A stretch of 64,000 nt of DNA, taken from positions 26,695 to 90,694 of the forward strand of contig DAZE01000021.1 in the NCBI GenBank assembly GCA_002507175.1, in the 5' to 3' direction. The DNA is from Euryarchaeota archaeon UBA558. GTDB lineage: Archaea > Thermoplasmatota > Poseidoniia > Poseidoniales > Thalassarchaeaceae. How positions within the stretch are numbered: the stretch's first letter is position 1; each line of letters opens with the position of its first letter. Positions 1 to 64,000 of this stretch are shown here, piece by piece. Made by a program: the position numbers and the translations under genes. The notes under the pieces were generated by a model. That model had not been told where the DNA came from. It was given only the letters and a program-made list of their open reading frames with translations, and did no database searches.

Positions 1-107
1 GCGTTCGGAAAATCTTCACTTCCACCTCCCTTCGCATACCCTCTGGTGTGGACACTCACGAATATCATCTCCGGTGAGGTGAAAAGGGAAAGGTTCTCCG
101 GCCCAAC

Positions 108-518
108 ATGGGAGCATTCGACTACGAGTCCCTCTTAGATAGGGCTCGCGACCTCATACCGAAAGACATCAGTGAGAGAGCAAGGTGGACAATGCCTGAG
201 CCTGAGATTCTGTTGGAGGGGAACCAAACAATACTCCGAAACTTTTCTTCCATAGTCGACTCCATGGACAGAGATCCAAATCATGTTTACCAATTTTTGA
301 TAAATGAACTTGGCACATCCGGCACACAAGAAAACACAAGGATATTGTTGAAAGGAAGGGTCCCTCCAAAGAGGATCAAGGAGAAAATCGTCGCTTACGT
401 CAAAAACTACATTCTATGTGATCAATGTCGGGCGCCCGATACCCGCTTCATCAAAGAGGATAGGACAACTCTACTGAAATGTCAAGCCTGTGGGGCGACT
501 CGGCCTGTGAGGTTGTAG
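108..518 (+). CDS. eif2b: translation initiation factor aIF-2 beta subunit
   Basis: 136-aa ORF with a central ELGT.G motif and a C-terminal C4 zinc ribbon (CDQC...CQAC). Length and layout are typical of archaeal aIF2-beta. Confidence 0.9.
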   Translation: MGAFDYESLLDRARDLIPKDISERARWTMPEPEILLEGNQTILRNFSSIVDSMDRDPNHVYQFLINELGTSGTQENTRILLKGRVPPKRIKEKIVAYVKNYILCDQCRAPDTRFIKEDRTTLLKCQACGATRPVRL

Positions 519-1474
519 GCTCTTTGTTTCAGGTCATTTTGGTACCTCAGTCCTAGTGTGTCGCAATTCTCTACGACCCAATTTGAAAATCTTGTCTGTC
601 CGTTTGGCGTCTCGTCAGAGGACATTAGCCCCTGCATGAGTCCATTTATTTCAGCCATAGTAATGACGTCGTCTCGTAATATCGTCCCCAATACCTTGCC
701 AACTAGCCATCCAAACCTCGGTGGTATTGGGACGATCATTCTTGTAATCCCCAATGCATTTTTGATAGCTAGGACGAATTCTCTGTAGGAGTAAATCTCA
801 GGACCAGCGACGTCAATGACATTGTTGTGACACTCTTGACCGGATTCAATGGCTATCTTAGCCACATCTTGGATGTGAACTGGTTGGACGGGGTAGGATC
901 CGTCCCCGAAGACCCCGAATATTGGGGCGTTCCTTAACAACCATGCTATGTTGTTGACCAATACGTTCCGGCTTCCTCCGAAAAAAAGGGTCGGTCTCAA
1001 TATCGTGTAGTTTAGTCCTGATTCGATCAGGCAGGTTTCTGTTTCGGACTTTCCGATAAAATAGGGCCAATCTGGAGCATTATGTGGCTTTGAGACGCTG
1101 AAATGAACGACCTTCTTCACACCGGCCTTGTGTGCCGCTTCAAATAACTTCATTGAATTCTTTGTCGCGGTAGAATGATCATATCCCCCGCTCCTCTTCT
1201 TGTACCTAACCCAATAGGTATTGTAGAGCACATCTGCATTCGACAGTGAGCGAACAAGGCCCTCACTGTCATCAAAGTCCAAGGGATCTATCTGTAGATC
1301 ATCCCCGAATGGATTATGCCTCCCCTTGGCGTTTGTCAAAGTCCTTACACTCGCTCCACTATCGATCAGATTTCTCGCTATCCACCTACCAGAATATCCA
1401 AGGGCTCCTGTGACAACGTGAATCCCATCAACCATGCGTTGCGAAAGTCCACCAACAACAAAAATCCTGTCCAT
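482..1474 (-). CDS. NAD(P)-binding atypical SDR (NmrA/NDUFA9-like epimerase/dehydratase family)
   Basis: 330-aa ORF with the N-terminal Rossmann motif VVTGALGYSGRWIARNL. An alternative ATG at 1435 (M14) gives a more typical N-terminus. The 3' end overlaps eif2b convergently by 37 nt. Confidence 0.7.
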   Translation of the reverse strand: MDRIFVVGGLSQRMVDGIHVVTGALGYSGRWIARNLIDSGASVRTLTNAKGRHNPFGDDLQIDPLDFDDSEGLVRSLSNADVLYNTYWVRYKKRSGGYDHSTATKNSMKLFEAAHKAGVKKVVHFSVSKPHNAPDWPYFIGKSETETCLIESGLNYTILRPTLFFGGSRNVLVNNIAWLLRNAPIFGVFGDGSYPVQPVHIQDVAKIAIESGQECHNNVIDVAGPEIYSYREFVLAIKNALGITRMIVPIPPRFGWLVGKVLGTILRDDVITMAEINGLMQGLMSSDETPNGQTRFSNWVVENCDTLGLRYQNDLKQRAYNLTGRVAPQA

Positions 1475-1518
1475 TGGCGCTCAGTAGAGTTCAAGTCCAA
1501 CCCACATCAGAAGTCAAC

Positions 1519-3000
1519 ATGCATCCACGAAAGATCGCGATCGGTTTTGCAATATTGGTGGTTTTGATGCCAATTTCTGGTTGCCTTCAAAACACCCAGG
1601 GAATGTCCGAGCCAACATCAATTATCGAAATTGAGGGAGTATTTGTCACAGGGCCGGATGGTTTGCCCGTTGATTCGAAGCCATTGGATTTGATATTCAA
1701 CCTGAGCGACGTAGGCGAAGATGGAGCTGAACCTAGTATTGGGGTGACATCATCCGGATGCATATTCTTCATAGCATTCGAGAAAGTCATGAGGTCATGC
1801 GATTACGGCGAAACCTGGGAGAATGTCGCGGGCCCGATGTGCGCATTCCAGACGAATGACCCTTGGGGATGGGTAGACCCGGCTACGGATAGGATATTCA
1901 ATGTCCAGATGCAAGGGCTGGAAACCTCTTGGATCTGTTGGAGCGATGATGATGGCGAAACCTGGATAGGAAATCCCCATGATTCGGGTACTACCCCTAT
2001 TAATGACCACATTAAGTTAGCAACTGGACCTTGGACCTCAAGCGGATATGGGGCCGTAGGTCAGATATCACAGTCATTTTACGACCAAGCGGTCTACTAC
2101 TGCTACAACAAACTCGCTGGAATATTTTGTTTCACAAGTTTCGACGGAGGCGCCTCATTTGAGGCAGGTGGCCAAGTGATAGGACTTGCCACGACGGATG
2201 GAGGGCTTCACGGAGCCATAACTTCCGCCCCAGACGGGACTGTTTACGTCACTCCAAGGGTCGAAAATCCGACAGTAATAATATCCAAGGACAACGGTTT
2301 CACTTGGTTCGCTGAGACAATGGGGGAGGATGCGGGCACACCCTACCCGCGAAAAAATTCTGAGGTAGCCACAGACACCCAGTCCAATGCATATCACATA
2401 TGGACGGGGGCGGATGAAGGCGTATACATGTCCAGAAGCACAGACTCCGGCATCACTTGGGAACAAACCAGCACGAGAATCAGCCCTGTGGAAATCATTT
2501 CCTCTGTTTTCCCACAGGTAGACGCAGGAGACCCTGGCAGGATTGCGATTACATACCTTGGTAGCGAGGACTCATCACAAATCGGCGAACCCAATCTTGA
2601 TGGCGACCCCTGGGACGGGAACGCACATTATGCAAATTCCAATGTGACATACGATCTTTATGTCACATACAGCCTAAATGCGCTGGACCCCAATCCAATC
2701 TTCTACACCTACAAGGTCACCTCAGACCCCGTACAAATCGGTAGTATCTGCTTGAATAGTGGTGACTGCAGAGACATTGGCGGTTCGAACAGAAACCTGT
2801 TGGATTTCAACGACCTGCACATTGACCGAGATGGACGAGTTTTCATTGCATTCGCAGATGGGTGTACTGGAACATGCGCCTCTGGGAATGCTTCGACCCC
2901 TGAGGACTCTAGAAGTAGAAGGGGCATAATGGCTTACCTCAGCTCTGGGCCTAGTTTATACATACACAATGGTATTTTGGGCGATGTAATAGACGCATAA
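1519..3000 (+). CDS. secreted BNR/Asp-box repeat protein (sialidase-like beta-propeller), putative lipoprotein
   Basis: Four canonical Asp-boxes S-x-D-x-G-x-T-W (SCDYGETW, SDDDGETW, SKDNGFTW, STDSGITW) plus one degenerate (SFDGGASF). The ATG at 1519 gives the signal MHPRKIAIGFAILVVLMPISGC with a lipobox-like ISGC. The track start at 1474 is TTG. Confidence 0.75.
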   Translation: MHPRKIAIGFAILVVLMPISGCLQNTQGMSEPTSIIEIEGVFVTGPDGLPVDSKPLDLIFNLSDVGEDGAEPSIGVTSSGCIFFIAFEKVMRSCDYGETWENVAGPMCAFQTNDPWGWVDPATDRIFNVQMQGLETSWICWSDDDGETWIGNPHDSGTTPINDHIKLATGPWTSSGYGAVGQISQSFYDQAVYYCYNKLAGIFCFTSFDGGASFEAGGQVIGLATTDGGLHGAITSAPDGTVYVTPRVENPTVIISKDNGFTWFAETMGEDAGTPYPRKNSEVATDTQSNAYHIWTGADEGVYMSRSTDSGITWEQTSTRISPVEIISSVFPQVDAGDPGRIAITYLGSEDSSQIGEPNLDGDPWDGNAHYANSNVTYDLYVTYSLNALDPNPIFYTYKVTSDPVQIGSICLNSGDCRDIGGSNRNLLDFNDLHIDRDGRVFIAFADGCTGTCASGNASTPEDSRSRRGIMAYLSSGPSLYIHNGILGDVIDA

Positions 3001-3014
3001 AGGAAAATAATTCA

Positions 3015-3020
3015 TTTTTT
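3015..3020 (+). terminator. oligo-T tract (T6) 15 nt after the stop of the BNR gene
   Basis: TTTTTT lies directly downstream of the TAA at 2998-3000. Archaeal RNA polymerase terminates at oligo-T runs. Confidence 0.35.
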
Positions 3021-3064
3021 AGGTGAACCTAAAAATTTATGTCTATTCTGACCTTCGGAGCATC

Positions 3065-4123
3065 ATGAACGCAATGAGTATTGTCTCATGGGCTGCTGCT
3101 AACAAGGCTCTTTCACTGGTATTTATGCTACTAATGAGCGGAGGCTTCTATCTCCTAATTTACGAGCCAGACTACTCTGATTGTGAACAGGATAAGAGGT
3201 GTTTAACGATAGCGTATCAAGTACAGGAAGACTACCAGGTATGGGACACCAATCCCCAGCAATTGGCGGATAAATTGAGCTCGATCATGGGCGATGATTG
3301 GGATGTTGAGATATACCCAGTTTCCGATTCTGGGCCACTAATCGAGGCAATCGACAAAGGCAATGCGGACATAGGATTTGTTGACGGTGCTGCCGCTTGG
3401 CTTGCTTGGGAGGTGTACGACTTGGACGTACTAGCCGCAGAAACAAAATCTGACGGAAGAACCTACTACAATGCAGCTGCCTGGGTCAGGGCTGATTCTG
3501 ACATGGCAGCCGCTTACTTGGATGACGATCCAAATACTGATCCATTCGCCTTGATGGAAGGTAAGAAATCATGCCACACCGGTTGGCTGAAATCGGCGGG
3601 CATGCTCATACCAATGGGGTACCTAATCGGAAATGGTTACGCCGAAGTGATAGGAGATCCGACGGAGATCGACTCGCTGGAAGCCACGGTCCACGGTTTC
3701 TTTTCGGAAGACTCCAGCATACCTAGGGGTAGTTCGCCATACTCATCCTACAAAGGAGCGATGAGATGCATGATGGAAGGGGCAGGCGATATCGCATTGA
3801 TAAAAGACACAGTTTACGATTCGTATTGCACAGGCAGCGACGCCTACGACTGGTGTCTGGATAGAGACGAAGTAGTCATGCTCGAGCCTTTCGGCCAAGC
3901 CCCAAGCCACCCAGCTCTGTATAACCCTGAGAACATGGATTTGGAGACCGTATCTCTGGTGCAAGATGCGTTGGGAGCCCTCAATGAGGATCAAGAGGGT
4001 GCTGACATTCTCTGGGATCTTTTGTATACTAAAGACATGATCCCGACTAATGCAGAGGACCACCTTGGGACTTATGGGGCGGCAGTATCGAACGTTCCGG
4101 GTATTCAAGCATACTTTGGGTGA
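3065..4123 (+). CDS. transferrin-family (single-lobe) protein, membrane/signal-anchored
   Basis: Several motifs match serotransferrin N-lobe motifs recalled from memory. [20 protein letters not shown] matches IRAIAANEADAVTLDAGLV, and TYYNAAAWV matches [30 protein letters not shown] matches [42 protein letters not shown] matches [20 protein letters not shown], and APSHPAL matches VPSHTVV. The ATG at 3065 precedes a hydrophobic anchor ([19 protein letters not shown]). The track start at 3023 is GTG. Confidence 0.7.
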   Translation: [352 protein letters not shown]

Positions 4124-4142
4124 GTCATTGATCCATAAGGCC

Positions 4143-5306
4143 ATGTCATTACTCATCTGCTCAATTCTTCTGAGTTCGATGGGGTGCCTGTCAAACGACG
4201 ACGATGGCTTCGATTGGCCGGATCCAACCAACTTTGAGTGTAGTATGGCGTTTGAGGAACTGAAATGCACAGATTACATTCAAGGGACAGAGACTCCCCA
4301 TCACTCAGTCATTAATCCGCTCAATGGGGAGGTTTGGATAGTTTATCTCAATGGATTCGTCAAGTCATGGGACGGTGAGGATCTGAACTGGGTTGCTGAC
4401 CTTAGTGAGATTGTGAATCGTTGTCACATGGAACAAGGTCTCTTAGGATTAGATTTAGAATCAGACTTTGAAAACACCAAGACCGTCTTGGTCTCATTCA
4501 TCGAAGAGGGTAGATGCGAAGGTGCCAACCAGTCTGACCTAATTCTAGCAAGTATGCAGCTTAACGAATATGGACTTCTAGATTTGGATTCACTCACTGT
4601 TCTGAAGAGAATTTCCCAACCCTATAGAAATCACAATGGGGGGCATCTCCTCAACACAGGCGACAATAAATTCCTGTGGGGAATAGGTGATGGCGGTAGT
4701 GCACACGACCCTCTGCTGAATGGCCAGAATTCATCCAATCCCCTTGGCAGCATTTACTACTTCTCATATGCGAACAACACGATCGCCCCTGTGATGGAGG
4801 ACCAAGGTGGCGACCCCTTTGTTCTTCACTATGGGGTAAGAAATCCTTGGCGATTTGACCTAGATCCTAATGGTGGTTTGTGGATAGCCGATGTTGGCCA
4901 AGCTTGTTGGGAAGAGGTTAATTTGGTAAATCTGACAGAAAGGGCAAATCTAGGTTGGTCCGACAGGGAAGGTTTCCATGAATTTGATCAAAGTGGCATC
5001 TGTGAAAATACTGACTCAGACGATATAGGAGAATATGTGGATCCAGTACTGGCCTACGCTCATGAAAACGGCAATTGCTCGATAACTGGGGGGTATTGGA
5101 TGGATTGGGGGCCAGACTCTCTGAGAGGAGGTTACCTGTATGGCGACTTCTGCTCTGGTTCCATGTGGGTAATTCGCGAGGAATCCGGCACTTGGATCGA
5201 GCATTATGTCGGTGCAAGTGGGGGAATGATTGTCGGATTCGGCCAATCTGGTGATGGTAATTTAGTGGTTTTTCACTGGATGGGCGATTCAGTGGTAATC
5301 TCATAG
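4143..5306 (+). CDS. PQQ-dependent sugar (glucose/sorbosone) dehydrogenase-like beta-propeller, putative lipoprotein
   Basis: Motifs YRNHNGGHL, GIGDGGSAHDP, GVRNPWRFDLDPNGGLWIADVGQACWEEVN, NLGWSDREG and SITGGYWM are typical of the soluble GDH family (COG2133). The ATG at 4143 gives MSLLICSILLSSMGC with a lipobox-like SMGC. The longer track start at 4050 overlaps the upstream gene. Confidence 0.8.
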   Translation: MSLLICSILLSSMGCLSNDDDGFDWPDPTNFECSMAFEELKCTDYIQGTETPHHSVINPLNGEVWIVYLNGFVKSWDGEDLNWVADLSEIVNRCHMEQGLLGLDLESDFENTKTVLVSFIEEGRCEGANQSDLILASMQLNEYGLLDLDSLTVLKRISQPYRNHNGGHLLNTGDNKFLWGIGDGGSAHDPLLNGQNSSNPLGSIYYFSYANNTIAPVMEDQGGDPFVLHYGVRNPWRFDLDPNGGLWIADVGQACWEEVNLVNLTERANLGWSDREGFHEFDQSGICENTDSDDIGEYVDPVLAYAHENGNCSITGGYWMDWGPDSLRGGYLYGDFCSGSMWVIREESGTWIEHYVGASGGMIVGFGQSGDGNLVVFHWMGDSVVIS

Positions 5307-5308
5307 TG

Positions 5309-5881
5309 TCATGGAAGGTAAGTCCTGAAATCCTCAACATCAAGCTTCTCTTTCTCTGGTAATGTCTCGGGATATCCTGCCTTCAAGAAACCAACAATTT
5401 GCTCTCTGTCCTTTGGAATGCCCAGTGCCTCATATGTCGAATCTGCCCTGGTAATCGCCCCTGTGGACCATTGAGTGCCTATTCCATTTCCCCAAAGAGA
5501 AAGGCAAAAGTTCTGAATCGAGCAAGCAGTGGCAGCATAATCCTCCATCTCTCTGAAACTATCGGACGGAGTCAGTGCTGAGGATACTGCTATCAACACC
5601 GGGGGGGACATAATTTTCGATACGGCCCGTTTCAATCCAGACTCTATATCATTGACTGATTGGCCCAACATTTTCGACCTGGATAGCCTTTCAACCTCAG
5701 GCAAAAGCAAGGTTCTCGCGCTTACACCAAGAACATAATACCTCCAGGGGTTGGTTTTTTTGTGGTTTGGCGCGTGCATAGCGGCCTTGAATGCAACGTC
5801 CAAGATTGAATTTTCAACCTCATCTTCTTTGAAGCGGTATACAGTACGTCGAGATAGGAGTGCTTCCTGAATCCCAGTCAT
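5309..5881 (-). CDS. nitroreductase-family flavoprotein
   Basis: 190 aa with N-terminal RRTVYRFKEDEV and APNHKKTNPWRYYV motifs characteristic of the NfnB/nitroreductase fold. Confidence 0.75.
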   Translation of the reverse strand: MTGIQEALLSRRTVYRFKEDEVENSILDVAFKAAMHAPNHKKTNPWRYYVLGVSARTLLLPEVERLSRSKMLGQSVNDIESGLKRAVSKIMSPPVLIAVSSALTPSDSFREMEDYAATACSIQNFCLSLWGNGIGTQWSTGAITRADSTYEALGIPKDREQIVGFLKAGYPETLPEKEKLDVEDFRTYLP

Positions 5882-5891
5882 ACAAGGCCCT

Positions 5892-6218
5892 CTACAATTG
5901 ATCTATCTTCGCGGCAAGTATGAAATCAGATTCCACGAGCCCATTGATCTTGTGTGTGTAAATCTTCACAATAACCCGGCCCCAACCAAGTTCAAAGTCT
6001 GCATGATGTCCCTCTTCCTCGCAAATTTGGCCTGCAGAGTTTACGAACTCCAAGGCCTTGGAAAAATCAGGAAAAGCCCATGCTTTCCTTAGGTGATGAT
6101 CATCGATGACTTGCCAACCTGGGTCAATTTTCGGGATCATTCCCGCAATTTGGTCTTTGTTCATGGGCGGAACTCCCCCTTGGCAGGGAACACATTTCTT
6201 CTGATTTAATTCACTCAT
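5892..6218 (-). CDS. pterin-4-alpha-carbinolamine dehydratase
   Basis: Carries the motifs W...HHLRKAWAFPDFSKALEFVN...EEEGHHADFELGWGRVIVKIYTHKINGLVESDFILAAKID, matching the PCD/DCoH family. The internal ATG (M13, at 6218) avoids overlap with the upstream gene, while the track ORF extends to 6254. Confidence 0.85.
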   Translation of the reverse strand: MSELNQKKCVPCQGGVPPMNKDQIAGMIPKIDPGWQVIDDHHLRKAWAFPDFSKALEFVNSAGQICEEEGHHADFELGWGRVIVKIYTHKINGLVESDFILAAKIDQL

Positions 6219-6222
6219 TGCC

Positions 6223-6687
6223 TCACCCCCACACATGCGAGTCATCATGTCCATCTGCCTTTCTTTCGGCTTGCTCGCTCACGCTTGTCCTTCTCCGCAT
6301 GTCCTCTCGCTCAAAGAAAAGTAGCTCATCATCGTCGATATATTGGGGGCGCATGTGTGCGACTAGTTTTATCTCGACGATAACGTCTCTGGAGAACGAT
6401 CGAAAGTCGCCGTTCTCGTCTAGAATGTCGATGGAACTTCGGCCTGTGGAAATTAACATGCCCTTAATCACGTTTGGCTGATCGGTTCTAACCGATCTGG
6501 CGTCTATAACCATCTCGACTATGTCGTCTTTCCTTAGCCCAGACTTTCGCCCAATCAAAGGGCCAACATACACATCGCCGTGCATTGATAGGTCGGGAGA
6601 TCCATATGATGAGTATAGGTCAATTGCCCAGTCCGGAATTCCCCGATTCCCATTGCCATCCGTGGTAGGCATATGCCTCCCCGACAA
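6223..6687 (-). CDS. hypothetical protein (acidic C-terminus)
   Basis: 154-aa ORF tightly packed upstream of the PCD gene on the same strand. No family recognised. Confidence 0.5.
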   Translation of the reverse strand: MSGRHMPTTDGNGNRGIPDWAIDLYSSYGSPDLSMHGDVYVGPLIGRKSGLRKDDIVEMVIDARSVRTDQPNVIKGMLISTGRSSIDILDENGDFRSFSRDVIVEIKLVAHMRPQYIDDDELLFFEREDMRRRTSVSEQAERKADGHDDSHVWG

Positions 6688-6777
6688 TCTCCATAAATAA
6701 GGAAGACGGAATTGAGGTTAAAATCAACCAATGCAATTCAATACCAATGCCTATCCAGGACATGTTGGGCTGGAATC

Positions 6778-7833
6778 ATGGCTACTGCTGAATGGCGACG
6801 TATCCCAACAGTGTTGCTCCCTCAGGAAATCATAGACAAATCGTTTCGACGTGCAAGTAAAATGTCTGGCCTAGTAGATGACCCCGACAAATACCACAGA
6901 GTAAGAAAACAAATGAACAGGATGGTACAGTCATCCTCTGATACCATAGCAACCACTCTATTGGATTGGGTTGCCAGATGGCCGAGTCTGAACTCACTCT
7001 CGGAATTCGATCAGGCCTTAATCGACGCATCAGTAGGGGCTGACGATTACAGGAAGAATTTGGGCGCAATACAATGGGGGGCCGAACAAATAAGAAAAAT
7101 ATCAGGCAGGATACAGTCCGAGATGCTAAGAATCAGAAAAATAGAAGATTTTCACAGTAGTAGAAGAGCGGCATATGGTAGGTTTGCATCCGTTCTCGAC
7201 CAATTGAACCCAGAGCTTGAGTGGTTGAATAGGGCCAGAGATGTGCTTCGTGAGCTGCCCTCGATCGATGCGGGCGATCCATGCATAGTTGTCGCAGGCT
7301 CGCCCAACGTCGGAAAATCTGCTCTAATAACAGCACTATCAACCGGAGAACCAGAAGTCGCAGCCTACCCATTTACCACCAAAAGGCTACATTTGGGCCA
7401 TTTTATCCATAGAAGAAGGAAGTACCAGATGGTGGATACACCAGGTTTACTAGACCGTCCGAATAATGAGCGTAATCAGATAGAGATGCAGGCGATTGCT
7501 GCCTTGGAGAACGTGGGGGACATCGTCCTCTTCCTCATTGACCCCTCAGAGTCCGGTGGGACTCCACTTCAAGAACAAACGAGCCTATTGAGGGAGGTCA
7601 AGGATCTGATCAGTGCGAGGAAAATAATCCTAGTCCATTCGAAGTCAGATCTAGATTCGAAAGAAAGCATTCCTGGGGCTATTATGGTAAGTTCGACAAA
7701 ATCAACTGGTTTAGAGGAATTACGGGAGAAAGTTGTCCATGAGATCGCAGCCGATGCGATAGTTGACCCACTCCAGCTTCCCGAGGGTTGGCACAGAGAA
7801 GACACAGAGATCAAAGAACACTCACTTGACTAA
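6778..7833 (+). CDS. NOG1-family GTP-binding protein (archaeal ribosome-biogenesis GTPase)
   Basis: Has G1 GSPNVGKSALI, G3 DTPGLLDRP and G4 SKSD motifs plus an N-terminal helical NOG1-like region. The ATG at 6778 is preferred over the TTG at 6712. Confidence 0.8.
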   Translation: MATAEWRRIPTVLLPQEIIDKSFRRASKMSGLVDDPDKYHRVRKQMNRMVQSSSDTIATTLLDWVARWPSLNSLSEFDQALIDASVGADDYRKNLGAIQWGAEQIRKISGRIQSEMLRIRKIEDFHSSRRAAYGRFASVLDQLNPELEWLNRARDVLRELPSIDAGDPCIVVAGSPNVGKSALITALSTGEPEVAAYPFTTKRLHLGHFIHRRRKYQMVDTPGLLDRPNNERNQIEMQAIAALENVGDIVLFLIDPSESGGTPLQEQTSLLREVKDLISARKIILVHSKSDLDSKESIPGAIMVSSTKSTGLEELREKVVHEIAADAIVDPLQLPEGWHREDTEIKEHSLD

Positions 7834-7941
7834 CCAATTATGGCCACAAACCTTGCAGTACAGATAGAATCCCCCGTAAGATCTCGGTAGACCCTCTACC
7901 TCCACGGGAGTATTGCAATTGGCACATATCTGGGATTCCAT
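7822..7941 (-). CDS. candidate 39-aa zinc-ribbon small protein (not in the ORF track)
   Basis: My manual minus-strand translation reads MESQICANCNTPVEVEGLPRSYGGFYLYCKVCGHNWLVK, with CxxC...CxxC spacing. It fills an otherwise empty 150-nt gap and overlaps the NOG1 3' end by 12 nt. Confidence 0.3.
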   Translation of the reverse strand: MESQICANCNTPVEVEGLPRSYGGFYLYCKVCGHNWLVK

Positions 7942-7985
7942 GATAGTCTGACAACATTGGGGTTATTCAATAAGACCCTTGATTT

Positions 7986-8570
7986 TTACCCATTTTGAAA
8001 CCTTTTCCATAGCACCTCAACGGGATAGATCATTTCGATAGCGCAAATCAAAAGTACCATGCCGATCACGATGAATATCAATTCCAACACCGGTGCTATT
8101 GCTATCTCTGTTTGGATTGTGACCAGCTGATCATCAAGATCTGCCCCTTCTTTCCCCGCGGAAACGAATCTGTATGAGCCCGGCTCCAAATCCAATGTGA
8201 AATCACCGTTCGATTCAGGCCCCCCAGAAATGTATTGAAAATCGTTCTTGTTGCAGGGTGTAAGGCCATCTCCATCCGGTGGACAGCTTTCGGCGTAAAC
8301 AGAATCTACAACCCCTATCCAACTCTTCGATGGCTCACTCCAGTCGACGGCCATTTTGACGTCAAGCAACGCAAAACCTCCCGGGACATCAAGGTCTGAC
8401 CCAGTCATTCCGACCAGACACCCCTCATCTGAAACATCGTTGCAGGGTACGACTGGGATCTGAACTCGTTCCGAATCCAAACTGATGCCGATGGTGCTGA
8501 TCCCCCCAATGAGAAGGCAAACCACGCCAACTGCCCCGGGCAAGATGGAGAGTATGCGCATGACTCGCAT
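7986..8570 (-). CDS. hypothetical bitopic surface protein (N- and C-terminal TM segments)
   Basis: 194 aa with the N-terminal hydrophobic LSILPGAVGVVCLLIGGIS, an acidic Cys-containing ectodomain and the C-terminal TM PVLELIFIVIGMVLLICAI. Confidence 0.6.
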   Translation of the reverse strand: MRVMRILSILPGAVGVVCLLIGGISTIGISLDSERVQIPVVPCNDVSDEGCLVGMTGSDLDVPGGFALLDVKMAVDWSEPSKSWIGVVDSVYAESCPPDGDGLTPCNKNDFQYISGGPESNGDFTLDLEPGSYRFVSAGKEGADLDDQLVTIQTEIAIAPVLELIFIVIGMVLLICAIEMIYPVEVLWKRFQNG

Positions 8571-8607
8571 GGGCCTGTGTGAGGGACAACTAAAATGACG
8601 CTTCCGC

Positions 8608-8838
8608 CTAAACTGCGGATAAAAACGCCAGAACCAATGCTATAGCTGGGAAGAGGTAGAGCATAACAGTAAATCGTTTTCTGGATGCTTCCCGCTTCGA
8701 CTGGGTGATGGCACACTTCTCTTCCCTGCAAATGGCAGGATCCCTGTCAAGGGGGATTGGAGTCCAACAGACTGTGCAGTGACGATGTGGCGTCATAGAA
8801 GTTCGACTGCCTTTGTTTTGAGCCATTCTAATCACCAT
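8608..8838 (-). CDS. small zinc-ribbon membrane protein (DUF2116-like)
   Basis: 76 aa with HCTVC...C.EEKC cysteines followed by a basic stretch and the C-terminal TM MLYLFPAIALVLAFLSAV. Internal ATGs are possible starts. Confidence 0.5.
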   Translation of the reverse strand: MVIRMAQNKGSRTSMTPHRHCTVCWTPIPLDRDPAICREEKCAITQSKREASRKRFTVMLYLFPAIALVLAFLSAV

Positions 8839-9600
8839 TCACGAGTTCCTGACATGAGTGCCCCTGAATTTCAAGCCCTGCATCGCAGATTCTAGGGCTT
8901 CCAGATCCGAGCCATCTAGAATGTGTAGTTCGATACATGCCTCTCTAGCATGCATGGCCCCCACTGGGTCTACTACCGATCTAGCCCCTGCTTTATGCGC
9001 AGCGGGATCTCCAACTATTGCCCTGAGTTCATCATGACTCATGCTTTCAATCGGTGTTGCATCCGAATCGGCATTTGGGTCGGATGAGTAAACATGTGAC
9101 ACGTTTGTCGCGATGATGCAGTCACTGGCAGACATTTCTCGAGCGACTTTAATCGCCACGCAATCGGTAGTGTGGCCGGGATGGGTACCCCCCATGACTA
9201 CAATCCCGGAATCTATCAATCCAACAGCCTCAGAGACAGATGTTGGCAAACCGCTAGCTACGTTTATGCCATGGGCGATAAGACACTCTCGTACGATTGT
9301 TGCATTCAGACGAGTGGCAGAAATCCCTACCCTGTCGAGCGCTTCCACTGAATCCGTGGAACCAACAAGCATATCGATTCCATTTCTTGCGGCATCGCCG
9401 CCTCCGACCACTACTACGGTCCTGTGGTTCTGAGAGGACCTTGTTTCCAGAATCCTAGCAATCCCCTCTATCCATTTGTTGAATCCCATCGAATTGCCAC
9501 TTAGCAGGCTTCCACCAAGTGCCAAAACACGTCCGTCCACGCTGAGCGCAAACGGTTTACATCTATCAACGCACTCGTCTCCTTGCCCCACAGGCTTCAT
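8839..9600 (-). CDS. pyrH: uridylate kinase, archaeal type
   Basis: Amino-acid-kinase fold motifs LALGGSLL, VVVVGGGDAARNGI, GGTHPGHTTDCVAIKVA and ATNVSHVYSSDP. Confidence 0.8.
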   Translation of the reverse strand: MKPVGQGDECVDRCKPFALSVDGRVLALGGSLLSGNSMGFNKWIEGIARILETRSSQNHRTVVVVGGGDAARNGIDMLVGSTDSVEALDRVGISATRLNATIVRECLIAHGINVASGLPTSVSEAVGLIDSGIVVMGGTHPGHTTDCVAIKVAREMSASDCIIATNVSHVYSSDPNADSDATPIESMSHDELRAIVGDPAAHKAGARSVVDPVGAMHAREACIELHILDGSDLEALESAMQGLKFRGTHVRNS

Positions 9601-9636
9601 CAGTCTGGCCCTGTTAGTCGGGTACAGGTAGCAGCC

Positions 9637-10884
9637 ATGTCAGATGATCCCGAACAGCAATACCGTCGACTTAGGCTCAAAAAAGCCTTGGAAGATCTAA
9701 GGGGGATGAAAGGGATGGGGACGGAACTGGTTTCCGTGATCATTCCTCCAGACAAGAAGATACATGACGTCAGGCAACAACTTTCACAAGAAGCCGGTCA
9801 GGCGGCGAATATCAAATCCAAATCAACCAAAAAACATGTTCAAGATGCGATTGAATCAGCCATAGCCACTCTAAACAGACACAGTACGCCCGGTGAACGC
9901 GGAATTGCCTTGTTCGTTGGACACGTGATTGTCGGAAACAATAAGACTAGGCTGGTTTCAATTGTCGTCGATGACCCGCCCGATGTAATTCAGTCATTCA
10001 GGTACAGATGCGATTCGAGTTTTGAGATCTCTCAACTAGAGGAGATGCTGATTGATCGTACCTCTTACGGCCTATTCGTCATAGACAGAGGCGAGGCCGC
10101 CTACGGCATAGCAACAGGAAAAAGAATACACTGCCAGGAAGAACTGCAAAGCAATATCATGGGAAAACACAGGCAAGGAGGTCAGTCAGCACAGAGATTT
10201 GAACGACTAATTGAAGAGGCGGCCCACAATTTCTTCAAGAGGGCCACTGAGCATGCATGTTCCTATTGGCTTCCAAATATCGAAAACATAAGAGGAATAA
10301 TTATCGGGGGGCCTGGCGGCACAAAGGACTTCGTCATGAAGAATGATTACTTGCATCACGAGATAAAGAAACTTGTTAGAGAGCCCTATTTCGACGTAGG
10401 CTATTCGAATGAGAGCGGGTTAAGAGAATTGGTACAGAGGGCTGGTGCCCTGATGGACAAAATCGACTTGGATGCTGAACGGGAACTTGTGGACAGATTT
10501 CTGAGAGAGGTAATGCAAACGAATCCCAAAGCTACATTCGGCGAGGTTCTGATCAGGGCTGCACTAGAACAAGGCGCAGTGGAGACACTTCTTCTCTCCG
10601 AAGGACTCAGGATAAGGCGAGTAGGATGGACTTGCAAGGCATGCAAACACGAATGGCAAACCTCTCAACAGTCGAGGACGGATATACCAACCTGTCCCGA
10701 CTGCGGTGCTGATTCACCAAATGAGGACGAAGGAAGGACGATGGATATCGTAGATGAGTTGAGCCTCCTTGCCACACGAACCTCTGCAAACGTCTCACTT
10801 GTTTCGTTAGATTCGGAAGAGGGTGCGACCCTCGCCAATAGCTTTGGTGGGATTGCAGCCATCCTAAGGTACCCATGGAATTGA
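9637..10884 (+). CDS. prf1: peptide chain release factor aRF1
   Basis: NIKS (ANIKSKS), YxCxxxF (YRCDSSF) and GGQ (GGQSAQRF) motifs are all present. The ATG at 9637 is preferred because the track start at 9583 is TTG and overlaps pyrH. Confidence 0.9.
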   Translation: MSDDPEQQYRRLRLKKALEDLRGMKGMGTELVSVIIPPDKKIHDVRQQLSQEAGQAANIKSKSTKKHVQDAIESAIATLNRHSTPGERGIALFVGHVIVGNNKTRLVSIVVDDPPDVIQSFRYRCDSSFEISQLEEMLIDRTSYGLFVIDRGEAAYGIATGKRIHCQEELQSNIMGKHRQGGQSAQRFERLIEEAAHNFFKRATEHACSYWLPNIENIRGIIIGGPGGTKDFVMKNDYLHHEIKKLVREPYFDVGYSNESGLRELVQRAGALMDKIDLDAERELVDRFLREVMQTNPKATFGEVLIRAALEQGAVETLLLSEGLRIRRVGWTCKACKHEWQTSQQSRTDIPTCPDCGADSPNEDEGRTMDIVDELSLLATRTSANVSLVSLDSEEGATLANSFGGIAAILRYPWN

Positions 10885-10888
10885 TCAC

Positions 10889-12625
10889 ATGCGAGAGTTG
10901 TTTGACCCTGTCGCCAAAGGTCTCGCAGGCGTGTTGATCGATCTTGGGCTTGATGCCGTGGAACCAAAGTCAATTGTCGGGGGTGCCACTGACAAATCGC
11001 ATGGCGACATAGCAATCCCATTTCACAAGTTTGCGGGGGTTTTGAGGAGGCCACCAGCAGAAATCGCAGAGGAGGCAGCCGGAAAACTATCCCCATATCT
11101 GGATCAAATCGCACATGTAAGCTCCAAATCGGGCTTCGTCAACGTCACAGCAACTCCGAAATGGCTCTCTTCCAGATTAGTGGAGTTCTGTGCTCATACC
11201 TCATTCGGTGTTGATAGGGATTCACTGAGAAAGGTTGTCGTGGACTATTCATCTCCAAACATAGCTAAGGAAATGCACGTGGGCCATCTCAGGTCAACCG
11301 TGATTGGCGACTCCCTAGTCCGTATTCTTGAGGCAAAGGGGAATAAGGTCATCCGCGAAAACCACATAGGTGATTGGGGAACTCCATTTGGAATGCTAAT
11401 AGAAAGGCTGGAGGACCTAGACTCATCGGGGATAGACCCCGACGAGGCACTGTCGGATTTAGGGCAGTTCTACAGGGATGCCCGCGCGCAGTTCGATGGC
11501 GATGAAAAGTTTCGAGCTAGAGCTAGAGCCAGGGTCGTATCCCTCCAAACAGGGGATGGGCCCACTTTGAGGAGGTGGAGGCAACTGGTAGACATATCGA
11601 TGAGTCATTTCCAGGAAGTTTACGTATTGCTTGACGTTCTTCTAACCGAGGATGATGTGATGGGCGAATCAAAGTATGATCACCTATTACCGGACGTAGT
11701 AGAGAGACTCCAGAAAAAGGGATTGCTCGAGTCAAATGAAGGTGCCTCTGTCATATATCCAGGAGATTGGGTAAATAGGGATGGGGACCCCCTCCCATTG
11801 ATTATCAAAAAGAGGGATGGGGGATACAACTACGCTACATCTGATCTTGCATGCATCATAGATAGGGTAGAAAGACTTCAAGCCGAGGATATGGTTTACG
11901 TTGTCGGCGCTGAGCAGAAGCAGCACTTCGAGATGGTTTTTGCCAGTGCGAGAAAGTGTGGCTTGATCGATAGCCGCCACACCACAAGCCACGTACCCTT
12001 TGGGCTTGTGCTAGGCCCTGGTGGCGGGAAACTGAAAAGCCGCAGTGGGGGGGCAGTAAAACTTCTGGATTTACTGAACGAGGCGATCGATAGGGCCTCG
12101 GCCTCTGTCAAAGGCAGGAACCCCGATATAACGCAAGAAGAGTTGGGAAGGCTGTCCAGAAGCATCGGTATAGGAGCAGTAAAGTACTCAGATCTTAAAT
12201 CAGACAGGACCAAAGACTACGTTTTCGACTGGGAAAAAATGCTTAGCTTCGAGGGAGAGACAGGTCCCTATCTGCAGTATGCACATGCTAGGATCTCAAG
12301 TATACTGAGAAACGAGAAATTTCGACAATCAAAATCAGGCCCCACCTCTTTTTCACTCGAGCATGAGTTAGAGATGAGGTTGGCTCGTGAAATTCTGAAA
12401 TACCCCGATTCCGTAGATCAAGCCGCAGAGGATCTAGCGCCACATCGCATCTGCAAACAACTGCATAGATTATCTCAGGCCTTTGCTGCTTTTTATGAGA
12501 ACTGTCCAGTGTTGGTGGAAGATGACAACACCAGGAACGAGAGACTTGCCCTTTGTAGAATCACTGGCGGGATTCTGAACCATGGTTTGAACCTACTTGG
12601 GATTGATTCACCAGATAGAATGTAG
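10889..12625 (+). CDS. argS: arginine--tRNA ligase
   Basis: 578 aa with the class I HIGH region SSPNIAKEMHVGHLRSTVIGD and a DALR-type anticodon-binding C-terminus ending in M. It starts 4 nt after the prf1 stop. Confidence 0.9.
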   Translation: MRELFDPVAKGLAGVLIDLGLDAVEPKSIVGGATDKSHGDIAIPFHKFAGVLRRPPAEIAEEAAGKLSPYLDQIAHVSSKSGFVNVTATPKWLSSRLVEFCAHTSFGVDRDSLRKVVVDYSSPNIAKEMHVGHLRSTVIGDSLVRILEAKGNKVIRENHIGDWGTPFGMLIERLEDLDSSGIDPDEALSDLGQFYRDARAQFDGDEKFRARARARVVSLQTGDGPTLRRWRQLVDISMSHFQEVYVLLDVLLTEDDVMGESKYDHLLPDVVERLQKKGLLESNEGASVIYPGDWVNRDGDPLPLIIKKRDGGYNYATSDLACIIDRVERLQAEDMVYVVGAEQKQHFEMVFASARKCGLIDSRHTTSHVPFGLVLGPGGGKLKSRSGGAVKLLDLLNEAIDRASASVKGRNPDITQEELGRLSRSIGIGAVKYSDLKSDRTKDYVFDWEKMLSFEGETGPYLQYAHARISSILRNEKFRQSKSGPTSFSLEHELEMRLAREILKYPDSVDQAAEDLAPHRICKQLHRLSQAFAAFYENCPVLVEDDNTRNERLALCRITGGILNHGLNLLGIDSPDRM

Positions 12626-12665
12626 GTACCGGAGGGTTCCTGAACTCTGGCCTCCACGGGTGGGC

Positions 12666-13130
12666 ATGCTCAGCATCGGTGAAACCGCCCCTACTTTCCA
12701 ACTGACCGCACAAGACAAGTCGAAGTTCGACAGCCGTGAGCACGAGGGCTCCAGATTGGTGGTGGTCTTCTATCCAGCCGCATTTACGGGTGTCTGCACA
12801 GAGGAAATGTGCACGTTCACTGACCTCATGGCGGATCTAGAAAATTCAGGTTCCAATGTGGTGGGAATTTCGGTAGACGCACCATTTTCCAACGCTGCCT
12901 TCGCAAAGCAGAATAACATCCCCTTCCCACTACTTTCCGACGTACATAGGTCAGTGATTAATTCGTTCGGAGTCCCCTACAATGATTTTGTGATCGAAGG
13001 TTACACCGTTGCGACACGTTCGGTATTCGTGATTGATCCAGATGGCAGGATAAGCTACGCCTGGGCTGCGGAGAACCCCGGGGTTCAACCGGACTATGAG
13101 TCCGTTATCGCCCACTGTCTAAACAACTAG
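12666..13130 (+). CDS. peroxiredoxin (AhpC/TSA, Bcp-like)
   Basis: APTFQL...VVVFYPAAFTGVCT contains the peroxidatic Cys. The ATG at 12666 is preferred because the track start overlaps argS. Confidence 0.8.
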   Translation: MLSIGETAPTFQLTAQDKSKFDSREHEGSRLVVVFYPAAFTGVCTEEMCTFTDLMADLENSGSNVVGISVDAPFSNAAFAKQNNIPFPLLSDVHRSVINSFGVPYNDFVIEGYTVATRSVFVIDPDGRISYAWAAENPGVQPDYESVIAHCLNN

Positions 13131-13135
13131 GGAAT

Positions 13136-15817
13136 TCACTCATCGTTGGTTGATCCACGGGATCTCATTCCTATGATGACCAGTCCGATGGCCACCACAT
13201 AGAGGCCGAAAGCAACGAAGTCAGCCATGTCATCGGTGGAGCCCTCGGCCCCGGTCCCAAAGTCAGTCCAGAAGAACATGCCCTGATTATCGATGACTGC
13301 AGAGACGAAACTCTCTGCGTCGTCGTCCCCGATCTCACTTGACGTGTGGATCTCAAACACTGGGTGTGTGTCTCCGGCGAACAATGGATCCATGAATCCT
13401 GGGCCTCTAGTGTCCAGATGGAAGGTTGATTTGCTCTTTCCGTACATCGCTATTCCTGTGATCTCCTCTACGTAGATGTCTACGTGGGATTCGAAGTATA
13501 CAGGCAATGCCCCTGGCATGACGTCTACGACTGAGCCAGAGCCAATCAGCTTGGCCTGTATCTGGTTCGAAGCCGGATCGAGCATCACTTGGTGGTGAAC
13601 CATCGGTATGCCCTTGAATTCCAATTCTCCGACGACCTCTGTGTTCGCAAGTGCGTAGCCGACCAAGTTGACTACTTGAGGGGATTGAGGATCAGCAGCG
13701 ATGCCGCCTATCGCCCCAGTCTGATCAGTGAAATCGTTCCCCACGTGTGATGATAGAAGCCCATAGGTCAGGTCCTCTGATGCTTGCGATCTCCATGGCA
13801 TGTCGGGCCCCATCGCATAAACATCTCCTGTTTCAGCGTCGAGGTAGCCCTCAGCGACTCGGAGCCCAGGAGTTCCTCCATTTACAGAGGTCGTCTCCTC
13901 ATAGACGCTGTAGTCTCCTGTTGAGAGGCCATCGCTACCGTAGTATGTCGCGTTGGTCTCAAGGCTGACCCAACTGTTCTCAGCCCCATAGAGGCCCGCT
14001 AGAACAGGATCAGACCAACCATATAGCCAGTTGTCCATCGATTGAGTGGTAAGCGGGCCAGATCCGTATTGGAAGTTCAGCAGCAGTCCGACGACTTGGT
14101 CGAACATCAAATCCTTGACCCACGACCTTAACAAGGAAGCATCCAGCTCAGATACGCCGTACATATTTGCGACGTGTGCATCGTCCCAAACGGTCTGCAC
14201 ACCGCCTGTGGCGGGTCCCTCGGCCGTCATTGGGAAGGTCATTCCCGACAATTCTCCGTACATGAACATCGTAGCCACGCTGGAGTCTGTAAGCGCATAT
14301 GGCCCGTCATAGAGGATCTCGTCTACTTTTTCAATAGGCAGATTCGTACCCTCTCCCGCAGCCATGTCCCTATTGAGGCCAACTGCTATGTTTCCTCCGG
14401 CCAAAGGCTCTTCGCCCCCGAAGGCCATCTTCCACCAGGTGTCGGCGTTGATTGTCCCAGCACCATTCGGGTTGAGGATCCTCAAGGGGAACTCGGAGTT
14501 CCCTAGTTGCCAGTCCCCGGGCCAATAGGCTACATCGCTCAGAGTAAGAATCCCAGGGAAATTGTATTCTTCGATCATGTCCATGTAGGCAGGGGGGCTT
14601 GCGGACAAGGGCAGCAGCATTAGAACAACTCCGTAAAGTGGAATGCCACTGAGATCTTGCTCAGCGAGGATGCCAGCAGGGTATCCCGTATCTTCGTTGA
14701 TTCCGTAGAGGAAATACTCTAAATCGTCCTCTGGGAAGTCATACCCGGTTAGGACTTCAACTCGGTGGCCGTTATCTTCTGCGACATCGGGGTGTATCCC
14801 TGCCCCATATTGCGACATTTTCAGTGCGGCTCCGGCATAGACTGCCCAATCCATCAAATTCAGTTCCACAGGGTCCGTGGAACCATATCCTAGCAAATCT
14901 GCCCTCAAGGGGGTTATTTCCGGGCTTGGAGCTCCCCATGCGGCGACCATCCATGGCCCATAGTCGCAGGTCAGTGCCATGCAGACCCCGCTGGTGGGAT
15001 CCACTGCATCATGCAGTATCGACTGAGCGGAAGCTGTGAAATCAGGCGACATCATATCGGCGCCGAGTGCACCTCTTGTGACGTCGTCTAATGTTGAATT
15101 CCATGCTGAGAAAAAGCCATCCATGACCATCGCGTCGGACATCGAGGCAACGGTAATTGCATCCAAGGTTCCGCCTGTCTGGGCCTGCACCATTGCGTTG
15201 GTGGACTGGACGATTCCGTCTATGTCCTGAGCTGTTTCCATGCTTGGTGCCAAGTACATCATGTCGTATGTCACCATGTTCTTTGAAAAACCAGCCTTGG
15301 CAAACTGCTCTCCATATTCGATTCCAGTGGATATTCCCGCCATTAACTGGGTATTCCATAGGATGTTTTGGTTGGTGATCAGTGTGTCTCCTGGCATTGA
15401 TTGGTGTGGTACTCCATCGGAATCTTCCCACACGCAATCAGAGCAGTGTTCGAACACGTCATAGGACGAGTAGGTCATGGTTCCATTATCTGAGTCCCAG
15501 CCGATGAGGTCATTGTGGACAGTGACATTGTAGATGAAAGGCCCCATGTGATCATATATCGGGTCTTCTCCATCCAAGGCTTCTGTGGGATTTGTAATTG
15601 AATAGGCAAAATATGTCCTCTGCGAGACAGACTCTTGCCAGTCCTCGTCCCCTGAGTAATCCTCCTCGTCGTCATAGGACGATTGTACCGTGTCCCTCAC
15701 GGTATCCAATGTCGCATCTGACACGTATGGTGCGAATGCGAATGCGTTCAATCCAATGAGGATAATTCCGACAATTAGGTAGGTCGTAGAGCGGTTGCTA
15801 GACATGCTATCGTGCAA
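13136..15817 (-). CDS. CD36/LIMP-2 (scavenger receptor class B) family-like protein with a large insertion; N- and C-terminal TM anchors
   Basis: 893 aa with the CD36-type hairpin topology: N-terminal TM YLIVGIILIGLNAFAF and C-terminal TM FVAFGLYVVAIGLVIIG. Residues 69-123, YFAYSITNPTEALDGEDPIYDHMGPFIYNV...DSDNGTMTYSSYDVFE, match LIMP-2 [29 protein letters not shown]...GDNGTTIS...AYVFE. Residues 594-606, MDNWLYGWSDPVL, match ELLWGY(K/R)D(E/P)xL. KGIP at aa 735 and PVYFESH...YVEEITGI match GIPVYRF, PVYISLPHF and DIEPITG. Confidence 0.65.
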   Translation of the reverse strand: MHDSMSSNRSTTYLIVGIILIGLNAFAFAPYVSDATLDTVRDTVQSSYDDEEDYSGDEDWQESVSQRTYFAYSITNPTEALDGEDPIYDHMGPFIYNVTVHNDLIGWDSDNGTMTYSSYDVFEHCSDCVWEDSDGVPHQSMPGDTLITNQNILWNTQLMAGISTGIEYGEQFAKAGFSKNMVTYDMMYLAPSMETAQDIDGIVQSTNAMVQAQTGGTLDAITVASMSDAMVMDGFFSAWNSTLDDVTRGALGADMMSPDFTASAQSILHDAVDPTSGVCMALTCDYGPWMVAAWGAPSPEITPLRADLLGYGSTDPVELNLMDWAVYAGAALKMSQYGAGIHPDVAEDNGHRVEVLTGYDFPEDDLEYFLYGINEDTGYPAGILAEQDLSGIPLYGVVLMLLPLSASPPAYMDMIEEYNFPGILTLSDVAYWPGDWQLGNSEFPLRILNPNGAGTINADTWWKMAFGGEEPLAGGNIAVGLNRDMAAGEGTNLPIEKVDEILYDGPYALTDSSVATMFMYGELSGMTFPMTAEGPATGGVQTVWDDAHVANMYGVSELDASLLRSWVKDLMFDQVVGLLLNFQYGSGPLTTQSMDNWLYGWSDPVLAGLYGAENSWVSLETNATYYGSDGLSTGDYSVYEETTSVNGGTPGLRVAEGYLDAETGDVYAMGPDMPWRSQASEDLTYGLLSSHVGNDFTDQTGAIGGIAADPQSPQVVNLVGYALANTEVVGELEFKGIPMVHHQVMLDPASNQIQAKLIGSGSVVDVMPGALPVYFESHVDIYVEEITGIAMYGKSKSTFHLDTRGPGFMDPLFAGDTHPVFEIHTSSEIGDDDAESFVSAVIDNQGMFFWTDFGTGAEGSTDDMADFVAFGLYVVAIGLVIIGMRSRGSTNDE

Positions 15818-15879
15818 CGCTAGGGGCCTTCACCGAATAAGTGTTGTAGTCTACACTTACTGTTTCGGGGAGTACTCTT

Positions 15880-17478
15880 TCAAATAAATCCGAATCCATC
15901 CAAAGTTTGAGCAAAGGTGTAGAGCATTATTGGGACGAGGATTATTCCCATGGCGTGACTTCTGCGAATACCTATCCTGGGCGGCATGAGCCCGATTGCA
16001 GTACCAATGATGAGCGTCCCTACTCCGACCCAGCCAGTTGAGAAGTATACCAAAATGGTCACAAAGATAGTCACTGCCAACACCAATGATCTGAGGGGAA
16101 TCAATTCATGGAGCCTCAACATACCTCTGCCCACTGCACTCATCATGGGAACAGCCAATAAGCCGGCAGCGATTGTGATACCGAGCAGACGTACGAAATC
16201 CGCAGGGGGTTCGACTGCCCCCCATATGTCTATTGGGTACATCATGTTAAGAGCCAAGGCGGCACCTGATCTGGGTCTCCCAACCATGTAAAGGAAGCCC
16301 AGTACCATTACTGTCACAGCTGTGTTGACCGATGATAGGATGGCGATAATTTCCAGATCCCTTTTCGGGTCATTGTACCTAGGGTCTAGGTCAGGTGTCG
16401 ACTCAACATCCCCCAAGGCGGCTTTAAACAGGTCCAGATCCTCATCGCTCAAGCCCTCATCATCCACTTTCATAACAGGATTGTTGGACTTAGAAATCGG
16501 ATTATCTAGGATACCATGCTCGAAATCCGCCGGAACATAATTTGGGTCAGTCAAGCGACCCCAAAAATTCCTCATCGACATCACAACGACGGTAGCTTGG
16601 GCAGCAGTCATCCCTGGGAGAATTGCCATCACACTGGATACCACCGCAGACAGAAATGTGGGTATCGCCAATGGACGCATTGGAGGAAGTTCCCAGTCGG
16701 GTTCTTGTGGCGGTATTTCGGACGATGTTACGTAAATGTCGATCAAATTCGCAATTCCAAAAAGGCCAGCAAGGCCAGGAAAGAGCAATGTCGCGGAAGG
16801 CATGCCAACTGGCGATCGTGCTGGTAGTTCAAAAACGGCCCATCCATAAAAGCCCGTCAGAAGGAAATATGCGGTCGCTACCAGAATACCAGCACTTCTC
16901 GAAGAATCAGTGAGTCGAAAATCCAGTGACCTTGCCTTGATGTTGAATTTTCTTCCTGCAATTGGTATCGTGAGGCCTACAGGTCTTCGGAATTCATACC
17001 TAAGCCCTCTCGTTAACTTTTGAAGTGGGTCTGGCCAGGGCAGCCTTGTTGTCTCTGTAAGGATCAGGAAGACTGAGATGAAAAGCAAAAGCCAAGGGAG
17101 TATGTCTCTACTCGTCTCATACAGGCCCAAACCTGGATTCTCCCCGAACATCAGCCTTGCCACTATCAACAGGGGTATAGACATCAAAAGCCCCATCTGG
17201 GAGCCCCTTGCTGAATACGCCACACCTTGAGCTGCCTGTCCGGAGATAAGCATCCTGTGGCCGGGCAATAGTGCGAGTGCCATATTGTCGTCAGGAGCTC
17301 CGACCAGGGCACTCGGAATGTAATTGAGGAATGTGTGCACGGTCCCACAAGCAACGATTATGCCTGCAACTGCGTCTAGTGGTATTCCAATTCCAACAGC
17401 CACTGGTGACAGAGATAGGGCGATCAGGGCCACATTGTTGACGTGAAAACCCGGTATTAATCCAGTCAGACTGCCCAA
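15880..17478 (-). CDS. TctA/DUF112-family polytopic membrane permease with acidic cytoplasmic insert
   Basis: 532 aa and highly hydrophobic. GLIPGFH and GAPDDNMALALLPGHRMLISGQAAQGVAYSARGS resemble TctA signature regions. A central acidic loop reads DDEGLSDEDLDLFKAALGD. Confidence 0.55.
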   Translation of the reverse strand: MGSLTGLIPGFHVNNVALIALSLSPVAVGIGIPLDAVAGIIVACGTVHTFLNYIPSALVGAPDDNMALALLPGHRMLISGQAAQGVAYSARGSQMGLLMSIPLLIVARLMFGENPGLGLYETSRDILPWLLLFISVFLILTETTRLPWPDPLQKLTRGLRYEFRRPVGLTIPIAGRKFNIKARSLDFRLTDSSRSAGILVATAYFLLTGFYGWAVFELPARSPVGMPSATLLFPGLAGLFGIANLIDIYVTSSEIPPQEPDWELPPMRPLAIPTFLSAVVSSVMAILPGMTAAQATVVVMSMRNFWGRLTDPNYVPADFEHGILDNPISKSNNPVMKVDDEGLSDEDLDLFKAALGDVESTPDLDPRYNDPKRDLEIIAILSSVNTAVTVMVLGFLYMVGRPRSGAALALNMMYPIDIWGAVEPPADFVRLLGITIAAGLLAVPMMSAVGRGMLRLHELIPLRSLVLAVTIFVTILVYFSTGWVGVGTLIIGTAIGLMPPRIGIRRSHAMGIILVPIMLYTFAQTLDGFGFI

Positions 17479-17547
17479 TGCTACTCCAATTATGAATGAT
17501 CCAATGAGCCAAGCAAAATCAGAGAGAAGGGGATCCAGACAACCACC

Positions 17548-19116
17548 TCACAATACATTCAGGCAGAAACGCATCTCGTTTTCAACAAAATTCTCACTCG
17601 TTTCCAGTCTACCTATCCACTGGATGGGCTCACCGGCCGTTGCCTGTTGGCTCGTTTCTGTCCCATCACCAAGTAAGCACAGTCTTTCACTTGTTCCCGA
17701 CCTCTCTATCCACTGGAGCCCCTCATCGTCCATCACCACTACGCCCATTATCGAGACCCTGTTGCCGATCTCCCACTTCCAAGTCTCATAACCGTCCCCC
17801 CAACCGAGCTGACTTGGATAAGGGAGGTCCCCCAAGGTCCAAGATCGGGCTTCAAGTATAACTCTGCCACTGCTCTCGGACCACAGCACCGTTGCGTTGA
17901 AACGGATGCTCTGACCGACTTCGATGTATCCCTCGAATCCTCCAATCAACTCTATCCTCAGCTGAGTAGTACGATCAAAATATGTCTCGGCATCTCCAAC
18001 GTAGCCCTTGGGATAATCGTTGGATATCGTGCCTGTGACCCAACCATCGAAGGTAAAAGCGCTGCCTACGTATCTGAAGGGGTCGGAAGCCACTTCAGCA
18101 AGGGGGATTGCGTCGACAGAATTTCTTATTGGGTTCCGGACCTCTGCATCATATCCCCGATCCAAGCAAATTGCGGACTCATCTGTGGACCAAATTAGCC
18201 TGCCAGTCCAAACCGTGCTCATGCCCACTGTTACATTTTCTAGGTCTGAGGAAGAGGGCAGCATGCACAGACGATCGCCGACATTAGGCCCAACCAGAGT
18301 CCACCCACTTTCTTCCGTCTCGACAGATGCCTCAATCTGTACTAGTTTGCCAACTTCATAGCTAAGCGACTGCGGATCTATATCCCAGTCCAGAAGCACC
18401 GTGGTTCCTGCGTTTAGAACGTCCACTGCTAAGGCTTGTACTAGGAGCCTATACCTTAGAGATCTTTGGTCGTATTGTATCCATCCTGTGACCTCCACAT
18501 GGCTTCCTGATTCTACCCAGTCCGAGGGGCGACCTTCTATCTGCATGTACAACAAATGATCCGCGTTTCCATATGCGGGGTTGTCCATAAGAGAAAGGGA
18601 GTGATAAGCAACGTCGGGATTCATTGATTCACTCAGATACCCATCAACTCTTATCGATTCATTCACCCATTTCGAGGGATTCATCGCTACCTCCACTAAC
18701 TGAAGGCTCTCATATTCGATATTCATGCACCCAGTGCCGCCGCCATTCTGTTTACATTGGATTGCACCATATCCATTCGAAGCTAACCAGATTCTGCCAT
18801 TCCACTCGCTCACCTCACCTTCGACGGTCACCAGCGTACCGACTGGAGGAACGGGGTGATCCTTGTCTACCAACCAACGTACCTCCACCATTGAGTGACC
18901 TTCTATCTCCCTAACTTGCAAGTCGATCCTGTCAGCTTGTTCACCGTATGGATCGATCACATAACTGGTCAACACGCCTTCTACTTTCACGGTCTCGCGT
19001 GGGTATTCGTGGATGTCATCGATATCTATCAAGTCGGGTTCTCTAATTACCGCATAGAAATTCATTGCGGACACCAATAAAAGAGAAGTGAAAAACATCA
19101 CCCACATCTTCGCCAT
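17548..19116 (-). CDS. signal-anchored surface protein with tandem OB-fold-like modules
   Basis: 522 aa with N-terminal TM MWVMFFTSLLLVSAMNFYAV. The pattern '(V/I)x(V/I)xGx(V/L)...G(R/x)(I/V)(W/L)L' recurs about 8-9 times, for example VKVEGVL, VTVEGEVSEWNGRIWL, IRVDGYL, VEVTGWI, VQIEASV, FDGWVTG, VSIMGVVV and IQWIGRL. Confidence 0.6.
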   Translation of the reverse strand: MAKMWVMFFTSLLLVSAMNFYAVIREPDLIDIDDIHEYPRETVKVEGVLTSYVIDPYGEQADRIDLQVREIEGHSMVEVRWLVDKDHPVPPVGTLVTVEGEVSEWNGRIWLASNGYGAIQCKQNGGGTGCMNIEYESLQLVEVAMNPSKWVNESIRVDGYLSESMNPDVAYHSLSLMDNPAYGNADHLLYMQIEGRPSDWVESGSHVEVTGWIQYDQRSLRYRLLVQALAVDVLNAGTTVLLDWDIDPQSLSYEVGKLVQIEASVETEESGWTLVGPNVGDRLCMLPSSSDLENVTVGMSTVWTGRLIWSTDESAICLDRGYDAEVRNPIRNSVDAIPLAEVASDPFRYVGSAFTFDGWVTGTISNDYPKGYVGDAETYFDRTTQLRIELIGGFEGYIEVGQSIRFNATVLWSESSGRVILEARSWTLGDLPYPSQLGWGDGYETWKWEIGNRVSIMGVVVMDDEGLQWIERSGTSERLCLLGDGTETSQQATAGEPIQWIGRLETSENFVENEMRFCLNVL

Positions 19117-19213
19117 GTCTGTGCTCTGGAGCAGGAGATGCTTGAACCTTGATGCTGTATTGATGATATGTCATTAAGAACATACAAATCTGTGAAGTGT
19201 CAGGACACCCCAA

Positions 19214-19290
19214 GGACCCGTAGCTCAGTTGGTTAGAGCGCCCGGCTCATAACCGGGTGGTCATCGGTTCAAATCCGGTCGGGTCCACCA
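19214..19290 (+). tRNA. tRNA with CAT anticodon (elongator Met, or Ile2 if C34 is modified); CCA encoded
   Basis: Manual cloverleaf fold. The acceptor stem pairs GGACCCG with CGGGTCC. The D-loop is AGCTCAGTTGGTTAGAGC. The anticodon stem CCCGG/CCGGG carries the loop CTCATAA. The T-arm is GGTTCAAATCC. Discriminator A is followed by CCA. It lacks the initiator features A1:U72 and G29-31. Confidence 0.9.
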
Positions 19291-19369
19291 GAAAATATTC
19301 TGTTAGCTATTGGGGCCAATCCAATACCCTCACAAATGACTCATATTCTATTCATGGCTGAAGAACCGC

Positions 19370-19375
19370 TAAATA
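19370..19375 (+). promoter_or_regulatory. TATA-like box (TAAATA) about 27 nt upstream of the ATG at 19399
   Basis: The spacing is consistent with a leaderless or short-leader archaeal transcript. Judged from sequence only. Confidence 0.3.
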
Positions 19376-19398
19376 CGGCTTATTCGTAAGCCTGCATT

Positions 19399-20352
19399 AT
19401 GTCACGGCGCAAGTCAGCACGAGGAGCGGTCATGATACTCGTTGTGTACCTTCTCAGCACATGGGCAGGCGCCGCTGCGGTGCAGGCTCAGGGCGCCGGG
19501 GCCGTGCCTGACATTACCCTAACCTGCTCCCAACCCTCCCCAATCGATGTGGAACCCGGGTCACCACGATCCACCTTAGTGAACTGCAACCTCGAGAACC
19601 CCTCAGTGCATCAGGTCAAGGTCGAGATAAGGATACAGGCCGGCAACCTCGCATACTCAGGTCCTGCCAGCGTGACCGTCGGCAATGGCCTTTCAGCCTC
19701 ATTCCAAGTCACGCTAAGAGCAGACTTGAGGGCCCCCGAGGGATCCCAGACAGTCGCGATTACAGCAGAGGTGACTCAGGCAAATGGCGTCCCTGTCACA
19801 AGCTCACCATCAACCTATACCGTCCTTGCCATCATCCGTCAGTTCAGCAGACTGAGAGTCGAGAGCGATGTTGCTTTCATCCAGCTCAGGCCCAAAGTCG
19901 ACACGAATCTAGTGTTCGCCGTTCACAATGACGGAAACGCGATGGACAGGTTTGCGATAGGGATAGATAACCGGGAGGAACTCAACGACGAGGGTTTCCA
20001 ACTCAGCATCCCCCTAGTTTCGGTAGAGATCGAGTCAATGGCCCCCCCTCAGAAGATATATGTTCAGATGAGGACTCCTAAGAATCAAGGTTGGACCGAT
20101 AAATATTACAACCTGAATTTCAAAGCCACCAGCGACTATTCCATCAAGACCGTTGGAATTGCGGATTTCCAGATCCAGACTATGACCATCTACATCAGAG
20201 GCATTTACCTCCCAGGGTTCGAGCTGGTTGGGACGATGATGATATCAGCATTGGCCGCAGCAGCACTCGCTGGTCGTGGGGCAAGGGAAGGTGAAGACGA
20301 TGCCATCGATGAAAATGGCAATGTTATCCCATTGGAGCCCCTGACACTCTGA
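19399..20352 (+). CDS. secreted surface protein with CARDB/NEW3-like beta-sandwich look and a PGF-type C-terminal anchor-like segment
   Basis: Signal peptide MILVVYLLSTWAGAAAVQAQ. VFAVHNDGNAMDRFAIGI resembles CARDB-type strands. The C-terminus is LPGFELVGTMMISALAAAALAGRGAR followed by an acidic tail. Confidence 0.7.
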   Translation: MSRRKSARGAVMILVVYLLSTWAGAAAVQAQGAGAVPDITLTCSQPSPIDVEPGSPRSTLVNCNLENPSVHQVKVEIRIQAGNLAYSGPASVTVGNGLSASFQVTLRADLRAPEGSQTVAITAEVTQANGVPVTSSPSTYTVLAIIRQFSRLRVESDVAFIQLRPKVDTNLVFAVHNDGNAMDRFAIGIDNREELNDEGFQLSIPLVSVEIESMAPPQKIYVQMRTPKNQGWTDKYYNLNFKATSDYSIKTVGIADFQIQTMTIYIRGIYLPGFELVGTMMISALAAAALAGRGAREGEDDAIDENGNVIPLEPLTL

Positions 20353-20418
20353 ATGACCATCTGTGTGTCCAAAGCGGCGACTGCTTCATAACCGGCCCAT
20401 CATCGTGGGGGTACCAAC

Positions 20419-21648
20419 ATGTCTAATGGCGGACTCCTCGAGAAAGCGGCGAATCAACAAACTGGTGATGCAAACCTAGGGGGCCCGCCGAACACAGCCA
20501 TCACTTCGACAACAGATGACGGAGGTTCTAAGTCCACAACGAGGCTATTTGGGCTTATTTTTGGAGGGATGGTTGCCCCGTATTTCGTCGTGATGTGGTT
20601 TGGTGGCGTTTTCCTGGGTGATGATACTGCTGCCACTGTCTCCGTTGGCTTCCTATCTTTCGTTGTACTGGCAATTGCGGGAACTGGAATCTGGTTCATA
20701 TCTGGCCGACCTGCTCCAGCATCCATACAGACTGTCGCAATCGGACTCACCTTCATCCTGTTATTGTCCAGTAACTTCGCCATAGCCCTACTTCTGACCG
20801 GTGAAATGTCCCTAGGGGAGATTCAGCACGACGAGGATAACGACGAGCTTGTTGTCAAAATCAGGCAAAATGGTGGCAGTGGGACATACGACGCATCCGT
20901 TTCAATCACTCAGGGAAGTTATGCATACGCCTCAGAAATGGAGATTTCCATCAACAGGGAAGATGGCCAGGGTGACTTTGGCTGGCTGAAGATCCCCATC
21001 CAAGACTTCTACAATCAAAACGCCCTTCCCCTTTCTGACTACACTATGTCCATCCAAGTCGATGGGAACACATGGACGAGGACTCTCGATGCCAATGTAC
21101 TATCCAGAACAATTACAGGAAGCGATGTCTCTGCGAACCCCTCTTTCAAAACCCAGGACTGCGAGGGATCTGCAAAAGATCAATGCTTGTCAGGAGTGGG
21201 TTTGAGCGTCTCAGCCGGACTGCTTGGCTCCTCCCAGGACTTCATAGCTGGGATGCCGCTAGCCGATTACGACCTCAAAGTCTCAATGACCTTTGATGGC
21301 TCAACTGCAGTGGATTACCCCCAGGTACAGGTTCGTCACACATCCGCTGTTTGGCAATCCAATGGGGGGGAGTATGGCTCAGGGACAGGATACGTCGGCG
21401 ACGACGGACCCACACTCGTTCTTGGTGGAAGTGTGATTGCTTCAGACATAAACCAACCCATCATAGTGAAAGACGACTGGTCTGACTCAGGATTTGGATG
21501 CTACGAAGTCACGGTCTCTGTGACGAATCTATCACCTTGGTCAACAGAAACAGTAGAACACACAACACTCTATCTCTATGAGGAGACAAACATGAATGAT
21601 GCCGGGCAATATACCTCCGAGAGCTGGACAGAAGTTCAATCATGTTGA
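20419..21648 (+). CDS. hypothetical membrane protein (about 3-4 N-terminal TM segments plus a large ectodomain)
   Basis: 409-aa ORF with hydrophobic segments between aa 43 and 130, then a Ser/Thr/Asp-rich domain. No family recognised. Confidence 0.65.
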   Translation: MSNGGLLEKAANQQTGDANLGGPPNTAITSTTDDGGSKSTTRLFGLIFGGMVAPYFVVMWFGGVFLGDDTAATVSVGFLSFVVLAIAGTGIWFISGRPAPASIQTVAIGLTFILLLSSNFAIALLLTGEMSLGEIQHDEDNDELVVKIRQNGGSGTYDASVSITQGSYAYASEMEISINREDGQGDFGWLKIPIQDFYNQNALPLSDYTMSIQVDGNTWTRTLDANVLSRTITGSDVSANPSFKTQDCEGSAKDQCLSGVGLSVSAGLLGSSQDFIAGMPLADYDLKVSMTFDGSTAVDYPQVQVRHTSAVWQSNGGEYGSGTGYVGDDGPTLVLGGSVIASDINQPIIVKDDWSDSGFGCYEVTVSVTNLSPWSTETVEHTTLYLYEETNMNDAGQYTSESWTEVQSC

Positions 21649-23319
21649 TTGAGAACGCTTCATCAGGTATACACCGATCAAAACCCCGACACCTGCCATT
21701 GCCACCAATGCTGGAACCACACTGCCTGCGTCACTCTCTTCTTTATACTGGAAATCAATCAGGGGGGTCGTGATCGAACCACCTCCCCAGTAGTCTTCGA
21801 TTACCAGTTGGCTAGGAGTGAGGATAGTACATGTCAACGCCATTTCACCCTCGCCGACAGGCGTCCAGTTAATTGGGAAAATCGAGCTATCACCAGACTC
21901 AACCAAGCCGCCCACATATGCATCGCCAATTGACTGCCTAAGCCCTGTCTGAGCGTCATCGCAGACGAAATAGACAATTGCATCCGCGTTTCCTGTGTTG
22001 GAGATTGTCAGATTCGCCCTCCAACCTTCATTGGGATCAGCACCCAGATTCTCTCCGTGATCTACTGAGAGGATCCGAATATCCGGAGTTTCCCAGGAAA
22101 CGATGTCAGGCGAACCTGCCATGGCAATTATGTTGCTCTTGTTCCAATCGATTGCTACTCGGCCCCCATAATCCTGGACTTCCGATTGGGGATTCCATGC
22201 AGTCCGGAAGGACTCTGTTGTAATGAAAGCCTCCTCGATCCAAATCGGGGATTGGCTGTATTGCTCGGAATCTAATGCCCAGCCAATCTCAACAACCCTT
22301 TCTATTCCTGACCCGACAAGCCCCAGACCATTTCGATCGGATATAAGAGAGCCCACATTCGATTGTTGGTATCCAAGCCCATCGACTCTGTATACGACAT
22401 CGGAGGACGAAAACTCCACCATTTGTTGCCCAACTCTCCTCTCCCACCTATCAGTTAAACCACCTGTCCAGTTTACCGAATCTGCTGACAGCTTCGTTGA
22501 GGGGCCCATTCTAAGGTCATGGTCGTCCATTGACCAACCTACTGAGACGTTGGACAGGGATATGTTTGCCGTATTCGACATGGCAATTATGGGAGTGCTT
22601 CGATTCAGAGCCGTCTGGGAAATGATAGTTTTGCCATCGAGTTGTAAATTTCCACCTAACATAGTAGATCTCGAAATGTGGACAGAGCCACTAGAGACGA
22701 TTTCATACCCTGCTGTGCCATATGGCCTCATGTTCCTCGTCTCCAACTCAATGCCTGGTATCTGAACAGTGCTTGAATCATCGAACTCCAACTCCAACCC
22801 TGCTATCCCCATGCTGCTCGTGGGGTGGCCTAGAACTGTGATCCAGGCATCATTTGCCTCCGAATCAAATTCCAACACCAATTCAGACTCGTTCCCATAA
22901 ATCGACTCGCCATCGTTTACTACAAACTCAAAACCAAAGAAGGACCCCCCTTGAAACGGGGAGATGGTGGCTCTGAAATCCTCATCATAGTCACTTGCGG
23001 GAATCATGAAGGATGAGGCGCTGCTTCCGATTCCGTGACCGAAGCCCACGATACCCTTTGGGGGTTCGGGGGTTGTTATTTCTGAATCAGATATCATCAA
23101 TGTCGCCCCTTCTTCTACAACAATCCTTGATCCCGCCTCCATACTTACAACTGAATTCTCAATGGTCAACGAGAAGCCATTTGAAACTGTAATGGTACCA
23201 GAGTGGGATCTATCTGTATCCCAAATTATGTCTGAGGAAATTTGGTTCTGCTGCCCACTGACGTTCATTGACAAGGCCATCATCAAGGCAATCAGTACCG
23301 CACATCCAGTGACTCGCAT
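21640..23319 (-). CDS. hypothetical secreted protein, C-terminal TM anchor
   Basis: 559 aa with signal peptide CAVLIALMMALSMNVSGQ and beta-helix-like N-terminal strands (TITVSNGFSLTIENSVVSMEAGSRIVVEEGATLMISDS). The C-terminal TM is VPALVAMAGVGVLIGVYLMKR. Confidence 0.65.
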   Translation of the reverse strand: MRVTGCAVLIALMMALSMNVSGQQNQISSDIIWDTDRSHSGTITVSNGFSLTIENSVVSMEAGSRIVVEEGATLMISDSEITTPEPPKGIVGFGHGIGSSASSFMIPASDYDEDFRATISPFQGGSFFGFEFVVNDGESIYGNESELVLEFDSEANDAWITVLGHPTSSMGIAGLELEFDDSSTVQIPGIELETRNMRPYGTAGYEIVSSGSVHISRSTMLGGNLQLDGKTIISQTALNRSTPIIAMSNTANISLSNVSVGWSMDDHDLRMGPSTKLSADSVNWTGGLTDRWERRVGQQMVEFSSSDVVYRVDGLGYQQSNVGSLISDRNGLGLVGSGIERVVEIGWALDSEQYSQSPIWIEEAFITTESFRTAWNPQSEVQDYGGRVAIDWNKSNIIAMAGSPDIVSWETPDIRILSVDHGENLGADPNEGWRANLTISNTGNADAIVYFVCDDAQTGLRQSIGDAYVGGLVESGDSSIFPINWTPVGEGEMALTCTILTPSQLVIEDYWGGGSITTPLIDFQYKEESDAGSVVPALVAMAGVGVLIGVYLMKRSQST

Positions 23320-23400
23320 AATGAGTCACAACAGGAAGAAGGCCATCAACATCACCCTTTGCAGGTCACAGTTAAGTCACAAGTGTCTACTCATTGTCCC

Positions 23401-24078
23401 ATGGTGGGCGAGTTGTTGCCGAGCGATTCAGTCAGTTCGGTTTTGCTAAATATTGCATCAGTCATTATCTTATTCGGCCCAGCTTACCTAGCCAACACTG
23501 GTGCAATGTTGTTTGGAAAGTGGATACCAGACCTGTTAAAATTTGAGAGCCACAAGATTGACTTCGGTAGAAACTGGTCAGATGGAAACAGAATATTGGG
23601 TGACGGCAAATCATGGGAAGGATTGTTCGGAGGAGCGGTTTTGTCTGCCACCCTCACTATGATCGCACACATACTGTGGGGAGGGAGAGTAACATCCGAT
23701 CATCGTCCATTTCTGGATCCAGTTGGAATCATGCCCTCTGGTTCATTTGCGTATCACTCGGACCCATTGGCCTCGGCAGCAATAATCGGATTCATTTTGG
23801 GCCTCTCGTGTATGATTGGGGACAGCTGCGGCTCCTTTGTGAAGAGACGTAGGGGCTTGAGGAGAGAAGGTGATATCTCTTCTCGGGCCCCACTCTTGGA
23901 CACCATACCCTTCGCCATGGCCATTTTCACATGCACTGCTCTTTTATTCGAGGACACGATTTTCTTTGAAGATAGTGTAATGCCGTACGTAATTGCATTG
24001 CTTATTCTTACGCCAGTTATGCACAGGCTTACCAACATACTCGGCTATAGACTGGGGCTGAAGTCTGTGCCATATTGA
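23401..24078 (+). CDS. carS: CDP-archaeol synthase
   Basis: Motifs GPAYLANTGAMLFGK...DFGRNWSDGNRILGDGKSWEGLFGG and GDSCGSFVKRRRGL...PLLDTIPF match the CarS/DUF46 family. The ATG at 23401 is preferred over the TTG at 23359. Confidence 0.8.
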   Translation: MVGELLPSDSVSSVLLNIASVIILFGPAYLANTGAMLFGKWIPDLLKFESHKIDFGRNWSDGNRILGDGKSWEGLFGGAVLSATLTMIAHILWGGRVTSDHRPFLDPVGIMPSGSFAYHSDPLASAAIIGFILGLSCMIGDSCGSFVKRRRGLRREGDISSRAPLLDTIPFAMAIFTCTALLFEDTIFFEDSVMPYVIALLILTPVMHRLTNILGYRLGLKSVPY

Positions 24079-24091
24079 TGAATTGAGTCAT

Positions 24092-25378
24092 ATGTTACCA
24101 ATCAATGCGGCCCCCATGGAGAATGGCACCGTATTGATTGTTGGGTCAGGTGGAAGAGAGCACGCGATCTCACTCCAACTTGCTAAATCGGCTTCGGTGT
24201 CAAACATACATATTGCTCCGGGGAATGCTGGGACATCCATGCAGGGATCGAACCACGACGTAGCAGTGGATGACATGGATGGGCTATGCGAATTGGCAGT
24301 CCGAATAGGGGCAGACCTGGTCATAATTGGGCCTGAAGCACCTCTGGTGGCAGGGTTAGCCGATCGGTTGAGGCATCTGGGGATCAGTTGTTTTGGTCCG
24401 AATGCGGATGGCGCATTACTGGAAGGATCCAAGGAACATGCGAAGAGCATTATGAATAGGCTAGGGGTACCTACAGCTGGTTCTGTCATGATCGTCGAGA
24501 GTTCCCAGATCGACAGTGCGCTAGATGGTTTTTCCAAACCTTGGGTGATCAAAAGAGACGGACTAGCAGCTGGGAAAGGCGTCACGGTGACTGAGGATAT
24601 CGACGAAGCAGTAGATGCTGCGAAAAGGGCCATAGACACAGACGGAAAGGTCCTGATTGAGGAATTCTTACAAGGTGAAGAAGCATCTATCCTTGTGCTG
24701 ATGGATGAATCGGGGTTCTCCATCTTGCCGTCGAGCCAAGATCACAAAAGGCTCAACGACGGTGATAGGGGGCCCAATACAGGCGGAATGGGCGCCTATT
24801 CACCTGCCCCAGTCGCCACAAAAATTGTCATGGATCGTGTGATAAGTAGAATTGTTGAGCCAATGCATAGGTTCCTGTCCAGCAGGAGTGTCCCATATAG
24901 GGGGTGCCTCTACGTCGGTCTGATGATAGAGAATGACGATCCGAGGGTGGTAGAATTTAACGTTAGATTTGGAGATCCCGAGACCCAGGTGACACTCCCA
25001 TTAGTCCAGTCCGACTTGGGACTACTTTTGATGGCCGTCTCAGAGGGTAAATTGTCAGATTTCAAGCTTGAAATCAGTGACAAACACGCTGCGACGATAG
25101 TTCTAGCCTCTGAGGGATACCCAGAAAAACCCATTAAGGGACGGGTTGTTAGAGGAATCTACACTGAGGAAAAAGGAGTTGAGACAATAATTCACCACGC
25201 AGGCACTAAATCTCACGGAGATTTAGTTATATCATCGGGCGGCAGGGTGTTGAGTGTAACAGGCATATCTGACACCCTAGAGGAGGCGATTAAGGGTGCT
25301 TATAGCCGAATATCCAAGGTCAATTTGGAGGGTGGACACTACAGACGAGATATCGGCCATAAGGCCCTTGAGACTTAG
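24092..25378 (+). CDS. purD: phosphoribosylamine--glycine ligase
   Basis: Motifs VLIVGSGGREHAI, GPEAPLVAGLAD, ATP-grasp EEFLQGEEAS, GPNTGGMGAYSPAP and NVRFGDPETQ. Starts at 24092 or 24116 are both possible, and the track start is TTG at 24083. Confidence 0.9.
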   Translation: MLPINAAPMENGTVLIVGSGGREHAISLQLAKSASVSNIHIAPGNAGTSMQGSNHDVAVDDMDGLCELAVRIGADLVIIGPEAPLVAGLADRLRHLGISCFGPNADGALLEGSKEHAKSIMNRLGVPTAGSVMIVESSQIDSALDGFSKPWVIKRDGLAAGKGVTVTEDIDEAVDAAKRAIDTDGKVLIEEFLQGEEASILVLMDESGFSILPSSQDHKRLNDGDRGPNTGGMGAYSPAPVATKIVMDRVISRIVEPMHRFLSSRSVPYRGCLYVGLMIENDDPRVVEFNVRFGDPETQVTLPLVQSDLGLLLMAVSEGKLSDFKLEISDKHAATIVLASEGYPEKPIKGRVVRGIYTEEKGVETIIHHAGTKSHGDLVISSGGRVLSVTGISDTLEEAIKGAYSRISKVNLEGGHYRRDIGHKALET

Positions 25379-25483
25379 TTTTAGAGGTGCAATCACGTAT
25401 CGCTGATTGACACTGCAACCGTCCCGCTTAAATGGAGAGGCAAGGTGGCCGCGATGCTGGACAGCCTCGGCTGTACTGGGTGA

Positions 25484-28400
25484 ATGAAAATGATAGACAA
25501 AAACGGCAACACCGATGTGGCCCAATTGAGAGGCATACTCGGCGGCCCAATAATGCTGGCAGCCGCCCTGTTTGTGTTCTTGATAGCTGCACAGGTCTCG
25601 GGACTGAATGGATGGACAGATGAAATAGGCCTCCTTGCTCTTCCTGCCGTGGCCGCCCTAGGCGCGGCTCTCGGGAGGATCAGCTCGGAGCACCCCTCTG
25701 CGAGCAACCTAAACAGTGCCATAGCCCCGAGCGCTTTTGTCCTGATCTCGATAATAACATCCTTCTTCGCCCCCGCTGCGATCTGCATGACCTTCCTTAT
25801 TGCCTCCCTCATCACACACCTTTTGGTGTCAAAGGGTCGTCCAGTGGAGGCCAACTTCCTCGTTGGGGGTTTGATTGGAATACAGTTTGCAATGATCTTT
25901 GCCTTGACCTCTGAGATACCAGACGACTCGCAAACAAATGCAACCCGTGCATACCTGGGGGCCAGATTCTCGGCCATGATGGCTGTCATGTTGATGGGCT
26001 CGCTATATGTTGCACTAATATTGTCAAAGACGATAGACAGGGCAAGTGAGAAGGGACTTCTCTCGGAACTTCCCTTCGACGTGGCCAGCAAGTCCACCCA
26101 CATCGCTGGTGGCGCTACCATGTCCTCACTCATGATACCCTTGATTTGGTTGTCTTCCATTGACGATCCCCAAATATACGAAGACGGAGCCTTCCTCGGC
26201 CCCTTCTGGGGGCTGTTTTCAGCAGCAATTGTACTGATCGTCGCGATGTTTAGGTCCGAGAGGTGGAACGTCTTGGCAGCGGTATTCTCGCTCAACTGGA
26301 TAATTTACACCCTCGGAAGACTGAATGATATAGGCGTTTCAGGTTTCCCAAATGCCTTGACGGAAGACGGATCGTATCCAATGATCCTGTGGCTCCTCAT
26401 CACATTCTGGTCTAATGTCGGTGTCATATTACTGGCATCCAGAGGTCATTTGGGAGCCATGGCTCCCCTCAGGGAACCATCTCCCTTGAGGAAATGGTGG
26501 CAAAGACATAGCTACGTCATTCTGGTGGGTATGGCCCTTGCGGCCGGATTCATCGTGAGAGTGGTTTGGAACGTGATTCCTGCCATGAACGCATCAGTAA
26601 TAGGAGAGTGGGACATGTCAGGCGGATCTGATCCGTGGTACATGAAGCGGATCATAGACTATGTCGCATACGAAAGGGCGCATTTCGTTTTTGATGCGGA
26701 CCGCAATTACCCCGTGGGAGGATTGAACCCTCGGCCGCCACTATTCTCCTGGTCACTTGCCCTTGGCGGTATTTTCCTTTCCTGGATTGCCGACATGCCC
26801 TTGAGTGAAGCAGTTTGGTGGTCAGTGGAAGCTCAACCTGCCGTTTGGGGCGCATTGATTGTACTCCCTGTAGCAGCAACGGCCAAGAGGTTCCATTCCC
26901 CACTGGCGGGAATTGCCGCTGCTTGGCTCATCGCATTCATGCCAGGCCATATCACACACTCTACATTCGGCCTCGCAGACCACGATTCATTTGCCATGTT
27001 CTTCCTAACACTTGGCTTCTACTGGTGGGTCAGGTCAATGATGGGCATCAAACAAGAGAGGCTCTTCTCGAGAACGTCTTGGAATCCACTGTACATCCTC
27101 GCAGGAATCAGGCTAATGTGGCGCAATAATCGCATAATCATGATACACTCGACATTGGCAGGAGTTTCTTTTGCAATTGCCGGTCTTGCATGGAAAGGCT
27201 ACGTCTATGCCCCGGGAATCCTCTTCCTTGGGTATTCAGGCATCGTTTTCCTGAACCTATTCAGAGGTCGGGATGCCTTACCTATCACCGCAACAATGCT
27301 TCAGATGCTGTTAGCTGCAATCCTAATTCCGTTGCCCTTCTACATTTGGCCAGGGATGAACCTACTGACGAACCCAAGTGGCATGGCTCCGCTACTTTAC
27401 ATGCTGGGATTCACAGTCGGCCTAGGCTACGTTATTTCTGCCTCCCGGGACAAGCCATGGCTCATGGTCTTCACGACCACAGCAATTTTGTCCCTATCTG
27501 TACTGGGGGGTCTGTTCATCCTTCAGACACTTGACTTGTACGCTGGATGGGACATATTGGTCACTGGTGGGTTCTACTTCTCCAAAAACAAGGTTTTCTC
27601 AACAATAGGTGAAGCCCAGGCCCCCGACAGAGGAATCTTGTTTGCCTCATTCGGCCCCATAGTCACTATTGCCGCCATCGGATACGGCCTCATGTTGATA
27701 TGGAGGGGGGGAAGGAAGGAGAATCCAGCCTCATTCACGCTTGGAACATGGATCGTGGTTGCATCTTACATGTCATGGACTGCAGGTCGCTTCATATTCA
27801 ATGCAGGACCTCCAATGGCCGTAGTTGGCGGCGTAGGCCTGACCGCAATGTGGGCGTATGCGAACCCTACAGAATTTGTGAAACTCTGGAAGAAAACCGG
27901 TGTCGGATCACCAAGGGCCAGATTCAACAGCACTTTCTCTGCGAGCAGGTCCAGACCAGGGGTTCCAGCGGCTTTGATGGTCCTCCTAATCGTATTTTCA
28001 CAACACGCCACCTACGGTATCGATTCAGGAATACCCAGGGGAGATTCATCAGCGGGAGATGTTGATCAAGCAATTCAAGGGATTATGCCCGACGTCCTCC
28101 GATACGAAGTTCTAGGTTTTTCTGTATTGAATTCCAACCAATATTCTCCAGACGAGCGGTGCTCCAGTGGCTGCTGGTATCTGGGAACTTTCGGCCCCGG
28201 GTTCAACGGGGGAGGATGGAACATGGCATATGAGTGGCTATCTGAGCAGGACTCAGAATCAACTTTTACCGAACGACCAGCTTTCCTCTCTTGGTGGGAT
28301 TATGGGTTCCAAGCCTTGTCTCATGGACAACACCCCACCGTCGCCGACAATTTCCAAACCGGGATACCCATATCAGGAAACATCCTGCTTAGTTCAGGCC

Positions 28401-31400
28401 AGGAGGATGTACTTTCCCTGATGGCAATGAACGCATTAAGAATGGGCGGTGTCTCAGATCCCGACAATAGGGCCGTTCTAGAACAATACTTTGAGGAGAA
28501 CCAGATCCGGGAGTTGGAACGAATTCACAGTATGTCCTCTGAAGACGTTGAGGCCCGTGCGCTTGCCTTGATTCATGAGGATGATGAGGTACAACTAGTC
28601 AAGGGAGCATTCCTGGCGAAATCTGGTTTGCCATCTAAGTCTGGCTGGTACGTCATTGATGGAGGGGAGATTGTTCAAGACCGCTTTGACGACCTCGGTG
28701 GGGCGATGAAGCTTTTCAACACAACTAGATCATCATCAAGCTACTTCTCAGAGAGCCCCACCCACTATATAATCGGTGGCTATAGATACACAGCAGACCT
28801 CATAGAAGACTACAACGACTTATCCACGGGGATCCACAGGGAAAATGCCAAATTAGCAGTTGGCAGAGCATTCATAACTCATGTTTTGGATCTTGATCAA
28901 ATCGTAGGCCTTGTCTCTGATCTAAGTGAGATACAACATGATGTACAAACGTTTGAAGGAAGACTAGGGGAAACGGCCCAAAGGAACACTGACGTCAGAT
29001 ATTTCGCAATCGATGACAGACTTTACCCATTGGGCGGATTGTTCTATGAGGGCTATAACTATCATGGTGGCCAAACCACAGGTATTTTCTACGCTCCAAC
29101 TACACTGGCGGGCCTTGATCCTGAAGACTACATCTCCAGCAGTTATCTCACCAGAAGGGGGGATGGCCCCATAATCCCACGAACAGCTGGCGAATATGAA
29201 CAGGAATATCTGGATGACATAGTCCGACAACAATCAGGCGCTATAACAGACCAGAGCCAGATAATTAGCCTTGAAGACATCGATTACATCCAGCAACCTG
29301 AATTTTTCGAAACATTCCTGGCCCGTACATACGTTGGTTATGGCACGACATCTCTAGGATTGGATCCGGATAATACTGGTCAACCCGGGCCCACATGGGC
29401 AAAATCCGGAACGCCTACAACGCCCCTTAGGAACGCTTACGCTCTCCCTGGCGCGATGATGAATCACTTCGTTCTCGCAAATTATCATGACGATGGGTCT
29501 GATTACGTGGATTCAGACTCCGATGGTACCCCGGACATATACAATTGGAGCAACCCGCGCGAAGATCCAAGTGGCTACTACAACGCAATAGGAACAGCTA
29601 ACTCCAATGTCAAGATACTCAAGTATTACAGTGGAGCTACGCTCAACGGGCAAGTGACTTTAGAAACCGGTGAACCTGTTCCCAATGCAAAGATTCTGAT
29701 CGAGAGGGACGCCTTCAGCTATGAAGAAGGTACTGACACAGACCCGAGGACTTACTGGATACCCATCGGCTCAGAAACAACAGACGATGAAGGTCACTTT
29801 TCTTCCACTATTCCCTCTGGGAAGATACGGATTAGTGCCTTCTATGGAGCAGTGGATGAATCAGGAGCAAGAGCCCAAATAGAATCTGGCGCGTTTGACA
29901 TGCTTTCCGATATAACCAGAGAACAGCAAGAGGGGGAAGATCGCGTTATCAACCCCATTTCAGCCATTTTGGGTGGAGTAGCTGGAACCACATACCTCGG
30001 AGCCGAGGTTTTAGTGGTATCAGGGGAGGAAGGGCACAGCAATGGGGCCTCAGTACTGACAGTCGACGTCAGTGTACCTGCAGTCGCATCGACGGGGCAG
30101 GTCCAATGGACTGGTGACGAGTCGTTTATCGGCGACCCTGTAAAGAATGCAACGGTAATTCTTACACCATCAGACCCAGATGCCACCCATCATGGATATG
30201 CAGTTTCCACATCCTCAGGCTCAATAGAGGGCGAGGGCCTCTACTTCACAGGCGAGGGAAGCGCGATCTTCGATGGCTCAGGCCAATTTGACTCATCGAG
30301 CCCGGCCAAGGCAGAGGAATTCACAGGAAGGCTGAGTCAGACAATAAGGAACAACCAATCGGTGATCGGTACCGGAACTTTTGTCGGAAATGGAATACTA
30401 ACAGGCACACTCGCTGATGGTTCCGTGCCATCAGCCTGTGATGCCAACGACACCTTGCCGGACAATCTGGAAGTCTGCACGTCTCAGAACGGAGAGATAG
30501 TGGTCTCTGGCTCAGTCAATGCAACGGGAAGATTCGTATCAGCAGGCCAATCGGAGTTCATTCGAGACTACGAGAATGCGTCTTTCACCGCCGCAGGCAG
30601 ATTCATTGTAGACGAGGGCAACTCCGGAACCATAACGGGGAATGGAGTATTCCAAGGGGACGGTGTATTTAGTGGCCTGATGGTCAGGGAGGGCACATTC
30701 CACATCTCTGATGCCATACCTGGGGAATATAGCGTCCGGATCGTGATGAATACCGGCCAAGAAATTGAGGTTGATGAGAAATTCTCAATCCTCAGAACCC
30801 CCTCAGCAGAAACAAGGCTCGTACAAGTGGAGGGCCTCTCTGTTAACGCCCTATTGACGAAGGAGGATGGATCCCTACCCACGGGTAATGTGATACTCAC
30901 CGACACGGAATTGCAAGGTTATACCGCGACACAACCCTGTTCTGATGGACTAACATCCCCATGCTCAGTACCCATTGGGGAAGGCGGAACTATCTCAATC
31001 GGGCCAATACCATCCAGATCACACACGATATCCTATGACTCTGATTTAGATGGCTTCTACGATCTGGTGGCAAGTGTGTTGCCAGAGGATGCTACTTCAG
31101 GATCCATAGAACTGGATCTCACGATCCCATTGACTGCGGACCTTGAAATCAGTCTTTTGTCTGAGTCTGGTGCAACTGTTCCCGACCTAGACCTGACGGT
31201 CAGAAGTGCTTCAGGACCTGGGATCTTCGACATGAACTACGACTCCGAAACGGAGACCTACAAAGCGGAGCTAGTTCCAGGTGAATACCAACTTAACTAC
31301 ACACAGGGAGACTCCCAGATATGGGAGTTGATCACCCTCGATGAGGATCTGTCCATGACCGCCCAGTTCAGGACGAGCTCACTTCTCTCTGGAACTGTTT

Positions 31401-34400
31401 TCACATCAGACGATGACGGTGACCCCGAAGCGGACGACTTCGTCCAATTTGCCGAAGTTGTGGCCAGATGGTCTGGCTTTGAGATATCTACAGTCGCAGA
31501 TGATGAGGGCAATTTCGAGTTCACGCTTCCAGTGGGGGAGAGTGTCACACTCACATCTACCGTCGGACTTGGCAATCTTGTCGATGGTTTGGTAGTGTTC
31601 ACATCCGAGGAAAACGACCACATCAACCTAGTCACAAGAAAAGGAGTTGTCTACGAGGGCATAGTTTCAGTGAATCGAGGCAACTACCTGTACGACAACT
31701 CCATATTGGGCTGGGAGCCACTTACAGTATTAGCAACCAACGAATCGTCTGAAGTCACTTGGACATCTGAGGTAACCGAAAATGGTAACTTCGAGATAGC
31801 CCTCCCAATAGGGGAATGGGAGATTTCATTGCTGGACAGTGAGTTTGAACACGCCACAGTAGCAATGGAACCAGACGCTACGATCGAATTAACCATATTC
31901 CCAGAGAACAGCACACTGAATTTATTTGCATTCATCGACTCATCCAGAGACGGTAATGTCGCCAACGGCACAGGAGTCATAGCTGATTTCAGAGTTGTAC
32001 CCTTGGATCAGAGTGGAATTCAAGAGAATTTCACTACTTCAGCCACTGGAACCGCCAGTGTGCAACTCGAGCCAGGGAATTATCTGATCGAAACCAGCAT
32101 ACTCAACCCAGATCAGACCCTTCACGGGACTAGGATCCTTACAGGGTCCACCAACATTCAGATTCCACTGAAGGGAACCATTCTGCAAAGAGATATTGGA
32201 TTCGACCCAGAGGGCGTCGTAAATATTACATTCACCGATCAACTACTCGCCCCCATTGCTGATTTAGAGATTAAATTCAGAAATGTTGACAGAGAACCTG
32301 TAATCGTCACTTCACTCACAACAGATGACGATGGAAACATCCTCGCATTATTGCCTGAGGGTAGAACGATAATCGAGATTGATGGCTTTGAGCCTGGCGA
32401 CCAGACTGTATTGGGTGCAAGATATGCAATTGATGTGATCGCAGGTGATCAATCATCGCCGATATCGATCGAATTAACGGAGATGGCAACTTTGAATCTT
32501 ACAATTTTGGACTCTGGAACATCCGATGGAATCCCGGATCAGAAAATTATCCTACAATCTCTAGATGGTTTGGGAACAATCAATATGCCCCCGACAAATG
32601 AAACAGGATTCACATCGACATTACTCGTACCCGGTGATTGGAGTGTAAGCCATGACGAGGAGACCAGTGGAGTTAGAGTCCTGATTCAAGAAACTCACAT
32701 AGACCAAATTCTAGCAGGTGAATATCGAGATATTCTACTCGACGCTCAAAAGGAAGTCATTCTATCTGGTAAGGTTTTCTGGGATTTTGACAAAGACGAT
32801 CAGGCTGATGTCGCGGAGGGCGTTTCCAATGCTACTGTTACAATTGACGACGGTCAAACCACTATTCAACTGGAAACCGATGAAACAGGATCATACTCCT
32901 CATTGGTCCCGGCGAATGCCTCTCTAAGCGTCACTGCCTCCAAGGACGGATTTACCACCACGGAGGAGAACTCTCTAATCAATGGAGAGCCAATTGATCT
33001 CGACATCGAGCTAACTGCAGGTACAGTTTCTGCCTCAGGCACTGTGACCTACCTAGGCCAATCGATAGATCCTCTGTGGTCCGATGATGTCGAAATAATC
33101 CTGGTGCCCAGAGAGGGCTTTGCTATGCCTCAAGTAACCGCAGAGAAGAATGGAGACGGCGAATGGGACGGTACTTGGTCTGTTGACCTAGAACCCGGGA
33201 GATATGTGCTTCAAGTGCGTGACACCACCAGAAACTTAGTGGCCTTCTCCCAAATATTCGCTGATCTAGTGAACGGTGGACAAGCGGACGTGGATCTAGT
33301 CCCCGGAGGATGGCTCCTAATGAATGGCTCATGGCTTGACTATGAGGGAAGCCTGCACTCAATCTCATCAGAGGACATGGATTTAGAAGGATCAGACATT
33401 CTGAATGATGAACTAACACTTCTGATGGAGTCTGGGCCGTCACTAGACTGGAGACTCGCGGTACCCGATGACGGGGAACTTAGAATCCTCTTACCTTCAG
33501 GACCAGTTACGATTTCCGGGGACTTCGACGTAGCTCAACAGGACAGGACAATGTCATATGAGGCAGGTCAGTCCATCAGTGTCCCATCCTCAACGATTTT
33601 AGACGCATTTGAGACTGCACCATTTGACCTGAGGTTCAACAGAATATCAAACAGCGATATCTCAGTAGCCTTGGTTTCCACTTCATCCGCCACCGTCGAC
33701 GATGACGGCATTCTGTACGCCAATAGCGACGGAGAAGGCGGCTACGAACCCATGCTCGTAGAGATCAAAGTTGACTATGAGGGTCATGAGACATCCGATG
33801 TTTTCAATTTGAGGGCCACAGTCCCTGGCACTGATGGAGCTGATTGGACTGTTCTGTTTGATAATGGATCTGGGGAATATTCAGACGCACCAACCCTTTC
33901 GATGTCCATCGAAGACGATCAAAAGACTGTCCAAGTCCAAATAACACCCCCCAACTCTACGGTGGCACGTCATTTCTCAAATGGAAGAGCTGTGACAATC
34001 CAGGTATTCTCGGACAACGGCGTTAACGAAGACGTTGAAGTGAAAGTCAACGTCCCAAAAATAACCGGTTGGAGTCTATCTGAGGCCCCCGAAGACGTTT
34101 ATGGTGTCAGACCCGGTTCTCAGGAGACTGTCCAACTCATCTTCCAAAACGATGGCAACTCAGATGAGGTATACTCAGTCTCATTCGATGACGGTGCATT
34201 GCCTCCAGGTTGGACAAGAACTGGAGCCCAATCCGTGACTGTTGGGGCATTTGAGAGTCAAGCGTTCTCGGTCATCATAGGTGCCCCGGAAAACGCCACT
34301 GACGAACCATACACACTCACCATGTTCGTAATAGGCGATGACCAAACGGAATACGAGCCCGTAGCAATTGACGTGTCCGCCCAATATGCGGTACTGTCCA

Positions 34401-34858
34401 TTGACAGGGATAGCGTGTCATGGTTGGGTGGTGGCAAGGATCCTGTTTACGGCTCAATACAGACAGTAGTTCTGACGATTGAAAATCAAGGTCTTGTGGG
34501 GGCAGAGGAAGTGATAGTGAAAGCTGAGCACCAGACATCCGCCTTATCCGAACCCTCTGGCATCAACGCTACCGCCATTCTTACAGTACCAGCGGGAACG
34601 GAGAGCACGGCTTATTTAGATCTCAATTTCAGCACCCTCAGTCAGGGCGATGCTTGGATCGTGTTCTCCATAGAGTCAGTAGATGGGAAAGAGTCCTCAG
34701 AGGAGCCTTACACAAAGAAGTACAATCTACAGTCTCCGAGCGTCGAAGAGGCAGGGGATGCGACCCAGGTATTGATGATAGTACTCATTATCATACTCGG
34801 GGGCTTGTTGATCGTCCTTACAAGAAGGCCAGGCAGGAAACCTAACGCCCCCTTCTGA
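25484..34858 (+). CDS. aglB: giant (3,124 aa) AglB/STT3-type oligosaccharyltransferase fusion protein
   Basis: STT3 catalytic motifs occur in the correct order: EL1 SDPWYMKR (D383), D499-H-D501 (GLADHDSF), EL5 TIGE (aa 707-710) and WWDYG (aa 937-941, nt 28292-28306). About 340 aa with extra TM helices precede them. After about aa 1385 come at least 9 CarboxypepD_reg-like modules, then CARDB-like modules and a terminal TM VLMIVLIIILGGLLIVLTRRPGRK. Confidence 0.85.
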   Translation: MKMIDKNGNTDVAQLRGILGGPIMLAAALFVFLIAAQVSGLNGWTDEIGLLALPAVAALGAALGRISSEHPSASNLNSAIAPSAFVLISIITSFFAPAAICMTFLIASLITHLLVSKGRPVEANFLVGGLIGIQFAMIFALTSEIPDDSQTNATRAYLGARFSAMMAVMLMGSLYVALILSKTIDRASEKGLLSELPFDVASKSTHIAGGATMSSLMIPLIWLSSIDDPQIYEDGAFLGPFWGLFSAAIVLIVAMFRSERWNVLAAVFSLNWIIYTLGRLNDIGVSGFPNALTEDGSYPMILWLLITFWSNVGVILLASRGHLGAMAPLREPSPLRKWWQRHSYVILVGMALAAGFIVRVVWNVIPAMNASVIGEWDMSGGSDPWYMKRIIDYVAYERAHFVFDADRNYPVGGLNPRPPLFSWSLALGGIFLSWIADMPLSEAVWWSVEAQPAVWGALIVLPVAATAKRFHSPLAGIAAAWLIAFMPGHITHSTFGLADHDSFAMFFLTLGFYWWVRSMMGIKQERLFSRTSWNPLYILAGIRLMWRNNRIIMIHSTLAGVSFAIAGLAWKGYVYAPGILFLGYSGIVFLNLFRGRDALPITATMLQMLLAAILIPLPFYIWPGMNLLTNPSGMAPLLYMLGFTVGLGYVISASRDKPWLMVFTTTAILSLSVLGGLFILQTLDLYAGWDILVTGGFYFSKNKVFSTIGEAQAPDRGILFASFGPIVTIAAIGYGLMLIWRGGRKENPASFTLGTWIVVASYMSWTAGRFIFNAGPPMAVVGGVGLTAMWAYANPTEFVKLWKKTGVGSPRARFNSTFSASRSRPGVPAALMVLLIVFSQHATYGIDSGIPRGDSSAGDVDQAIQGIMPDVLRYEVLGFSVLNSNQYSPDERCSSGCWYLGTFGPGFNGGGWNMAYEWLSEQDSESTFTERPAFLSWWDYGFQALSHGQHPTVADNFQTGIPISGNILLSSGQEDVLSLMAMNALRMGGVSDPDNRAVLEQYFEENQIRELERIHSMSSEDVEARALALIHEDDEVQLVKGAFLAKSGLPSKSGWYVIDGGEIVQDRFDDLGGAMKLFNTTRSSSSYFSESPTHYIIGGYRYTADLIEDYNDLSTGIHRENAKLAVGRAFITHVLDLDQIVGLVSDLSEIQHDVQTFEGRLGETAQRNTDVRYFAIDDRLYPLGGLFYEGYNYHGGQTTGIFYAPTTLAGLDPEDYISSSYLTRRGDGPIIPRTAGEYEQEYLDDIVRQQSGAITDQSQIISLEDIDYIQQPEFFETFLARTYVGYGTTSLGLDPDNTGQPGPTWAKSGTPTTPLRNAYALPGAMMNHFVLANYHDDGSDYVDSDSDGTPDIYNWSNPREDPSGYYNAIGTANSNVKILKYYSGATLNGQVTLETGEPVPNAKILIERDAFSYEEGTDTDPRTYWIPIGSETTDDEGHFSSTIPSGKIRISAFYGAVDESGARAQIESGAFDMLSDITREQQEGEDRVINPISAILGGVAGTTYLGAEVLVVSGEEGHSNGASVLTVDVSVPAVASTGQVQWTGDESFIGDPVKNATVILTPSDPDATHHGYAVSTSSGSIEGEGLYFTGEGSAIFDGSGQFDSSSPAKAEEFTGRLSQTIRNNQSVIGTGTFVGNGILTGTLADGSVPSACDANDTLPDNLEVCTSQNGEIVVSGSVNATGRFVSAGQSEFIRDYENASFTAAGRFIVDEGNSGTITGNGVFQGDGVFSGLMVREGTFHISDAIPGEYSVRIVMNTGQEIEVDEKFSILRTPSAETRLVQVEGLSVNALLTKEDGSLPTGNVILTDTELQGYTATQPCSDGLTSPCSVPIGEGGTISIGPIPSRSHTISYDSDLDGFYDLVASVLPEDATSGSIELDLTIPLTADLEISLLSESGATVPDLDLTVRSASGPGIFDMNYDSETETYKAELVPGEYQLNYTQGDSQIWELITLDEDLSMTAQFRTSSLLSGTVFTSDDDGDPEADDFVQFAEVVARWSGFEISTVADDEGNFEFTLPVGESVTLTSTVGLGNLVDGLVVFTSEENDHINLVTRKGVVYEGIVSVNRGNYLYDNSILGWEPLTVLATNESSEVTWTSEVTENGNFEIALPIGEWEISLLDSEFEHATVAMEPDATIELTIFPENSTLNLFAFIDSSRDGNVANGTGVIADFRVVPLDQSGIQENFTTSATGTASVQLEPGNYLIETSILNPDQTLHGTRILTGSTNIQIPLKGTILQRDIGFDPEGVVNITFTDQLLAPIADLEIKFRNVDREPVIVTSLTTDDDGNILALLPEGRTIIEIDGFEPGDQTVLGARYAIDVIAGDQSSPISIELTEMATLNLTILDSGTSDGIPDQKIILQSLDGLGTINMPPTNETGFTSTLLVPGDWSVSHDEETSGVRVLIQETHIDQILAGEYRDILLDAQKEVILSGKVFWDFDKDDQADVAEGVSNATVTIDDGQTTIQLETDETGSYSSLVPANASLSVTASKDGFTTTEENSLINGEPIDLDIELTAGTVSASGTVTYLGQSIDPLWSDDVEIILVPREGFAMPQVTAEKNGDGEWDGTWSVDLEPGRYVLQVRDTTRNLVAFSQIFADLVNGGQADVDLVPGGWLLMNGSWLDYEGSLHSISSEDMDLEGSDILNDELTLLMESGPSLDWRLAVPDDGELRILLPSGPVTISGDFDVAQQDRTMSYEAGQSISVPSSTILDAFETAPFDLRFNRISNSDISVALVSTSSATVDDDGILYANSDGEGGYEPMLVEIKVDYEGHETSDVFNLRATVPGTDGADWTVLFDNGSGEYSDAPTLSMSIEDDQKTVQVQITPPNSTVARHFSNGRAVTIQVFSDNGVNEDVEVKVNVPKITGWSLSEAPEDVYGVRPGSQETVQLIFQNDGNSDEVYSVSFDDGALPPGWTRTGAQSVTVGAFESQAFSVIIGAPENATDEPYTLTMFVIGDDQTEYEPVAIDVSAQYAVLSIDRDSVSWLGGGKDPVYGSIQTVVLTIENQGLVGAEEVIVKAEHQTSALSEPSGINATAILTVPAGTESTAYLDLNFSTLSQGDAWIVFSIESVDGKESSEEPYTKKYNLQSPSVEEAGDATQVLMIVLIIILGGLLIVLTRRPGRKPNAPF
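29634..33225 (+). repeat. protein-level tandem array of CarboxypepD_reg-like beta-sandwich modules inside the giant aglB ORF
   Basis: The signature '(T/S)(D/N)xxGx(F/Y)xxxLPxGx(Y/W)x(I/L)' recurs. Examples are TDDEGHFSSTIPSGKIRI, ADDEGNFEFTLPVGESV, TENGNFEIALPIGEWEI, ATGTASVQLEPGNYLI, TDDDGNILALLPEGRTI, TNETGFTSTLLVPGDWSV, TDETGSYSSLVPANASL and GTWSVDLEPGRYVL. The DNA copies are divergent, so this is not a nucleotide repeat. Confidence 0.6.
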
Positions 34859-34867
34859 CCGAGAATG

Positions 34868-34872
34868 GGTGA
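34868..34872 (+). promoter_or_regulatory. Shine-Dalgarno-like GGTGA 6 nt upstream of the subtilase ATG
   Basis: GGTGA-ccagca-ATG lies only 20 nt after the aglB stop, implying co-transcription and translational coupling. Confidence 0.4.
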
Positions 34873-34878
34873 CCAGCA

Positions 34879-36111
34879 ATGCCCAAGGACGGCATCGAGT
34901 TAATGCCCGAGCCTGAGGACAGGGCTATCCTAACCGCGGTTGACAAGGGGGCCGTGGGATACACGGGGGAAGATTACGGCCTTTCTGACAAAGAAGCGAG
35001 AGACCTGAGGCGGCCATTGTATGGCATGTCACCATTCGTATGGCCCTATGGAGCAGTTGGAGGAGCTGCCAGCATAGTCGTGATGATGCTTTTGTGGCCG
35101 ATGATTCAGCCACTAATCACGCCATACCTTCCAGCTTCCGAATGGGCCTATGATTCATCTGGTGTACGGCTCCTCAGCGAGGAAGGTCTCGATGGTAGTG
35201 GGATCAAAGTCTGCGTAGTCGATACTGGTATAGACCCAGCACATCCTGATTTTACAAACATGAATTTAGTTGGATTCAGGGACTTTTATGCCTTTAATCA
35301 TGAGGAGGTTAGGGATGTAAGCCAATCCCACCATGGAACTTCCATGGCAGGGCTACTCATTGCGAATGGCTCTGGACCCTTGAAAGGAATGGCTCCGAAG
35401 GTGGCACTCAGCGTGGCCGTAGGATTGGGGCCTGAGGGAACCACTGGAAACAGCGTCAGGGTCGCTGATGCAATTCAATGGTGTAGGGTTTCTCAGAGAT
35501 CGGATATAATCAGCCTATCGCTAGGGGGGCCATTCGAAGCCTCATCCCAACTAGCCTCTAGGTCTGTCTCAGGTGCGGTTCAAGATGCCTTGGACAATGG
35601 GATCTTTGTCGTAGCGGCGGCGGGAAATGCGGGTCCGAACAACATTGATGTCTCCACACCCGCAAATGTTGAGGGCGTCATAAGTGTCGGTGCATATGAT
35701 CGGTTTCTCACGCCCTGGTCAAACAGTTCGATCGGTTCATACCAAGATCCTTACAAGGAATTGGATAGAGTCTGGCCAAATCAGAAACCCGAGATACTCG
35801 CCCCTGGCTACTATATTCTCTCCACAGTTTCCAGTCAGAAATCCCCTCCTTATGCATATTCTACAGGTACAAGCGATGCAGCAATCTTCGTCACAGCGAC
35901 GTTGGCCTTGATATTACAGGATCTTACTGAAAAGGGTCTCACAGACCTTACGGTTGGGGGGGATAATCGTATATTTCATGTCAAGAAGGCCCTCGCAGAG
36001 AGTGCCAAACCAGTAGATAACCAGATCGGACACGACACTCGGTCGGGATATGGCATTCTGGATGCCGTGGCATGGCGTGACGCAGTGGAAGCCTCTGCTG
36101 ACAATTGGTAG
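34879..36111 (+). CDS. membrane-anchored subtilisin-like serine protease (peptidase S8)
   Basis: The catalytic triad contexts are VCVVDTGID (Asp), SHHGTSMAGL (His) and STGTSDAAIFVTA (Ser). An N-terminal TM (AASIVVMMLLWPMIQPLI) precedes the catalytic domain. Confidence 0.85.
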   Translation: MPKDGIELMPEPEDRAILTAVDKGAVGYTGEDYGLSDKEARDLRRPLYGMSPFVWPYGAVGGAASIVVMMLLWPMIQPLITPYLPASEWAYDSSGVRLLSEEGLDGSGIKVCVVDTGIDPAHPDFTNMNLVGFRDFYAFNHEEVRDVSQSHHGTSMAGLLIANGSGPLKGMAPKVALSVAVGLGPEGTTGNSVRVADAIQWCRVSQRSDIISLSLGGPFEASSQLASRSVSGAVQDALDNGIFVVAAAGNAGPNNIDVSTPANVEGVISVGAYDRFLTPWSNSSIGSYQDPYKELDRVWPNQKPEILAPGYYILSTVSSQKSPPYAYSTGTSDAAIFVTATLALILQDLTEKGLTDLTVGGDNRIFHVKKALAESAKPVDNQIGHDTRSGYGILDAVAWRDAVEASADNW

Positions 36112-36178
36112 CACCCATATTCCGCCTAGGGTTATATCTATTGACGGCTCCAGTGCTATCATGATCGACCGGCCCGTG

Positions 36179-39100
36179 ATGAAGAGCAAAGCATTGGTAC
36201 TCATTCTGATACTCTCGACAATGGTCGCCCTGGTAGCACCGGCTTCTTCGGTGTCTGCCCAGAATGCTACCAGTTCAGGGTACATTGACTCCATCGAGAC
36301 CTGGTCTGGTTCACACGCTGTCAGTGGAGACATAATCATATCACCGGGTGCTAAGCTGATTATCGAACCTTCAACTCAAATCACCTTCTCAAATGGCACA
36401 TCTTTGGAGGCACGGGGGAACCTATGCATTGGCGCTGCATCCTGCGGCGCCTCTCAAGATGCAACCTCCACCAGTCGGATAACAATGACATGGCTTGAGC
36501 CGTCGAACGCCTCTGCAAATGGGGATTGTAGAGGTATGACCTTTGGAACATCCACGCTTACGATAGATGACCCCTCGTGCGGGGAAGGAATCGTCATTCG
36601 AAGCACAATAGACCTCTCAGAGACTGCCCTCCGTCAACTGGACATCGACTCAGCATGGGGCGTTCCGTTCCCAGTCCCAACCGTTAACCAATTTCGATAT
36701 GGTGCTTTGGTATTGCAAGGAGCATCCCCCGAATTAGTTGAATTGGAGTTTACTGATACGAACACATCTAGCGTACTCGCAACAGAATTGGCTCAACCTA
36801 GATTCATCGGAGGTCTTTACACTGTTGGAAATGATGGGCAGAGCGGTGTAACAGGGAACGCCGTACAAATATATGGAGGAGGTACAGGAAGCGTCCCTGT
36901 ACTTTTTGAGAATTCAGATTTTGTTTCAACTGAAAGGGGATGTCGAAATCAGGATAACGGGCGATCTGCTGTGTGGGTTGAAGAGTCATTCGCAGAATTC
37001 GTCAATATCAATGTCATCAGTGGTGATTTTGGATTGAGTTTCAGATCTTCTGCTGGGAAGGTTTCAGAATCATCTTTGAGTGTTAACTGCAATGGTGTGG
37101 ACATCAATGGTATGATCTCGGTAGGAACCAAAGAATATCCTACCAATGTTTCAAACAATGTCATCACCACAGTTGAGGGCACCCCGATAACCGCTTATGC
37201 AGGGTCATTAGCCGAGATCCATAACAACACCTTGAGCGGAGCATCGGGAGGATCTGGCATCGCAGTTCAATCAAGTCGCGCGACAATTCACGGTAACAAC
37301 ATCGGCCCCATAGATGGTTGGAACGGACTATGGCTCATTGGTTCCTTCGATGTCGATGCCCAGAATAACACGATAAGCGACATAGCTAGGGAACCCGTAA
37401 TCGCGGGGGACTACTGGGCGGGGGACAACCCTGACGTCAGGAGGCTTTACTTTGCTAATAATCAGGTTTCAACCCCAGGGACCGGCAGCTGCCAAAGCAA
37501 CACTCACTGGGGTGGGGAGTTTACATGCCCAGTAGTCATGGTCCATAGGGCTGGGGCAACACTGGTGGACAACGTTTTCACTGCGGGTGGTTCTGCGGAT
37601 GGAATCAGGGCAACTGGAGCCTTACTAAATGTCCAAAGGAATACTTGGAACATAAACGCAGTTGGAGCTGTAATACAGAATTATGACACCGGGGCTGCCG
37701 GAGCCCAACAATATGGGTCATTAGCGTTCTTCACCGAAAATCAATGGAATGGAGTCACAAGCACCTACGATGTGACGAAATCTTCAGTCACAGTACAATC
37801 AGAAACCATTCCGAATGCCGCAGATGGCGAAGTACCGGTCAGTCTCGCTTGGGATGACCAAGAGGCATGGCCAGGTGTAGTCGACAATGATAATGACGGG
37901 ATTCCAGATGGTGATTGGGACACAAATATCGTGCCACACCAGACGACAAGCTGCGCTATATGCCCAGATTATACTCCTCGTGATTTCCCCTTGGCGCTAA
38001 GCATGGACAACAATTCCACAGTCTTCACATTTTCCAACGTATTGAATTTGGATCTTTCGAAAATCCAAATTGCGACGCAGCCAACGTTTTACTCCGTTCA
38101 AGTCAAGCGGGCAGAGATGGTTAGGTTCCAAGCGATGGCTAAAGGTTCGGCGGTCCCTGGGGCGAACATCCTGATCGAAGACGGGGTTGGCAACGATCTT
38201 TACTCCCTCGAGACCCTTGATGATGGTCGGACACCATGGATCGCGCTTCCATCAAATTCACACTTAGACTTCAGAGGGCTTCAGGGTGGTGACAACCCAG
38301 ATGGCTACGCAGATGATGAATACGAAGACTCCTGCTCAGATGGGATAGACAACGATGGCGACCTTTTCTACGATACGCAAGATGACTCATGCGACTATTC
38401 AATTGGCTCTCGAGAAATGTCGAAATACTTTGTCACTGGGTACAAATTTGGATCAGGATACTATCATTATGACTTCCTGCTTCAGGAGGCAACATACGAG
38501 GGAACTGTGGTTCTAGAGAACGATGCACCTTCAATTAGCGTCGATGAGTCGAGCGATACCTCATTCAAGAGAACAGTCACAATCACAGGTTCAGCATGGG
38601 ACGGTGAATGGATAGGAGTCTACCCGTCCGCAGAGGAATCCATGTGGGCGCAGAAGGGATATGTTCACAGGGTTGAGGTCAAGGACCCATTCACTGGCTC
38701 TTGGTATCACGCAGGAATCGCTACCGATACCTCTGGAATGGCTGCGGGAGAAGTCACAGGGACAAATCATCCGTTCAGAACATGGGAATACTCTTTGGAC
38801 ATGTCTACGTATCCTGAGGACGACTATGTCTTTGAAATACGGTCCTTCGACGGACTCGACTACAGTGAAATCATAACGAAGACTGTTAAACTCAACACAC
38901 AACCCCCCTTGGTATCCATTTCAGAGCCAGCAGATTCAACAACCCACAGGAATGATAACAAGAAAATAACGTTCACTGGGACAGCAAACGATGACTATGG
39001 ATGCCCGACTAACTGCGGTGCCGACATACAAAACGTATTTTTTGTTATTGAGGGATCGGAATATTACAGCGATACACCAGCTGACGCCTTATGGTCTGGG

Positions 39101-40408
39101 AATACATGGACCTACGAATGGAGCTACGCCGCCCTCCCCAGAATCTCGGATGATTACACTTTCACCATATGGGCATCTGACTCAGATTTTTGCGTGGGAA
39201 TCGTGGATGAATGCAACCCAGTGGTAATGACTTTAACAATCGACAATGAAAATCGAAACCCACTGATACAACTGTCCCAACCTGTGGACGGAACATACGT
39301 GGAGGCATCAGATAACACAGTGATTTCGGGAGTCGCCCAAGACCCTGATGGCCTGGTAAACAGGATAGACATCGAAATTCGAGACCCCATTGATGGCATC
39401 ATCATTGATACAATCACCCTCACGGGTTCAGAAATTGATGGTAATTATTGGTCCACCCAATGGGACTCCGGGAATTTACAACATGATCGTCCATACACTA
39501 TCTATGCACGTAGTTTTGATGGCATCGGATACTCACAATGGGACCAGACCGAGTTCATCGCAGACAACCCACCGAACAAAGACAATAATCGGCCAGTATT
39601 CGACAACACAGGTTGGGAACGAGAGTTCACGCTGTATTGCGATGCTGAGAACCTAGACCTTCTGGATCGGTGCACATTTGCAACAATCGACCTAAATGAC
39701 CATTTTTCAGACCCTGATGTTGAACAGGACATTATCCTGGCAGTTGTCGATGACCAACATGCCATTGGCATTAGAATAGACTCGTCAGGCATCGCTACCT
39801 ACGATCCTGATGTGATGGCCTTCTACACTACGGACATGTCTGAATGGACTATGGAAAACGTCGTGTTTATCGCACAAGACGTCTTTGGGTCAAAGGTCCA
39901 GTCAGATCCTGTCGATTTCATCGTGATCCCAACAATATTTTCTGTCAATGCTCCGGATCAAACCTCAATAGGATCTGGTGATAATGGAATATTATTCGAC
40001 GGAACTGGCATTCCAGGTAGGGCTGTCACTGCCTACATTGATTCAAATCCCGCTAATTCGACGGTAGTCAGAGATGATAGCACGTGGGAACTTCTCATAC
40101 CATCAAATAGGATCATCGGTGCCGTGACCCCCCAATTCACCATGGGGGTTGGCACACCAATCGATGGCGTGACGATATCGGATGGCTCAGGTGACGATGA
40201 TGGACTCCCACTGGGATTAATTGGAGCCCTAGTCTTGTTGATGGTAATTCTAGTCGCTACTGGTGCAAGATTTATCGAGTTTGGTGAAGAAGAGGGAATC
40301 CAAGAAGACGATCAGACTGAAGATCAGAGGTATGTCAAAGACGCAGACAATCCTGGTTGGCTGTGGGATATAGAGGCTGGAGAATGGGTTCCTGAGGGCG
40401 AAAGTTGA
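36179..40408 (+). CDS. giant surface protein: right-handed parallel beta-helix (PbH1/NosD-like) plus Ig-like domains, C-terminal TM anchor
   Basis: The ATG at 36179 gives the signal MKSKALVLILILSTMVALVAPASSVSAQ, while the track start at 36050 overlaps the protease gene. Beta-helix repeats recur (NNVITT..G.PI; IHNNTLSGASGGSGIAV; IHGNNIG; NNTISD; ANNQVS). Also present are an acidic DNDNDGIPDGDWD motif, CSDGIDNDGDLFYDTQDDSCD, and Ig-like modules (ITFTGTANDDYG, ISGVAQDPDG). The TM is LGLIGALVLLMVILVATGA, followed by an acidic Trp-rich tail. Confidence 0.8.
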   Translation: MKSKALVLILILSTMVALVAPASSVSAQNATSSGYIDSIETWSGSHAVSGDIIISPGAKLIIEPSTQITFSNGTSLEARGNLCIGAASCGASQDATSTSRITMTWLEPSNASANGDCRGMTFGTSTLTIDDPSCGEGIVIRSTIDLSETALRQLDIDSAWGVPFPVPTVNQFRYGALVLQGASPELVELEFTDTNTSSVLATELAQPRFIGGLYTVGNDGQSGVTGNAVQIYGGGTGSVPVLFENSDFVSTERGCRNQDNGRSAVWVEESFAEFVNINVISGDFGLSFRSSAGKVSESSLSVNCNGVDINGMISVGTKEYPTNVSNNVITTVEGTPITAYAGSLAEIHNNTLSGASGGSGIAVQSSRATIHGNNIGPIDGWNGLWLIGSFDVDAQNNTISDIAREPVIAGDYWAGDNPDVRRLYFANNQVSTPGTGSCQSNTHWGGEFTCPVVMVHRAGATLVDNVFTAGGSADGIRATGALLNVQRNTWNINAVGAVIQNYDTGAAGAQQYGSLAFFTENQWNGVTSTYDVTKSSVTVQSETIPNAADGEVPVSLAWDDQEAWPGVVDNDNDGIPDGDWDTNIVPHQTTSCAICPDYTPRDFPLALSMDNNSTVFTFSNVLNLDLSKIQIATQPTFYSVQVKRAEMVRFQAMAKGSAVPGANILIEDGVGNDLYSLETLDDGRTPWIALPSNSHLDFRGLQGGDNPDGYADDEYEDSCSDGIDNDGDLFYDTQDDSCDYSIGSREMSKYFVTGYKFGSGYYHYDFLLQEATYEGTVVLENDAPSISVDESSDTSFKRTVTITGSAWDGEWIGVYPSAEESMWAQKGYVHRVEVKDPFTGSWYHAGIATDTSGMAAGEVTGTNHPFRTWEYSLDMSTYPEDDYVFEIRSFDGLDYSEIITKTVKLNTQPPLVSISEPADSTTHRNDNKKITFTGTANDDYGCPTNCGADIQNVFFVIEGSEYYSDTPADALWSGNTWTYEWSYAALPRISDDYTFTIWASDSDFCVGIVDECNPVVMTLTIDNENRNPLIQLSQPVDGTYVEASDNTVISGVAQDPDGLVNRIDIEIRDPIDGIIIDTITLTGSEIDGNYWSTQWDSGNLQHDRPYTIYARSFDGIGYSQWDQTEFIADNPPNKDNNRPVFDNTGWEREFTLYCDAENLDLLDRCTFATIDLNDHFSDPDVEQDIILAVVDDQHAIGIRIDSSGIATYDPDVMAFYTTDMSEWTMENVVFIAQDVFGSKVQSDPVDFIVIPTIFSVNAPDQTSIGSGDNGILFDGTGIPGRAVTAYIDSNPANSTVVRDDSTWELLIPSNRIIGAVTPQFTMGVGTPIDGVTISDGSGDDDGLPLGLIGALVLLMVILVATGARFIEFGEEEGIQEDDQTEDQRYVKDADNPGWLWDIEAGEWVPEGES

Positions 40409-40472
40409 GTATTACCCTGCCACGATCATCTGTAAACAATCCTTTTCATTGAGAAGGGCGTAAGCCAAAATC

Positions 40473-42998
40473 GTGTCTCGTCACAATACCGCCCGGCCTG
40501 GTGTGCAAATCCGCATACTGCTCCATCTTAGGGACTATGCTGATTACCGGGATCGGGTCGAAGTACCATTTGCACTATCTCAGATGGGTATCGCGAATGC
40601 TGTGTCAATTGCTAGGTCGAACGTACCTAGGGCGATTAGCTCCTTGAAAGAATCGGGTTATGTCATTGAAAGACAGGCACATATCACAGGAGTCACAAGG
40701 AAAAGAAAGGCATACTTCCTAACTGATGAAGGGGTGTCGCTTTCCGACGAAGTATGGGAATCAGTGTCGGAAAAATTCGTGAAAACCATTAATTCTGGAG
40801 GGGTAGTTGAAGAACTCTCAATAGCGGATTTGGTATCAAAATCAGAGATCGATCTACGGCATGTTGACATTCTGAGGTACATGGACGATGATGCGACAAT
40901 CGATCTAACAAGCCTAAACCCAGATCTAATTGAGAGGGACCTGACCAAACACATTGAACGGCAATTTGTCTCATCTCTGGCGGACATGCCTCGTGTCAAG
41001 CAATTTTTTGGGAGAGACAGGGAGTTAGATCAAATCGCAACCCTTCTCGAACAATCATCAACATCTGTGATTGTCCCAGGAATTGCTGGAATTGGCAAAA
41101 CAGCCCTAGCTGTCAAAGTGATTGAACGCTTCACTCATAGGAGAAATCTCCTATTCCATAGATGCCAGGAGTGGGATGGATCACGCGCCTTTTTGGAGGC
41201 TATTGGAGAGTGGCAGGGCCTACTGGGCCAAACGGAGTTGTCAGATTATCTTCAGGGTGCACAAACTCCCAGTCCTTCTATTTGCTCAAATCTAATCATC
41301 GAGGGGTTGAATAGATCACCATCTTTGGTGGTAATTGACGACGTACACAAAATAAGCGACGAAGCTCTAGCAACCATCCTAATTTCTGTCTCCAATAGGA
41401 TAGATGAATGTAAGCAGTCAGGAATAGTCCTCTTCACGAGATCATTCAGGAGGATGATCCCCGAGTTCGACACCAGGGGCAGGAGGGTCTCCACCTACCT
41501 GAGGCTCGAGGGCCTTGATCGCGATGCAAGCAGGCAACTCTTGAGTTCAATGCCCTCCATAGAGGACCCTGACTTCTCTCACATTTATGCCCTATCTAGG
41601 GGACACCCTCTTGTACTGGAACTGATAAATAGAGGAAACTTGGCCAATTCAGTACACACAACCCTTGAAGCATTCATAGAGAAGGAGATATTCAGCAGGC
41701 TCAACTCAGATGAAAAGAACATACTGGGTGCTATCTCTGTGTTCAGGGAGCCCATCCCCTTGGAGGCACTTCCCGGGAAAACAACCTCGGACTCGATTGA
41801 GAGCCTCATCGATAGAGGCCTAGCACGAAGGGCAAACCAAGATGAGTTAGATGTGCACGATTTGGTCAGAGAATTCTCATCTAGGTCTATGGATGAACAA
41901 ATACAACGAGACTTGCATAAACACGCTGCCGAATGGTACGGAAAAAAGTCAATGACGACCGGAGACAGGATAGAACATTTTCATCATCTGAACATGGCCA
42001 ACGATCTCGAGGCCCTTTCAGGAGTTCTGAAAAGCCACGGCCGGGATTTAGTGAAAGGCGGTCATACAGAACTACTCGGAATTTTAAGGGCCATAGAGGA
42101 TAACGGACTTGACCCAGATACACAATCAATGGTGCATGAGCTCTCTGGGGAAATTTTACTCATTCAAGGAATATGGGACGAGGCAGAGAAGGAACTCGAC
42201 TCAGCAGCATCCATTGCAAAGCGCATGAAGGATCCAAAAAGAATGTCGAGAATCCTCTCAACTCAGGCCGATTTAGAGGTCAAGCGCGGTGCTTTGGACG
42301 ATGCTCTTGAGACCCTGAGGCAAGCATTGGGCCTTCAAATCAAAACAAATGACGCCAAGGGTGCTGCAGACTCATATATCAGCATGGGAGCAATATTCAG
42401 GCAAAGGAGAGACGATCGTAGGGCAAGAGAGGTTTATGAGAACGTGGAGGAGATGTTGATGGTTGAAGATGCAGGGAAATTGATATCAGCACGGTTGAGA
42501 TTAGCCGATGGCTTCCTTGAGATCGGAGAGTCTGAGAAAGCAAGGAAGCATGCTATGGGCGTACACGATTTGTCCTTGGAATTGAATGAGCACCAACTAC
42601 ACGCACGATCGAGGGTCATACTGGGCAGGTACTATGCGAAGACGAGGGACTCAGAACTATCCCTGCTGCATTACAACGCGGCACTTGAGACGTTCTCCGA
42701 AGAGGCCAACCCGACCAATGCCGTTGAGACAGAGATGCTGCTCGGCCAGGTTCTGGTTGACGTTGGTAGAACCTCTGAGGCATCAGAACACTACCTAGAT
42801 GCCCTTTCAATCGCTGAAGCGAACGACTTCAGGCTATTACAAGCGGAAATTCTCGCTCGGTTAGGGACAATCAGGGGTGATAGATCCGAGAGGGTCGCCT
42901 ACCTGCAAAGATCCCTTTCCGTATTCAAAGACCTAGGGGCCCACACTAGGATGAAAGAAATTCAAAACTCAGTTCACAGGGCTTTGATGGGAAGGTAA
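40473..42998 (+). CDS. wHTH - P-loop ATPase (AAA_16/STAND-like) - TPR regulator
   Basis: GTG start. The N-terminal winged HTH is LSQMGIANAVSIARSNVPRAISSLKESGYVIERQ...KRKAYFLTDEG. It is followed by FFGRDRELDQI, Walker A PGIAGIGKTALA and Walker B LVVIDDVHKI. The C-terminal ~330 aa are TPR-like helical repeats (A..Y..A/L periodicity). Confidence 0.75.
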   Translation: MSRHNTARPGVQIRILLHLRDYADYRDRVEVPFALSQMGIANAVSIARSNVPRAISSLKESGYVIERQAHITGVTRKRKAYFLTDEGVSLSDEVWESVSEKFVKTINSGGVVEELSIADLVSKSEIDLRHVDILRYMDDDATIDLTSLNPDLIERDLTKHIERQFVSSLADMPRVKQFFGRDRELDQIATLLEQSSTSVIVPGIAGIGKTALAVKVIERFTHRRNLLFHRCQEWDGSRAFLEAIGEWQGLLGQTELSDYLQGAQTPSPSICSNLIIEGLNRSPSLVVIDDVHKISDEALATILISVSNRIDECKQSGIVLFTRSFRRMIPEFDTRGRRVSTYLRLEGLDRDASRQLLSSMPSIEDPDFSHIYALSRGHPLVLELINRGNLANSVHTTLEAFIEKEIFSRLNSDEKNILGAISVFREPIPLEALPGKTTSDSIESLIDRGLARRANQDELDVHDLVREFSSRSMDEQIQRDLHKHAAEWYGKKSMTTGDRIEHFHHLNMANDLEALSGVLKSHGRDLVKGGHTELLGILRAIEDNGLDPDTQSMVHELSGEILLIQGIWDEAEKELDSAASIAKRMKDPKRMSRILSTQADLEVKRGALDDALETLRQALGLQIKTNDAKGAADSYISMGAIFRQRRDDRRAREVYENVEEMLMVEDAGKLISARLRLADGFLEIGESEKARKHAMGVHDLSLELNEHQLHARSRVILGRYYAKTRDSELSLLHYNAALETFSEEANPTNAVETEMLLGQVLVDVGRTSEASEHYLDALSIAEANDFRLLQAEILARLGTIRGDRSERVAYLQRSLSVFKDLGAHTRMKEIQNSVHRALMGR

Positions 42999-43931
42999 TC
43001 AGTGATCCATCGAAATCCTCTTGCTTGCATCCTCCCCTATGCTATGAGTAAATTCGGGACCTTTCTTTCCAGAAATTGATAGGTCGCCATCAAAAAAATC
43101 ATGAATTTTCATCAAAACTTCGCTTTCTGCTATGTGAGGGGCGTTGTTTTTCTCAGATAGGTGGCAGAGCACGATAGATTTCGTTGATGCTGTGACTACT
43201 TCACGCAGGATGTTTGCTGTCTGGAGGTTGGAAAGGTGGCCACCGCGGCCAGAGATCCTTCTTTTTAGCGAATCGGGATAAGGGCCATTGAGAAGCTTAT
43301 TTTGATCATAATTCGCCTCGATGGAGATATGAGAACAGCCTTTCAGATGCTTTTTCAACTCATCGGTGGCTTCACCTAAATCAGTGACATAGGCTGCCCT
43401 TTCCCCTCCAGTGAAAATGATGAATGCAACATTATCTGCATTATCGTGGGGCACTGGAATCGGCATGACGCTAACATTGTTGTTAATCTCAATTCGATCT
43501 AGATCCGAAAAGGTTCGGACCTCCGACATAGGCTGCCAACCCATCCTAATCGCTGTTTCCAAGTTAGAATGCAATCTTGCACTCCATTTTATTGAAGATT
43601 TCAATGCGGATTTTGAGTGATCGGCATGATGGTGAGTGATTAGAATGTGGTCAATCTGATTTGGATTAATCCCGGCCAATAAAAGCCTTTTTTCCATCTG
43701 TTTTGTTGATAGCCCGCAGTCTATCAGAAATACCGTGTCCCCGTTTTTGTACACCACTGAATTGCCTGAACTACCAGAGCCTAGGTGTGTGATCTCAAGG
43801 GACACAATACAATGGTGTGTAAGTCGATCAATGAATGAATCTGTCGTAGGACGTCGAGCATAGGTATTGCTAGAATTATGGCAGTCGTACGAACACCGCT
43901 CCATTATGGTGATATATGGTCTGATAATCAC
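42999..43931 (-). CDS. metallo-beta-lactamase-fold hydrolase (YycJ/PhnP-like, COG1235)
   Basis: Carries HLGSGSSGNS...FLIDCG...ILITHHHADH (the HxHxDH motif). An in-frame GTG at 43805 (VSLEITHLGSGSSGN) would give a typical ~268-aa protein and free about 144 nt for divergent promoters. Confidence 0.75.
   Translation of the reverse strand: MIIRPYITIMERCSYDCHNSSNTYARRPTTDSFIDRLTHHCIVSLEITHLGSGSSGNSVVYKNGDTVFLIDCGLSTKQMEKRLLLAGINPNQIDHILITHHHADHSKSALKSSIKWSARLHSNLETAIRMGWQPMSEVRTFSDLDRIEINNNVSVMPIPVPHDNADNVAFIIFTGGERAAYVTDLGEATDELKKHLKGCSHISIEANYDQNKLLNGPYPDSLKRRISGRGGHLSNLQTANILREVVTASTKSIVLCHLSEKNNAPHIAESEVLMKIHDFFDGDLSISGKKGPEFTHSIGEDASKRISMDH
43912..43917 (+). promoter_or_regulatory. TATA-like ATATAT about 35 nt upstream of the ATG at 43950
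   Basis: This is the only strongly AT-rich hexamer in the divergent region between the MBL gene and the TSP3 giant gene. Confidence 0.25.
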
Positions 43932-43949
43932 CGCGAAGCGGGGACCGGC

Positions 43950-46900
43950 ATGAGGAGGAAACAGACAGCTGCCTTCCTCGCGATAATCATGCTATCCAGT
44001 GTCCTATTCCTCTCTCAGACTAGACCACAGAGCCCCGTTGGGACCACTAACCCCGAAGAGGCTACCGGAGGTGCACCAATCGCCGTCGACACTGATGAGG
44101 ATCTGATACCAGATGTCCATGAAAGTGCCTTTTCTGAATCTATTAGCATTGCCACATTGGAGGGAGGCTTTGCTGTGTCCGGTTTGGATCCTCTGGACTC
44201 CACGGACAACCTCAGCGATTATGACAGAGATGGCGCAAGCGCCTTGCAAGAATTCTGCTGGCCATACAGCCTAGAGTCTTGTTTCACGACCAGATTATCC
44301 TTGACAGGAAAATCCCCGGAGGAAACCGAGAGTGGATTCAGGGAGTACCTAGATCCAAGGAAGTCAGACACCGATGGAGATGGTCTTCCAGACGGCTTTG
44401 AGATTAGTATGTGCACAGATGGAGGTGCCGGATATATTGATCAGGCTTCTACTGCGTGGGTGTGCCTCCACTTTGACCCATTAGATCCCAGGGATGCATT
44501 CGAGGATCCAGATCAATGCCTTGGCCTACTTGAGTGGGGCTGTGGAGACGGATATGATTTCGACAGGGACGGAATCCTAGAACCCGGGGAGCGTTTTACG
44601 AGCTCTGAAGAATACAGGTATGCCCAGCCTGATAACTGGGTCGATGAGAGGGACGGACTTTGGTGTCAGGGCCCGATACCAGGGATAGCCGAGGGAGCAT
44701 GCCAATCCATGGTAGAGTCGGAAACTGGATCGCCTGGTTGGCTAGGTAGCGACCCAAGGTATCCAGACTCCGACTCATTCGCCATTGTTGATGGAGTTCC
44801 TACGCCATTAGCTGTGAGTGGCGATGGAATAACAGATGGCTGGGAACATCACTATGGATTGGATCCAAGGAATGCATCAGATGCGATCCTTGATTCCGAT
44901 CAGGATGGTTGGGATTCAAGTAGAGACGGAATATTGACCCCTGACAATTCAATCGCGACATCAATGTGGGGCGAGGCACTAAGCAATTATGAAGAGTTTA
45001 GGATATCACAAGACGATGGGTTCTCAGTAAGGCCCGGGTTATATCTCAGTTCCATGGACCGACCGTTGGAAGCTAATTTTCTGACTGAGACCTCACAACC
45101 GAGGATCGCAGATTCGGCGATTGTCGGTACCCACGTATCGGAAAACCAAGGAATAGTGGTAATCACCTCTAGAAATGGAGTGACAATCCTAGATCCATTA
45201 TCCTACACGACCCAAATCTTTGACCAACCTGTACCTGGGACAATATCAGATTCCTTGCTAATCTCTTTGGCAGACAACTCTGTCGCTCTCGTGCTGACAT
45301 CCAACCTTGGTATCGGGGCATTCCAACTCACTCAAGAAGGACTGAACCCCGACTCTTCCTTCTTCCTCCAATCAGACCCAATATTGTCCGCTAATCCATT
45401 GTCCTCATCAATGGGGCCAGGGGCGCTCCTTATTTTTGGAAAAGGTGGACAAGCACACACAACAAGGATCAATCTTGACCAAGGAGTCATATCAATTGAG
45501 AGCCCAACAACTGTGGAAGTACTTGAACAGACTCTCAGGGCCAGAAACGCCACGGGTTCCGTTTCTCTACATGTCGAGAGACCAGGTGACACTCCTCTTC
45601 TTTTGATTGGCACGGACAGCGGTTTGATCCGCTGGACGACAAATGATCTCTCAGACACCTTCGGATCACCTATCTGGGTGTATACTAGGGACAACGCAGA
45701 AACCTTTGTTGGAATTGCAGACTTACTCAACTCATCTAAATCGGCAATTGTGAACCTTCTTGAGCCTGCGGGGGTACTAACCAGCAGTGGGCAAATTGGG
45801 CAGTTGACAGGCGTGTGGCTAGGAACTCCCTCAGGCATTCACTTCATCGATCTAGAGGATCTGATTTTTGACCCTCTTTTCGCCATATCCAATGAGAGAA
45901 TGTACAATCCTGAGGCGTGGCTCTCCGGTGGGAATGATGTACTATCTGTTAAGCAAATCCCGGGCATGCTACTCGTTGGTTCAAGGGATGGTTTGTGGGC
46001 ATTAGAGGGTGATGGTAGTGGAATATTAGGCATGATTGAACCTCCTGTCATGATGCGAGGTCCAATTTCAGATGTTACATCCTGGTCCTCTGATGGTGAG
46101 CAGTGGATTGCCTCAGGGGTTGAATCTGGACAATACATGAATATCCACCCCATCGACCCAACATCTCCGGACTCTGATTACGATGGCATGCCCGATGGAT
46201 GGGAATTCTATCATGGCCTTGATCCAACGAACCCATACGATGCACCACGCGACAAGGACACTGATGGATTCGAGGTTGATGGCCCATTTGGATTTGAAGC
46301 TCCGTGGACAAACTTAGACGAATTTCGCTACACCTCCATATCCGAAAACGGATCGAATGGAACTGACCCGCGATTGGTGGATTCCGATGGAGATGGCCTG
46401 TCCGATGGTGAAGAGTATTGGGGATGGTTTTACGATTCTACTTTGTTTCAGTGCCACTATCTTTCAACCGGTGGACCTGGCACACCAGCTCAAATATGCG
46501 ATGAATCGGACGGCGTTCTTGCTAGACAGGTCCATTTGGCAGGCTGGCTAAATTCCGGATCAGGAGGTGGGACAGACGTTCCAACAGATCCAACTAATCC
46601 AGACACGGACGGCGATGGGATGCCGGATGGATGGGAAATCAGAAACAGACGGTGGATAGGCGTCGACTACACAGGAGGAAATCTCTGGACACTTGATCCC
46701 CTCGACCCATCGGATGCAAACGAAGATGCAGATGGCGATGGCCTTACCAATGCCTGTGAGTATCGGTGGTCAGTTCTGCTTGAGACTGTCAGAGAGAACG
46801 GCCTGACAACACACGGGGAGTCGGCCCAAAGCGCCGCATCATGGGTCGCGACCGATCCAAACCTCATTGACTCAGACGGGGACAGTTTGCCTGATGGTTG

Positions 46901-49694
46901 GGAAGCCCGATATGCATGCTCATGGAATCTGAACAATATAGGAATTAACCCCTTGAATGGATCTGATGCATTTCAAAACCCAGACGGCGACGGATATGAT
47001 GTTGATGGGGACGGGAACCTTTCCATAGAAGAGCAATTTGTCAATTGGTTCGAATATCACCTGAGAACGGAAATTCTTGTTGGAGGGGCGTGGGAGTCCT
47101 CTGAGAACCTCCCGGACAACTTGACGACATGGCTATTCAACTCCTCAGATCAAATAAGTGATCCTCAGGGTTCATTTGGCGATTTAGCAAGCACAGAGGT
47201 GATCAGCCTCTTGACAGGCATTACCGAACTTGATGTCGGCTCCTCAAATCCAGTTTCTTCAGACACTGACTCAGATGGCATGCCAGATGGATGGGAGGCT
47301 TACCACGCAAGATGGTCCGTTTTCGAGGATAAATGGACGCTCAATCCTGTTAACGGTGATGATAATGTAGGCGATCCGGATGGAGATGGTTTGACTAATT
47401 GGGAGGAATACAACTCCATCCAAGGTAACATGAGCGAGATTGACTCTCTCATCACAGCGCCCCAATTCTATCTACTGAACAGCGGCGGAGATTGGCTTCC
47501 AACACCTTGGTTGACCGCAGACTCAACCTCGTCTTTCGGGGAATCGGCGAAATTATTACACCCAGACAGCCCAATTACAGCGGATCCGAATAATCCCGAC
47601 ACTGACGGTGACGGGTTGCTAGACGGAGTTGAGATGATTTTTACAAAGTGGAATTACGAAGAGGAGACATGGACATTGAATCCACTTGTGCCATCTGACG
47701 GATACTACGACTCAGATCGTGATGGTCTTACGGACTTAATCGAATTGAACTTAACTAATACGAATCCTGAGAACGGTGCCCTAGCCCCTCCTGATGCACC
47801 AAGGTTCCACGAAGAGGCTTCAACGCTGGATGCACTTGAGTCAATGAATAGGGTGTATCGAGTTTTGTTTACCAAACAGGGCAGGGCACATATCGCAATT
47901 TCACAATTCAACGAATGGCAGTCTGACGGCTTCATGAGGCCCTTGTTGGCGTCCCTTGTTGGGGTATCCGATCCGAGTGAACAAGATACTGATCGAGATG
48001 GAATGAGTGATGGGTACGAATACTGGTTCACTGAGTGGGACTTGGAGGCAAATGAATGGACAATCAATCCTTTAACTTCCACAGATGTAAATCGTGATTC
48101 TGATAAAGATTCATGGGATTGCAATGGGGATGGTACGATCTCCCCTTCAGAATCTTTCACCAATCTGGCTGAATATGAATCTCGAATCTATGGCAAACTT
48201 CTCGCGGTCGATACAATTCCCTCAGGAATAGGTACAGTCTCATATGGTAGCGATGCCATCAACGCCCTCAGGTTCGAGAGTGGCCTTTCAGAAGATGAGG
48301 CTATAGAAAGTCTCTATGTGACGTTCTCGACTAAGTCAGACCAATCGCTAGAAAGGATGGGCCTCATCAATCAGTTCAATCCAGATAGTTTCAACCGAAC
48401 CCTCCTTGGAATAAGCGACCCAACTAATGACGACTCTGACATGGACGGCCTCCCGGATGGCTGGGAATATTGTTATTCTGTCTTTGGACATTGGCAGCCC
48501 TTGCCAGAAACGCAATTGAGATGGTCACTAAACCCATTGAACCCACTAGACGGCTCATATGACCCAGATTCAGATGGATGGTATGATAGGACGAACTCAG
48601 ATGTAGCTGCTACTCAGGGAACCTGGGCCAACCGAGTTTTCCAACCGTCAAATCTAACCGATCAAATCGACGTAGGGCTAACACCGTTGCTGTTCACAAA
48701 TCTAATGGAATACAGAAACGGTACACTGCCCCTATCCAACGACACTGATCGAGACTCTGTACTAATGGAACCAGAATTCTCACTAACGGGTTCCGTAGTC
48801 TCCTACAATCAAAATTACAATCTTTCCGATGGAAGAGAGATCCTCAAATACGGGACAAACCCATTGGACAACGACACTGATGGCGACATGATGCCCGATT
48901 TCTATGAGTATCACCTTGGGTGGAATGAAATAAACGACAACTGGTCTTCATTGATGCAAATAGAGGTTGTCTGGCAACAAATATCCTCCAACAGTTGGAA
49001 ACCAGTGAACATAAATGGCGGCTCAATCATGAGGCCAATCCTGAATTGGACGTGGTTTACCTTGGATCCAACCGATCCTACCGATGTAGGTGGAGATGCG
49101 GACAAAGATGGCGACTACGAGTGCAATTTAGGGGGTTGTCAATACGTCCCATATACGAATTTTCAAGAGTATTTCGGAATAGTCAACGCCACCCTGTCAT
49201 CACCAGCACTCGTCAGAGCAGCTCCCCTTGTTGATTGCAGAGGAAATGAAGTCGAGGAAGGGTGGCAATTCAGAGAAGTAGTCTTGGGTCTCTGCGGAAA
49301 TGCTCCATCATCATCCAGCAATTACCTCCGAATGAACAGGATAAGTCAGAGTGACACTCTCTATGCATTAATTATAGATGATAATGACCAAGACTACACT
49401 CAGATAGATACTACCAATGACAATGTGATCCTAAGTGGGAATTGGACTGATTCATTCCAGAGATTTGCTGGTGATCAATTCCATCTTCCCAACACTGGGC
49501 TGGGCGAATATCCATATGGTTGGTGGTTCCTTGACTTTGACGGAGACTCAATCGCCGAGGGCACTAGCCCGACAAACTGGGATACAGACGGAGATTGGTT
49601 GAACGACAGGTTCGAAATCGCCGATGATCTCATCGATGGCATTCGAGGCAATTCAGGCTCTCCCATAAGATATGACGACAGAACAGTACCCTGA
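43950..49694 (+). CDS. giant secreted protein with about 12 bipartite TSP3-type calcium-binding repeat units and a central beta-propeller-like region
   Basis: The ATG at 43950 gives MRRKQTAAFLAIIMLSSVLFLSQ. Repeated D-x-D-x-D-G-(M/L)-P-D-G-W-E motifs include DTDGDGLPDGFE, DSDYDGMPDGWE, DTDGDGMPDGWE, DSDGDSLPDGWE, DTDSDGMPDGWE and DSDMDGLPDGWE. Each is followed by W(T/S)LNPL and a second Asp-rich loop. Around aa 400-760, Reg_prop-like strands appear (LLIGTDSGLIRW, VWLGTPSGIHFID, LLVGSRDGLWALEG). Confidence 0.8.
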   Translation: MRRKQTAAFLAIIMLSSVLFLSQTRPQSPVGTTNPEEATGGAPIAVDTDEDLIPDVHESAFSESISIATLEGGFAVSGLDPLDSTDNLSDYDRDGASALQEFCWPYSLESCFTTRLSLTGKSPEETESGFREYLDPRKSDTDGDGLPDGFEISMCTDGGAGYIDQASTAWVCLHFDPLDPRDAFEDPDQCLGLLEWGCGDGYDFDRDGILEPGERFTSSEEYRYAQPDNWVDERDGLWCQGPIPGIAEGACQSMVESETGSPGWLGSDPRYPDSDSFAIVDGVPTPLAVSGDGITDGWEHHYGLDPRNASDAILDSDQDGWDSSRDGILTPDNSIATSMWGEALSNYEEFRISQDDGFSVRPGLYLSSMDRPLEANFLTETSQPRIADSAIVGTHVSENQGIVVITSRNGVTILDPLSYTTQIFDQPVPGTISDSLLISLADNSVALVLTSNLGIGAFQLTQEGLNPDSSFFLQSDPILSANPLSSSMGPGALLIFGKGGQAHTTRINLDQGVISIESPTTVEVLEQTLRARNATGSVSLHVERPGDTPLLLIGTDSGLIRWTTNDLSDTFGSPIWVYTRDNAETFVGIADLLNSSKSAIVNLLEPAGVLTSSGQIGQLTGVWLGTPSGIHFIDLEDLIFDPLFAISNERMYNPEAWLSGGNDVLSVKQIPGMLLVGSRDGLWALEGDGSGILGMIEPPVMMRGPISDVTSWSSDGEQWIASGVESGQYMNIHPIDPTSPDSDYDGMPDGWEFYHGLDPTNPYDAPRDKDTDGFEVDGPFGFEAPWTNLDEFRYTSISENGSNGTDPRLVDSDGDGLSDGEEYWGWFYDSTLFQCHYLSTGGPGTPAQICDESDGVLARQVHLAGWLNSGSGGGTDVPTDPTNPDTDGDGMPDGWEIRNRRWIGVDYTGGNLWTLDPLDPSDANEDADGDGLTNACEYRWSVLLETVRENGLTTHGESAQSAASWVATDPNLIDSDGDSLPDGWEARYACSWNLNNIGINPLNGSDAFQNPDGDGYDVDGDGNLSIEEQFVNWFEYHLRTEILVGGAWESSENLPDNLTTWLFNSSDQISDPQGSFGDLASTEVISLLTGITELDVGSSNPVSSDTDSDGMPDGWEAYHARWSVFEDKWTLNPVNGDDNVGDPDGDGLTNWEEYNSIQGNMSEIDSLITAPQFYLLNSGGDWLPTPWLTADSTSSFGESAKLLHPDSPITADPNNPDTDGDGLLDGVEMIFTKWNYEEETWTLNPLVPSDGYYDSDRDGLTDLIELNLTNTNPENGALAPPDAPRFHEEASTLDALESMNRVYRVLFTKQGRAHIAISQFNEWQSDGFMRPLLASLVGVSDPSEQDTDRDGMSDGYEYWFTEWDLEANEWTINPLTSTDVNRDSDKDSWDCNGDGTISPSESFTNLAEYESRIYGKLLAVDTIPSGIGTVSYGSDAINALRFESGLSEDEAIESLYVTFSTKSDQSLERMGLINQFNPDSFNRTLLGISDPTNDDSDMDGLPDGWEYCYSVFGHWQPLPETQLRWSLNPLNPLDGSYDPDSDGWYDRTNSDVAATQGTWANRVFQPSNLTDQIDVGLTPLLFTNLMEYRNGTLPLSNDTDRDSVLMEPEFSLTGSVVSYNQNYNLSDGREILKYGTNPLDNDTDGDMMPDFYEYHLGWNEINDNWSSLMQIEVVWQQISSNSWKPVNINGGSIMRPILNWTWFTLDPTDPTDVGGDADKDGDYECNLGGCQYVPYTNFQEYFGIVNATLSSPALVRAAPLVDCRGNEVEEGWQFREVVLGLCGNAPSSSSNYLRMNRISQSDTLYALIIDDNDQDYTQIDTTNDNVILSGNWTDSFQRFAGDQFHLPNTGLGEYPYGWWFLDFDGDSIAEGTSPTNWDTDGDWLNDRFEIADDLIDGIRGNSGSPIRYDDRTVP
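44088..49616 (+). repeat. span of the divergent coding repeats for TSP3-like Asp-rich loops
   Basis: The first unit is DTDEDLIPDVHE (nt 44088) and the last is DTDGDWLNDRFE (ending nt 49616). Codon usage differs between copies, so these are old protein-level repeats. Confidence 0.6.
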
Positions 49695-49701
49695 GGTGTC
49701 A

Positions 49702-49707
49702 TTTTTT
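49702..49707 (+). terminator. oligo-T tract (T6) 8 nt after the stop of the TSP3 giant gene
   Basis: TGA at 49692-49694 is followed by ggtgtcaTTTTTTgg. Confidence 0.35.
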
Positions 49708-50176
49708 GGACGATTCCGCAAAGATCCCCAGTCCCCAACAACCGTTGGAGGAAAGAATCCTCTTCATTCAAGAGAACATGGTCTCCTTCGTCAAACAATA
49801 CAACATGCCCATCGTTGAAGTAGCATTAGTGGTCTCAAAATACATTAGGATTTTACTCGAGAAGCTACAACAAATTGCAAATGTTTCCGGTGAGGAACTA
49901 CCCTTCCATTTACTGTCGCCCACCCCATTCGACGGGGACATTAAGCCACCATTGATCGACTCTTTTCCATTGGAAAGGCTGCTAGATTCGTTGGATGAAG
50001 ACAGGATGGATATTCTAGACACACTGATGAGAACCGCAATCAATGCTGTGGAGGTCCCTTTTTCATCCGTACTGGCCCTATTTCGTGATTGGGAGAGGCT
50101 AATCAGGACGCAGTTATCAGAGTCCAGGAGCCCAGGCCACTTATTCAGCCCAATGAAATTTCCAGAGGATTTCTGA
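49706..50176 (+). CDS. hypothetical cytoplasmic protein
   Basis: 156-aa ORF with a TTG start. The first ATG is at 49778, and the T6 tract overlaps the TTG. Helical and acidic, with no family recognised. Confidence 0.45.
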   Translation: MDDSAKIPSPQQPLEERILFIQENMVSFVKQYNMPIVEVALVVSKYIRILLEKLQQIANVSGEELPFHLLSPTPFDGDIKPPLIDSFPLERLLDSLDEDRMDILDTLMRTAINAVEVPFSSVLALFRDWERLIRTQLSESRSPGHLFSPMKFPEDF

Positions 50177-50178
50177 GG

Positions 50179-50508
50179 TCATCTCGACCGTCCAGAAACA
50201 ATACCGTTTGACACCCACCAAGAGTCTATGATCGACCAAGCGTAGATTATTGGCCAAAGCACTACAGTGAGAAGAAGTGGGAGTTGGAGGATGAACCACC
50301 AGGCTCCTTTTTTGTGCTGCCTGTTGAAATGCTGCCCCAAGTACAGAAAGGGTACGATAGCCAATAGAATCGAGAACGCAGGCCGCAGGGCCCCCCATGG
50401 GCCGATGCCCCCACTGAGCTCATTCCAAATCGCCCTCAAAACACCTAAGGGGGTGGCCCCAACGGATGGATTTGAGTCGACAGTGACGGCGAGCTCGGTT
50501 GTGGCCAT
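50179..50508 (-). CDS. hypothetical small membrane protein
   Basis: 109 aa with two or three hydrophobic segments (FSILLAIVPFLYLG, WWFILQLPLLLTVVLWPIIYAW). It is convergent with the previous ORF. Confidence 0.5.
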   Translation of the reverse strand: MATTELAVTVDSNPSVGATPLGVLRAIWNELSGGIGPWGALRPAFSILLAIVPFLYLGQHFNRQHKKGAWWFILQLPLLLTVVLWPIIYAWSIIDSWWVSNGIVSGRSR

Positions 50509-50584
50509 GATAGTCGGGGAGTCTCATTCGACAAATAATTGATCCTTTTTTTCAAGCGGGGGGGCTATTCTGAATAACGATCAT

Positions 50585-51565
50585 ATTGGCGGAAAAATAC
50601 TTGTCACTGGTTTCGAGCCGTTCGACGGAAAGGCTTCTAATCACTCTTGGGATGTTGCGAAGGCCTCCATAGCGGGACCCATGGCCGACTTTTCAGTCGC
50701 CAAGATTCTATCCGTAGACGAAATTGGTTCATTGCAACCCAGTGAAGAAATCTCATCAGGATCCTTCAAAGGGGCACTTCTTCTTGGTGCCGCATACGAA
50801 AGGTCTGAGGTCTGTATAGAAATCCGAGCTGAGAACAAATTGGATATGGAAAATAAGGATAATTCTGGTAGGAAGATAAAATCGATTATTGAAAGCGGAA
50901 CCCAAAATCACCTAGAAACAACATTCAGCCGACATCTAATAGATGAAATCGTAGAGGAACATGTTGATATGAAAGTAAGTTATGATTGTGGCAATTTTGT
51001 CTGCAACGAGACCTATTATCGAACGTTATCCACGGAAATAAAGAACAGGGCAGCGGGTATGGAAAAGATCCCCATCTTGTTTGTTCATCTACCACCAATC
51101 GAGAGAATTCCGTTTGACCGCCAGGTCGCTTTGGTAAAGAAATTGTTGAAACAGATGATTTCTATCCCTAAGATGGACGTCGTGGGGGCATTAATCAAAG
51201 ATGAATTTGGGAGAATCCTTGCCTGCAGAAGACCCCCGAAGGATCAATGGGCTGGGTACTGGGAATTCCCTGGAGGGAAAATCACAGAAGGGGAGTCTGA
51301 CTATGCCGCTGTGGAAAGAGAAATCCTAGAGGAGTTATGCATATCCATTTCTGCAACGAATGAGGTTGCCAGAATATCCCACAAATACGATGACAGGATT
51401 GTAAACCTAAGGATTATTGATTGTGGAGTCATTGATCCAAATTCGATAATACTCATGGAGCATGATATGTCAAGATGGTTAGAGAAGGGTGAATTGGACC
51501 ACGTGAACTGGCTACCCGCAGATCTACCTATTATCACAGCATGGATGAATGAAGGCATACCTTGA
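50585..51565 (+). CDS. pyroglutamyl-peptidase I (C15) fused to a MutT-like Nudix hydrolase
   Basis: The Pcp part has KILVTGFEPFDG, a catalytic Glu context (CIEIRAEN, compare ERvAiN), a Cys nucleophile (CGNFVCNETYY) and a His (LFVHLPP). The Nudix box WEFPGGKITEGESDYAAVEREILEELCI matches Gx5Ex7REUxEExGU with G>C at the last Gly. The first in-frame ATG is at 50681, downstream of the conserved first strand. The frame is open from 50543 with only ATT, CTG or ATA as possible starts. Confidence 0.7.
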   Translation: MGGKILVTGFEPFDGKASNHSWDVAKASIAGPMADFSVAKILSVDEIGSLQPSEEISSGSFKGALLLGAAYERSEVCIEIRAENKLDMENKDNSGRKIKSIIESGTQNHLETTFSRHLIDEIVEEHVDMKVSYDCGNFVCNETYYRTLSTEIKNRAAGMEKIPILFVHLPPIERIPFDRQVALVKKLLKQMISIPKMDVVGALIKDEFGRILACRRPPKDQWAGYWEFPGGKITEGESDYAAVEREILEELCISISATNEVARISHKYDDRIVNLRIIDCGVIDPNSIILMEHDMSRWLEKGELDHVNWLPADLPIITAWMNEGIP

Positions 51566-51566
51566 C

Positions 51567-52055
51567 CTATTTTCTGCGTTTCGAGACCCACACGGATGAG
51601 CTCCCATCATCATTCATGGATGAGTCATCGTTCGGGTATCGAGGAAATTCTTCTCTGCCATTGTGATAAGTTAGTTCAGTAAGGTAGCTATCTAGATTTT
51701 CTCGTGTAACAGTCACATCAATGCATCCCCCCATGGGTGGATCCTCCAAGACGAATGAGCACCTGCCCACGGTTGCAGCTTGCCTTGATAGTGAAAAATG
51801 GGTTGTCTCACCATCAGAATGTAGGGTCATTGCATCCAAAGCGGTATCCAATATCCTATTCTTCCTACAATTTTCGATTATTCCGTTGAGACTCATTACA
51901 TCAGAGATCATTCTAGTGGGGGTTGAATTGGATGGGAATCTACTCCTGGGAGGAATTTCTTCGGGATTCCAGTCAGGAAAGAATTGTTGAGTCGCAGCCA
52001 CAACTAATTCTGGATGCTCGTGTGGAAGGAGATTTGTTGCAACAACGATTCTCAT
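51567..52055 (-). CDS. UPF0201/COG1931-like putative RNA-binding protein
   Basis: MRIVVATNLLPHEHPELVVAATQQFFP resembles the 'V.a.V.PTEd.ekV..al.nlFP' N-terminus, and FSLSRQAATVGRCSF resembles 'hLnKQAA.vG.vsF'. The track ORF extends to 52097 with earlier Met codons. Confidence 0.45.
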   Translation of the reverse strand: MRIVVATNLLPHEHPELVVAATQQFFPDWNPEEIPPRSRFPSNSTPTRMISDVMSLNGIIENCRKNRILDTALDAMTLHSDGETTHFSLSRQAATVGRCSFVLEDPPMGGCIDVTVTRENLDSYLTELTYHNGREEFPRYPNDDSSMNDDGSSSVWVSKRRK

Positions 52056-52120
52056 GGTACCAACGGGGCACATGATGTACATCATATCTACCTTCAACAG
52101 GTCACATTCATTTCAAAGAA

Positions 52121-52801
52121 ATGTTTCCGAAGGGCATGACTAACAGATCGTTTCCAGTTTCAGTGGCATTGTTGTTCACCCCTACAATTATTCTGCTGGC
52201 AATTAGAATGATATTGCCCACGGTCGACTCCATCTTAAATTCTGATAGAAATAGCATGGTAATCCTCCACGGGGGCGCTATTTTCATCGGAATTTTATTG
52301 ATATTGAGGGGAAATAGGAGCAAGGACCATGAATATCTAAGATCAAGTGCAATTAACAGACTCAACAAGATTTACAATCAGGAGGACGCGGGGTTATGGT
52401 CTAGAGCCGATGAAGCATTGGCAAAGCTTGAGACTAGGAGGACTAGGGGAGGGAAATTGAATATTCCTAGTGATGTATCCAGCATAAACAAGGAATCTAT
52501 TGAACTCGACATAGGGAAGAAAGAGCCGGCCGACATCAGGATAAGCGGAGTAGATCTTGCTTTTGACGTAGGACATGGCGTTGATGAGAGAAAGGCCCAA
52601 CAAATCCCAGGAGAGAAGGTCAAAACACGAGGTTTATCCGCATGGATAGACAAGCGAGCAGAAAAAATAGCAACCAAAAGGGCAAACAGAGGAAAAATCA
52701 ATGCTGAGGTGGGTACAACTGTGCCTGGTGTCTGTAGGGTCTGTGGAATACCGCAAATTAAGAGTGGAACTAATTGTGCATTTTGTGGAGCAAATAAGTA
52801 A
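52121..52801 (+). CDS. hypothetical membrane protein with C-terminal zinc ribbon
   Basis: 226 aa with two N-terminal TM segments, a basic coiled region and the terminal sequence CRVCGIPQIKSGTNCAFCGANK. Confidence 0.55.
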   Translation: MFPKGMTNRSFPVSVALLFTPTIILLAIRMILPTVDSILNSDRNSMVILHGGAIFIGILLILRGNRSKDHEYLRSSAINRLNKIYNQEDAGLWSRADEALAKLETRRTRGGKLNIPSDVSSINKESIELDIGKKEPADIRISGVDLAFDVGHGVDERKAQQIPGEKVKTRGLSAWIDKRAEKIATKRANRGKINAEVGTTVPGVCRVCGIPQIKSGTNCAFCGANK

Positions 52802-52853
52802 AGCCTGCGTCGGATTGAAAGAGAACCCCCTTGAGCATTAGTACGGGGTGCAC

Positions 52854-53987
52854 ATGGCAAAGAGGGACTACTACGAGGTCCTCGGACTCGATCGCAATGC
52901 GTCTCAAGATGACGTAAAAAGAGCATTCCGGTCATTGGCAAGAAAATTCCATCCGGATAAGAATCCCGACGATCCGGACTCTGAATCCAAATTCAAAGAA
53001 GTACAAGAAGCATATGCAATTCTATCCAATCCTGATGAAAAATCCAAGTATGACAGATATGGCCATAACAGGCCAGGAGGGAACCCATTTGGTCCCGATG
53101 GATTCCAAGGAGTTGACATCAACATCGAGGATCTATTTGGAGGAGGTTTTGAGAGTATCTTCGGAAGTATATTCGGAGGACGTAGGTCCAGAGGCAGTGA
53201 GAGAGGGTCGGACCTCCTATACAGACATTCCATTTCATTTGAAGAGGCCTTTACGGGTTTAGATGCGGATATTGAGATCGAAGTCATGTCCGTCTGCGAG
53301 TCTTGTGATGGCTCAGGAGCTTTTACTCCTGACGATCTAGAGGTTTGTGCCACTTGTGAGGGCCATGGCCGACTCAGAAGAATGCAAAGAGTAGGCCCAT
53401 TTACCCAACAAGTCGTTTCAGATTGCCCTGCTTGCAATGGAAAAGGGAGTACGATTGCAAGGAGCTGCACATCTTGCAGAGGAGATGGCCGAATAAACAA
53501 AAACAAGAAGGTTAGGTTCTCCATACCCCCTGGCATTGAGTCTGGAACCCGCCTGAGGATGAGCGGGTATGGCGAGGCATCGAGGGATGCCCGGGGCCCT
53601 TCTGGCCACTTGTACATCGAAATATCCCACAAAAGCCACGAGTGGTTCGAAAGAGACGGTAGTGACCTGTTGATGGCCCTACCAATCAATTTCGTTGACT
53701 TAACGCTCGGATGCGAACTAGAGTTGCCCCATGTAGACGGTGAAGATTTGAAAATCAAGGTTCCCAAGGGGTCAATGCCAGGAGACACTGTATCGATCAA
53801 AGGGAGAGGGTTTCCAAACAACCGTCGCTCTGGGAGGGGAGATGTCACAGTGGTTTTGAGGTTGAAATCCTCAGGGAAAATATCAAGAAAGGCCAAAAAG
53901 GCCCTTGAGGAGCTCAGAGTATTGATAGATGATGGGAAGGAAACTCATGAATCGGCAATGGATGAAGCAAAACGCAGACGAAGGTAA
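52854..53987 (+). CDS. dnaJ: molecular chaperone DnaJ (type I)
   Basis: The J domain is KRDYYEVLGLDRNASQDDVKRAFRSLARKFHPDKNP. A G/F-rich linker follows, then four CxxCxGxG zinc motifs (CESCDGSG, CATCEGHG, CPACNGKG, CTSCRGDG). The ATG at 52854 follows GGGGTG. No dnaK or grpE is adjacent. Confidence 0.9.
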   Translation: MAKRDYYEVLGLDRNASQDDVKRAFRSLARKFHPDKNPDDPDSESKFKEVQEAYAILSNPDEKSKYDRYGHNRPGGNPFGPDGFQGVDINIEDLFGGGFESIFGSIFGGRRSRGSERGSDLLYRHSISFEEAFTGLDADIEIEVMSVCESCDGSGAFTPDDLEVCATCEGHGRLRRMQRVGPFTQQVVSDCPACNGKGSTIARSCTSCRGDGRINKNKKVRFSIPPGIESGTRLRMSGYGEASRDARGPSGHLYIEISHKSHEWFERDGSDLLMALPINFVDLTLGCELELPHVDGEDLKIKVPKGSMPGDTVSIKGRGFPNNRRSGRGDVTVVLRLKSSGKISRKAKKALEELRVLIDDGKETHESAMDEAKRRRR

Positions 53988-56132
53988 TCATATCCATGCC
54001 AATGCTTCCCTTGGAACAATCGCCACAGATTCACCCTTTACCCTGCCAGTGAACTCTAATTCTACGGTTTCTGGAATTGTGTCCAATTTCAACTGGAACA
54101 TAATGGTCTGCCCCTCGCTCAGATCGCCCAGCATAACTTCATCGTCGCTGAATATCGATTTCGATGATAATTCGACAATTTTGGATCGAGTACCGTCTGG
54201 ATATGATAGCCTAAGGCATGCTAATTTCCAATCAACTTTAGCATAGATGCCGAACGTCAGGACCCCATTCTTTGCATCGTCAAGCCACATGCCAATGTCA
54301 CCCATAGGATTTGATACCGAGACGCTGGCGATATCCATCTCAGGCAGCCCTTTCTCAATGAGGAAACTCGCTCTTGATGTGGTCAAACCGTGTCCATGGA
54401 AACTCATCAGCGCACTCTCTAAATTTCCTTCGGATTCTCTCCTCCTCAACTCATTTACAATATTCTCGATGGCACCCTTATTAATTGGATCAACAGGGGT
54501 TTTGCCGAGGATTCTCCTCATTATCTCCTTCCTCATGAAGAAGGCGACTAAGACTGATGGCGCCAATAGGAATAGCCCTGCGAAAATGTAGTAGGGCGTG
54601 GCTTTAGATGATAGATCTACAAATACTCCGGAATCTAAAGGCTGAGGTTGGCTTGTAGTTAAAATAAACGAATATGCCCCAACATTTTGAGGGGATCCCT
54701 CAACCCTAATTGCGTGGATCCCCATCGGAAGGAATAGTTGTGATCCATTGCTCGAATTTTTGATTTGATATGTTCCTGATTGCGTCAATTCTTGTATCTG
54801 GATACTTGCTGACCCTGATTCTGCCACAGCACGCATTAATGATCCTGATTCGGAATTTATCGAAATGAGATAAGTATCGATCATGTCCATGCCGAACACA
54901 TCTCCTTGAAGTCGATATGTCGATACAGCAGGACCTGATTCATTTGAATCAACAACCATTTCTGGCCAATAATTGATCCTTGAATTATCAGTGGGCAAGT
55001 TATCTGGGGCATCACCAAAATATACTAGATCCCCGCGAAGTAACAACCCTGAGAAGTCAGTTGAGTTTGATGTAAGCTTAACTTCTCCAGAGTAAATCAT
55101 AGGGGTCATCGCATGAAATCTAATTTCCAGTGAAATGGCTCCTGAAGAGGTAATTCCAGCATCCGGACCAAGATCTTCCGAAACCTCCCCGTTCAACAAG
55201 TGTTCGTGAACGGATACAAAGGAGTCATTATTTCCATGGTTAAAAATCTGAACCTCATAGGTAAAACGGCCGCCTACGGGTATCAAAAAAGAATCCACGT
55301 CACTCTGTTTATGGCTAATTCCTGTGAATTTATAGTTTGATTTCGGCTGATGTATTCTGTTCGAAGAGTAATTGTGTTTTGCTGGGGCGTCTGCTTCATT
55401 ATGTGATACAAACACATTTGCCATGTACACCGAATCTCTTCGATCCGCTTCTGCTGAAGAAACCACCATCCATATTTCCTCGTTAGAGCCTGCAACTACG
55501 GCCAGATCCCTAATCTCATGAACACCATTTTGAAGGGAACTTGTCAACCTCCCGGCCATTAATCGTGATCCATCAGATGCAATTTTCCAGATCTCAATTA
55601 TCACGGGGGCCTCGGATTGGAATTCCTCGATGTAAGTCGAACTGTTTGCTGAAATCAACCAATAATCCCTATCTCCACCAGTATTTAGCCATCCAGACAT
55701 CCTCTTGGTCGTTAGTTTTGACATTTCACACAATGAGTCGATACAACCTTGTGTGATAGGTAGACTGTTGTTGGTTTTGGCCGTCGTCAACGAGTCCTCA
55801 ATGTCTACTGTCTCATGGATGTAGTCAGCATCAGAAGTTAATACTCTTGCATGAGCAACTCCGGATGAACCGGGAGCACTGACAACTCGGTAGTCCAGTA
55901 CCCCCTCAGCATTACCAGACCATGAAAAACTATCTGCAAAGGTCGAATTGATTTCTGAAATCACCTCCAGAGTATGACCAGAACAACTTCCTTGATCACA
56001 TATCAGAGTGATGTAAGTTGGGCCTGAAACCAATACGCTCTCAACATCTGAATCCACGTTCTGGGCATATGTAATTGGGCTAGCTAACAATGGGATGAGA
56101 ACAATCACAAACATTGGGACCGCGCATCTCAT
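53988..56132 (-). CDS. hypothetical bitopic surface protein with a ~190-aa cytoplasmic C-terminal domain
   Basis: 714 aa with signal peptide MFVIVLIPLLASPITYAQ. The ectodomain has three PPC-like 'D.D.(Y/F)LI' modules (GGDRDYWLISAN, SDVDSFLIPVGG, DMIDTYLISINS). The TM is YYIFAGLFLLAPSVLVAFFM, followed by an unrecognised cytoplasmic domain. Confidence 0.65.
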   Translation of the reverse strand: MRCAVPMFVIVLIPLLASPITYAQNVDSDVESVLVSGPTYITLICDQGSCSGHTLEVISEINSTFADSFSWSGNAEGVLDYRVVSAPGSSGVAHARVLTSDADYIHETVDIEDSLTTAKTNNSLPITQGCIDSLCEMSKLTTKRMSGWLNTGGDRDYWLISANSSTYIEEFQSEAPVIIEIWKIASDGSRLMAGRLTSSLQNGVHEIRDLAVVAGSNEEIWMVVSSAEADRRDSVYMANVFVSHNEADAPAKHNYSSNRIHQPKSNYKFTGISHKQSDVDSFLIPVGGRFTYEVQIFNHGNNDSFVSVHEHLLNGEVSEDLGPDAGITSSGAISLEIRFHAMTPMIYSGEVKLTSNSTDFSGLLLRGDLVYFGDAPDNLPTDNSRINYWPEMVVDSNESGPAVSTYRLQGDVFGMDMIDTYLISINSESGSLMRAVAESGSASIQIQELTQSGTYQIKNSSNGSQLFLPMGIHAIRVEGSPQNVGAYSFILTTSQPQPLDSGVFVDLSSKATPYYIFAGLFLLAPSVLVAFFMRKEIMRRILGKTPVDPINKGAIENIVNELRRRESEGNLESALMSFHGHGLTTSRASFLIEKGLPEMDIASVSVSNPMGDIGMWLDDAKNGVLTFGIYAKVDWKLACLRLSYPDGTRSKIVELSSKSIFSDDEVMLGDLSEGQTIMFQLKLDTIPETVELEFTGRVKGESVAIVPREALAWI

Positions 56133-56193
56133 GACGTTCCCAGATGCCCCTCACCTTAGAATCCTTCAAGCGATTGATTACATTCCATCAAAC

Positions 56194-57990
56194 ATGGTCA
56201 CCATACCATCGTTGGGAAGGACCGTGACCTCGAGGGTTAGGTTTGCCAGAATTTTCGCACTTGGTGATAGATCCAATCCCAGTGCCAACACCCCCTCAAT
56301 GGTATTGATGGATGACGACGATCCTTTGGAGGTAGCGTATGCACCTTTCCGTATGTCCAGAGACTCAAGCAAAACTCCAGCCGAATTAAAAATGAAAACT
56401 CGAGCAAAGTTGTGCCCGCCTTTCAATGACATTGTGACATGGAAGGCTAGTGAAGGCCTTTCTCTTCCACCTAGCCTGATTGAATCAGACGCAGGAATTT
56501 TCCCCCATGGTAACGCCTTCCTACCCATAACTGCCCAATCCCTCTTTCATGATTCAAATCTTTCAAACATAGAGTTTGAACCCTCAATCATTTGTTTTGT
56601 AGACTCCTTACAACTTGTAAATAATGATAATTTATTGATCAAATCCCTACATTCCGTGAAGCGGAGATTCCCCTCATCGTTAATCTGGATGCCTGGAGTT
56701 TCAGGTCCCGATAATTGTTCACTCTTAGCCTGGTTGGGGGTGGACCTCATGGATCTAATTAGAGTAAAAAGGGCATTCTCCAAAGGAATCCACATATCCG
56801 CTTTTGGACCAATAAAAATAGACAAATCTATGAATCAGACGCAGGCTTGGGAGAAGCAAATACAGTTTTGGAAAGACTCAATCAACACAACGAGAGAAGC
56901 AATTCGTGTTGGGAACATAAGGCGAATTGTCGAAGCAACCTGCCTATCAAGCCCACGCTCTGTTCAAAGATTGAGGAGACATGATAATTTCATGTCTAAA
57001 ATTGCAATAAGCGATCCAGGGAATGCTGGCCTTGCATCGTCGATGCCACCCGGTACGGTGCTTGAGTGTAATTCACGAGATACAAGAGATGATCCATTAA
57101 TTAGGTACTGGCAAGACAGGGTGACCGAGAATTGGAATCCAAACCCACATCAATCTAAGATAGCGGTTTTGCTCCCTTGTTCGGCAGTCAAACCATACAG
57201 AAAGTCCCCTAGTCATTCTAGGTTCAGACATGCAATAAATTCACGTTCGGTCAGTGAAATAATGATCACTGCCCCGCTGGGAATTGTCCCTAGGGACCTA
57301 GAAGTGTTGTGGCCTGCCTCATCATACGACATTCCAGTCATTGGGGAGTGGGATTCAGATGAATTACATACAATCAAAACCATGTTGTCCAAAATAAATT
57401 CAAGGGTAGGTTTTGAGGTGGTAATTAATCATTCAGGAATTGAAATTGAGCTAGAAGACACCGTGGTTATCAACACGAGGGAATCCGATTCGGCAGGGTC
57501 TGAGAGTGCTCTGAAAAGACTTTCCGAGGCAGTCCGTGAGAATGTGGGTTCCTATGGACTTAAAGAACCAAAAAGATCTGTCGCACTATTGGCATCTTTC
57601 AGGTCAATATCAAGACACTTGCTGGGCGGAGATCAATGGCTCTCGAACGCAAAGATCACGGGTAAAGCACCCGACTACAGGATTATGATAGAATCCGACC
57701 AAATCGCACTCTGGGATAGCAAAAGGGGTAGATTTGCGTTTTCAAAGGCCGCATTAGAGGTGCTAAAGCATACGAATCTACTCCCCAAGGTAGAATTGAT
57801 AGAGGGCTTCAAGTGGTCAGGAGACTTATTTTCTACCAACATATCGAGTTATTCAGGATCACCAAGAATAGGGGATGACATGTTGGTATACCAAGGCGGG
57901 ATTTTAGTCGGATCCGCTAGGGCTGTAGCCCCTGCATGGGAATGGCCGACTGCCCCTGGCGCCCTTGCTAGGGCACGCCACAGAGTCTAA
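56194..57990 (+). CDS. arcS: archaeosine synthase ArcS-like protein (DUF5591 + C-terminal PUA)
   Basis: KIAVLLPCSAVKPYRKSPSHSRF matches the DUF5591 'PCSxxKPY' core. The C-terminal segment IGDDMLVYQGGILVGSARAVAPAWEW is PUA-like. The start is uncertain: the ATG at 56131 would interlock with the divergent gene's start codon (CAT at 56130-56132), so the ATG at 56194 is chosen. Confidence 0.55.
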   Translation: MVTIPSLGRTVTSRVRFARIFALGDRSNPSANTPSMVLMDDDDPLEVAYAPFRMSRDSSKTPAELKMKTRAKLCPPFNDIVTWKASEGLSLPPSLIESDAGIFPHGNAFLPITAQSLFHDSNLSNIEFEPSIICFVDSLQLVNNDNLLIKSLHSVKRRFPSSLIWMPGVSGPDNCSLLAWLGVDLMDLIRVKRAFSKGIHISAFGPIKIDKSMNQTQAWEKQIQFWKDSINTTREAIRVGNIRRIVEATCLSSPRSVQRLRRHDNFMSKIAISDPGNAGLASSMPPGTVLECNSRDTRDDPLIRYWQDRVTENWNPNPHQSKIAVLLPCSAVKPYRKSPSHSRFRHAINSRSVSEIMITAPLGIVPRDLEVLWPASSYDIPVIGEWDSDELHTIKTMLSKINSRVGFEVVINHSGIEIELEDTVVINTRESDSAGSESALKRLSEAVRENVGSYGLKEPKRSVALLASFRSISRHLLGGDQWLSNAKITGKAPDYRIMIESDQIALWDSKRGRFAFSKAALEVLKHTNLLPKVELIEGFKWSGDLFSTNISSYSGSPRIGDDMLVYQGGILVGSARAVAPAWEWPTAPGALARARHRV

Positions 57991-58049
57991 ACGTCTGCGT
58001 AGCGGTTAAAGAGGGGCAGCAGATCGGCACGAACTGGAGGATACCCATT

Positions 58050-58508
58050 ATGGCGAGGATGCACAGCGGGGGCAAGGGACAAAGCGGGTCAACAAGACCT
58101 TTTATCAACACTCCACCAGAGTGGTCAGAAACGGACAAAGATAGCATTGAGTCAATGATCCTGAAGTATTCAAAGGAAGGCAAGTCGTCCTCCGAGATAG
58201 GCATTATACTTAGAGATCAACATGCGATTCCAGATGTCAAATTAGCAACTGGTGAAAGAATATCCGCCATAATCGCTCGGAATGGAATGAAACCAAGCTA
58301 CCCCGAGGATATGATGAACCTCATGAGGCAGGCGCAGAGGATAATTGACCATCTGGAATCCGGCAACAAGAAAGATATCCATAATCGTCGGCAACTTGAG
58401 TTGACAGAATCTAGGCTTAGAAGGCTGGCTAGGTACTACCGAGATAACGGTAAAATTCCAGGAGATTGGACTTACAAAAGGGACCAACTTAGGTTAATGA
58501 TCCAATGA
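58050..58508 (+). CDS. rps15: 30S ribosomal protein uS15 (S15P/S13e)
   Basis: 152 aa with the N-terminus MARMHSGGKGQSGSTRP and a C-terminal S15 helical domain (LESRLRRLARYY). Confidence 0.9.
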   Translation: MARMHSGGKGQSGSTRPFINTPPEWSETDKDSIESMILKYSKEGKSSSEIGIILRDQHAIPDVKLATGERISAIIARNGMKPSYPEDMMNLMRQAQRIIDHLESGNKKDIHNRRQLELTESRLRRLARYYRDNGKIPGDWTYKRDQLRLMIQ

Positions 58509-60500
58509 TTAGTCCAATCTTAACGTCACGAAACAGCCTGAGCAGGTAGTTCGAAAGGGCCTCTCTGAGCTGTGTACCACGTTTGGTGTGCTGCAACTAG
58601 GGCATGTGATTGTAGGCAATGACCTACCCTCAATCCCCTTGTTTTTGCTACGTGGCGAGACTAGTGCCACAGGGAAAACCCCAATCAGCCCGGCAGCGCC
58701 GACCCCGAACACCAAAGGCAGGTCGAATCCACCAACATAGACTATGAACGACATGAAACCGAACAACGTCGCCGTTGCAACGGAGGGCGCCCTTATCCTA
58801 GTTTTAGTCAAGTAAAGTGACAAACCAGCGGTTATCGACATAACCAAAACAAGTATCAGGGCAGAGACGAGTGGGCTACCGGCTGGAGAAGACGGGGGAT
58901 CATAAGTCACTGAAAATATCAATTCAGGATCCAAATCAGGTTCTTCGAACGACAATGTCTCTAGGAATATCCACCTTCGATGCTCTATATCCAAATCCCC
59001 TGATGATACAGCTCCAAATCCCCCGAGTGCGGACCCCCTAAGTCCTGCACTCAGGTCAATGTTGGTAAACCAGTCAGACCTACCGGGTTGTACGAATGTT
59101 CTGACTAGAAATTCCGTGCCCCCATCTATACCCGGGGTGTATCTTACTTCGAGCGTTATTGTGACCGATTCTGAAGAAAAAGCTCTGGTTGCTCCGAAGT
59201 CTATTGAAACATCTCGCTGGGATAGATCAACGAGATCTGCACCGAGAAGAGACTCGACGTCTATTCCAAGGCCGTTATTCATGAATGATCGAATGTTAGA
59301 GGCTGAGGTCTGCAAGTGCTGGGTCAAAGCAGCGCTTTCAGCATCATCTACCCTTCCGTTGTGCTCCTCGCCGATTGACAAAGAATCTTCATATGAGTCC
59401 AGGTTCTTCCACCAGGAACTGCCGCTAAGAGTGTTGTTTCCTATATTATCCAGCCCCCATCGAATCCATTGAGCCATAGCACCGTCAACGGTTATCTCTA
59501 GATCCTTATCGACGATCGATGCAGTGGCCCTTCCTGAAATGTCTATTTCCAGATTTGTACCCGAGTCCCTTTTGGGCTCTTCTTCTGGATACCAATCCCC
59601 TGTTCCCCCGTCACCATCAATATCAACTTCATAGGTTCTAACTGACTCCAGCGTCGCACCGGGGTGAGGACTCACTCTAAACGTCACTTGGACCCCTGAG
59701 CCAGTGTAAGAGTCGGGCCATTGCCACACGAAAACGATCCTGACGCCGTCTTCTATTTCTGTGATTACCGGACTTGTCGACAGGAGTTCGGACCCGACTG
59801 TCGCGGAACCGGTACTACGCTTATTCCAAAGATCGATTCCAAAATTAGATTTTATCTCAACGGGGAAATAGGCGATTCCATCATTTGCCGATACATCCCC
59901 CATTGTTGCCTCGCCAAAAGGAAATTTTGCCAACATACCAGCATCCTCTGTATCACCCCAGTAGAATCTGATACCTGCGTTATCTCCTGGTGCTGAGAAG
60001 GATAAAGACTGGACCTCCAGAGTGAACCGGATCTGATCTCCCTCCGAAACCGATCCCGACGAAATCGATATGGGTACTGATAATACGCCATTAGTAACAA
60101 GTAGCCCTGGTCCTGATGACCCCGAGTAATAACTCCCTCCGATGTTTATTCCTACCGTGGCATTGAATTGGAGGCCTGTGGCCCCCACTATCTCATAGGG
60201 TATCTCAAACGTCCATTCGGAGGCAGGGTAATCATCGTCTATGGACCACACTGTACTCCACTTTCCTATTTCTATAGCTCCCAACACCGAGGGTGTGACA
60301 ACTGCGGAGTATCTCTGGTCTAGGTTCGAGGCAAAAGGGGTCAGTCCCCCAGACTGTGCTTCTCCCGTCAAGAACATCTTGAATCCATCTTGCTCACAAC
60401 ATGACCCGTTATCTTCAGCATTAGAAATACCTGTAAATGGTACTAAAAAAAGCAAAACGAGCACAGTTATGGTCTCCGCATGCTTCGTCCCCATGACCAC
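58509..60500 (-). CDS. hypothetical surface protein with C-terminal TM cluster and cytoplasmic zinc ribbon
   Basis: 663 aa with signal peptide ITVLVLLFLVPFTGISNA and a large ectodomain. There are about 3 TM segments (LVSALILVLVMSITAGLSLYL, LFGFMSFIVYVGGF, VFGVGAAGLIGVFPVALV). The terminus is CPSCSTPNVVHSSERPFRTTCSGC. The stop abuts the rps15 stop. Confidence 0.65.
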   Translation of the reverse strand: MVMGTKHAETITVLVLLFLVPFTGISNAEDNGSCCEQDGFKMFLTGEAQSGGLTPFASNLDQRYSAVVTPSVLGAIEIGKWSTVWSIDDDYPASEWTFEIPYEIVGATGLQFNATVGINIGGSYYSGSSGPGLLVTNGVLSVPISISSGSVSEGDQIRFTLEVQSLSFSAPGDNAGIRFYWGDTEDAGMLAKFPFGEATMGDVSANDGIAYFPVEIKSNFGIDLWNKRSTGSATVGSELLSTSPVITEIEDGVRIVFVWQWPDSYTGSGVQVTFRVSPHPGATLESVRTYEVDIDGDGGTGDWYPEEEPKRDSGTNLEIDISGRATASIVDKDLEITVDGAMAQWIRWGLDNIGNNTLSGSSWWKNLDSYEDSLSIGEEHNGRVDDAESAALTQHLQTSASNIRSFMNNGLGIDVESLLGADLVDLSQRDVSIDFGATRAFSSESVTITLEVRYTPGIDGGTEFLVRTFVQPGRSDWFTNIDLSAGLRGSALGGFGAVSSGDLDIEHRRWIFLETLSFEEPDLDPELIFSVTYDPPSSPAGSPLVSALILVLVMSITAGLSLYLTKTRIRAPSVATATLFGFMSFIVYVGGFDLPLVFGVGAAGLIGVFPVALVSPRSKNKGIEGRSLPTITCPSCSTPNVVHSSERPFRTTCSGCFVTLRLD

Positions 60501-60551
60501 GCCCCTGCGGGATACTGCTTGAATGCGCCGCTCAAAATCTTTCAGACGACG

Positions 60552-62252
60552 CTATCTATGTAGCCAATGAAGAACTCGACTGTCGTCAGACCATTCCATT
60601 ACCTTTGCAAAGCCACTCCTTTCCATTTGAATGACCTCTCCAACGATTAATTCCGCATTTTCGACGAGGCAGCTTTTCCGACTCAGATCAGGACCATCTG
60701 GTATTACAAGAGTGCAATCTCTGACTGACTCAGCACTAATCCAATTGATTATCTTCCTATCATCGCTTTTTTTCGTTGAAACTATGTGGTAATTATCATC
60801 GATATTTTCAATATCGGCAAAATCCTTCAATCTGATTTTGTCCTCCTGATCCAACCTTTCAATTATGAATCGTCCCATTTTAGTTGAATGAACCCTATTT
60901 CCAAGAGATGCGTCGTCAGGGTGAGATGGAAGTACGGCCTTTTTCGGAACATCGCCAGTAATCTCTATTTCAACGGGGTCCAAAATAACTGAAATACGAC
61001 GTGACGTTGGGTCTATCTTCGCAGAATTTACCGCATTGAGGGATTCTAATGATATTGCCACGTCTTTTTGTGTTATCCCCATTTCTGTCCAGAACGACGT
61101 TATGGCTTCCGGGTCATACCCCCTCTTCCTCATTGACATCAACGTTGGAAGCCTAGGGTCATCCCAACCATTGTAAACACCCGAGTCAATGTCTTCTCTC
61201 ATCGTACTTGTTGAGAATGAACCCTGATCATGAACACTGACTCGCCCCCAATACAAAGTCTCGGGATAAGTCCATCCAAAGTGGTTGTACAACAGGATTT
61301 GCTTTCTGGTCGAGTCCATCAGGTCCTTTCCCCGAATGATATGGGTCACACCTTGCTCATGATCTTCAATTGCGCTCTGAAAGTCGAGTAGTGGCCATAC
61401 GTTGTACAAACCCCCAACTAGAGGATGAATGTTCTTCTGTATTCTCCATGCAGGCCAATCTCTAAGTGCTGGATTTGGAAGGGTCATGTCTGTCTTGACC
61501 CTAATTATCGCATCACCAGGCTTCATGCCCCCTTTTTGCATAATGTTCCAAAGCTCCATATTTTCTTGAGTTGGCCTATTTCTGTGTGGGCAGGGGGCCA
61601 TCGAAATCCTGTGTTTCTTGAAGTCATCACTACTACATTCGCATACATATCCATAACCCTCCGAGAGAAGTTTGTCCGCGTACTCCAGATAGATTGGCAT
61701 CCTTTCACTAGCCTTGATTGTGATGTCCGGTTTAGAGCCGGTCAGCCATTCAAAATCCTCAATTATCCATTCATAAGCCTCTATGAGCGGAGGCTTCACT
61801 ACAGTGTCAGTATCGTCGAATCTGAGTACTATTTTCCCCTTGTATCTTACAGCGTAGTGATTGTTGATGACTATGCCTCTGGAATGGCCCAAAGATAGAG
61901 GCCCGTTTGGATTAGGTGCAAACCTGAGTACCACTCCATCCTCAGTATTCTCCAGAGGTTTAAGCCCGGCGTTTTTCTCTTGGCGAACTCTATTTACCGC
62001 GCGCGGGTCAATGTTTTCTATTTCTCTTCGAACATAATCTGCCCCGTTTTCAATCATAGAATTGTTTGCATCCTCAACCTCTTTAGAAACCAAGGACATC
62101 AAATCTTTGGCCTTTGGTCGGAGGTCCTGTCGTTCCGATAACAGCCGCCCCAATGTGGACCCAACTTGCCCCTTTCCATCATATTCTAGGGCGTTTTGAA
62201 GAGCATACTTCCTCACTAGGGGAATTACATCATCATCCACAAGATCACCCAT
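60552..62252 (-). CDS. gltX: glutamate--tRNA ligase (archaeal type)
   Basis: 566 aa with the class I signature RFAPNPNGPLSLGHSRG, and length and architecture typical of archaeal/eukaryal-type GluRS. Confidence 0.9.
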   Translation of the reverse strand: MGDLVDDDVIPLVRKYALQNALEYDGKGQVGSTLGRLLSERQDLRPKAKDLMSLVSKEVEDANNSMIENGADYVRREIENIDPRAVNRVRQEKNAGLKPLENTEDGVVLRFAPNPNGPLSLGHSRGIVINNHYAVRYKGKIVLRFDDTDTVVKPPLIEAYEWIIEDFEWLTGSKPDITIKASERMPIYLEYADKLLSEGYGYVCECSSDDFKKHRISMAPCPHRNRPTQENMELWNIMQKGGMKPGDAIIRVKTDMTLPNPALRDWPAWRIQKNIHPLVGGLYNVWPLLDFQSAIEDHEQGVTHIIRGKDLMDSTRKQILLYNHFGWTYPETLYWGRVSVHDQGSFSTSTMREDIDSGVYNGWDDPRLPTLMSMRKRGYDPEAITSFWTEMGITQKDVAISLESLNAVNSAKIDPTSRRISVILDPVEIEITGDVPKKAVLPSHPDDASLGNRVHSTKMGRFIIERLDQEDKIRLKDFADIENIDDNYHIVSTKKSDDRKIINWISAESVRDCTLVIPDGPDLSRKSCLVENAELIVGEVIQMERSGFAKVMEWSDDSRVLHWLHR

Positions 62253-62255
62253 GAC

Positions 62256-63008
62256 TCAATTCAACCGGTCCCTCAGGTATGTTGGATTCAATCCTTGCTG
62301 TAAAACAATACCGTTTATTGTTCTAGCTGGTATAGGAACAGTATGGTTTTTCTTCCAGGCGTTTATTGTGGTCGCCCATGTCCAACGAAGTGAGACATGC
62401 GGGATATCCCCCTTAGTTAGCGCCTTCAATGCCTCTATCGTTTTAGGGTCAGATGGATAACCAGAGCCAATATTGAACCCTAAATCATTGCTTAAATTAG
62501 ATATTGCCCTATCTCTGAATTCCTTAGCCATGATTGAGGCTGCTCCTGTGACAGCACAATCGTCATCCATTCCTTTTCTACTTTCGAAATGCAAGTTAGG
62601 TCTTTCGAAGTGCAATTTTCTGTACATCCTCTCAGCAAATAATTTGGGGTTATTACCGATTGGATCCAAATTGACTTTCGCATTTGTGTGTGTCAAAGTA
62701 ACTCTTTTTATTGCCTCGATAAATAACTCTTCCTCGATTTCATTCAACGACTTGAGAGACCTAGAAATGTCGATAGATTCTGGGCTGATCGGGAGCACGC
62801 AATACTTCCAATCACTTTCCTCCGAAATTTCTAGAATTCCCTCCTCAATCTTTTTTCTCATGGCTTGGGATATCCTCTTTGAATCTCTCACGCCTAATTT
62901 AATTAATCTTTCAACATCTTCCACGGGTACAGCAAGCGAAGCAACTACCAAAGGCCCGATAGCCGGCCCTCTTCCGACCTCATCCACACCAATCACATAT
63001 GATTTCAA
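62256..63008 (-). CDS. rnhB: ribonuclease HII
   Basis: IGVDEVGRGPAIGPLVVA (the DE active-site motif), DSKRIS and GSGYPSD motifs. It starts 4 nt before the upstream gene's end. Confidence 0.9.
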   Translation of the reverse strand: MKSYVIGVDEVGRGPAIGPLVVASLAVPVEDVERLIKLGVRDSKRISQAMRKKIEEGILEISEESDWKYCVLPISPESIDISRSLKSLNEIEEELFIEAIKRVTLTHTNAKVNLDPIGNNPKLFAERMYRKLHFERPNLHFESRKGMDDDCAVTGAASIMAKEFRDRAISNLSNDLGFNIGSGYPSDPKTIEALKALTKGDIPHVSLRWTWATTINAWKKNHTVPIPARTINGIVLQQGLNPTYLRDRLN

Positions 63009-64000
63009 TCAATCAAATCCTTCAAAATTTCATCAAGCTCTTCCTCTGACCTTTTGATATTGGCTTTGTTATCATGGTGATGTGAATTTGGCAATTGCTC
63101 AATATCCTGAATCACGCTGTCAAGCATTCCAGCGTCAAGCGCTCTATTCGAACGGGCGATTTCTTCGCTGTCATGGTATATTTTGATTTCCCTTTTCGAC
63201 CTCTTGAATCCCTTTGCGAACAGTTCTGCAGATATCGTGTCAGGCTGCCTCATGTGGGAGTTGGAAACCTTCCTTCTTCTCAGAAAAGAATTGAACAACA
63301 AAAGACCACTAGCACAAATGCCCAGACTCATTATGAGTAGAATACCCTGAAACAACCCGAGGAATCCATTGCTGCCCTCATTACCAGCCGATTTTATCAC
63401 TTGATTGAACGTACACTCACTTTCGATAGTGTTTCCTGGGTTACTTACTGGTGTTGCTGTTATTGAGAGCCTTGTACTGTCCTGACTGGGACTAGACCAC
63501 GCTTGAATTTCTAGGGCTTCTTGATATCCTATCGGATCAAATCTGAGAAATCGGTCATGTGTGTATGTCCCATTGATCAGAAAGCCATGATCAATGTCCT
63601 TGTTGATGTCCACAACCGCCTCAATAGAATCTTCCCTTCTACCATTGTTTACCACAAATATCGACATTGTGATTCTATTGTCTGACGATACGTCACATTC
63701 TGTGTTCCTCTTTGTTTCCAACATTGCCTTTGATGAAATAGTGAAACTAATTTCCTCAATGTCGATTACTAAACCTTGGGTCCTCATACGAATTTCAATA
63801 TCAGGTGTGACACCAAGTTGCGCTTCACTATCCACGGCTAGATACAACGGAATTTTCGTGAATTCTCCGCTATCCAGCTCTATTTCACTTGGCAGTTCAA
63901 TTTCAATCCATTCAGGAACTCCATGATGTTCGATACTGTAGACAGTCGAGCCCATACCATCATTGGAAACAACCAGATCCAAAACACAGCCTTCACCTGG
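63005..64000 (-). CDS. hypothetical surface protein, 5'-truncated by the window edge
   Basis: The reading frame stays open beyond the Met at 63982 to nt 64000. It has CARDB-like strands (MSIFVVNNGRREDSIEAVV), the TM LGLFQGILLIMSLGICASGLLLF and a basic cytoplasmic tail. Confidence 0.6.
   Translation of the reverse strand, partial: PGEGCVLDLVVSNDGMGSTVYSIEHHGVPEWIEIELPSEIELDSGEFTKIPLYLAVDSEAQLGVTPDIEIRMRTQGLVIDIEEISFTISSKAMLETKRNTECDVSSDNRITMSIFVVNNGRREDSIEAVVDINKDIDHGFLINGTYTHDRFLRFDPIGYQEALEIQAWSSPSQDSTRLSITATPVSNPGNTIESECTFNQVIKSAGNEGSNGFLGLFQGILLIMSLGICASGLLLFNSFLRRRKVSNSHMRQPDTISAELFAKGFKRSKREIKIYHDSEEIARSNRALDAGMLDSVIQDIEQLPNSHHHDNKANIKRSEEELDEILKDLID

Follow-up and report, generated by a model that had tools for sequence, protein, structure and literature searches.

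A membrane-anchored, single-lobe transferrin relative of Poseidoniales archaea and the candidate iron-repressor site upstream of its gene

In the FbpABC systems of Neisseria and Haemophilus, FbpA holds Fe3+ through tyrosine ligands and a synergistic anion (its ligand set is His, Glu, Tyr and Tyr, with phosphate) and delivers it to an ABC importer. For the ABC importers of archaea, membrane-anchored binding proteins are the norm. Iron capture at the cell surface has been described in marine plankton, where the phytotransferrin ISIP2a/FEA1 is membrane-anchored, induced by iron starvation and dependent on carbonate for its capture of Fe(III) (PMC7676907), and in Dunaliella, whose surface-bound plasma-membrane transferrins (TTf) serve iron uptake and comprise a mix of intact and degraded lobes (PMC10372677). 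Transferrin itself is thought to descend from the PhnD/PtxB/AioX group of binding proteins (McQuaid 2018, as summarized in PMC7676907). For the Marine Group II archaea, phosphonate transport is listed among the core traits (PMC6336850). The literature that we searched contained nothing on iron acquisition by these archaea and nothing relevant on an archaeal or prokaryotic transferrin or an archaeal FEA1; the tree of McQuaid et al. (2018) may include such sequences.

Here we describe a transferrin-type gene in a 64-kb stretch of Poseidoniales DNA, the whole of which we refer to as the window. If the function proposed below is correct, FbpA would be a functional analog of its product, although FbpA belongs to a separate binding-protein lineage with a different ligand set, and no match to the FbpA lineage was present among the Pfam and NCBIfam results at E ≤ 10. 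The phytotransferrins have no sequence kinship to the window protein, which was not matched by the FEA1 model (PF07692), but an FEA1-related lipoprotein, encoded by a separate regulon gene that is absent from the window, is co-regulated with the transferrin-like family in Poseidoniales. The Dunaliella transferrins differ in being eukaryotic and multi-lobed, and they were not among the closest sequence relatives recovered. Together, an anchored transferrin relative and a conserved regulatory site of an iron-type regulon upstream of its gene suggest that these archaea, the most abundant ones in surface waters, scavenge iron in the manner of transferrin.

The gene product and its transferrin-type sites

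The gene lies on the plus strand at positions 3065..4123 (stop codon included) and encodes 352 aa from the ATG at 3065. The mechanically called ORF, 3023..4123, begins with a GTG; we rejected this start, and consider the ATG at 3065 the better one, because GTG 3023 falls within a conserved upstream palindrome, homologs begin at the ATG, and a 98%-identical database protein (P0001) shares that Met. An ORF on the opposite strand (3743..4270) that overlaps the gene was discarded as it lacked support.

At its N-terminal end the protein has a membrane helix, after which comes a single lobe of the periplasmic-binding-protein type; the two lobes of transferrins are not found, as there is only one in the 352 aa. 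The predicted signal-anchor helix, K14-Y33 (3104..3163, plus strand), is based on an AlphaFold2 helix at residues 14-32 and on hydropathy, the top 19-residue window of the protein beginning at residue 15. This helix shows neither a lipobox nor an obvious cleavage site; paralogs of the single-lobe protein bear lipoboxes instead (e.g., AGCLG). The ectodomain is highly acidic, with 58 Asp plus Glu residues vs. 16 Lys plus Arg. The sequence and the anchor helix thus bear out the preliminary description of this DNA, in which the product was regarded as a membrane-anchored, single-lobe homolog of transferrin lobes in a marine archaeon.

The likeness of the protein to transferrin lobes is far above chance. 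In searches of PDB sequences, its best E-value was 1.4e-22 as a single sequence and 2.7e-40 as a family profile, and every one of the best 60 matches was a transferrin-family chain, lactoferrins included. The Pfam Transferrin model (PF00405) was matched with 61.4 bits (gathering score 20.3), the match being split in two stretches, and was also matched by 34/34 orthologs. BLASTP against Trichoplax melanotransferrin gave 2e-15. Among 1.84e9 representatives, 317 clusters were recovered at E ≤ 1e-3; these included ichthyosporean and animal transferrins, and canonical PhnD was absent from them.

HMMER alignments to bovine and equine lactoferrin placed D107, Y135, Y229 and H282 on lactoferrin D60, Y92, Y192 and H253, respectively, which we take to be the lactoferrin iron ligands in that numbering. 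Based on alignment and conservation, the putative Fe ligands, all encoded on the plus strand, are therefore Asp107 (in GFVDGAAAW; codon 3383..3385; transferrin D63), Tyr135 (3467..3469; Y95), Tyr229 (3749..3751; Y188) and His282 (in APSHPAL; 3908..3910; H249). In the same alignments T172/K176/A178/G179 matched lactoferrin T117/R121/A123/G124, and the anion-site segment T172-G-W-L-K176-S-A178-G179 (3578..3601, plus strand) would correspond to T120/R124/A126/G127 of transferrin. Five of these residues (D107, T172, G179, Y229 and H282) are invariant in 34 orthologs and the other three (Y135, K176, A178) reach 90% conservation or more, against a mean column identity of 64% across the same orthologs. 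The full D-Y-T-K/G-A-G-Y-H signature was present in 74/74 single-lobe ORFs of related loci.

All of the sequence motifs quoted in the preliminary description were found and the codon coordinates were verified. Its proposal of a complete Asp-Tyr-Tyr-His set alignable with the transferrin ligands is supported by both the HMMER alignments and the conservation in the 34 orthologs, with the refinement that, while the "TYY" site was correctly equated with Y95, the exact residue is the second Tyr of the Y134/Y135 pair. It was also right that the anion site retains Thr and has Lys in place of Arg124. This Lys is not peculiar to the archaeal protein, however, as it is common in ichthyosporean and animal lobes, occurring in those of ichthyosporeans, Trichoplax, Ciona, skate and axolotl.

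Cys170 (in SCHTG) and Cys235 (in MRC), which delimit positions 3572..3769 on the plus strand, are invariant and aligned with the cysteines of lactoferrin SCHTG and FKC; they presumably form a disulfide equivalent to C118-C194 of transferrin. A second invariant pair is C255/C264. The archaeal protein has in common with eukaryotic transferrin lobes the predicted two-domain type II binding-protein fold, the ligands and the anion site at homologous positions, and the C118-C194-equivalent Cys pair. It differs from eukaryotic transferrins in its single lobe, its N-terminal transmembrane anchor, its acidic ectodomain and in having only six Cys and none of the Cys-rich insertions, with large gaps in the BLAST alignments; the archaeal family also occurs in a prokaryotic operon and ABC context, without receptor or endocytosis.

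Two AlphaFold2 models, with and without the anchor, were confident (pLDDT 87 and 89), and for both the top Foldseek match was the human transferrin N-lobe (E-values of 7e-16 and 1e-14; TM 0.57-0.65). PtxB and AioX were within one order of magnitude of transferrin in the ranking. As these two are nearly as close as transferrin, fold alone cannot decide between them, and we did not retain the fold comparison as a discriminator even though transferrin ranked first in both models.

The upstream palindrome and the gene neighborhood

Upstream of the gene is the palindrome TTTTTAGGTgaACCTAAAAA (3016..3035), with a core of TTAGG-N4-CCTAA at 3019-3032. It is unique in the 64 kb of the window, even if one or two mismatches are allowed. 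By contrast, 150 exact sites were found in 1.32 Mb of related loci, 145 of them no more than 120 nt upstream of transferrin-like, FEA1 or PhnC-like genes, and in 43 loci the center of the palindrome is at a constant 38.5-39.5 nt before the transferrin start. For the remaining five exact sites, four of which were examined, the assignments were a flavodoxin, an M28-ZIP fusion and an unrecognized PhnC downstream (three sites); one pair among the remaining sites had no assigned ORF. In one locus the M28-ZIP fusion, with its operator, is directly upstream of the transferrin-like gene. The outer pentamers of the palindrome are identical to those of the DtxR consensus TTAGGTTAGCCTAACCTAA (PMC7762939), but its spacing is unlike that of bacterial DtxR boxes. 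We regard TTTTTAGGTgaACCTAAAAA as a candidate operator for an iron repressor of the DtxR family.

Abutting the palindrome, about 25 nt before the ATG, is a TATA-like box, AAATTTATG (3033..3041, plus strand), a putative promoter element whose position suggests an mRNA that is leaderless or nearly so. Across 61 unique upstream regions the consensus reads TTTAGG..AcCCTAAAttTTAt. Taken over the related loci, TTAGG-N4-CCTAA marks a conserved regulon of transferrin-like, FEA1-type, PhnC/PhnE-type, flavodoxin and ZIP genes, and we are fairly sure that the transferrin-type gene is regulated by iron. The connection to iron drawn in the preliminary description thereby gains independent support, from the iron-type regulon and from the FEA1, flavodoxin and DtxR-family neighbors in relatives.

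The next gene in the window (4143..5306, plus strand) begins 19 nt past the transferrin stop codon in the same orientation and is probably co-transcribed with the transferrin-type gene. Its product, a lipoprotein with SSMGC as lipobox, belongs to the soluble quinoprotein glucose/sorbosone dehydrogenase family (Pfam GSDH, 68 bits) and has a distant match to sGDH (E = 8e-5). This dehydrogenase-like gene is immediately 3′ of the single-lobe gene in 54/61 loci with enough flank, the window included.

The neighborhoods of the gene in relatives are richer, with genes for an ABC ATPase, a permease, the FEA1-related lipoprotein, a flavodoxin, a DtxR-family protein, an HmuY-like protein and two-lobed paralogs. 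Of 29 related loci with 8 kb of flanking sequence, 19 had PhnE-like genes near the single-lobe gene, and in several loci the single-lobe gene and a PhnC-like gene are divergent with one common operator. In loci of the Poseidoniaceae type, a classical binding-protein/ATPase/permease operon is led by a two-lobed version whose two sites are both intact. In those of the Thalassarchaeaceae type, the ABC-adjacent paralog also has two lobes, but its ligand positions are degraded, and the single-lobe protein may therefore not be the cognate partner of that importer. Within the 64-kb window, Pfam searches of ORFs of at least 140 aa and tblastn detected no ABC, FEA1, flavodoxin, DtxR or ZIP genes, and in the nine closest loci no ABC, FEA1 or DtxR genes were found out to 10 kb.

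Proposed function and alternative explanations

On balance we favor, from sequence and gene context, the proposal that the protein is a surface-anchored binder of Fe(III) and an anion, repressed by iron, that serves high-affinity uptake of iron and probably feeds an ABC importer. Taken separately, binding of Fe(III) by the 352-aa protein is likely, while the chances that its iron is handed to an ABC importer are about even, the lack of ABC genes in the window and around its nine closest loci weighing against this step. When iron is sufficient, a DtxR-family repressor would sit on the palindrome and the transferrin-dehydrogenase pair would be silent, its transcription presumably being blocked by a repressor bound right beside the TATA-like box. 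Under iron scarcity the protein would be made and would be extracytoplasmic, tethered to the membrane by its uncleaved N-terminal helix. Its two domains would close on one Fe3+ via Asp107, Tyr135, Tyr229 and His282, while Thr172/Lys176 and the helix N-terminus at Ala178-Gly179 would accommodate the synergistic anion, either carbonate or possibly phosphate. The iron would then pass to a PhnC/PhnE-type ABC importer, encoded beside the gene in most relatives and not in the window, and the dehydrogenase-like lipoprotein may aid its release, for example by reduction. Of the "iron-scavenging receptor" suggested in the preliminary description, we thus keep the iron scavenging, whereas a binding component of ABC-type uptake is likelier than a receptor.

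Iron binding of the transferrin type might instead operate without an ABC importer, which we think unlikely. The protein would then work with the dehydrogenase-like lipoprotein, reductive release supplying Fe(II) to a carrier, of the ZIP type or another, or it would buffer or concentrate iron at the surface as in FEA1/ISIP2a and the Dunaliella transferrins. The fact that the gene has its constant partner in the dehydrogenase-like gene, rather than in the less regular PhnE-like genes, fits such an arrangement, as do the operator-bearing M28-ZIP fusion upstream of the gene in one locus and the finding that the ABC-adjacent paralog in these genomes is a separate, degraded protein. However, we found here no electron-transfer tie of the dehydrogenase family to iron uptake and the association with ZIP is limited to a single locus, whereas the divergent PhnC-like neighbors under one operator, and the usual membrane anchoring of binding proteins for archaeal importers, argue for ABC-type uptake.

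A different ligand altogether is proposed by the reading that the protein is an ordinary PhnD-type binder of phosphonate, phosphite, phosphate or another oxyanion, and that its likeness to transferrin reflects shared ancestry only; we regard this as quite improbable. Phosphonate-bd (PF12974) is the top Pfam model, with 66.3 bits against a threshold of 27 and coverage of profile positions 10-240 of 242, and it outscores Transferrin by 5 bits, as it likewise does in 34/34 orthologs. The preliminary description had held that a best HMM hit to a generic periplasmic binding protein would speak against transferrin, and taken literally the scores (66.3 vs. 61.4 bits) are of that kind. We dropped this ranking as a refutation since it is non-discriminating: the curated NCBIfam PhnD models fail well short of their cut-offs (TIGR01098, 35.5 vs. 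112.05; TIGR03431, 22.5 vs. 261.1), BLASTP found no similarity to Escherichia coli PhnD (E = 3.1), hhalign to PhnD gave a probability of 40% over 80 columns, and the searches of the PDB and of the 1.84e9 representatives returned transferrins, with no PhnD or PtxB chains in the best 60 PDB sequence matches.

The protein does resemble PhnD, PtxB and AioX in its fold class, with PtxB and AioX near the top of the fold matches, in its end-to-end match to PF12974, in an anion pocket at a helix N-terminus, and in the PhnE/PhnC-like partners found in relatives, whose permease passes the NCBIfam PhnE equivalog cut-off (227.5 vs. 216.7) and whose ATPase has PhnC as its best match. The source annotations also favor a PhnD-type protein ([quoted passage not shown]), as does the place of phosphonate transport among the core Marine Group II traits. 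It differs from these proteins, however, in its full set of transferrin metal ligands, invariant or (Tyr135) nearly so, which would be superfluous for a phosphonate site, and in its iron-related neighborhood and regulon. The annotated neighborhoods, with 8-10 kb of flank, hold iron genes and no C-P lyase or phosphonatase families, and the operator is DtxR-like, not Pho-like.

The view that the protein, controlled by a regulator of the DtxR/MntR type, binds another metal (Mn, Ti(IV), Al or Zn, for instance) draws on the fact that the DtxR family includes Mn sensors, on the many hard metal ions that transferrin sites take (the fold matches include PDB entries containing Ti, Cr, Bi, Yb and Ru) and on the ZIP transporter in the regulon at one locus. 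Nevertheless, the genes that share the regulon (the FEA1 family, flavodoxin and the HmuY-like gene) are markers specific to iron, and the combination of Asp-Tyr-Tyr-His with an anion site is canonical for Fe(III), making another metal very improbable. A recent transfer from a eukaryote, or a eukaryotic contaminant in the assembly, is scarcely credible: although the closest relatives outside prokaryotes are ichthyosporean and animal transferrins and neighbor-joining (NJ) bootstrap values were 50% for a eukaryote clade and 0-16% for archaeal monophyly, the gene has an archaeal-type promoter and a lineage-wide operator, is flanked by archaeal housekeeping genes (aIF2-beta, aRF1 and CDP-archaeol synthase) in a window that is collinear with a Poseidoniales MAG contig at 94% nucleotide identity, is carried by both Poseidoniales families at 50-98% identity, and was never nested within a eukaryotic subgroup in the NJ tree.

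Origin of the family and implications

The preliminary description had regarded true transferrin-family proteins as overwhelmingly eukaryotic, but the archaeal protein is no oddity: species-representative genomes yielded 392 stretches matching the family, Poseidoniales accounting for nearly all of them, archaeal binding proteins with the D-Y-Y-H set also include members from Heimdallarchaeota, and NCBI already gives members of the family a generic name, "PhnD/SsuA/transferrin family substrate-binding protein." The nearest eukaryotic relatives found were the ichthyosporean transferrins of Amoebidium (P0138), Ichthyophonus (P0147) and Chromosphaera (P0124), which have in common with it the SCHTG-x2-KSAGM-x-P-x-G motif, with Lys, and are membrane-tethered. 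They differ in having 2-5 lobes, a signal peptide, a C-terminal anchor and a eukaryotic gene context, at about 35% identity.

A tentative scenario, which we put forward as possible though doubtful, is that the Fe(III)/anion site of transferrin was born in archaeal PhnD-derived ABC binding proteins, of which those of Poseidoniales would be survivors, that holozoan transferrins descend from such a protein, and that lobe duplication occurred independently in archaea and eukaryotes. Prokaryotic proteins that have the full transferrin ligand set and are still tied to a PhnC/PhnE-type importer are the intermediate expected for an origin of transferrin among phosphonate-binding proteins. The family also offers a further, independent example of lobes being duplicated and decaying.

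Iron limits growth in the sunlit ocean, and no archaea there are more abundant than those of Marine Group II. For these organisms, the transferrin-like family, its FEA1-type partner and the operator would provide the outline of a complete, testable iron regulon, and genes currently read as phosphonate transport (PMC6336850) would be re-labeled. Should the archaeal, PhnD-derived origin be true, the "phosphonate transporter" of Marine Group II would serve as their principal system for taking up iron, one that may depend on carbonate. Were carbonate used at the site, iron uptake by these archaea would be sensitive to acidification of the ocean, as with transferrin and diatom phytotransferrin (PMC7676907).

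Transferrin homology and metal ligands

The transferrin-type (Tf) gene lies in a forward-strand ORF of 3023–4123 with a GTG start, within which an in-frame ATG at 3065 gives a single-lobe protein of 352 aa. This ATG is the likely start, because the database protein P0001 (98% identical) begins there and because GTG 3023, which we disfavor, falls within a conserved upstream palindrome. A 175-aa ORF on the reverse strand (3743–4270), antisense to the 3' portion of Tf and to the beginning of the gene that follows it, is without support as a real gene and was taken as spurious. All motifs quoted in the preliminary description were found in the window protein, and their codon positions were checked. 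The membrane anchoring it had proposed was also borne out, as the AlphaFold2 model has one hydrophobic N-terminal helix (residues 14–32) which, with no lipobox at the N-terminus, is a signal anchor. In the paralogs of this protein, lipoprotein signals take the anchor's place. The ectodomain is very acidic.

The resemblance to transferrins first noted from the sequence was confirmed by matches in the PDB, at E = 1.4e-22 with the protein alone as query and 2.7e-40 with a profile of 34 sequences; every one of the best 60 sequences is a lactoferrin, ovotransferrin, serotransferrin, melanotransferrin or transferrin-like inhibitor of carbonic anhydrase. The two lobes of Trichoplax melanotransferrin aligned through all ligands (2e-15 and 2e-14). 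In Pfam, two models were above threshold, for the window protein and for all 34 orthologs: Transferrin was matched as the preliminary description had expected (61.4 bits), but the top rank went to Phosphonate-bd (66.3 bits), an outcome which, taken literally, speaks against its assignment. As grounds for rejection, this ranking does not discriminate. The PhnD-type identity that the rank would imply was countered by curated NCBIfam PhnD-type models, which the protein failed by a wide margin (35.5 vs. 112 and 22.5 vs. 261), by BLASTP, which detected no similarity to E. coli PhnD (E = 3.1), and by hhalign profile-to-sequence comparison (40% probability, 80 columns only). It was likewise countered by phmmer run exhaustively over 1.84 billion cluster representatives, where the 317 clusters at E ≤ 1e-3 comprised archaeal relatives and eukaryotic transferrins and included no canonical PhnD. 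Two AlphaFold2 models, built with and without the anchor (pLDDT 87.2 and 89.1, respectively), both had the human transferrin N-lobe as best fold match (E = 7e-16 and 1e-14; TM 0.57–0.65); since PtxB and AioX were close behind, the fold alone is no decider. Based on the failed PhnD models and the phmmer, BLASTP and PDB results, the window protein belongs with the transferrins within the PhnD/transferrin superfamily, as part of a prokaryotic branch that comes under the broad phosphonate model of Pfam as well. Databases already apply a generic superfamily name to it.

The proposed Asp/Tyr/Tyr/His ligands proved alignable, HMMER placing D107, Y135, Y229 and H282 on D60, Y92, Y192 and H253 of bovine and equine lactoferrin, and T172/K176/A178/G179 on T117/R121/A123/G124, in lactoferrin numbering. 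Among the 34 orthologs (mean column identity 64%), D107, T172, G179, Y229 and H282 are invariant, as are four cysteines (C170, C235, C255, and C264), and conservation is 90% or higher at Y135, K176 and A178. The full ligand/anion set is present in 74 of 74 single-lobe ORFs from related loci, and D-Y-T-K-A-G-Y-H was read in 159 of the 202 lobes extracted from all retrieved proteins. The replacement of Arg124 by Lys, to which attention had been drawn, is present (K176) but is no peculiarity, being seen too in ichthyosporean, Trichoplax, Ciona, amphioxus, skate and axolotl lobes.

Candidate operator, regulon and gene neighborhood

A perfect palindrome, TTTTTAGGTgaACCTAAAAA, lies 33 nt 5' of the Tf ATG, with a TATA-like TTTTAT immediately 3' of it, about 25 nt before the ATG. 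Its core, TTAGG-N4-CCTAA, has this single match in the 64 kb, even with one mismatch allowed. The 1.32 Mb of non-redundant related loci hold 150 exact core sites, and 145 of these are ≤120 nt upstream of Tf-like, FEA1 (algal FEA1/phytotransferrin family) or PhnC-like genes, a zone making up 2% of the sequence (binomial P ~1e-239, which overstates independence because the loci are related). Sequences flanking the sites have diverged among loci, and the operator position is fixed, at ~39 nt before Tf starts; FEA1 is preceded by two copies ~43 nt apart (at ~9 and ~51 nt), and PhnC-like genes by sites at 8–31 nt. Three of the five leftover sites precede a flavodoxin gene (L067, 5159–5755, reverse strand), an M28-peptidase/ZIP-transporter fusion and a PhnC gene outside the initial tally. 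The fusion (L021, 7535–9853, forward strand) has 773 aa, with an M28-peptidase-like ectodomain and a ZIP metal transporter, and lies directly upstream of a single-lobe Tf gene. The operator has the same outer pentamers as the DtxR consensus, TTAGGTTAGCCTAACCTAA (PMC7762939), but differs from DtxR boxes in spacing.

Nineteen nt past the Tf stop is a lipoprotein gene of the soluble quinoprotein glucose/sorbosone dehydrogenase family (4143–5306, forward strand). Of the 61 loci that extend far enough 3' of the single-lobe gene, 54 show this pairing, so that the dehydrogenase-like lipoprotein is its constant companion on that side. In the window and its nine closest loci this pair alone is kept of the cluster genes, and no importer gene was found in the window by tblastn or by Pfam scans of its ORFs of at least 140 aa. 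Neighborhoods of other relatives encode a PhnC-like ATPase, a permease above the PhnE equivalog cut-off, two-lobed paralogs of ~700 aa, a flavodoxin, a binding protein and permease of Peripla_BP_2/FecCD type, and an FEA1-related lipoprotein (NCBIfam NF038033, 372 bits vs. a cut-off of 250). This lipoprotein, from the family that includes algal FEA1 and the phytotransferrin of diatoms, occurs widely across Poseidoniales (e.g., L006 10358–11614; also L001, L019–L022, L027–L035, and others). Of 29 single-lobe loci with 8 kb of sequence on both sides, 19 include a PhnE-like gene and 15 include FEA1. One genome has an HmuY-like gene and a DtxR-family repressor gene that is transcribed divergently from the two-lobed gene. 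In L009, a DtxR-family gene (7214–7873; Fe_dep_repress plus an FeoA domain) and a flavodoxin gene (6355–6855) lie on either side of the two-lobed Tf gene.

In the Poseidoniaceae-type layout, a two-lobed protein with both sites intact comes first in a binding-protein/ATPase/permease operon (L075, L078, L081, L084, L089; P0121). In the Thalassarchaeaceae-type layout the single-lobe gene is intact and paired with the dehydrogenase gene, and the ABC genes adjoin a two-lobed paralog whose ligand positions are degraded. These paralogs, lipoproteins of ~700 aa (L006 11768–13870; P0122, P0123, P0126, P0128, P0133) encoded next to PhnC/PhnE-like genes, have N-lobes reading, e.g., S-Y-T-D-V-G-F-S and wholly diverged C-lobes with an insert bearing a CYDIS-H motif. 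Elsewhere in the window, an 892-aa protein (13136–15817, reverse strand) matches the CD36 scavenger-receptor family of eukaryotes over a short stretch (residues 65–122; PF01130, 37 bits), and a subtilase gene lies amid three very large forward-strand ORFs (25484–34858, 36050–40408, and 43878–49694; 3124, 1452, and 1938 aa).

A putative route of iron capture

We propose that a DtxR-family repressor with Fe2+ would sit on the operator and stop initiation, and that when iron is scarce the Tf protein would be displayed at the cell surface. There Fe3+ would be captured by the four ligands and a synergistic anion in a predicted Thr/Lys/helix-N-terminus pocket, and passed on to a PhnC/PhnE-type ABC importer. 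Such a working mode would resemble those of FbpA and phytotransferrin; the likeness to transferrin is one of homology. The hand-off is the weakest step, because the importer genes are absent from the window, the importer's immediate neighbor in Thalassarchaeaceae-type genomes is the degraded two-lobed paralog, and what regularly accompanies the single-lobe gene is the gene for the dehydrogenase-like lipoprotein, a protein that may instead aid iron release by reduction. Iron capture that dispenses with an ABC importer, through a dehydrogenase and ZIP route or with the protein as a surface concentrator, is unlikely. We consider it improbable that this is a true phosphonate or oxyanion binding protein, for which the support is confined to the ranking in Pfam, the permease of PhnE type and current annotations, and against which stand the conservation of the metal ligands and a genomic context related to iron. 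That it binds another metal is more doubtful still. Recent eukaryotic transfer or contamination is scarcely credible; the window encodes archaeal markers (aIF2-beta, aRF1, a NOG1-type GTPase, and CDP-archaeol synthase) and is collinear with a contig of "Euryarchaeota archaeon UBA487" at 94% nucleotide identity.

Distribution and descent of the transferrin lobes

Relatives are encoded in 392 stretches from a pattern scan of one genome per species, and the best 80 of these are all from Poseidoniales-type MAGs, except two bacteria-labeled contigs with archaeal gene order; the Tf family is common in Poseidoniales and no rarity. The two exceptions (L013 and L043, labeled Pedosphaera sp. and Rhodobacteraceae bacterium) have the Poseidoniales order Tf, dehydrogenase, PhnE, PhnC, two-lobed Tf, FEA1, and are probably mis-binned. 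Since nearer relatives are labeled Thalassarchaeaceae and remoter ones Poseidoniaceae, the window is probably Marine Group IIb.

In a neighbor-joining tree built from 68 lobes, with E. coli PhnD as the root, a small group branches first, made up of Heimdallarchaeota and other archaeal proteins in which D-Y-Y-H is kept but the anion loop is of the PhnD-like form T-x-x-G-[AS]-G; Thermoplasmatota/Poseidoniales sequences and a eukaryotic clade come next. Bootstrap values (eukaryotic clade 50%, archaeal monophyly 0–16%) are too weak to give a direction of descent. The basal archaeal proteins, also located in binding-protein/ATPase/permease operons (e.g., P0212, L092 6001–6984, Heimdallarchaeota; P0281, L091 6001–7062, on a 3.0-Mb archaeal contig), may be PhnD-to-transferrin intermediates. 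In P0121, the two-lobed protein of Poseidoniales with intact sites, one lobe is sister to the other in this tree (66% bootstrap), which suggests an archaeal lobe duplication separate from the eukaryotic one. Giant multi-lobe transferrins were also retrieved, namely P0146 (Branchiostoma, 2661 aa), P0150 (2619 aa) and the ichthyosporean P0124 (Chromosphaera perkinsii, 1894 aa), which has five lobes, all with the signature intact.

Our literature search found no paper on archaeal transferrin-type proteins, their regulon or Poseidoniales iron uptake. The derivation of transferrin from phosphonate-binding proteins is a known proposal, as recounted in PMC7676907, and sequences of this kind may already figure in the paper that first made it. 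In one survey of genomes, phosphonate transport is counted among the core traits of Marine Group II (PMC6336850), an entry that probably derives from the genes described here.

What the first reader, a model, noticed from the sequence alone, without database searches (positions are those of the whole stretch)
25484..34858. 3,124-aa AglB/STT3 oligosaccharyltransferase fused to an extra membrane module and a ~1,800-aa surface-domain array
One uninterrupted ORF carries the full ordered STT3 catalytic motif set. These are the EL1 acidic motif SDPWYMKR (D383), D499-H-D501, EL5 TIGE at aa 707-710, and WWDYG at aa 937-941. Characterised archaeal AglB enzymes are roughly 600-1,000 aa. This core is preceded by about 340 aa containing roughly 8 additional predicted TM helices. 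After the normal external C-terminal domain it continues into at least 9 CarboxypepD_reg-like beta-sandwich modules and CARDB-like modules, and ends in a final TM with an RRPGRK tail. That topology is self-consistent: the AglB C-terminal domain is extracytoplasmic and the tail obeys the positive-inside rule. The N-glycosylation enzyme would therefore itself be a giant, doubly anchored cell-surface structure. It might physically couple glycosylation to envelope or adhesin architecture, or tether the enzyme at a fixed distance from the membrane.
Basis: partly seen in the sequence, partly recalled or inferred. Interest (0 to 1): 0.8.

Follow-up and report, generated by a model that had tools for sequence, protein, structure and literature searches.

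The report
Giant membrane-anchored archaeal N-glycosylation enzyme
This is a real 3,124-residue version of the archaeal N-glycosylation enzyme AglB, carrying an extra membrane block and a long rod of beta-sandwich domains tied back to the membrane; this giant form is the normal one in Marine Group II archaea, so the gene is typical of its lineage, though I found no published description of the architecture.

Summary
ORF 25484-34858 (+) is uninterrupted and encodes 3,124 aa. The ORF is not an assembly artefact. The identical protein occurs on 6 independently assembled contigs. Forty-two complete orthologues from Poseidoniales (Marine Group II archaea) species genomes are colinear, nearly gap-free and about 3,090-3,250 aa long. 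dN/dS is 0.04-0.11 in every segment.

The roughly 340-aa N-terminal block models as 10 TM segments with positive-inside topology. Among 1.84 billion representative proteins it is found only in this family. The C-terminal part is one CarboxypepD_reg domain, a conserved Gly-rich long-strand beta region, about 10-11 tandem modules of about 89 aa, CARDB-like domains, a TM helix and a basic tail ending in Pro-Phe.

The claim of uniqueness fails. The giant form is the lineage norm. A 2,150-2,200-aa AglB-array-TM version, without the N-module, is standard in Methanomassiliicoccales, including cultured M. luminyensis.

Best reading: a functional oligosaccharyltransferase built into a fixed-length, NOMO-like surface strut or scaffold. 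Enzyme identity is well supported; the strut role is inferred. No paper describing this architecture was found.

The parts
25484..34858 (+). Complete giant aglB ORF (3,124 aa plus stop)
   Evidence: The identical product is on 6 independent contigs. 42 colinear orthologues.
25484..26509 (+). N-terminal membrane module, aa 1-342. I parse 10 TM segments, N-in and C-in. It is specific to this family.
   Evidence: AF2 helices. Positive-inside count 15 versus 2. Conserved residues include E259, W261, W272 and G284. A profile search of 1.84e9 proteins finds it only in 3,146-3,228-aa proteins and in fragments. dN/dS 0.096.
26510..27973 (+). STT3/AglB transmembrane catalytic core, aa 343-830
   Evidence: Pfam STT3 49.2 bits. 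Profile hit to A. fulgidus AglB 3WAJ, E 2e-13. Foldseek top hits are AfAglB, STT3A/B, yeast Stt3 and PglB.
26627..26650 (+). EL1 motif SDPWYMKR, containing D383 (first DXD-type acidic residue)
   Evidence: GGSDPWY aligns with GGNDPWY of AfAglB, whose D47 binds the metal (PMC8342417). Invariant in 29 and 35 homologues.
26978..26986 (+). EL2 motif D499-H500-D501 (second DXD)
   Evidence: Aligns with D161-H-H163 of AfAglB and with the DNE region of human STT3A. Invariant.
27602..27613 (+). EL5 TIXE motif, T707-I-G-E710
   Evidence: Position. T707 and E710 are invariant. Role of TIXE from PMC8342417.
27974..29623 (+). External C-terminal globular domain of AglB, aa 831-1380, containing WWDYG (nt 28292-28306). 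It ends in a variable acidic linker at about aa 1335-1375.
   Evidence: WWDYG aligns to AfAglB, to STT3A and to the AglB-S C-terminal domains 3VGP/3VU0. High conservation over aa 1100-1350, and a 20% gap fraction at 1351-1400. Colinear with M. luminyensis AglB.
29636..29848 (+). First CarboxypepD_reg beta-sandwich, aa 1385-1455
   Evidence: Pfam 33.2 bits on the segment. AF2 strands. Conserved and colinear with the first sandwich of the Methanomassiliicoccales protein.
29849..30688 (+). Linker plus conserved Gly-rich region, aa 1456-1735. It contains very long predicted beta strands and an invariant Cys pair (C1652, C1665). It has no Pfam or NCBIfam family.
   Evidence: Invariant Gly and Cys columns. 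AF2 strands of up to 42 residues at pLDDT about 90. No family hit. Homologue search returns only fragments of the same family.
30689..33523 (+). Tandem array of about 10-11 beta-sandwich modules of about 89 aa, aa 1736-2680 (CarboxypepD_reg / transthyretin-like / Cna-B-like)
   Evidence: hhalign self-hits at offsets 98, 177, 266, 353 and 451. Pfam CarboxypepD_reg and SpaA hits. AF2 all-beta. Foldseek matches BaTIE, pilins, Cna-B and SdrD. Profile hit to NOMO2 9C7V, E 3e-10.
33524..34753 (+). C-terminal extracellular domains, aa 2681-3090, including the NPCBM_assoc/CARDB-like domain at aa 2876-2947 (nt 34109-34324)
   Evidence: NPCBM_assoc 31.4 bits on the segment against a cut-off of 24.4. Weak choice_anch_T hit.
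34763..34819 (+). C-terminal transmembrane helix, aa 3094-3112
   Evidence: Kyte-Doolittle 19-residue mean of 2.88. Present in all complete orthologues.
34820..34855 (+). Basic cytoplasmic tail TRRPGRKPNAPF, ending in conserved Pro-Phe-COOH
   Evidence: 42 of 42 complete orthologues end in PF. No other ORF in the window does. No known C-terminal sorting model matches.
34879..36111 (+). Adjacent subtilase S8 gene (410 aa, N-terminal TM anchor), 21 nt after the aglB stop. The neighbour is conserved.
   Evidence: Pfam Peptidase_S8 135.7 bits. TM at aa ~58-80. Found downstream of aglB in 59 of 80 loci.
36050..40408 (+). Conserved downstream surface protein (1,452 aa; beta-helix, Big_7, signal peptide, C-terminal TM)
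   Evidence: Syntenic in 58 of 80 loci.

Best explanation
The ORF is the AglB oligosaccharyltransferase of a Marine Group II (Poseidoniales, Thalassarchaeaceae-type) archaeon, in the giant form that is standard for that order.

Shown: a canonical STT3 core with all metal-binding and sequon-binding motifs conserved. Shown or modelled: the core is preceded by a family-exclusive 10-TM module. It is followed, outside the cell, by the normal AglB globular domain. Then come one CarboxypepD_reg domain, a conserved Gly-rich long-strand beta region, about 10-11 tandem beta-sandwich modules and CARDB-like domains. The chain ends in a TM helix with a basic cytoplasmic tail ending in Pro-Phe.

Inferred: the enzyme transfers lipid-linked glycans to Asn-X-Ser/Thr sequons of exported proteins, as other AglBs do. 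Its roughly 2,150-aa ectodomain, anchored at both ends, forms a fixed-length rod or hairpin. My estimate is a contour of about 50-60 nm, so about 25-30 nm if folded back. I propose that this rod acts as a structural strut or scaffold of the cell envelope and holds the glycosylation site inside that layer. This is comparable to the way the bead-on-a-string protein NOMO sets the width of the ER lumen. The array carries sequons and may itself be glycosylated.
For: Enzyme identity:
- Pfam STT3 is above its cut-off.
- The profile hits AfAglB at E 2e-13, with GGSDPWY, DHD and WWDYG aligned to the catalytic residues.
- The AF2 model's best Foldseek hits are AfAglB, STT3A/B, Stt3 and PglB.
- D383, D499, H500, D501, T707 and E710 are invariant in 29-35 homologues.

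Real single gene:
- The identical protein is on 6 contigs.
- 42 colinear orthologues, including single-cell genomes and long-read MAGs.
- dN/dS is 0.035-0.109 in all seven segments.
- aglB transcripts were reported for an MGIIb MAG in situ, log2FC 2.05 (PMC9723583 supplement).

Fixed-length rod rather than a variable adhesin:
- Orthologue lengths are 3,086-3,245 aa counted from the first ATG, and the alignment is nearly gap-free through the array.
- The Methanomassiliicoccales counterpart is equally tight: 108 proteins at 2,100-2,227 aa, 106 of them with a C-terminal TM.
- The modules are the stalk type. Foldseek gives BaTIE, Cna-B, SdrD and pilins. The profile hits a multi-domain stretch of NOMO2.
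- NOMO is a 27-nm rod with a C-terminal TM, and lengthening it widens the ER lumen (PMC8327139).

Topology: positive-inside counts and the basic tail.

Sequons: 23 after WWDYG against 15.7 +/- 3.6 in shuffles; 33-59 in orthologues.
Against: - No experiment shows activity, surface exposure, or that the protein stays in one piece.
- AF2 confidence is low (pLDDT 31-40) around WWDYG, aa 881-962.
- The DK/MI motif could not be located with confidence.
- Whether these genomes carry a second, ordinary AglB was not tested.
- The strut role rests on analogy and on conservation of length.
- The resemblance to NOMO is at the level of a widespread domain class. Pfam NOMO models score below their cut-offs on this protein.
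- No glycosylation-pathway genes lie nearby.
- The envelope structure of Marine Group II cells is not known to me. No paper found in the literature searches addresses it.
Confidence: 0.6

Rival explanations
1. Polyprotein or precursor. The giant chain is cut after export, for instance in the variable acidic linker at about aa 1335-1375, possibly by the membrane-anchored S8 subtilase encoded 21 nt downstream. The products would be an ordinary-sized AglB and a separate C-terminally anchored stalk or S-layer-like surface protein. The fusion would then serve co-expression and co-localisation only.
For: The S8 gene immediately follows aglB and is syntenic in 59 of 80 loci, down to about 40% identity. 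It has an N-terminal TM anchor, so its protease domain would face outside. The only gappy, poorly conserved stretch between enzyme and array is aa 1351-1400. The array has its own C-terminal anchor.
Against: No cleavage motif was identified. Much of the surrounding gene order is conserved in these genomes, so adjacency alone is weak evidence. In the one Methanomassiliicoccales locus examined (L081), a small CARDB gene follows aglB rather than an S8 gene. The first beta-sandwich is tightly conserved and colinear with the enzyme domain across two orders, which suggests an integrated unit.
Confidence: 0.2
2. Adhesin or substrate-capture arm. The array binds particles, polysaccharides, other cells or nascent glycoprotein substrates, as tandem-Ig stalks of bacterial adhesins do. 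The enzyme part would be incidental to that role.
For: The closest folds are stalks of Gram-positive adhesins and pilins. CARDB/NPCBM_assoc-type domains lie near the distal end. Neighbouring genes encode large surface proteins.
Against: No recognisable ligand-binding head domain was found. The module number is fixed and the alignment gap-free in 42 species. dN/dS is about 0.1, not diversifying. Both ends are membrane-anchored, which is unlike adhesins that project a free tip.
Confidence: 0.12
3. Intermembrane tether. The C-terminal TM sits in a second, outer membrane, so the protein bridges two membranes at a set distance.
For: A review states that double membranes have been reported in M. luminyensis (PMC6098224), whose order carries the shorter AglB-array-TM fusion. 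Both families are tightly fixed in length. NOMO provides a precedent for a rod that sets membrane spacing.
Against: The basic tail after the last TM fits a cytoplasmic location in the same membrane. I know of no insertion route into an archaeal outer membrane. The envelope of Marine Group II cells has not been imaged, as far as I could find.
Confidence: 0.06
4. Catalytically dead structural protein, or an assembly or frameshift artefact that joins separate genes.
For: None specific. Several database homologues on long contigs are only 900-1,650 aa.
Against: All catalytic residues are invariant. The short homologues stop abruptly inside conserved domains, for example at WWDYGFQAL, or end in adapter-derived peptide, so they are truncation artefacts. 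The identical ORF is on 6 contigs. There are 42 colinear orthologues. Purifying selection acts throughout.
Confidence: 0.02

Closest known systems
Archaeal AglB, e.g. Archaeoglobus fulgidus AglB-L (PDB 3WAJ/5GMY/7E9S; chains of about 850-875 residues in the PDB copies)
   Same: The STT3 fold, the EL1 Asp (GGxDPWY), the EL2 D-H-x motif, the EL5 TIXE motif and WWDYG in an external C-terminal globular domain.
   Different: Our protein is about 3.6 times longer. It has a 10-TM N-terminal module with no detectable relatives outside this family. It also has a roughly 1,750-aa beta array and a second membrane anchor at the C-terminus.
Methanomassiliicoccales AglB-array fusions (e.g. M. luminyensis P0212, 2,173 aa; P0028, 2,164 aa)
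   Same: An STT3 core and external domain that are colinear at 31% identity, followed directly by a CarboxypepD_reg domain. Then a long beta-sandwich array, a CARDB/FixG_C-like domain, a C-terminal TM and a basic tail. Length is tightly fixed within the order.
   Different: No N-terminal module: GGSD lies at about aa 70. They are about 1,000 aa shorter. The tail reads KGVFRRRKR instead of ...RRPxAPF. The Gly-rich region was not detected there.
Eukaryotic NOMO (BOS complex subunit; PDB 9C7V)
   Same: A string of about 12 transthyretin/CarboxypepD_reg-like sandwiches followed by a single C-terminal TM and a short tail. The family profile aligns over about 400 residues, several domains, at E 3e-10. 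The same top structural neighbour, BaTIE, is reported for NOMO1 and found here. NOMO works next to the ER translocon, where OST also sits; that last point is from my own knowledge.
   Different: NOMO is a separate protein and is not fused to STT3. Pfam NOMO models score below their cut-offs on this protein (17.8 and 14.4 bits against 27). The similarity may reflect only the common domain class. No nicalin or TMEM147 partners were looked for.
Stalks of Gram-positive surface proteins (BaTIE, Cna B repeats, SdrD B domains, pilins)
   Same: Tandem Ig-like, prealbumin-like beta sandwiches forming a rod.
   Different: Those are sortase-anchored at one end and carry a binding head. Here both ends are in the membrane and the 'head' is an enzyme.

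Membership tests
STT3/AglB/PglB oligosaccharyltransferase (GT-C, Pfam PF02516) | STT3 profile match above the curated cut-off | tested here: met
   PF02516 49.2 bits against 24.5, aa 363-694.
STT3/AglB/PglB oligosaccharyltransferase | Overall fold of the 13-TM core plus the external domain | tested here: met
   AF2 model (pLDDT 71.6, pTM 0.68). The best Foldseek hits are AfAglB (E 8.5e-9), STT3A/B, yeast Stt3 and PglB. TM-scores are modest (0.3-0.5) because of the extra parts and low-confidence loops.
STT3/AglB/PglB oligosaccharyltransferase | First DXD-type acidic residue in EL1 | tested here: met
   GGSD383PWY aligns with GGND47PWY of AfAglB. Invariant.
STT3/AglB/PglB oligosaccharyltransferase | Second DXD motif in EL2 | tested here: met
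   D499-H-D501 aligns with D161-H-H163 of AfAglB. Invariant.
STT3/AglB/PglB oligosaccharyltransferase | TIXE/SVSE motif in EL5 | tested here: met
   T707-I-G-E710. T707 and E710 are invariant. It was not residue-aligned to a solved structure.
STT3/AglB/PglB oligosaccharyltransferase | WWDYG motif in the external domain | tested here: met
   aa 937-941, aligned to AfAglB, human STT3A and 3VGP/3VU0.
STT3/AglB/PglB oligosaccharyltransferase | DK or MI motif forming the Ser/Thr pocket | tested here: inconclusive
   A conserved helix HRxNA(K/R)LA at about aa 1117-1134 is a candidate. It does not fit D-x-x-K-x-x-x-M/I, and no residue-level structural alignment was available.
STT3/AglB/PglB oligosaccharyltransferase | DGGK or DNXTZNX[T/S] motif after WWDYG | tested here: inconclusive
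   The sequence reads VADNFQTGIP. It has a conserved DN but no double sequon and no DGGK.
STT3/AglB/PglB oligosaccharyltransferase | Oligosaccharyl transfer activity | not testable with these tools
   Needs biochemistry or genetics.
TIGR04154 archaeo_STT3 (archaeosortase A-associated AglB subfamily) | Score at or above the curated cut-off | tested here: not met
   130.8 bits against a cut-off of 450. No PGF-CTERM-type or other CTERM sorting model matches the C-terminus.
Poseidoniales giant AglB family (defined here) | N-module, STT3 core, Gly-rich region, about 11 sandwiches, TM and a ...PF-COOH end, at about 3.1-3.3 kaa, in conserved synteny carS-purD-aglB-S8 | tested here: met
   90% identity over aa 1-3124 to UBA182 (L001). 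Colinear with 42 orthologues.
NOMO family | Pfam NOMO domain models above their cut-offs | tested here: not met
   NOMO1-like_9th 17.8 bits and NOMO_5th 14.4 bits against 27. The family profile does hit NOMO2 at E 3e-10. In M. luminyensis, NOMO_5th sums to 40.5 bits but no single stretch passes.
NOMO family | Rod of tandem sandwiches plus a single C-terminal TM and a short tail | tested here: met
   This is a resemblance in architecture only.
NOMO family | Association with nicalin and TMEM147 (BOS complex) | not tested
   Partners were not searched for.
CarboxypepD_reg domain (PF13620) | Profile match above the cut-off | tested here: met
   87.8 bits for the whole protein. Segment hits of 33-40 bits at aa ~1386, ~2081 and ~2445.
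CARDB / NPCBM_assoc-type domain | Profile match above the cut-off | tested here: met
   NPCBM_assoc scores 31.4 bits against 24.4 when the segment is scanned alone, but 23.5 bits in the whole-protein scan. Pfam CARDB itself did not hit.

The most novel reading that the evidence does not exclude
Across Thermoplasmatota (Poseidoniales and Methanomassiliicoccales), the N-glycosylation enzyme is physically fused to a NOMO-like molecular ruler. That ruler would bridge the cytoplasmic membrane to an outer membrane or envelope layer and set its spacing. If so, the archaeal OST would double as the main envelope strut. The pairing of an OST with a NOMO-type rod at a protein-export membrane would then predate, or at least parallel, the eukaryotic ER arrangement.
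Probability: 0.1. Interest if true: 0.85.

Novelty: new variant of a known kind. Interest (0 to 1): 0.55.

Why it matters
Marine Group II archaea are reported as the most abundant planktonic archaea in surface oceans (abstract of PMC6461757). They are uncultured, and I found no description of their cell envelope.

This work shows that their only detected AglB is a conserved protein of about 3,100-3,250 aa carrying a fixed-length rod and a second anchor. That gives a concrete, testable candidate for an envelope-organising component. It also extends the known size range of AglB about three-fold.

The shorter version of the same fusion occurs in cultured Methanomassiliicoccus luminyensis, so the idea can be tested at the bench. 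For annotation, the work shows that the many 'short' or 'partial' STT3 entries from these lineages are truncations.

Tried and rejected
- Literature. Searches were AglB + Marine Group II (0 papers); oligosaccharyltransferase/oligosaccharyl + Poseidoniales/MGII (only a transcript list and an unrelated review); AglB + Thermoplasmatota; AglB + STT3 + longest; Methanomassiliicoccus + AglB. None describes giant AglB. The library holds open-access papers only, so absence is not proof.
- Identity of the N-module. There is no Pfam or NCBIfam hit. Foldseek gives nothing beyond the STT3 core. The HMM search of 1.84e9 representatives returns only this family. An apparent stand-alone N-module, P0035 (359 aa), is a 1.25-kb contig whose ORF ends in adapter-derived peptide CLLYTSPSPRD*. 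It is therefore an artefact.
- Gly-rich region. It has no family hit. A homologue search returned only fragments of the same protein family.
- C-terminal sorting signal. No PGF-CTERM-like model matches. No other ORF in the window ends in PF.
- Glycosylation gene cluster. The neighbours are carS, purD, a protease, surface proteins, a STAND-type ATPase and housekeeping genes. There are no glycosyltransferases or flippases.
- Bacterial-type promoter and terminator scan. It is uninformative for an archaeon.
- 'Short' homologues on long contigs as evidence for normal-sized AglB in the lineage. I rejected this because they stop inside conserved domains.
I therefore could not measure how the N-module packs against the core, or locate the DK/MI motif.
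Full report
**Observation.** The window contains one uninterrupted ORF at 25484-34858 on the + strand, 3,124 codons from an ATG. Pfam STT3 matches aa 363-694 at 49.2 bits against a cut-off of 24.5. The archaeal STT3 model TIGR04154 aligns over aa 349-973 at 130.8 bits, below its subfamily cut-off of 450. CarboxypepD_reg scores 87.8 bits overall, and an NPCBM_assoc (CARDB-like) domain lies at aa 2876-2947. The last strong hydrophobic segment is aa 3094-3112, followed by RRPGRKPNAPF.

**Organism and context.** The neighbours include a CDP-archaeol synthase and purD upstream. Downstream are a subtilase, a 1,452-aa beta-helix surface protein and a STAND-type ATPase. The best homologues are labelled Candidatus Thalassarchaeaceae or Poseidoniales, that is Marine Group II archaea. 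The closest genome locus is UBA182, at 90% identity over residues 1-3124.

**Is the ORF real?**
- The identical 3,124-aa product is called on six contigs from separate assemblies, including a 161-kb TARA scaffold.
- A scan of one genome per GTDB species found 558 relatives. The best 80 are all Poseidoniales. In every locus not cut by a contig end or by masked sequence (N runs), the ORF is about 3.1-3.3 kaa.
- Forty-two complete orthologues align colinearly with almost no gaps. They include single-cell genomes and long-read MAGs.
- Against the 90%-identical orthologue, dN/dS is 0.096 for the N-module, 0.044 for the STT3 membrane core, 0.035 for the external domain and 0.074-0.109 for the array parts.
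- The 900-1,650-aa database homologues on long contigs stop abruptly inside conserved domains or end in adapter-derived peptide. They are truncations, not evidence for a short form.

**Is it an AglB?** A family profile hits A. fulgidus AglB-L (3WAJ) at E 2e-13. GGSDPWY aligns to GGNDPWY, ADHD to NDHH and WWDYG to WWDYG. In AfAglB those positions are D47, D161/H163 and the sequon-binding motif (PMC8342417). D383, D499, H500, D501, T707 and E710 are invariant across 29-35 homologues. An AF2 model of aa 1-1200 (pLDDT 71.6, pTM 0.68) finds AfAglB, human STT3A/B, yeast Stt3 and PglB as its top structural matches. The DK/MI and DGGK-type motifs could not be assigned.

**The N-terminal module.**
- AF2 predicts helices through aa 10-319, mostly at pLDDT 75-90.
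- A 10-segment topology places 15 K+R in cytoplasmic loops and 2 in external loops. It delivers the chain to the cytoplasmic side before STT3 TM1, as the STT3 fold requires.
- The module is conserved in all Poseidoniales homologues, with invariant or near-invariant residues such as E259, W261, W272 and G284.
- A profile of it, searched against 1.84 billion representative proteins, returns 98 hits. Every long one (>3,000 aa) is a 3,146-3,228-aa protein of this family; the rest are shorter pieces (37-1,992 aa), apparently fragments or truncations.
- It has no Pfam, NCBIfam or structural relatives. Its function is unknown. A role as a built-in accessory subunit, or as a docking site for the C-terminal helix, is speculation.

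**The C-terminal part.** After the external AglB domain and a variable acidic linker come these parts, in order:
- One CarboxypepD_reg sandwich, aa 1385-1455.
- A short helical stretch.
- A Gly-rich region, aa ~1540-1735, with many invariant glycines and an invariant Cys pair. AF2 models it with high confidence as very long beta strands.
- A tandem array with a period of about 89 aa from about aa 1735 to 2680, that is about 10-11 modules.
- CARDB-like domains, the TM helix and the tail.

The modelled array (pLDDT 82.2) matches stalk-type tandem Ig proteins: BaTIE, Cna-B, SdrD and pilins. The family profile also aligns over about 400 residues with human NOMO2 at E 3e-10. However, the Pfam NOMO models remain below their cut-offs on this protein.

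The ectodomain is acidic, at 14-17% D+E. It carries 23 sequons after WWDYG, against 15.7 +/- 3.6 in shuffles. Orthologues have 33-59. All 42 complete orthologues end in Pro-Phe.

**Beyond this lineage.**
- The most distant hit of the first search, P0028, belongs to a large Methanomassiliicoccales family.
- In that family 108 of 119 retrieved proteins are 2,100-2,227 aa. They have STT3 at the N-terminus (GGSD at about aa 70, WWDYG at about aa 600). A CarboxypepD_reg/SdrD_B array follows.
- Of the 108, 106 also have a C-terminal TM and a KGVFRRRKR-type tail.
- The family includes a RefSeq protein of cultured Methanomassiliicoccus luminyensis (2,173 aa).
- The window protein aligns colinearly with that RefSeq protein through the core, the external domain and the first sandwich.

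So the AglB-array-anchor fusion is shared by two orders. Poseidoniales add the N-module, the Gly-rich region and about 1,000 residues. Public names are generic ('STT3 domain-containing', 'carboxypeptidase regulatory-like domain-containing', occasionally 'AglB'). I found no paper describing the architecture.

**Mechanism.** What is shown is the anatomy, its conservation and its topology. From family knowledge I infer that the core transfers lipid-linked glycans to N-X-S/T sequons outside the membrane.

My best-supported reading of the array is a fixed-length rod or hairpin that is part of the envelope scaffold. Four points support it:
- Length and domain order are tightly conserved in both orders.
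- The array is under purifying selection.
- The modules are of the stalk type.
- Both ends are anchored.

NOMO offers a precedent. It is a 27-nm string of Ig-like beads with a C-terminal TM, and its length sets ER lumen width (PMC8327139).

Rival readings:
- Processing into two proteins by the conserved adjacent S8 subtilase.
- An adhesin or capture arm.
- An intermembrane tether. A review states that double membranes have been reported in M. luminyensis (PMC6098224).

An MGIIb aglB was among the transcripts enriched in situ (PMC9723583).

**Verdict.** The locus is typical of its lineage rather than exceptional. At the family level it is an undescribed, strongly conserved variant of AglB that deserves experimental attention.

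Noticed in passing
window 23359-49694: The gene order carS - purD - aglB - S8 subtilase - 1,452-aa beta-helix surface protein - HTH/AAA/TPR (STAND-like) ATPase - MBL hydrolase - 1,938-aa TSP3-repeat protein is conserved in about 45-60 of 80 Poseidoniales loci, even at 40-55% protein identity. The aglB stop and the S8 start are 21 nt apart, so the two are probably co-transcribed.
   Followed up: partly
window 34820-34855 (aa 3113-3124): Every complete orthologue (42 of 42) ends in Pro-Phe-COOH after a basic stretch (...RRPxAPF). Two further loci end in Ala-Phe. No known C-terminal sorting model matches, and no other ORF in the window ends this way. This might be a recognition motif for a cytoplasmic partner. 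The conserved TPR-containing ATPase three genes downstream (after the S8 subtilase and the beta-helix protein) is one untested candidate.
   Followed up: partly
window 30245-30688 (aa ~1588-1735): The most conserved part of the array is not a sandwich repeat. It is a Gly-rich region with an invariant Cys pair (C1652, C1665). AF2 models it confidently as beta strands of up to 42 residues. It has no family assignment.
   Followed up: partly
P0002, P0019, P0022, P0010, P0017, P0035 / L085:167-1252: Many database 'STT3' proteins of this lineage are truncated calls. Some end at WWDYGFQAL or in mid-domain on contigs of 0.6-1.1 Mb, which suggests frameshifts. Two end in sequencing-adapter-derived peptides (...LSLIHI, ...CLLYTSPSPRD*).
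   Followed up: yes
window 13136-15817 (-): An 893-aa membrane-anchored ORF has a Pfam CD36-family hit (37.3 bits against a cut-off of 26.5, aa 66-123 only). That family is mostly eukaryotic, so the hit is unusual for an archaeon.
   Followed up: no
window 19399-23319: Three ORFs without any Pfam family (317 aa, 409 aa and 559 aa on the minus strand) have signal-peptide-like or TM ends and are conserved upstream of carS in many loci. They are probably further envelope proteins.
   Followed up: no
window 25393-26295 (-): A 300-aa antisense ORF overlaps the start of aglB. The + frame is under purifying selection there (dN/dS about 0.1), so the antisense ORF is most likely spurious.
   Followed up: partly
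window 19214-19290: A single tRNA-Met (CAT) gene. It is the only Rfam or ARAGORN hit in the 64-kb window.
   Followed up: yes
L081:16516-17250: In the one Methanomassiliicoccales locus examined, a small stand-alone CARDB protein follows aglB. purD and a beta-helix giant of more than 2,000 aa lie nearby, which partly echoes the Poseidoniales neighbourhood.
   Followed up: no

Follow-up and report, generated by a model that had tools for sequence, protein, structure and literature searches.

The region analysed here, positions 25,484 to 49,694 of a 64,000-nucleotide window of DNA from a marine Poseidoniales (MGII) archaeon, most likely comprises the housekeeping oligosaccharyltransferase (OST) gene of the lineage, aglB, followed by genes for an order-specific surface protease, a polysaccharide-enzyme-like protein and an AfsR/MalT-like regulator. 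Each component belongs to a known protein kind. Taken as a whole, the region stands an even chance of being a conserved Poseidoniales cell-surface gene neighbourhood, in which a general OST is joined by an order-specific trio, and not the discrete six-gene island, extended by an MBL-fold hydrolase and a TSP3-repeat giant, that a preliminary description had proposed. Poseidoniales count among the most abundant archaea of surface seawater, no member has been cultured, and a direct characterisation of their cell envelope is not known to us. Three points would bear on it: the N-glycosylating enzyme of Poseidoniales, probably the sole one, is a protein of about 3,100-3,300 aa with a sequon-enriched stalk anchored at both ends; the same giant design runs through the Thermoplasmatota, including the cultivable Ferroplasma, where NCBI naming hides the AglB identity; and, order-wide, aglB is followed by the same three genes, for the protease, the beta-helix protein and the STAND regulator. 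No paper describing any of these points was found in the literature searched, nor was a described giant AglB or this cluster; the literature searched included only a minority of subscription-journal papers.

The six open reading frames, their domain calls, their intergenic gaps and the GGTGA ahead of the subtilase gene all lie where the preliminary description had placed them. Four genes follow one another on the plus strand, namely aglB (25484-34858, 3124 aa), the S8 subtilase gene (34879-36111, 410 aa), the beta-helix gene (frame open from 36050, ATG 36179 to 40408, 1409 aa) and the gene of the HTH-STAND-TPR regulator (40473-42998, 841 aa), with gaps of 20, 67 and 64 nt. The Shine-Dalgarno (SD)-like site said to follow the aglB stop is present as GGGTGA at 34867-34872, 6 nt before the S8 ATG. 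The MBL gene lies on the minus strand (gene model 42999-43805, 268 aa; full reading frame 42999-43931), convergent with the STAND gene, whose stop abuts its own, and divergent from the TSP3 gene on the plus strand (gene model 43950-49694, 1914 aa; full reading frame 43878-49694), as had been reported. The shorter models chosen earlier for the beta-helix, MBL and TSP3 genes are upheld. In particular, ATG 36179 yields a signal peptide and agrees with the orthologue N-termini, and TSP3 orthologue alignments start at residues 22-25 of the long frame, consistent with the start at 43950. Pfam backs each domain call: STT3, CarboxypepD_reg and NPCBM_assoc; Peptidase_S8; Beta_helix and Big_7; AAA_16/NB-ARC and TPR, with an N-terminal HTH below the cut-offs; Lactamase_B; and TSP3_bac. 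The description of three exported giants is only partly borne out: TSP3 has a signal peptide, but hydropathy makes AglB a polytopic enzyme of the membrane whose extracellular stalk ends in a C-terminal TM anchor, and the beta-helix protein closes with a TM segment and a cytoplasmic tail. An Rfam scan of the window returned tRNA-Met only, and a bacterial promoter and terminator scan was uninformative because the host is archaeal.

The first gene encodes a predicted STT3-type (GT66) oligosaccharyltransferase with intact catalytic motifs, and an orthologue is already labelled aglB in a published MAG table. Its catalytic core (26504-29383, plus strand; aa 341-1300) consists of a multi-TM domain and an external catalytic domain; Pfam STT3 (PF02516) matches aa 363-694 with 49.2 bits against a cut-off of 24.5, and a crude hydropathy scan gives about 13 hydrophobic segments beyond residue 340. 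The plus-strand motifs SDPWY (26627-26641, aa 382-386), DHD (26978-26986, aa 499-501) and WWDYG (28292-28306, aa 937-941) are invariant across nine giant AglB orthologues. The core finds human STT3A and the C-terminal domains of A. fulgidus AglB among PDB sequences, its DHD aligning to STT3A DNE and its WWDYG to STT3A WWDYG. The NCBIfam model archaeo_STT3 (TIGR04154), which describes the archaeosortase A-associated OST, scores 130.8 bits, far below its cut-off of 450. The protein is like A. fulgidus AglB-L, Haloferax volcanii AglB and eukaryotic STT3 in its STT3 multi-TM domain, first-loop acidic motif, DxD-type motif and WWDYG in the external domain.

In contrast to known AglBs, which measure roughly 600-1,000 aa, so that the window protein is 3-4 times as long, it carries two additions. 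One is an N-terminal extension of about 340 aa (25484-26503, plus strand; aa 1-340) with about eight hydrophobic, presumably TM, segments in a hydropathy scan and no Pfam match even at E 0.5. In a representative search it is confined to Poseidoniales giants, the core beginning at residue 330-390 in the group of about 3,150-3,230 aa versus residue 20-60 in the group of 2,050-2,770 aa. The other is an acidic extracellular stalk of about 1,800 aa (29384-34741, plus strand; aa 1301-3086), which appears from Pfam matches and composition as an array of CarboxypepD_reg/Ig-like beta-sandwich domains with NPCBM_assoc-like domains at its end. This lineage-typical stalk is predicted to re-enter the membrane through a C-terminal TM helix, a second membrane anchor that is followed by a short basic cytoplasmic tail ending in PNAPF and the stop codon (34742-34858, plus strand). 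All giants have the stalk, whose columns are about 30-40% identical to the window sequence in Poseidoniales orthologues, and all conserve the C-terminal TM and basic tail, a terminal [P/R/G]F-COOH being restricted to Poseidoniales AglBs. A PDB sequence search with the stalk returned no relatives.

The giant design is, as far as sequence comparison can tell, common to Thermoplasmatota in general. More than 100 representative AglB homologues of 2,050-2,770 aa occur outside the Poseidoniales group of about 3,150-3,230 aa, among them proteins of a Thermoplasmata archaeon and Ferroplasma sp. with a stalk and C-terminal anchor as in the window AglB; NCBI names these Thermoplasmatota giants 'GT39' or 'carboxypeptidase regulatory-like' protein, not AglB. 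The S8, beta-helix and STAND orthologues are absent from all six outgroup loci with a giant aglB; the giant AglB would pre-date the cluster. The idea that AglB is a dedicated partner of the cluster does not survive, the same design being found elsewhere in Thermoplasmatota where the S8, beta-helix and STAND genes are missing. In the published MAG SIMO Bin 19-2 (1,251 genes; incomplete), there is a single COG1287 gene, the 9,537-bp aglB, and from this one incomplete annotation the giant is probably the sole OST. AglB would then be the general, and probably only, N-glycosylating enzyme of the cell, with its own sequon-rich stalk among its substrates.

The sequon counts proposed as a check on the giants agree with this for AglB itself. 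Judged against a composition-based null, which is imperfect since cytoplasmic proteins score about 0.4-0.6, the observed/expected ratio is about 2.2 in AglB giants and concentrated in the stalk, where the window protein has 22 sequons versus about 14 expected. TSP3 is mildly enriched (1.15 per 100 residues versus 0.89 expected, about 1.3x), whereas the beta-helix protein is not (0.71 versus 0.98 expected per 100 in the window; median 0.92x over 72 orthologues); STAND scores 0.41. Sequon enrichment as a sign that AglB glycosylates its beta-helix neighbour is thus ruled out, and for TSP3 the sign is weak. Should the stalk act as a carrier of glycans or as a spacer, it would matter for the question of how archaea without a wall form their surface coat, and Ferroplasma would offer an experimental handle.

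The second gene product is predicted to be a type-II membrane-anchored subtilase, laid out as a cytoplasmic N-tail (aa 1-50), one TM segment (about aa 55-80) and an external catalytic domain (Pfam Peptidase_S8, E 2.6e-39). The D115/H152/S332 triad, N250 and residues of the N-tail are invariant in 13 orthologues, and a propeptide domain was not detected. The nearest solved relatives in the PDB are ordinary subtilisins, and the best NCBIfam match is mycosin (TIGR03921; E 1.7e-30, 106.4 bits, below the cut-off of 278.75). Like mycosin (MycP), the protease of type VII secretion (T7SS), the protein has a catalytic domain tethered by a single TM. However, the mycosin anchor is C-terminal, while the anchor here lies near the N-terminus, behind a conserved cytoplasmic tail of some 50 aa, and T7SS genes are absent from the window. 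A protease held in this way may process or shed surface proteins or cut external peptides.

The third gene encodes a protein predicted to consist of a signal peptide, a right-handed beta-helix (about aa 30-560), beta-sandwich domains that include a DxDxDGxxD-like Cys-rich insert, a TM segment (about aa 1339-1361) and an acidic linker, with the cytoplasmic motif PGWLWD-x5-WVPE at 40352-40396 on the plus strand. Pfam Beta_helix scores 30.9 bits against a cut-off of 25.9, with NosD-type repeats, and all 73 orthologue clusters measure 1283-1488 aa. Structure prediction and Foldseek, which had been suggested for every domain, were applied to this protein and uphold the parallel beta-helix (PbH1/CASH) fold. 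Two AF2 models have pLDDT 82.6 and 87.8, the latter (pTM 0.87) covering the beta-helix alone. The best PDB matches of the beta-helix model are PL6 alginate lyases, AlgE4/AlgG epimerases, GH110 and phage tailspikes, all weak (TM 0.3-0.45, E about 1e-4 to 1e-5, identity 8-13%). The whole model (residues 1-1200) matched generic tandem Ig/FN3 arrays only, and the family profile searched against PDB sequences returned Ig-domain matches only. The modelled protein is thus a membrane-anchored combination of a lyase/epimerase/hydrolase fold with Ig-like domains. PL6, the AlgG/AlgE C5-epimerases, GH110 and tailspikes share the fold of residues 30-560 or so, but the window protein differs from them in the fusion to Ig-like domains, the TM anchor and a conserved cytoplasmic motif, which is kept across orthologues as PGWxWD...WVPD though the surrounding linkers vary. 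The protein may bind or modify polysaccharide, either an algal polymer or the cell's own glycans; because the fold matches are weak, it could equally be an adhesin.

The fourth gene encodes the cytoplasmic STAND protein: a winged-HTH-like segment (aa 9-72) opens it, the P-loop NTPase that follows carries Walker A GIAGIGKT (203-211) and Walker B VVIDDVH, and TPR repeats occupy about aa 545-835. The NTPase passes the cut-offs of AAA_16 (38.6 bits versus 32.6), AAA_22 (38.0 versus 27) and NB-ARC (25.3 versus 23.5), and TPR_12 reaches 57 bits (cut-off 30.1) with four passing stretches. Matches of the first segment to HTH_Crp_2, HTH_36 and MarR_2 fall below their Pfam cut-offs; in the conservation map, the HTH and the Walker motifs are nearly invariant. 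There are 712 orthologue clusters, mostly of 838-851 aa among the matches listed. The architecture recalls AfsR and MalT, in which a P-loop NB-ARC/AAA_16 NTPase likewise precedes the TPR sensor array and is combined with a DNA-binding domain, here a putative one; as in AfsR, this domain would be the N-terminal one, and in most relatives of the window direct repeats precede the neighbouring gene. The NCBIfam models are far from reached (MalT, NF003420, 32.9 bits versus 537; AfsR, NF053617, 36.5 versus 1430), LuxR, BTAD and SARP domains have no Pfam match in the protein, and the putative DNA-binding domain is, unlike theirs, a MarR/Crp-like winged helix. In addition, an archaeal regulator must work with a TBP/TFB promoter. 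The protein would act as an ATP- and ligand-switched transcription factor in AfsR/MalT style.

Its target in most relatives may be an array of GATAY direct repeats ahead of the beta-helix gene. Among the window and 15 related loci, 11 of the 16 sequences have a paired [TC]GATA[CT]-N12-14-[TC]GATA[CT] on the plus strand, and have it in the spacer between the S8 and beta-helix genes only. The pair is absent near the cluster in the window, where one-mismatch matches are at chance level, and the array is also missing from four loci (L007, L009, L013 and L018) in which the HTH is unchanged; for this reason the link between regulator and operator is a conjecture. If it holds, regulator and repeat array would give an uncultured order of archaea one of the rare cis/trans pairs open to testing. 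That the protein is instead an Avs-like antiviral sensor in a defence island has next to no probability. A STAND NTPase with TPR repeats would suit such a sensor and PADLOC gave weak matches, but these are marginal (a generic TPR model and a candidate system, E 2.6e-4 and 6.9e-4, no passing stretch) and the N-terminus holds an HTH in place of an effector. Moreover, the gene appears to be single-copy, length-invariant and fixed in position order-wide, the opposite of defence-island behaviour. With no convincing PADLOC match and an HTH N-terminus, the defence reading is disfavoured.

TPR domains commonly bind short peptides, C-terminal ones included, and the conserved tails of the membrane proteins allow for a transmembrane signalling device. 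In it, the beta-helix protein would sense polysaccharide, the subtilase would cleave it or the AglB stalk, and the TPR domain of STAND would read the tails (PGWxWD...WVPD of the beta-helix protein, the S8 N-tail and the [P/R]F-COOH end of AglB), so that transcription is switched. The cytoplasmic motifs are kept across orthologues of 34-95% identity with variable linkers, the terminal [P/R/G]F of AglB is found only in the lineage with the trio, and the NTPase and HTH are intact. Nevertheless, the tails may just as well serve to bind factors of the cytoskeleton, of secretion or of sorting, the cluster is without a partner for regulated proteolysis such as an intramembrane protease, and we regard the device as improbable. 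A broader idea, to which we give an equally small chance, takes the stalk AglB of Thermoplasmatota as a self-glycosylating envelope scaffold. About 20 beta-sandwich domains would form an arch, attached to the membrane at both ends, that bears a large share of the glycocalyx of these archaea, most of which lack a wall; in Poseidoniales, AglB would have become coupled to a membrane protease and a beta-helix protein active on glycans, and tails and TPR/STAND would give an outside-in circuit of surface remodelling.

In all 15 related Poseidoniales loci, the four genes keep the order aglB-S8-beta-helix-STAND as far as each contig extends, with S8 identity of 39-91%, and the same order recurs in SIMO Bin 19-2. 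In that MAG, the eggNOG seed orthologues of these genes point to a second genome, where their MG2_ locus tags adjoin one another; occurrence in a second lineage is read from these tags, which are probably those of the MGIIa genome published by Iverson et al. 2012. The S8, beta-helix and STAND genes are order-specific and found only together in the sampled data, and on sequence grounds they appear single-copy and length-conserved in Poseidoniales. However, in every locus reaching that far purD lies directly upstream of aglB; L090 and L092 also retain carS and three further genes of the upstream flank. Gene order is moreover shared with SIMO Bin 19-2 over some 50 kb of the window, from a CD36-like gene to the gene of ribosomal protein S15. 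As purD and carS are equally syntenic and the collinear block spans about 50 kb, synteny singles out no module. The genes could therefore be neighbours by descent, with unrelated roles and no closer tie to aglB than that of purD and carS, held together by a high collinearity of Poseidoniales genomes. Besides the upstream genes, the long collinear block and the ordered MG2_ tags, the aglB-S8 spacer, which varies from 20 to about 200 nt across relatives and at times holds hairpins, speaks for this. The restriction of the trio to the order and its joint occurrence speak against it, as do the flanks, which on both sides vary among loci beyond the wider block, the three membrane proteins with conserved cytoplasmic peptides adjoining a TPR protein, and the repeat array between S8 and beta-helix genes beside an HTH regulator. 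Shared descent alone is on balance a rather unlikely explanation.

The upstream regions argue for more than one transcription unit. In the putative promoter and leader of aglB (25428-25483, plus strand), a TATA-like TTAAAT at 25428-25433 is followed by the palindrome CAGCCTCGGCTG at 25462-25473 and an SD-like GGGTGA at 25478-25483, all on the plus strand; a possible upstream reading frame of 10-13 codons runs on the same strand from GTG 25445 or ATG 25454 to TGA 25483 and abuts the aglB ATG. Comparison of 10-11 orthologues shows TATA-like TTAAAA/TTATAA upstream of aglB, and a palindrome CAGC(C)-N2-4-(G)GCTG is present in nine of ten upstream regions; as RNAalifold gave no consensus structure for the leader, the palindrome is reported as a sequence observation only. 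In the window, the 20-nt gap with its SD-like site favours coupling of aglB and S8. The spacer between S8 and the beta-helix gene holds a TATA-like TTATAT, and those of relatives are long and AT-rich, with repeat arrays and hairpins. With promoter-like regions of their own, aglB and the beta-helix gene would have separate promoters, a single operon is unlikely, and the four genes are most likely transcribed from at least two promoters. In field metatranscriptomes, the four core genes are transcribed at similar levels. For the co-expression asked for in the preliminary description, the published transcript changes in the field are weak evidence: in O1-active samples, aglB (log2 change +2.05) and the beta-helix gene (+1.91, not significant) change alike, but the regulator does not (-0.05); S8 is not listed, and the TSP3 fold change is not significant.

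The two remaining genes speak against the six-gene island. Of the synteny proposed for the whole set outside this genome, only the four-gene part is kept order-wide. MBL and TSP3 are neighbours only in the nearest subclade (L007-L009 and SIMO Bin 19-2); elsewhere a DUF7266/DUF7289 pair, absent from the window, occupies their place. The two genes may be later, clade-specific arrivals. The MBL protein is RNase Z/BN-like (Pfam Lactamase_B; NCBIfam), without signal peptide or TM, and its transcript coverage in field metatranscriptomes is about 10-fold below that of the four core genes. The preliminary description had seen in the six genes one co-regulated module for a glycosylated, Ca-stabilised adhesion or polymer-degradation apparatus, with AglB glycosylating the two other giants, the subtilase processing them and the regulator in control. 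Tight same-strand packing with the SD-like site ahead of S8, order-wide synteny of four of the six genes, membrane or exported products for all but the regulator and MBL, and the similar rise of aglB and the beta-helix gene are consistent with it. Most genomes with the other four genes, however, lack MBL and TSP3, the hydrolase is cytoplasmic and about 10-fold less transcribed, the sequon ratios are 0.92x for the beta-helix protein and only 1.3x for TSP3, the giant AglB occurs without the cluster in six of six outgroup loci, promoter-like regions are separate, and the fold change is -0.05 for the regulator and not significant for TSP3. We thus judge the six-gene module unlikely. With MBL and TSP3 limited to one subclade, AglB general, synteny unspecific and promoter-like regions separate, a co-regulated six-gene apparatus is not established.

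The TSP3 giant has a signal peptide, is very acidic and is without a C-terminal TM. It scores 35.7 bits with Pfam TSP3_bac and matches a CglD-like NCBIfam model (E 2e-12), repeats and a likeness that it shares with Poseidoniales TSP3 proteins and CglD-like bacterial adhesins. Thrombospondin-type genes have been reported as widespread in Poseidoniales and linked to adhesion (Rinke et al. 2019, PMC6461757); unlike these, the window gene is a clade-specific neighbour only. A further TSP3 gene lies at a different place in L090.

The six-gene stretch that the preliminary description took for one co-regulated, glycosylated and Ca-stabilised surface module does hold the sequence features claimed for it, but it is better described in three parts, namely a housekeeping giant AglB typical of its lineage, a fixed, order-specific trio (membrane subtilase, beta-helix surface protein and HTH-STAND-TPR regulator) for which a functional tie is plausible, and two later neighbours, an MBL-fold hydrolase and a TSP3 giant. 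All six ORFs are present in the ORF calls, and every domain call is backed by Pfam: aglB (25484-34858, plus strand) encodes 3,124 aa with STT3 (aa 363-694), several CarboxypepD_reg domains and NPCBM_assoc; the next gene (34879-36111, plus) a 410-aa S8 subtilase; the third (36179-40408, plus) a protein with Beta_helix and Big_7; the fourth (40473-42998, plus) an 841-aa protein with AAA_16, AAA_22, NB-ARC and TPR and sub-threshold N-terminal HTH matches; the fifth (42999-43805, minus) an MBL-fold hydrolase; and the last (43950-49694, plus) a giant with bacterial TSP3 repeats. Orthologue alignments and gene calls on identical metagenome contigs bear out the shorter models first proposed for the beta-helix protein (start 36179), the hydrolase (268 aa) and the TSP3 giant (start 43950). 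The tight packing of the four plus-strand genes was measured at gaps of 20, 67 and 64 nt, and the Shine-Dalgarno-like site before the subtilase is GGGTGA, 6 nt 5' of the S8 ATG. In a hydropathy scan, AglB shows about eight hydrophobic segments N-terminal to the STT3 core and a further one at its very C-terminus, S8 a single TM at about residue 55-80, and the beta-helix protein a signal peptide plus a C-terminal TM, beyond which lies a tail of about 45 aa; the hydrolase has neither signal peptide nor TM.

Archaeal genes for eRF1, CDP-archaeol synthase, ribosomal S15/S13e and an archaeosine-type enzyme flank the cluster, an identical S8 protein is encoded on contigs of marine metagenomes, Tara Oceans among them, and S8 relatives carry the labels Poseidoniales, Thalassarchaeaceae or Thermoplasmatota. 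Some 50 kb of window sequence, running from a CD36-like gene to ribosomal protein S15, is collinear with genes 297-320 of SIMO Bin 19-2, a published MAG of Thalassarchaeaceae genus O1 (Damashek et al. 2021, PMC9723583). The eggNOG seed orthologues listed for that MAG are MG2_1285 (carS), MG2_1284 (purD), MG2_1283 (aglB), MG2_1281 (S8) and MG2_1279 (STAND), with MG2_1293 (TctA) and MG2_1264-1260 (DnaJ, ArcS, S15) on either side (PMC9723583); since the tags are ordered, the whole region is arranged alike in a second Poseidoniales genome.

Scanning a single genome for each GTDB species with an S8 alignment turned up full-length orthologues at 12 Poseidoniales loci; the ORFs of these loci were compared by BLAST with the proteins of the window, and three further loci were fetched via AglB orthologues. 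The order giant aglB-S8-beta-helix-STAND is kept in all 12, as far as contigs reach, and in the three others. S8 is 39-91% identical to that of the window, the AglB core 40-57%, the beta-helix protein 32-95% and STAND 43-95%. Loss of synteny, the refuting condition set beforehand, is thus not seen for these four genes. The MBL and TSP3 genes lie 3' of STAND only in loci L007-L009 and SIMO Bin 19-2. In L011, L013-L018 and L090-L092 they are replaced by two convergent genes, for a DUF7266 protein of about 157 aa and a DUF7289 protein of about 740 aa, each with a hydrophobic N-terminus like that of type IV pilins (for example L014 18229-20744, minus strand); the pair is absent from the window. 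Synteny is, in addition, a weak test of a module because unrelated housekeeping neighbours pass as well: purD lies directly 5' of aglB in every locus whose contig extends that far, and upstream carS and three more genes are kept in L090 and L092.

The giant AglB belongs to the Thermoplasmatota lineage at large rather than to the cluster. An exhaustive HMMER search with the AglB core (aa 331-1300) returned about 11 representatives of 3,146-3,228 aa, with the core starting at residue 330-390, and a second group of more than 100 representatives of 2,050-2,770 aa (29-38% identity, core from residue 20-60). Members of the latter include a Thermoplasmata archaeon and a Ferroplasma sp. (1.86-Mb contig CP133597.1; giant aglB at 10001-16171 of L089), whose protein NCBI lists not as AglB but under the names GT39 family or 'carboxypeptidase regulatory-like domain' protein. 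Both groups share one layout, in which the STT3 core is followed by a long beta-sandwich array with an NPCBM_assoc/CARDB-like end and then by a C-terminal TM with a basic tail. At six of six outgroup loci (L087, L089, L093-L096), S8, a beta-helix orthologue and STAND are absent beside aglB, as confirmed by tblastn at four of them. SDPWY, DHD and WWDYG do not vary among nine Poseidoniales giants, the last two motifs aligning with human STT3A, and COG1287 occurs once among all 1,251 tabulated genes of SIMO Bin 19-2, on the 9,537-bp aglB; we infer that this giant serves as general, and probably the only, oligosaccharyltransferase. In all Poseidoniales giants seen, the cytoplasmic tail ends in [P/R/G]F-COOH (window 34826-34855; variants APF, PRF, SRF, KRF, PGF, IPF and KPF). 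This ending is absent from the Thermoplasmata and Ferroplasma giants and, being confined to Poseidoniales, therefore co-occurs with the S8/beta-helix/STAND trio.

The neighbouring giants had been viewed as substrates of this enzyme, and sequon counts were set against a composition-based expectation. In the window, the beta-helix protein carries 10 sequons against about 14 expected, the TSP3 giant is mildly enriched (22 against about 17), and AglB itself holds 26 against about 19, its core being at expectation (4 against about 5) and its stalk above it (22 against about 14). Stalk sequons reach 2-4 times expectation in other Poseidoniales, and the stalks of the 2,050-2,770-aa giants are strongly enriched, that of Ferroplasma holding 69. 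Across orthologues, the median ratio of observed to expected is 2.2 in both groups of AglB giants, 0.92 in the beta-helix protein, 1.5 in S8 (small counts) and 0.41 in STAND, the cytoplasmic control. Since the enrichment falls on the stalk and not on the beta-helix protein, the strongest candidate for a substrate within the cluster would, as judged from sequence, be AglB's own stalk rather than its giant neighbours.

The catalytic triad and oxyanion Asn of S8 are invariant among orthologues, and so is much of its 50-aa cytoplasmic N-tail (LELMPEPED...TAVD..APGYPG..YG); its closest relatives among solved structures are ordinary subtilisins, and its best NCBIfam match, though below cut-off, is the membrane-anchored mycosin. 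The beta-helix protein has 73 orthologue clusters, all of 1,283-1,488 aa, and its AF2 models are confident (pLDDT 82.6 for aa 1-1200 and 87.8 for aa 25-600). In the fold search, the PDB neighbours of the helix domain are PL6 alginate lyases, the mannuronan C5-epimerases AlgE4/AlgG, GH110, DFA-IIIase, phage tailspikes and one adhesin, at a low TM of 0.3-0.45 and E of about 1e-4 to 1e-5, and the remainder matches tandem Ig/FN3 arrays. Beyond the TM, a freely varying acidic linker precedes the almost invariant (H/D)PGW(L/I/R)WD-x5-WVPD, which is near-constant across orthologues of 34-95% identity, is absent from every other ORF in those loci that were scanned for it, and in the window reads PGWLWD-x5-WVPE (40352-40396) at the cytoplasmic end of the protein. 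STAND, with 712 orthologue clusters, those listed being mostly of 838-851 aa, has a nearly invariant HTH segment (aa 9-58), Walker A and Walker B; it shows weak NCBIfam similarity to the TPR regions of AfsR and MalT, and it has no convincing match among the PADLOC defence models.

Two noncoding segments carry elements that recur among relatives. Upstream of aglB, 9 of 10 genomes have both a TATA-like element and the palindrome CAGC(C)-N2-4-(G)GCTG, and RNAalifold calls no structure there. In the window, a short ORF (GTG 25445 or ATG 25454, peptide ..MLDSLGCTG) ends in a TGA (25481-25483) that directly abuts the aglB ATG; similar same-frame peptides occur in several relatives (VAKMLASLAAV.., VAKTLQPLGC.., VGALLSPWLV..) and are fused to AglB in two. 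This ORF overlaps the palindrome at 25462-25473, and the constraint may be on peptide, RNA or DNA site. The S8-to-beta-helix spacer holds 2-5 direct copies of [TC]GATA[CT] in 11 of 16 sequences (the window and 15 loci), mostly paired 19 nt apart, at spacer GC of 20-68%; examples are L008 11247-11311, L014 11246-11324, L015 11218-11285, L017 11273-11340, L090 21030-21098 and L092 21008-21033. The array is absent from the window, L007, L009, L013 and L018, and paired copies occur nowhere else on either strand of the 16 sequences. SARP/AfsR regulators bind direct repeats, from which a likeness of the array to AfsR-type targets is drawn; known from relatives and not from the window, it may serve the neighbouring HTH-STAND protein as an operator.

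Field coverage in the table of Damashek et al. is similar among the four core genes, at 0.35/0.38 for aglB and 0.16-0.19 for S8, the beta-helix gene and STAND, with 0.01-0.05 for MBL and 0-0.08 for purD (PMC9723583). In the DESeq2 O1-active contrast, aglB (+2.05 log2, adjusted p 0.062) and gene 307, the beta-helix gene (+1.91 log2, adjusted p 0.27), show positive changes; the TSP3 giant is at +1.05 (not significant), STAND at -0.05, and S8 is unlisted (PMC9723583). The field data are compatible with, and not decisive for, aglB and the beta-helix gene being loosely co-expressed.

Each component of the cluster is a known kind of protein, and one orthologue is already labelled aglB in a published supplementary table (PMC9723583); a literature search of incomplete coverage found no description of an AglB of this giant design or of the four genes in this arrangement. 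Most interesting are the doubly anchored, sequon-rich AglB stalk across Thermoplasmatota and the conserved cytoplasmic tails adjoining a TPR regulator.

Several minor observations concern giants and neighbours. The stalk beta-sandwich domains (window 29384-34741) give weak Pfam matches to NOMO1-like families (E about 0.01), with faint precomputed matches in orthologues also. Eukaryotic NOMO has a long prealbumin-like domain array ending in one TM helix, a plan resembling the stalk; the likeness likely reflects shared superfamily membership only. In P0199, the high-GC Poseidoniales AglB of L092, a TSP3-like acidic insert (DTDGDN...DSDGDGTLDFDEDVDDD) at residues ~170-200 sits in a loop of the N-terminal membrane extension. 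Upstream of the giant aglB of a Thermoplasmata contig (L087 1-6512) lie a same-strand gene called at 8,356 aa and then a 1,077-aa Ig/PKD protein; L096 encodes a 3,555-aa NosD/beta-helix protein on the strand opposite to aglB, about 8.6 kb upstream of it, and L093 a beta-helix protein of >2,304 aa 4 kb downstream, with purD between. In the window, 13136-15817 (minus strand) encodes an 893-aa acidic membrane or secreted protein with a Pfam match (E 1.5e-9, residues 66-123) to the CD36 family, known mainly from eukaryotes, and at 50681-51565 a single ORF joins a pyroglutamyl-peptidase (C15) region and a NUDIX domain. Both recur in SIMO Bin 19-2, the same CD36 match being listed for gene 297 and the C15-NUDIX fusion annotated likewise as gene 314 (PMC9723583).
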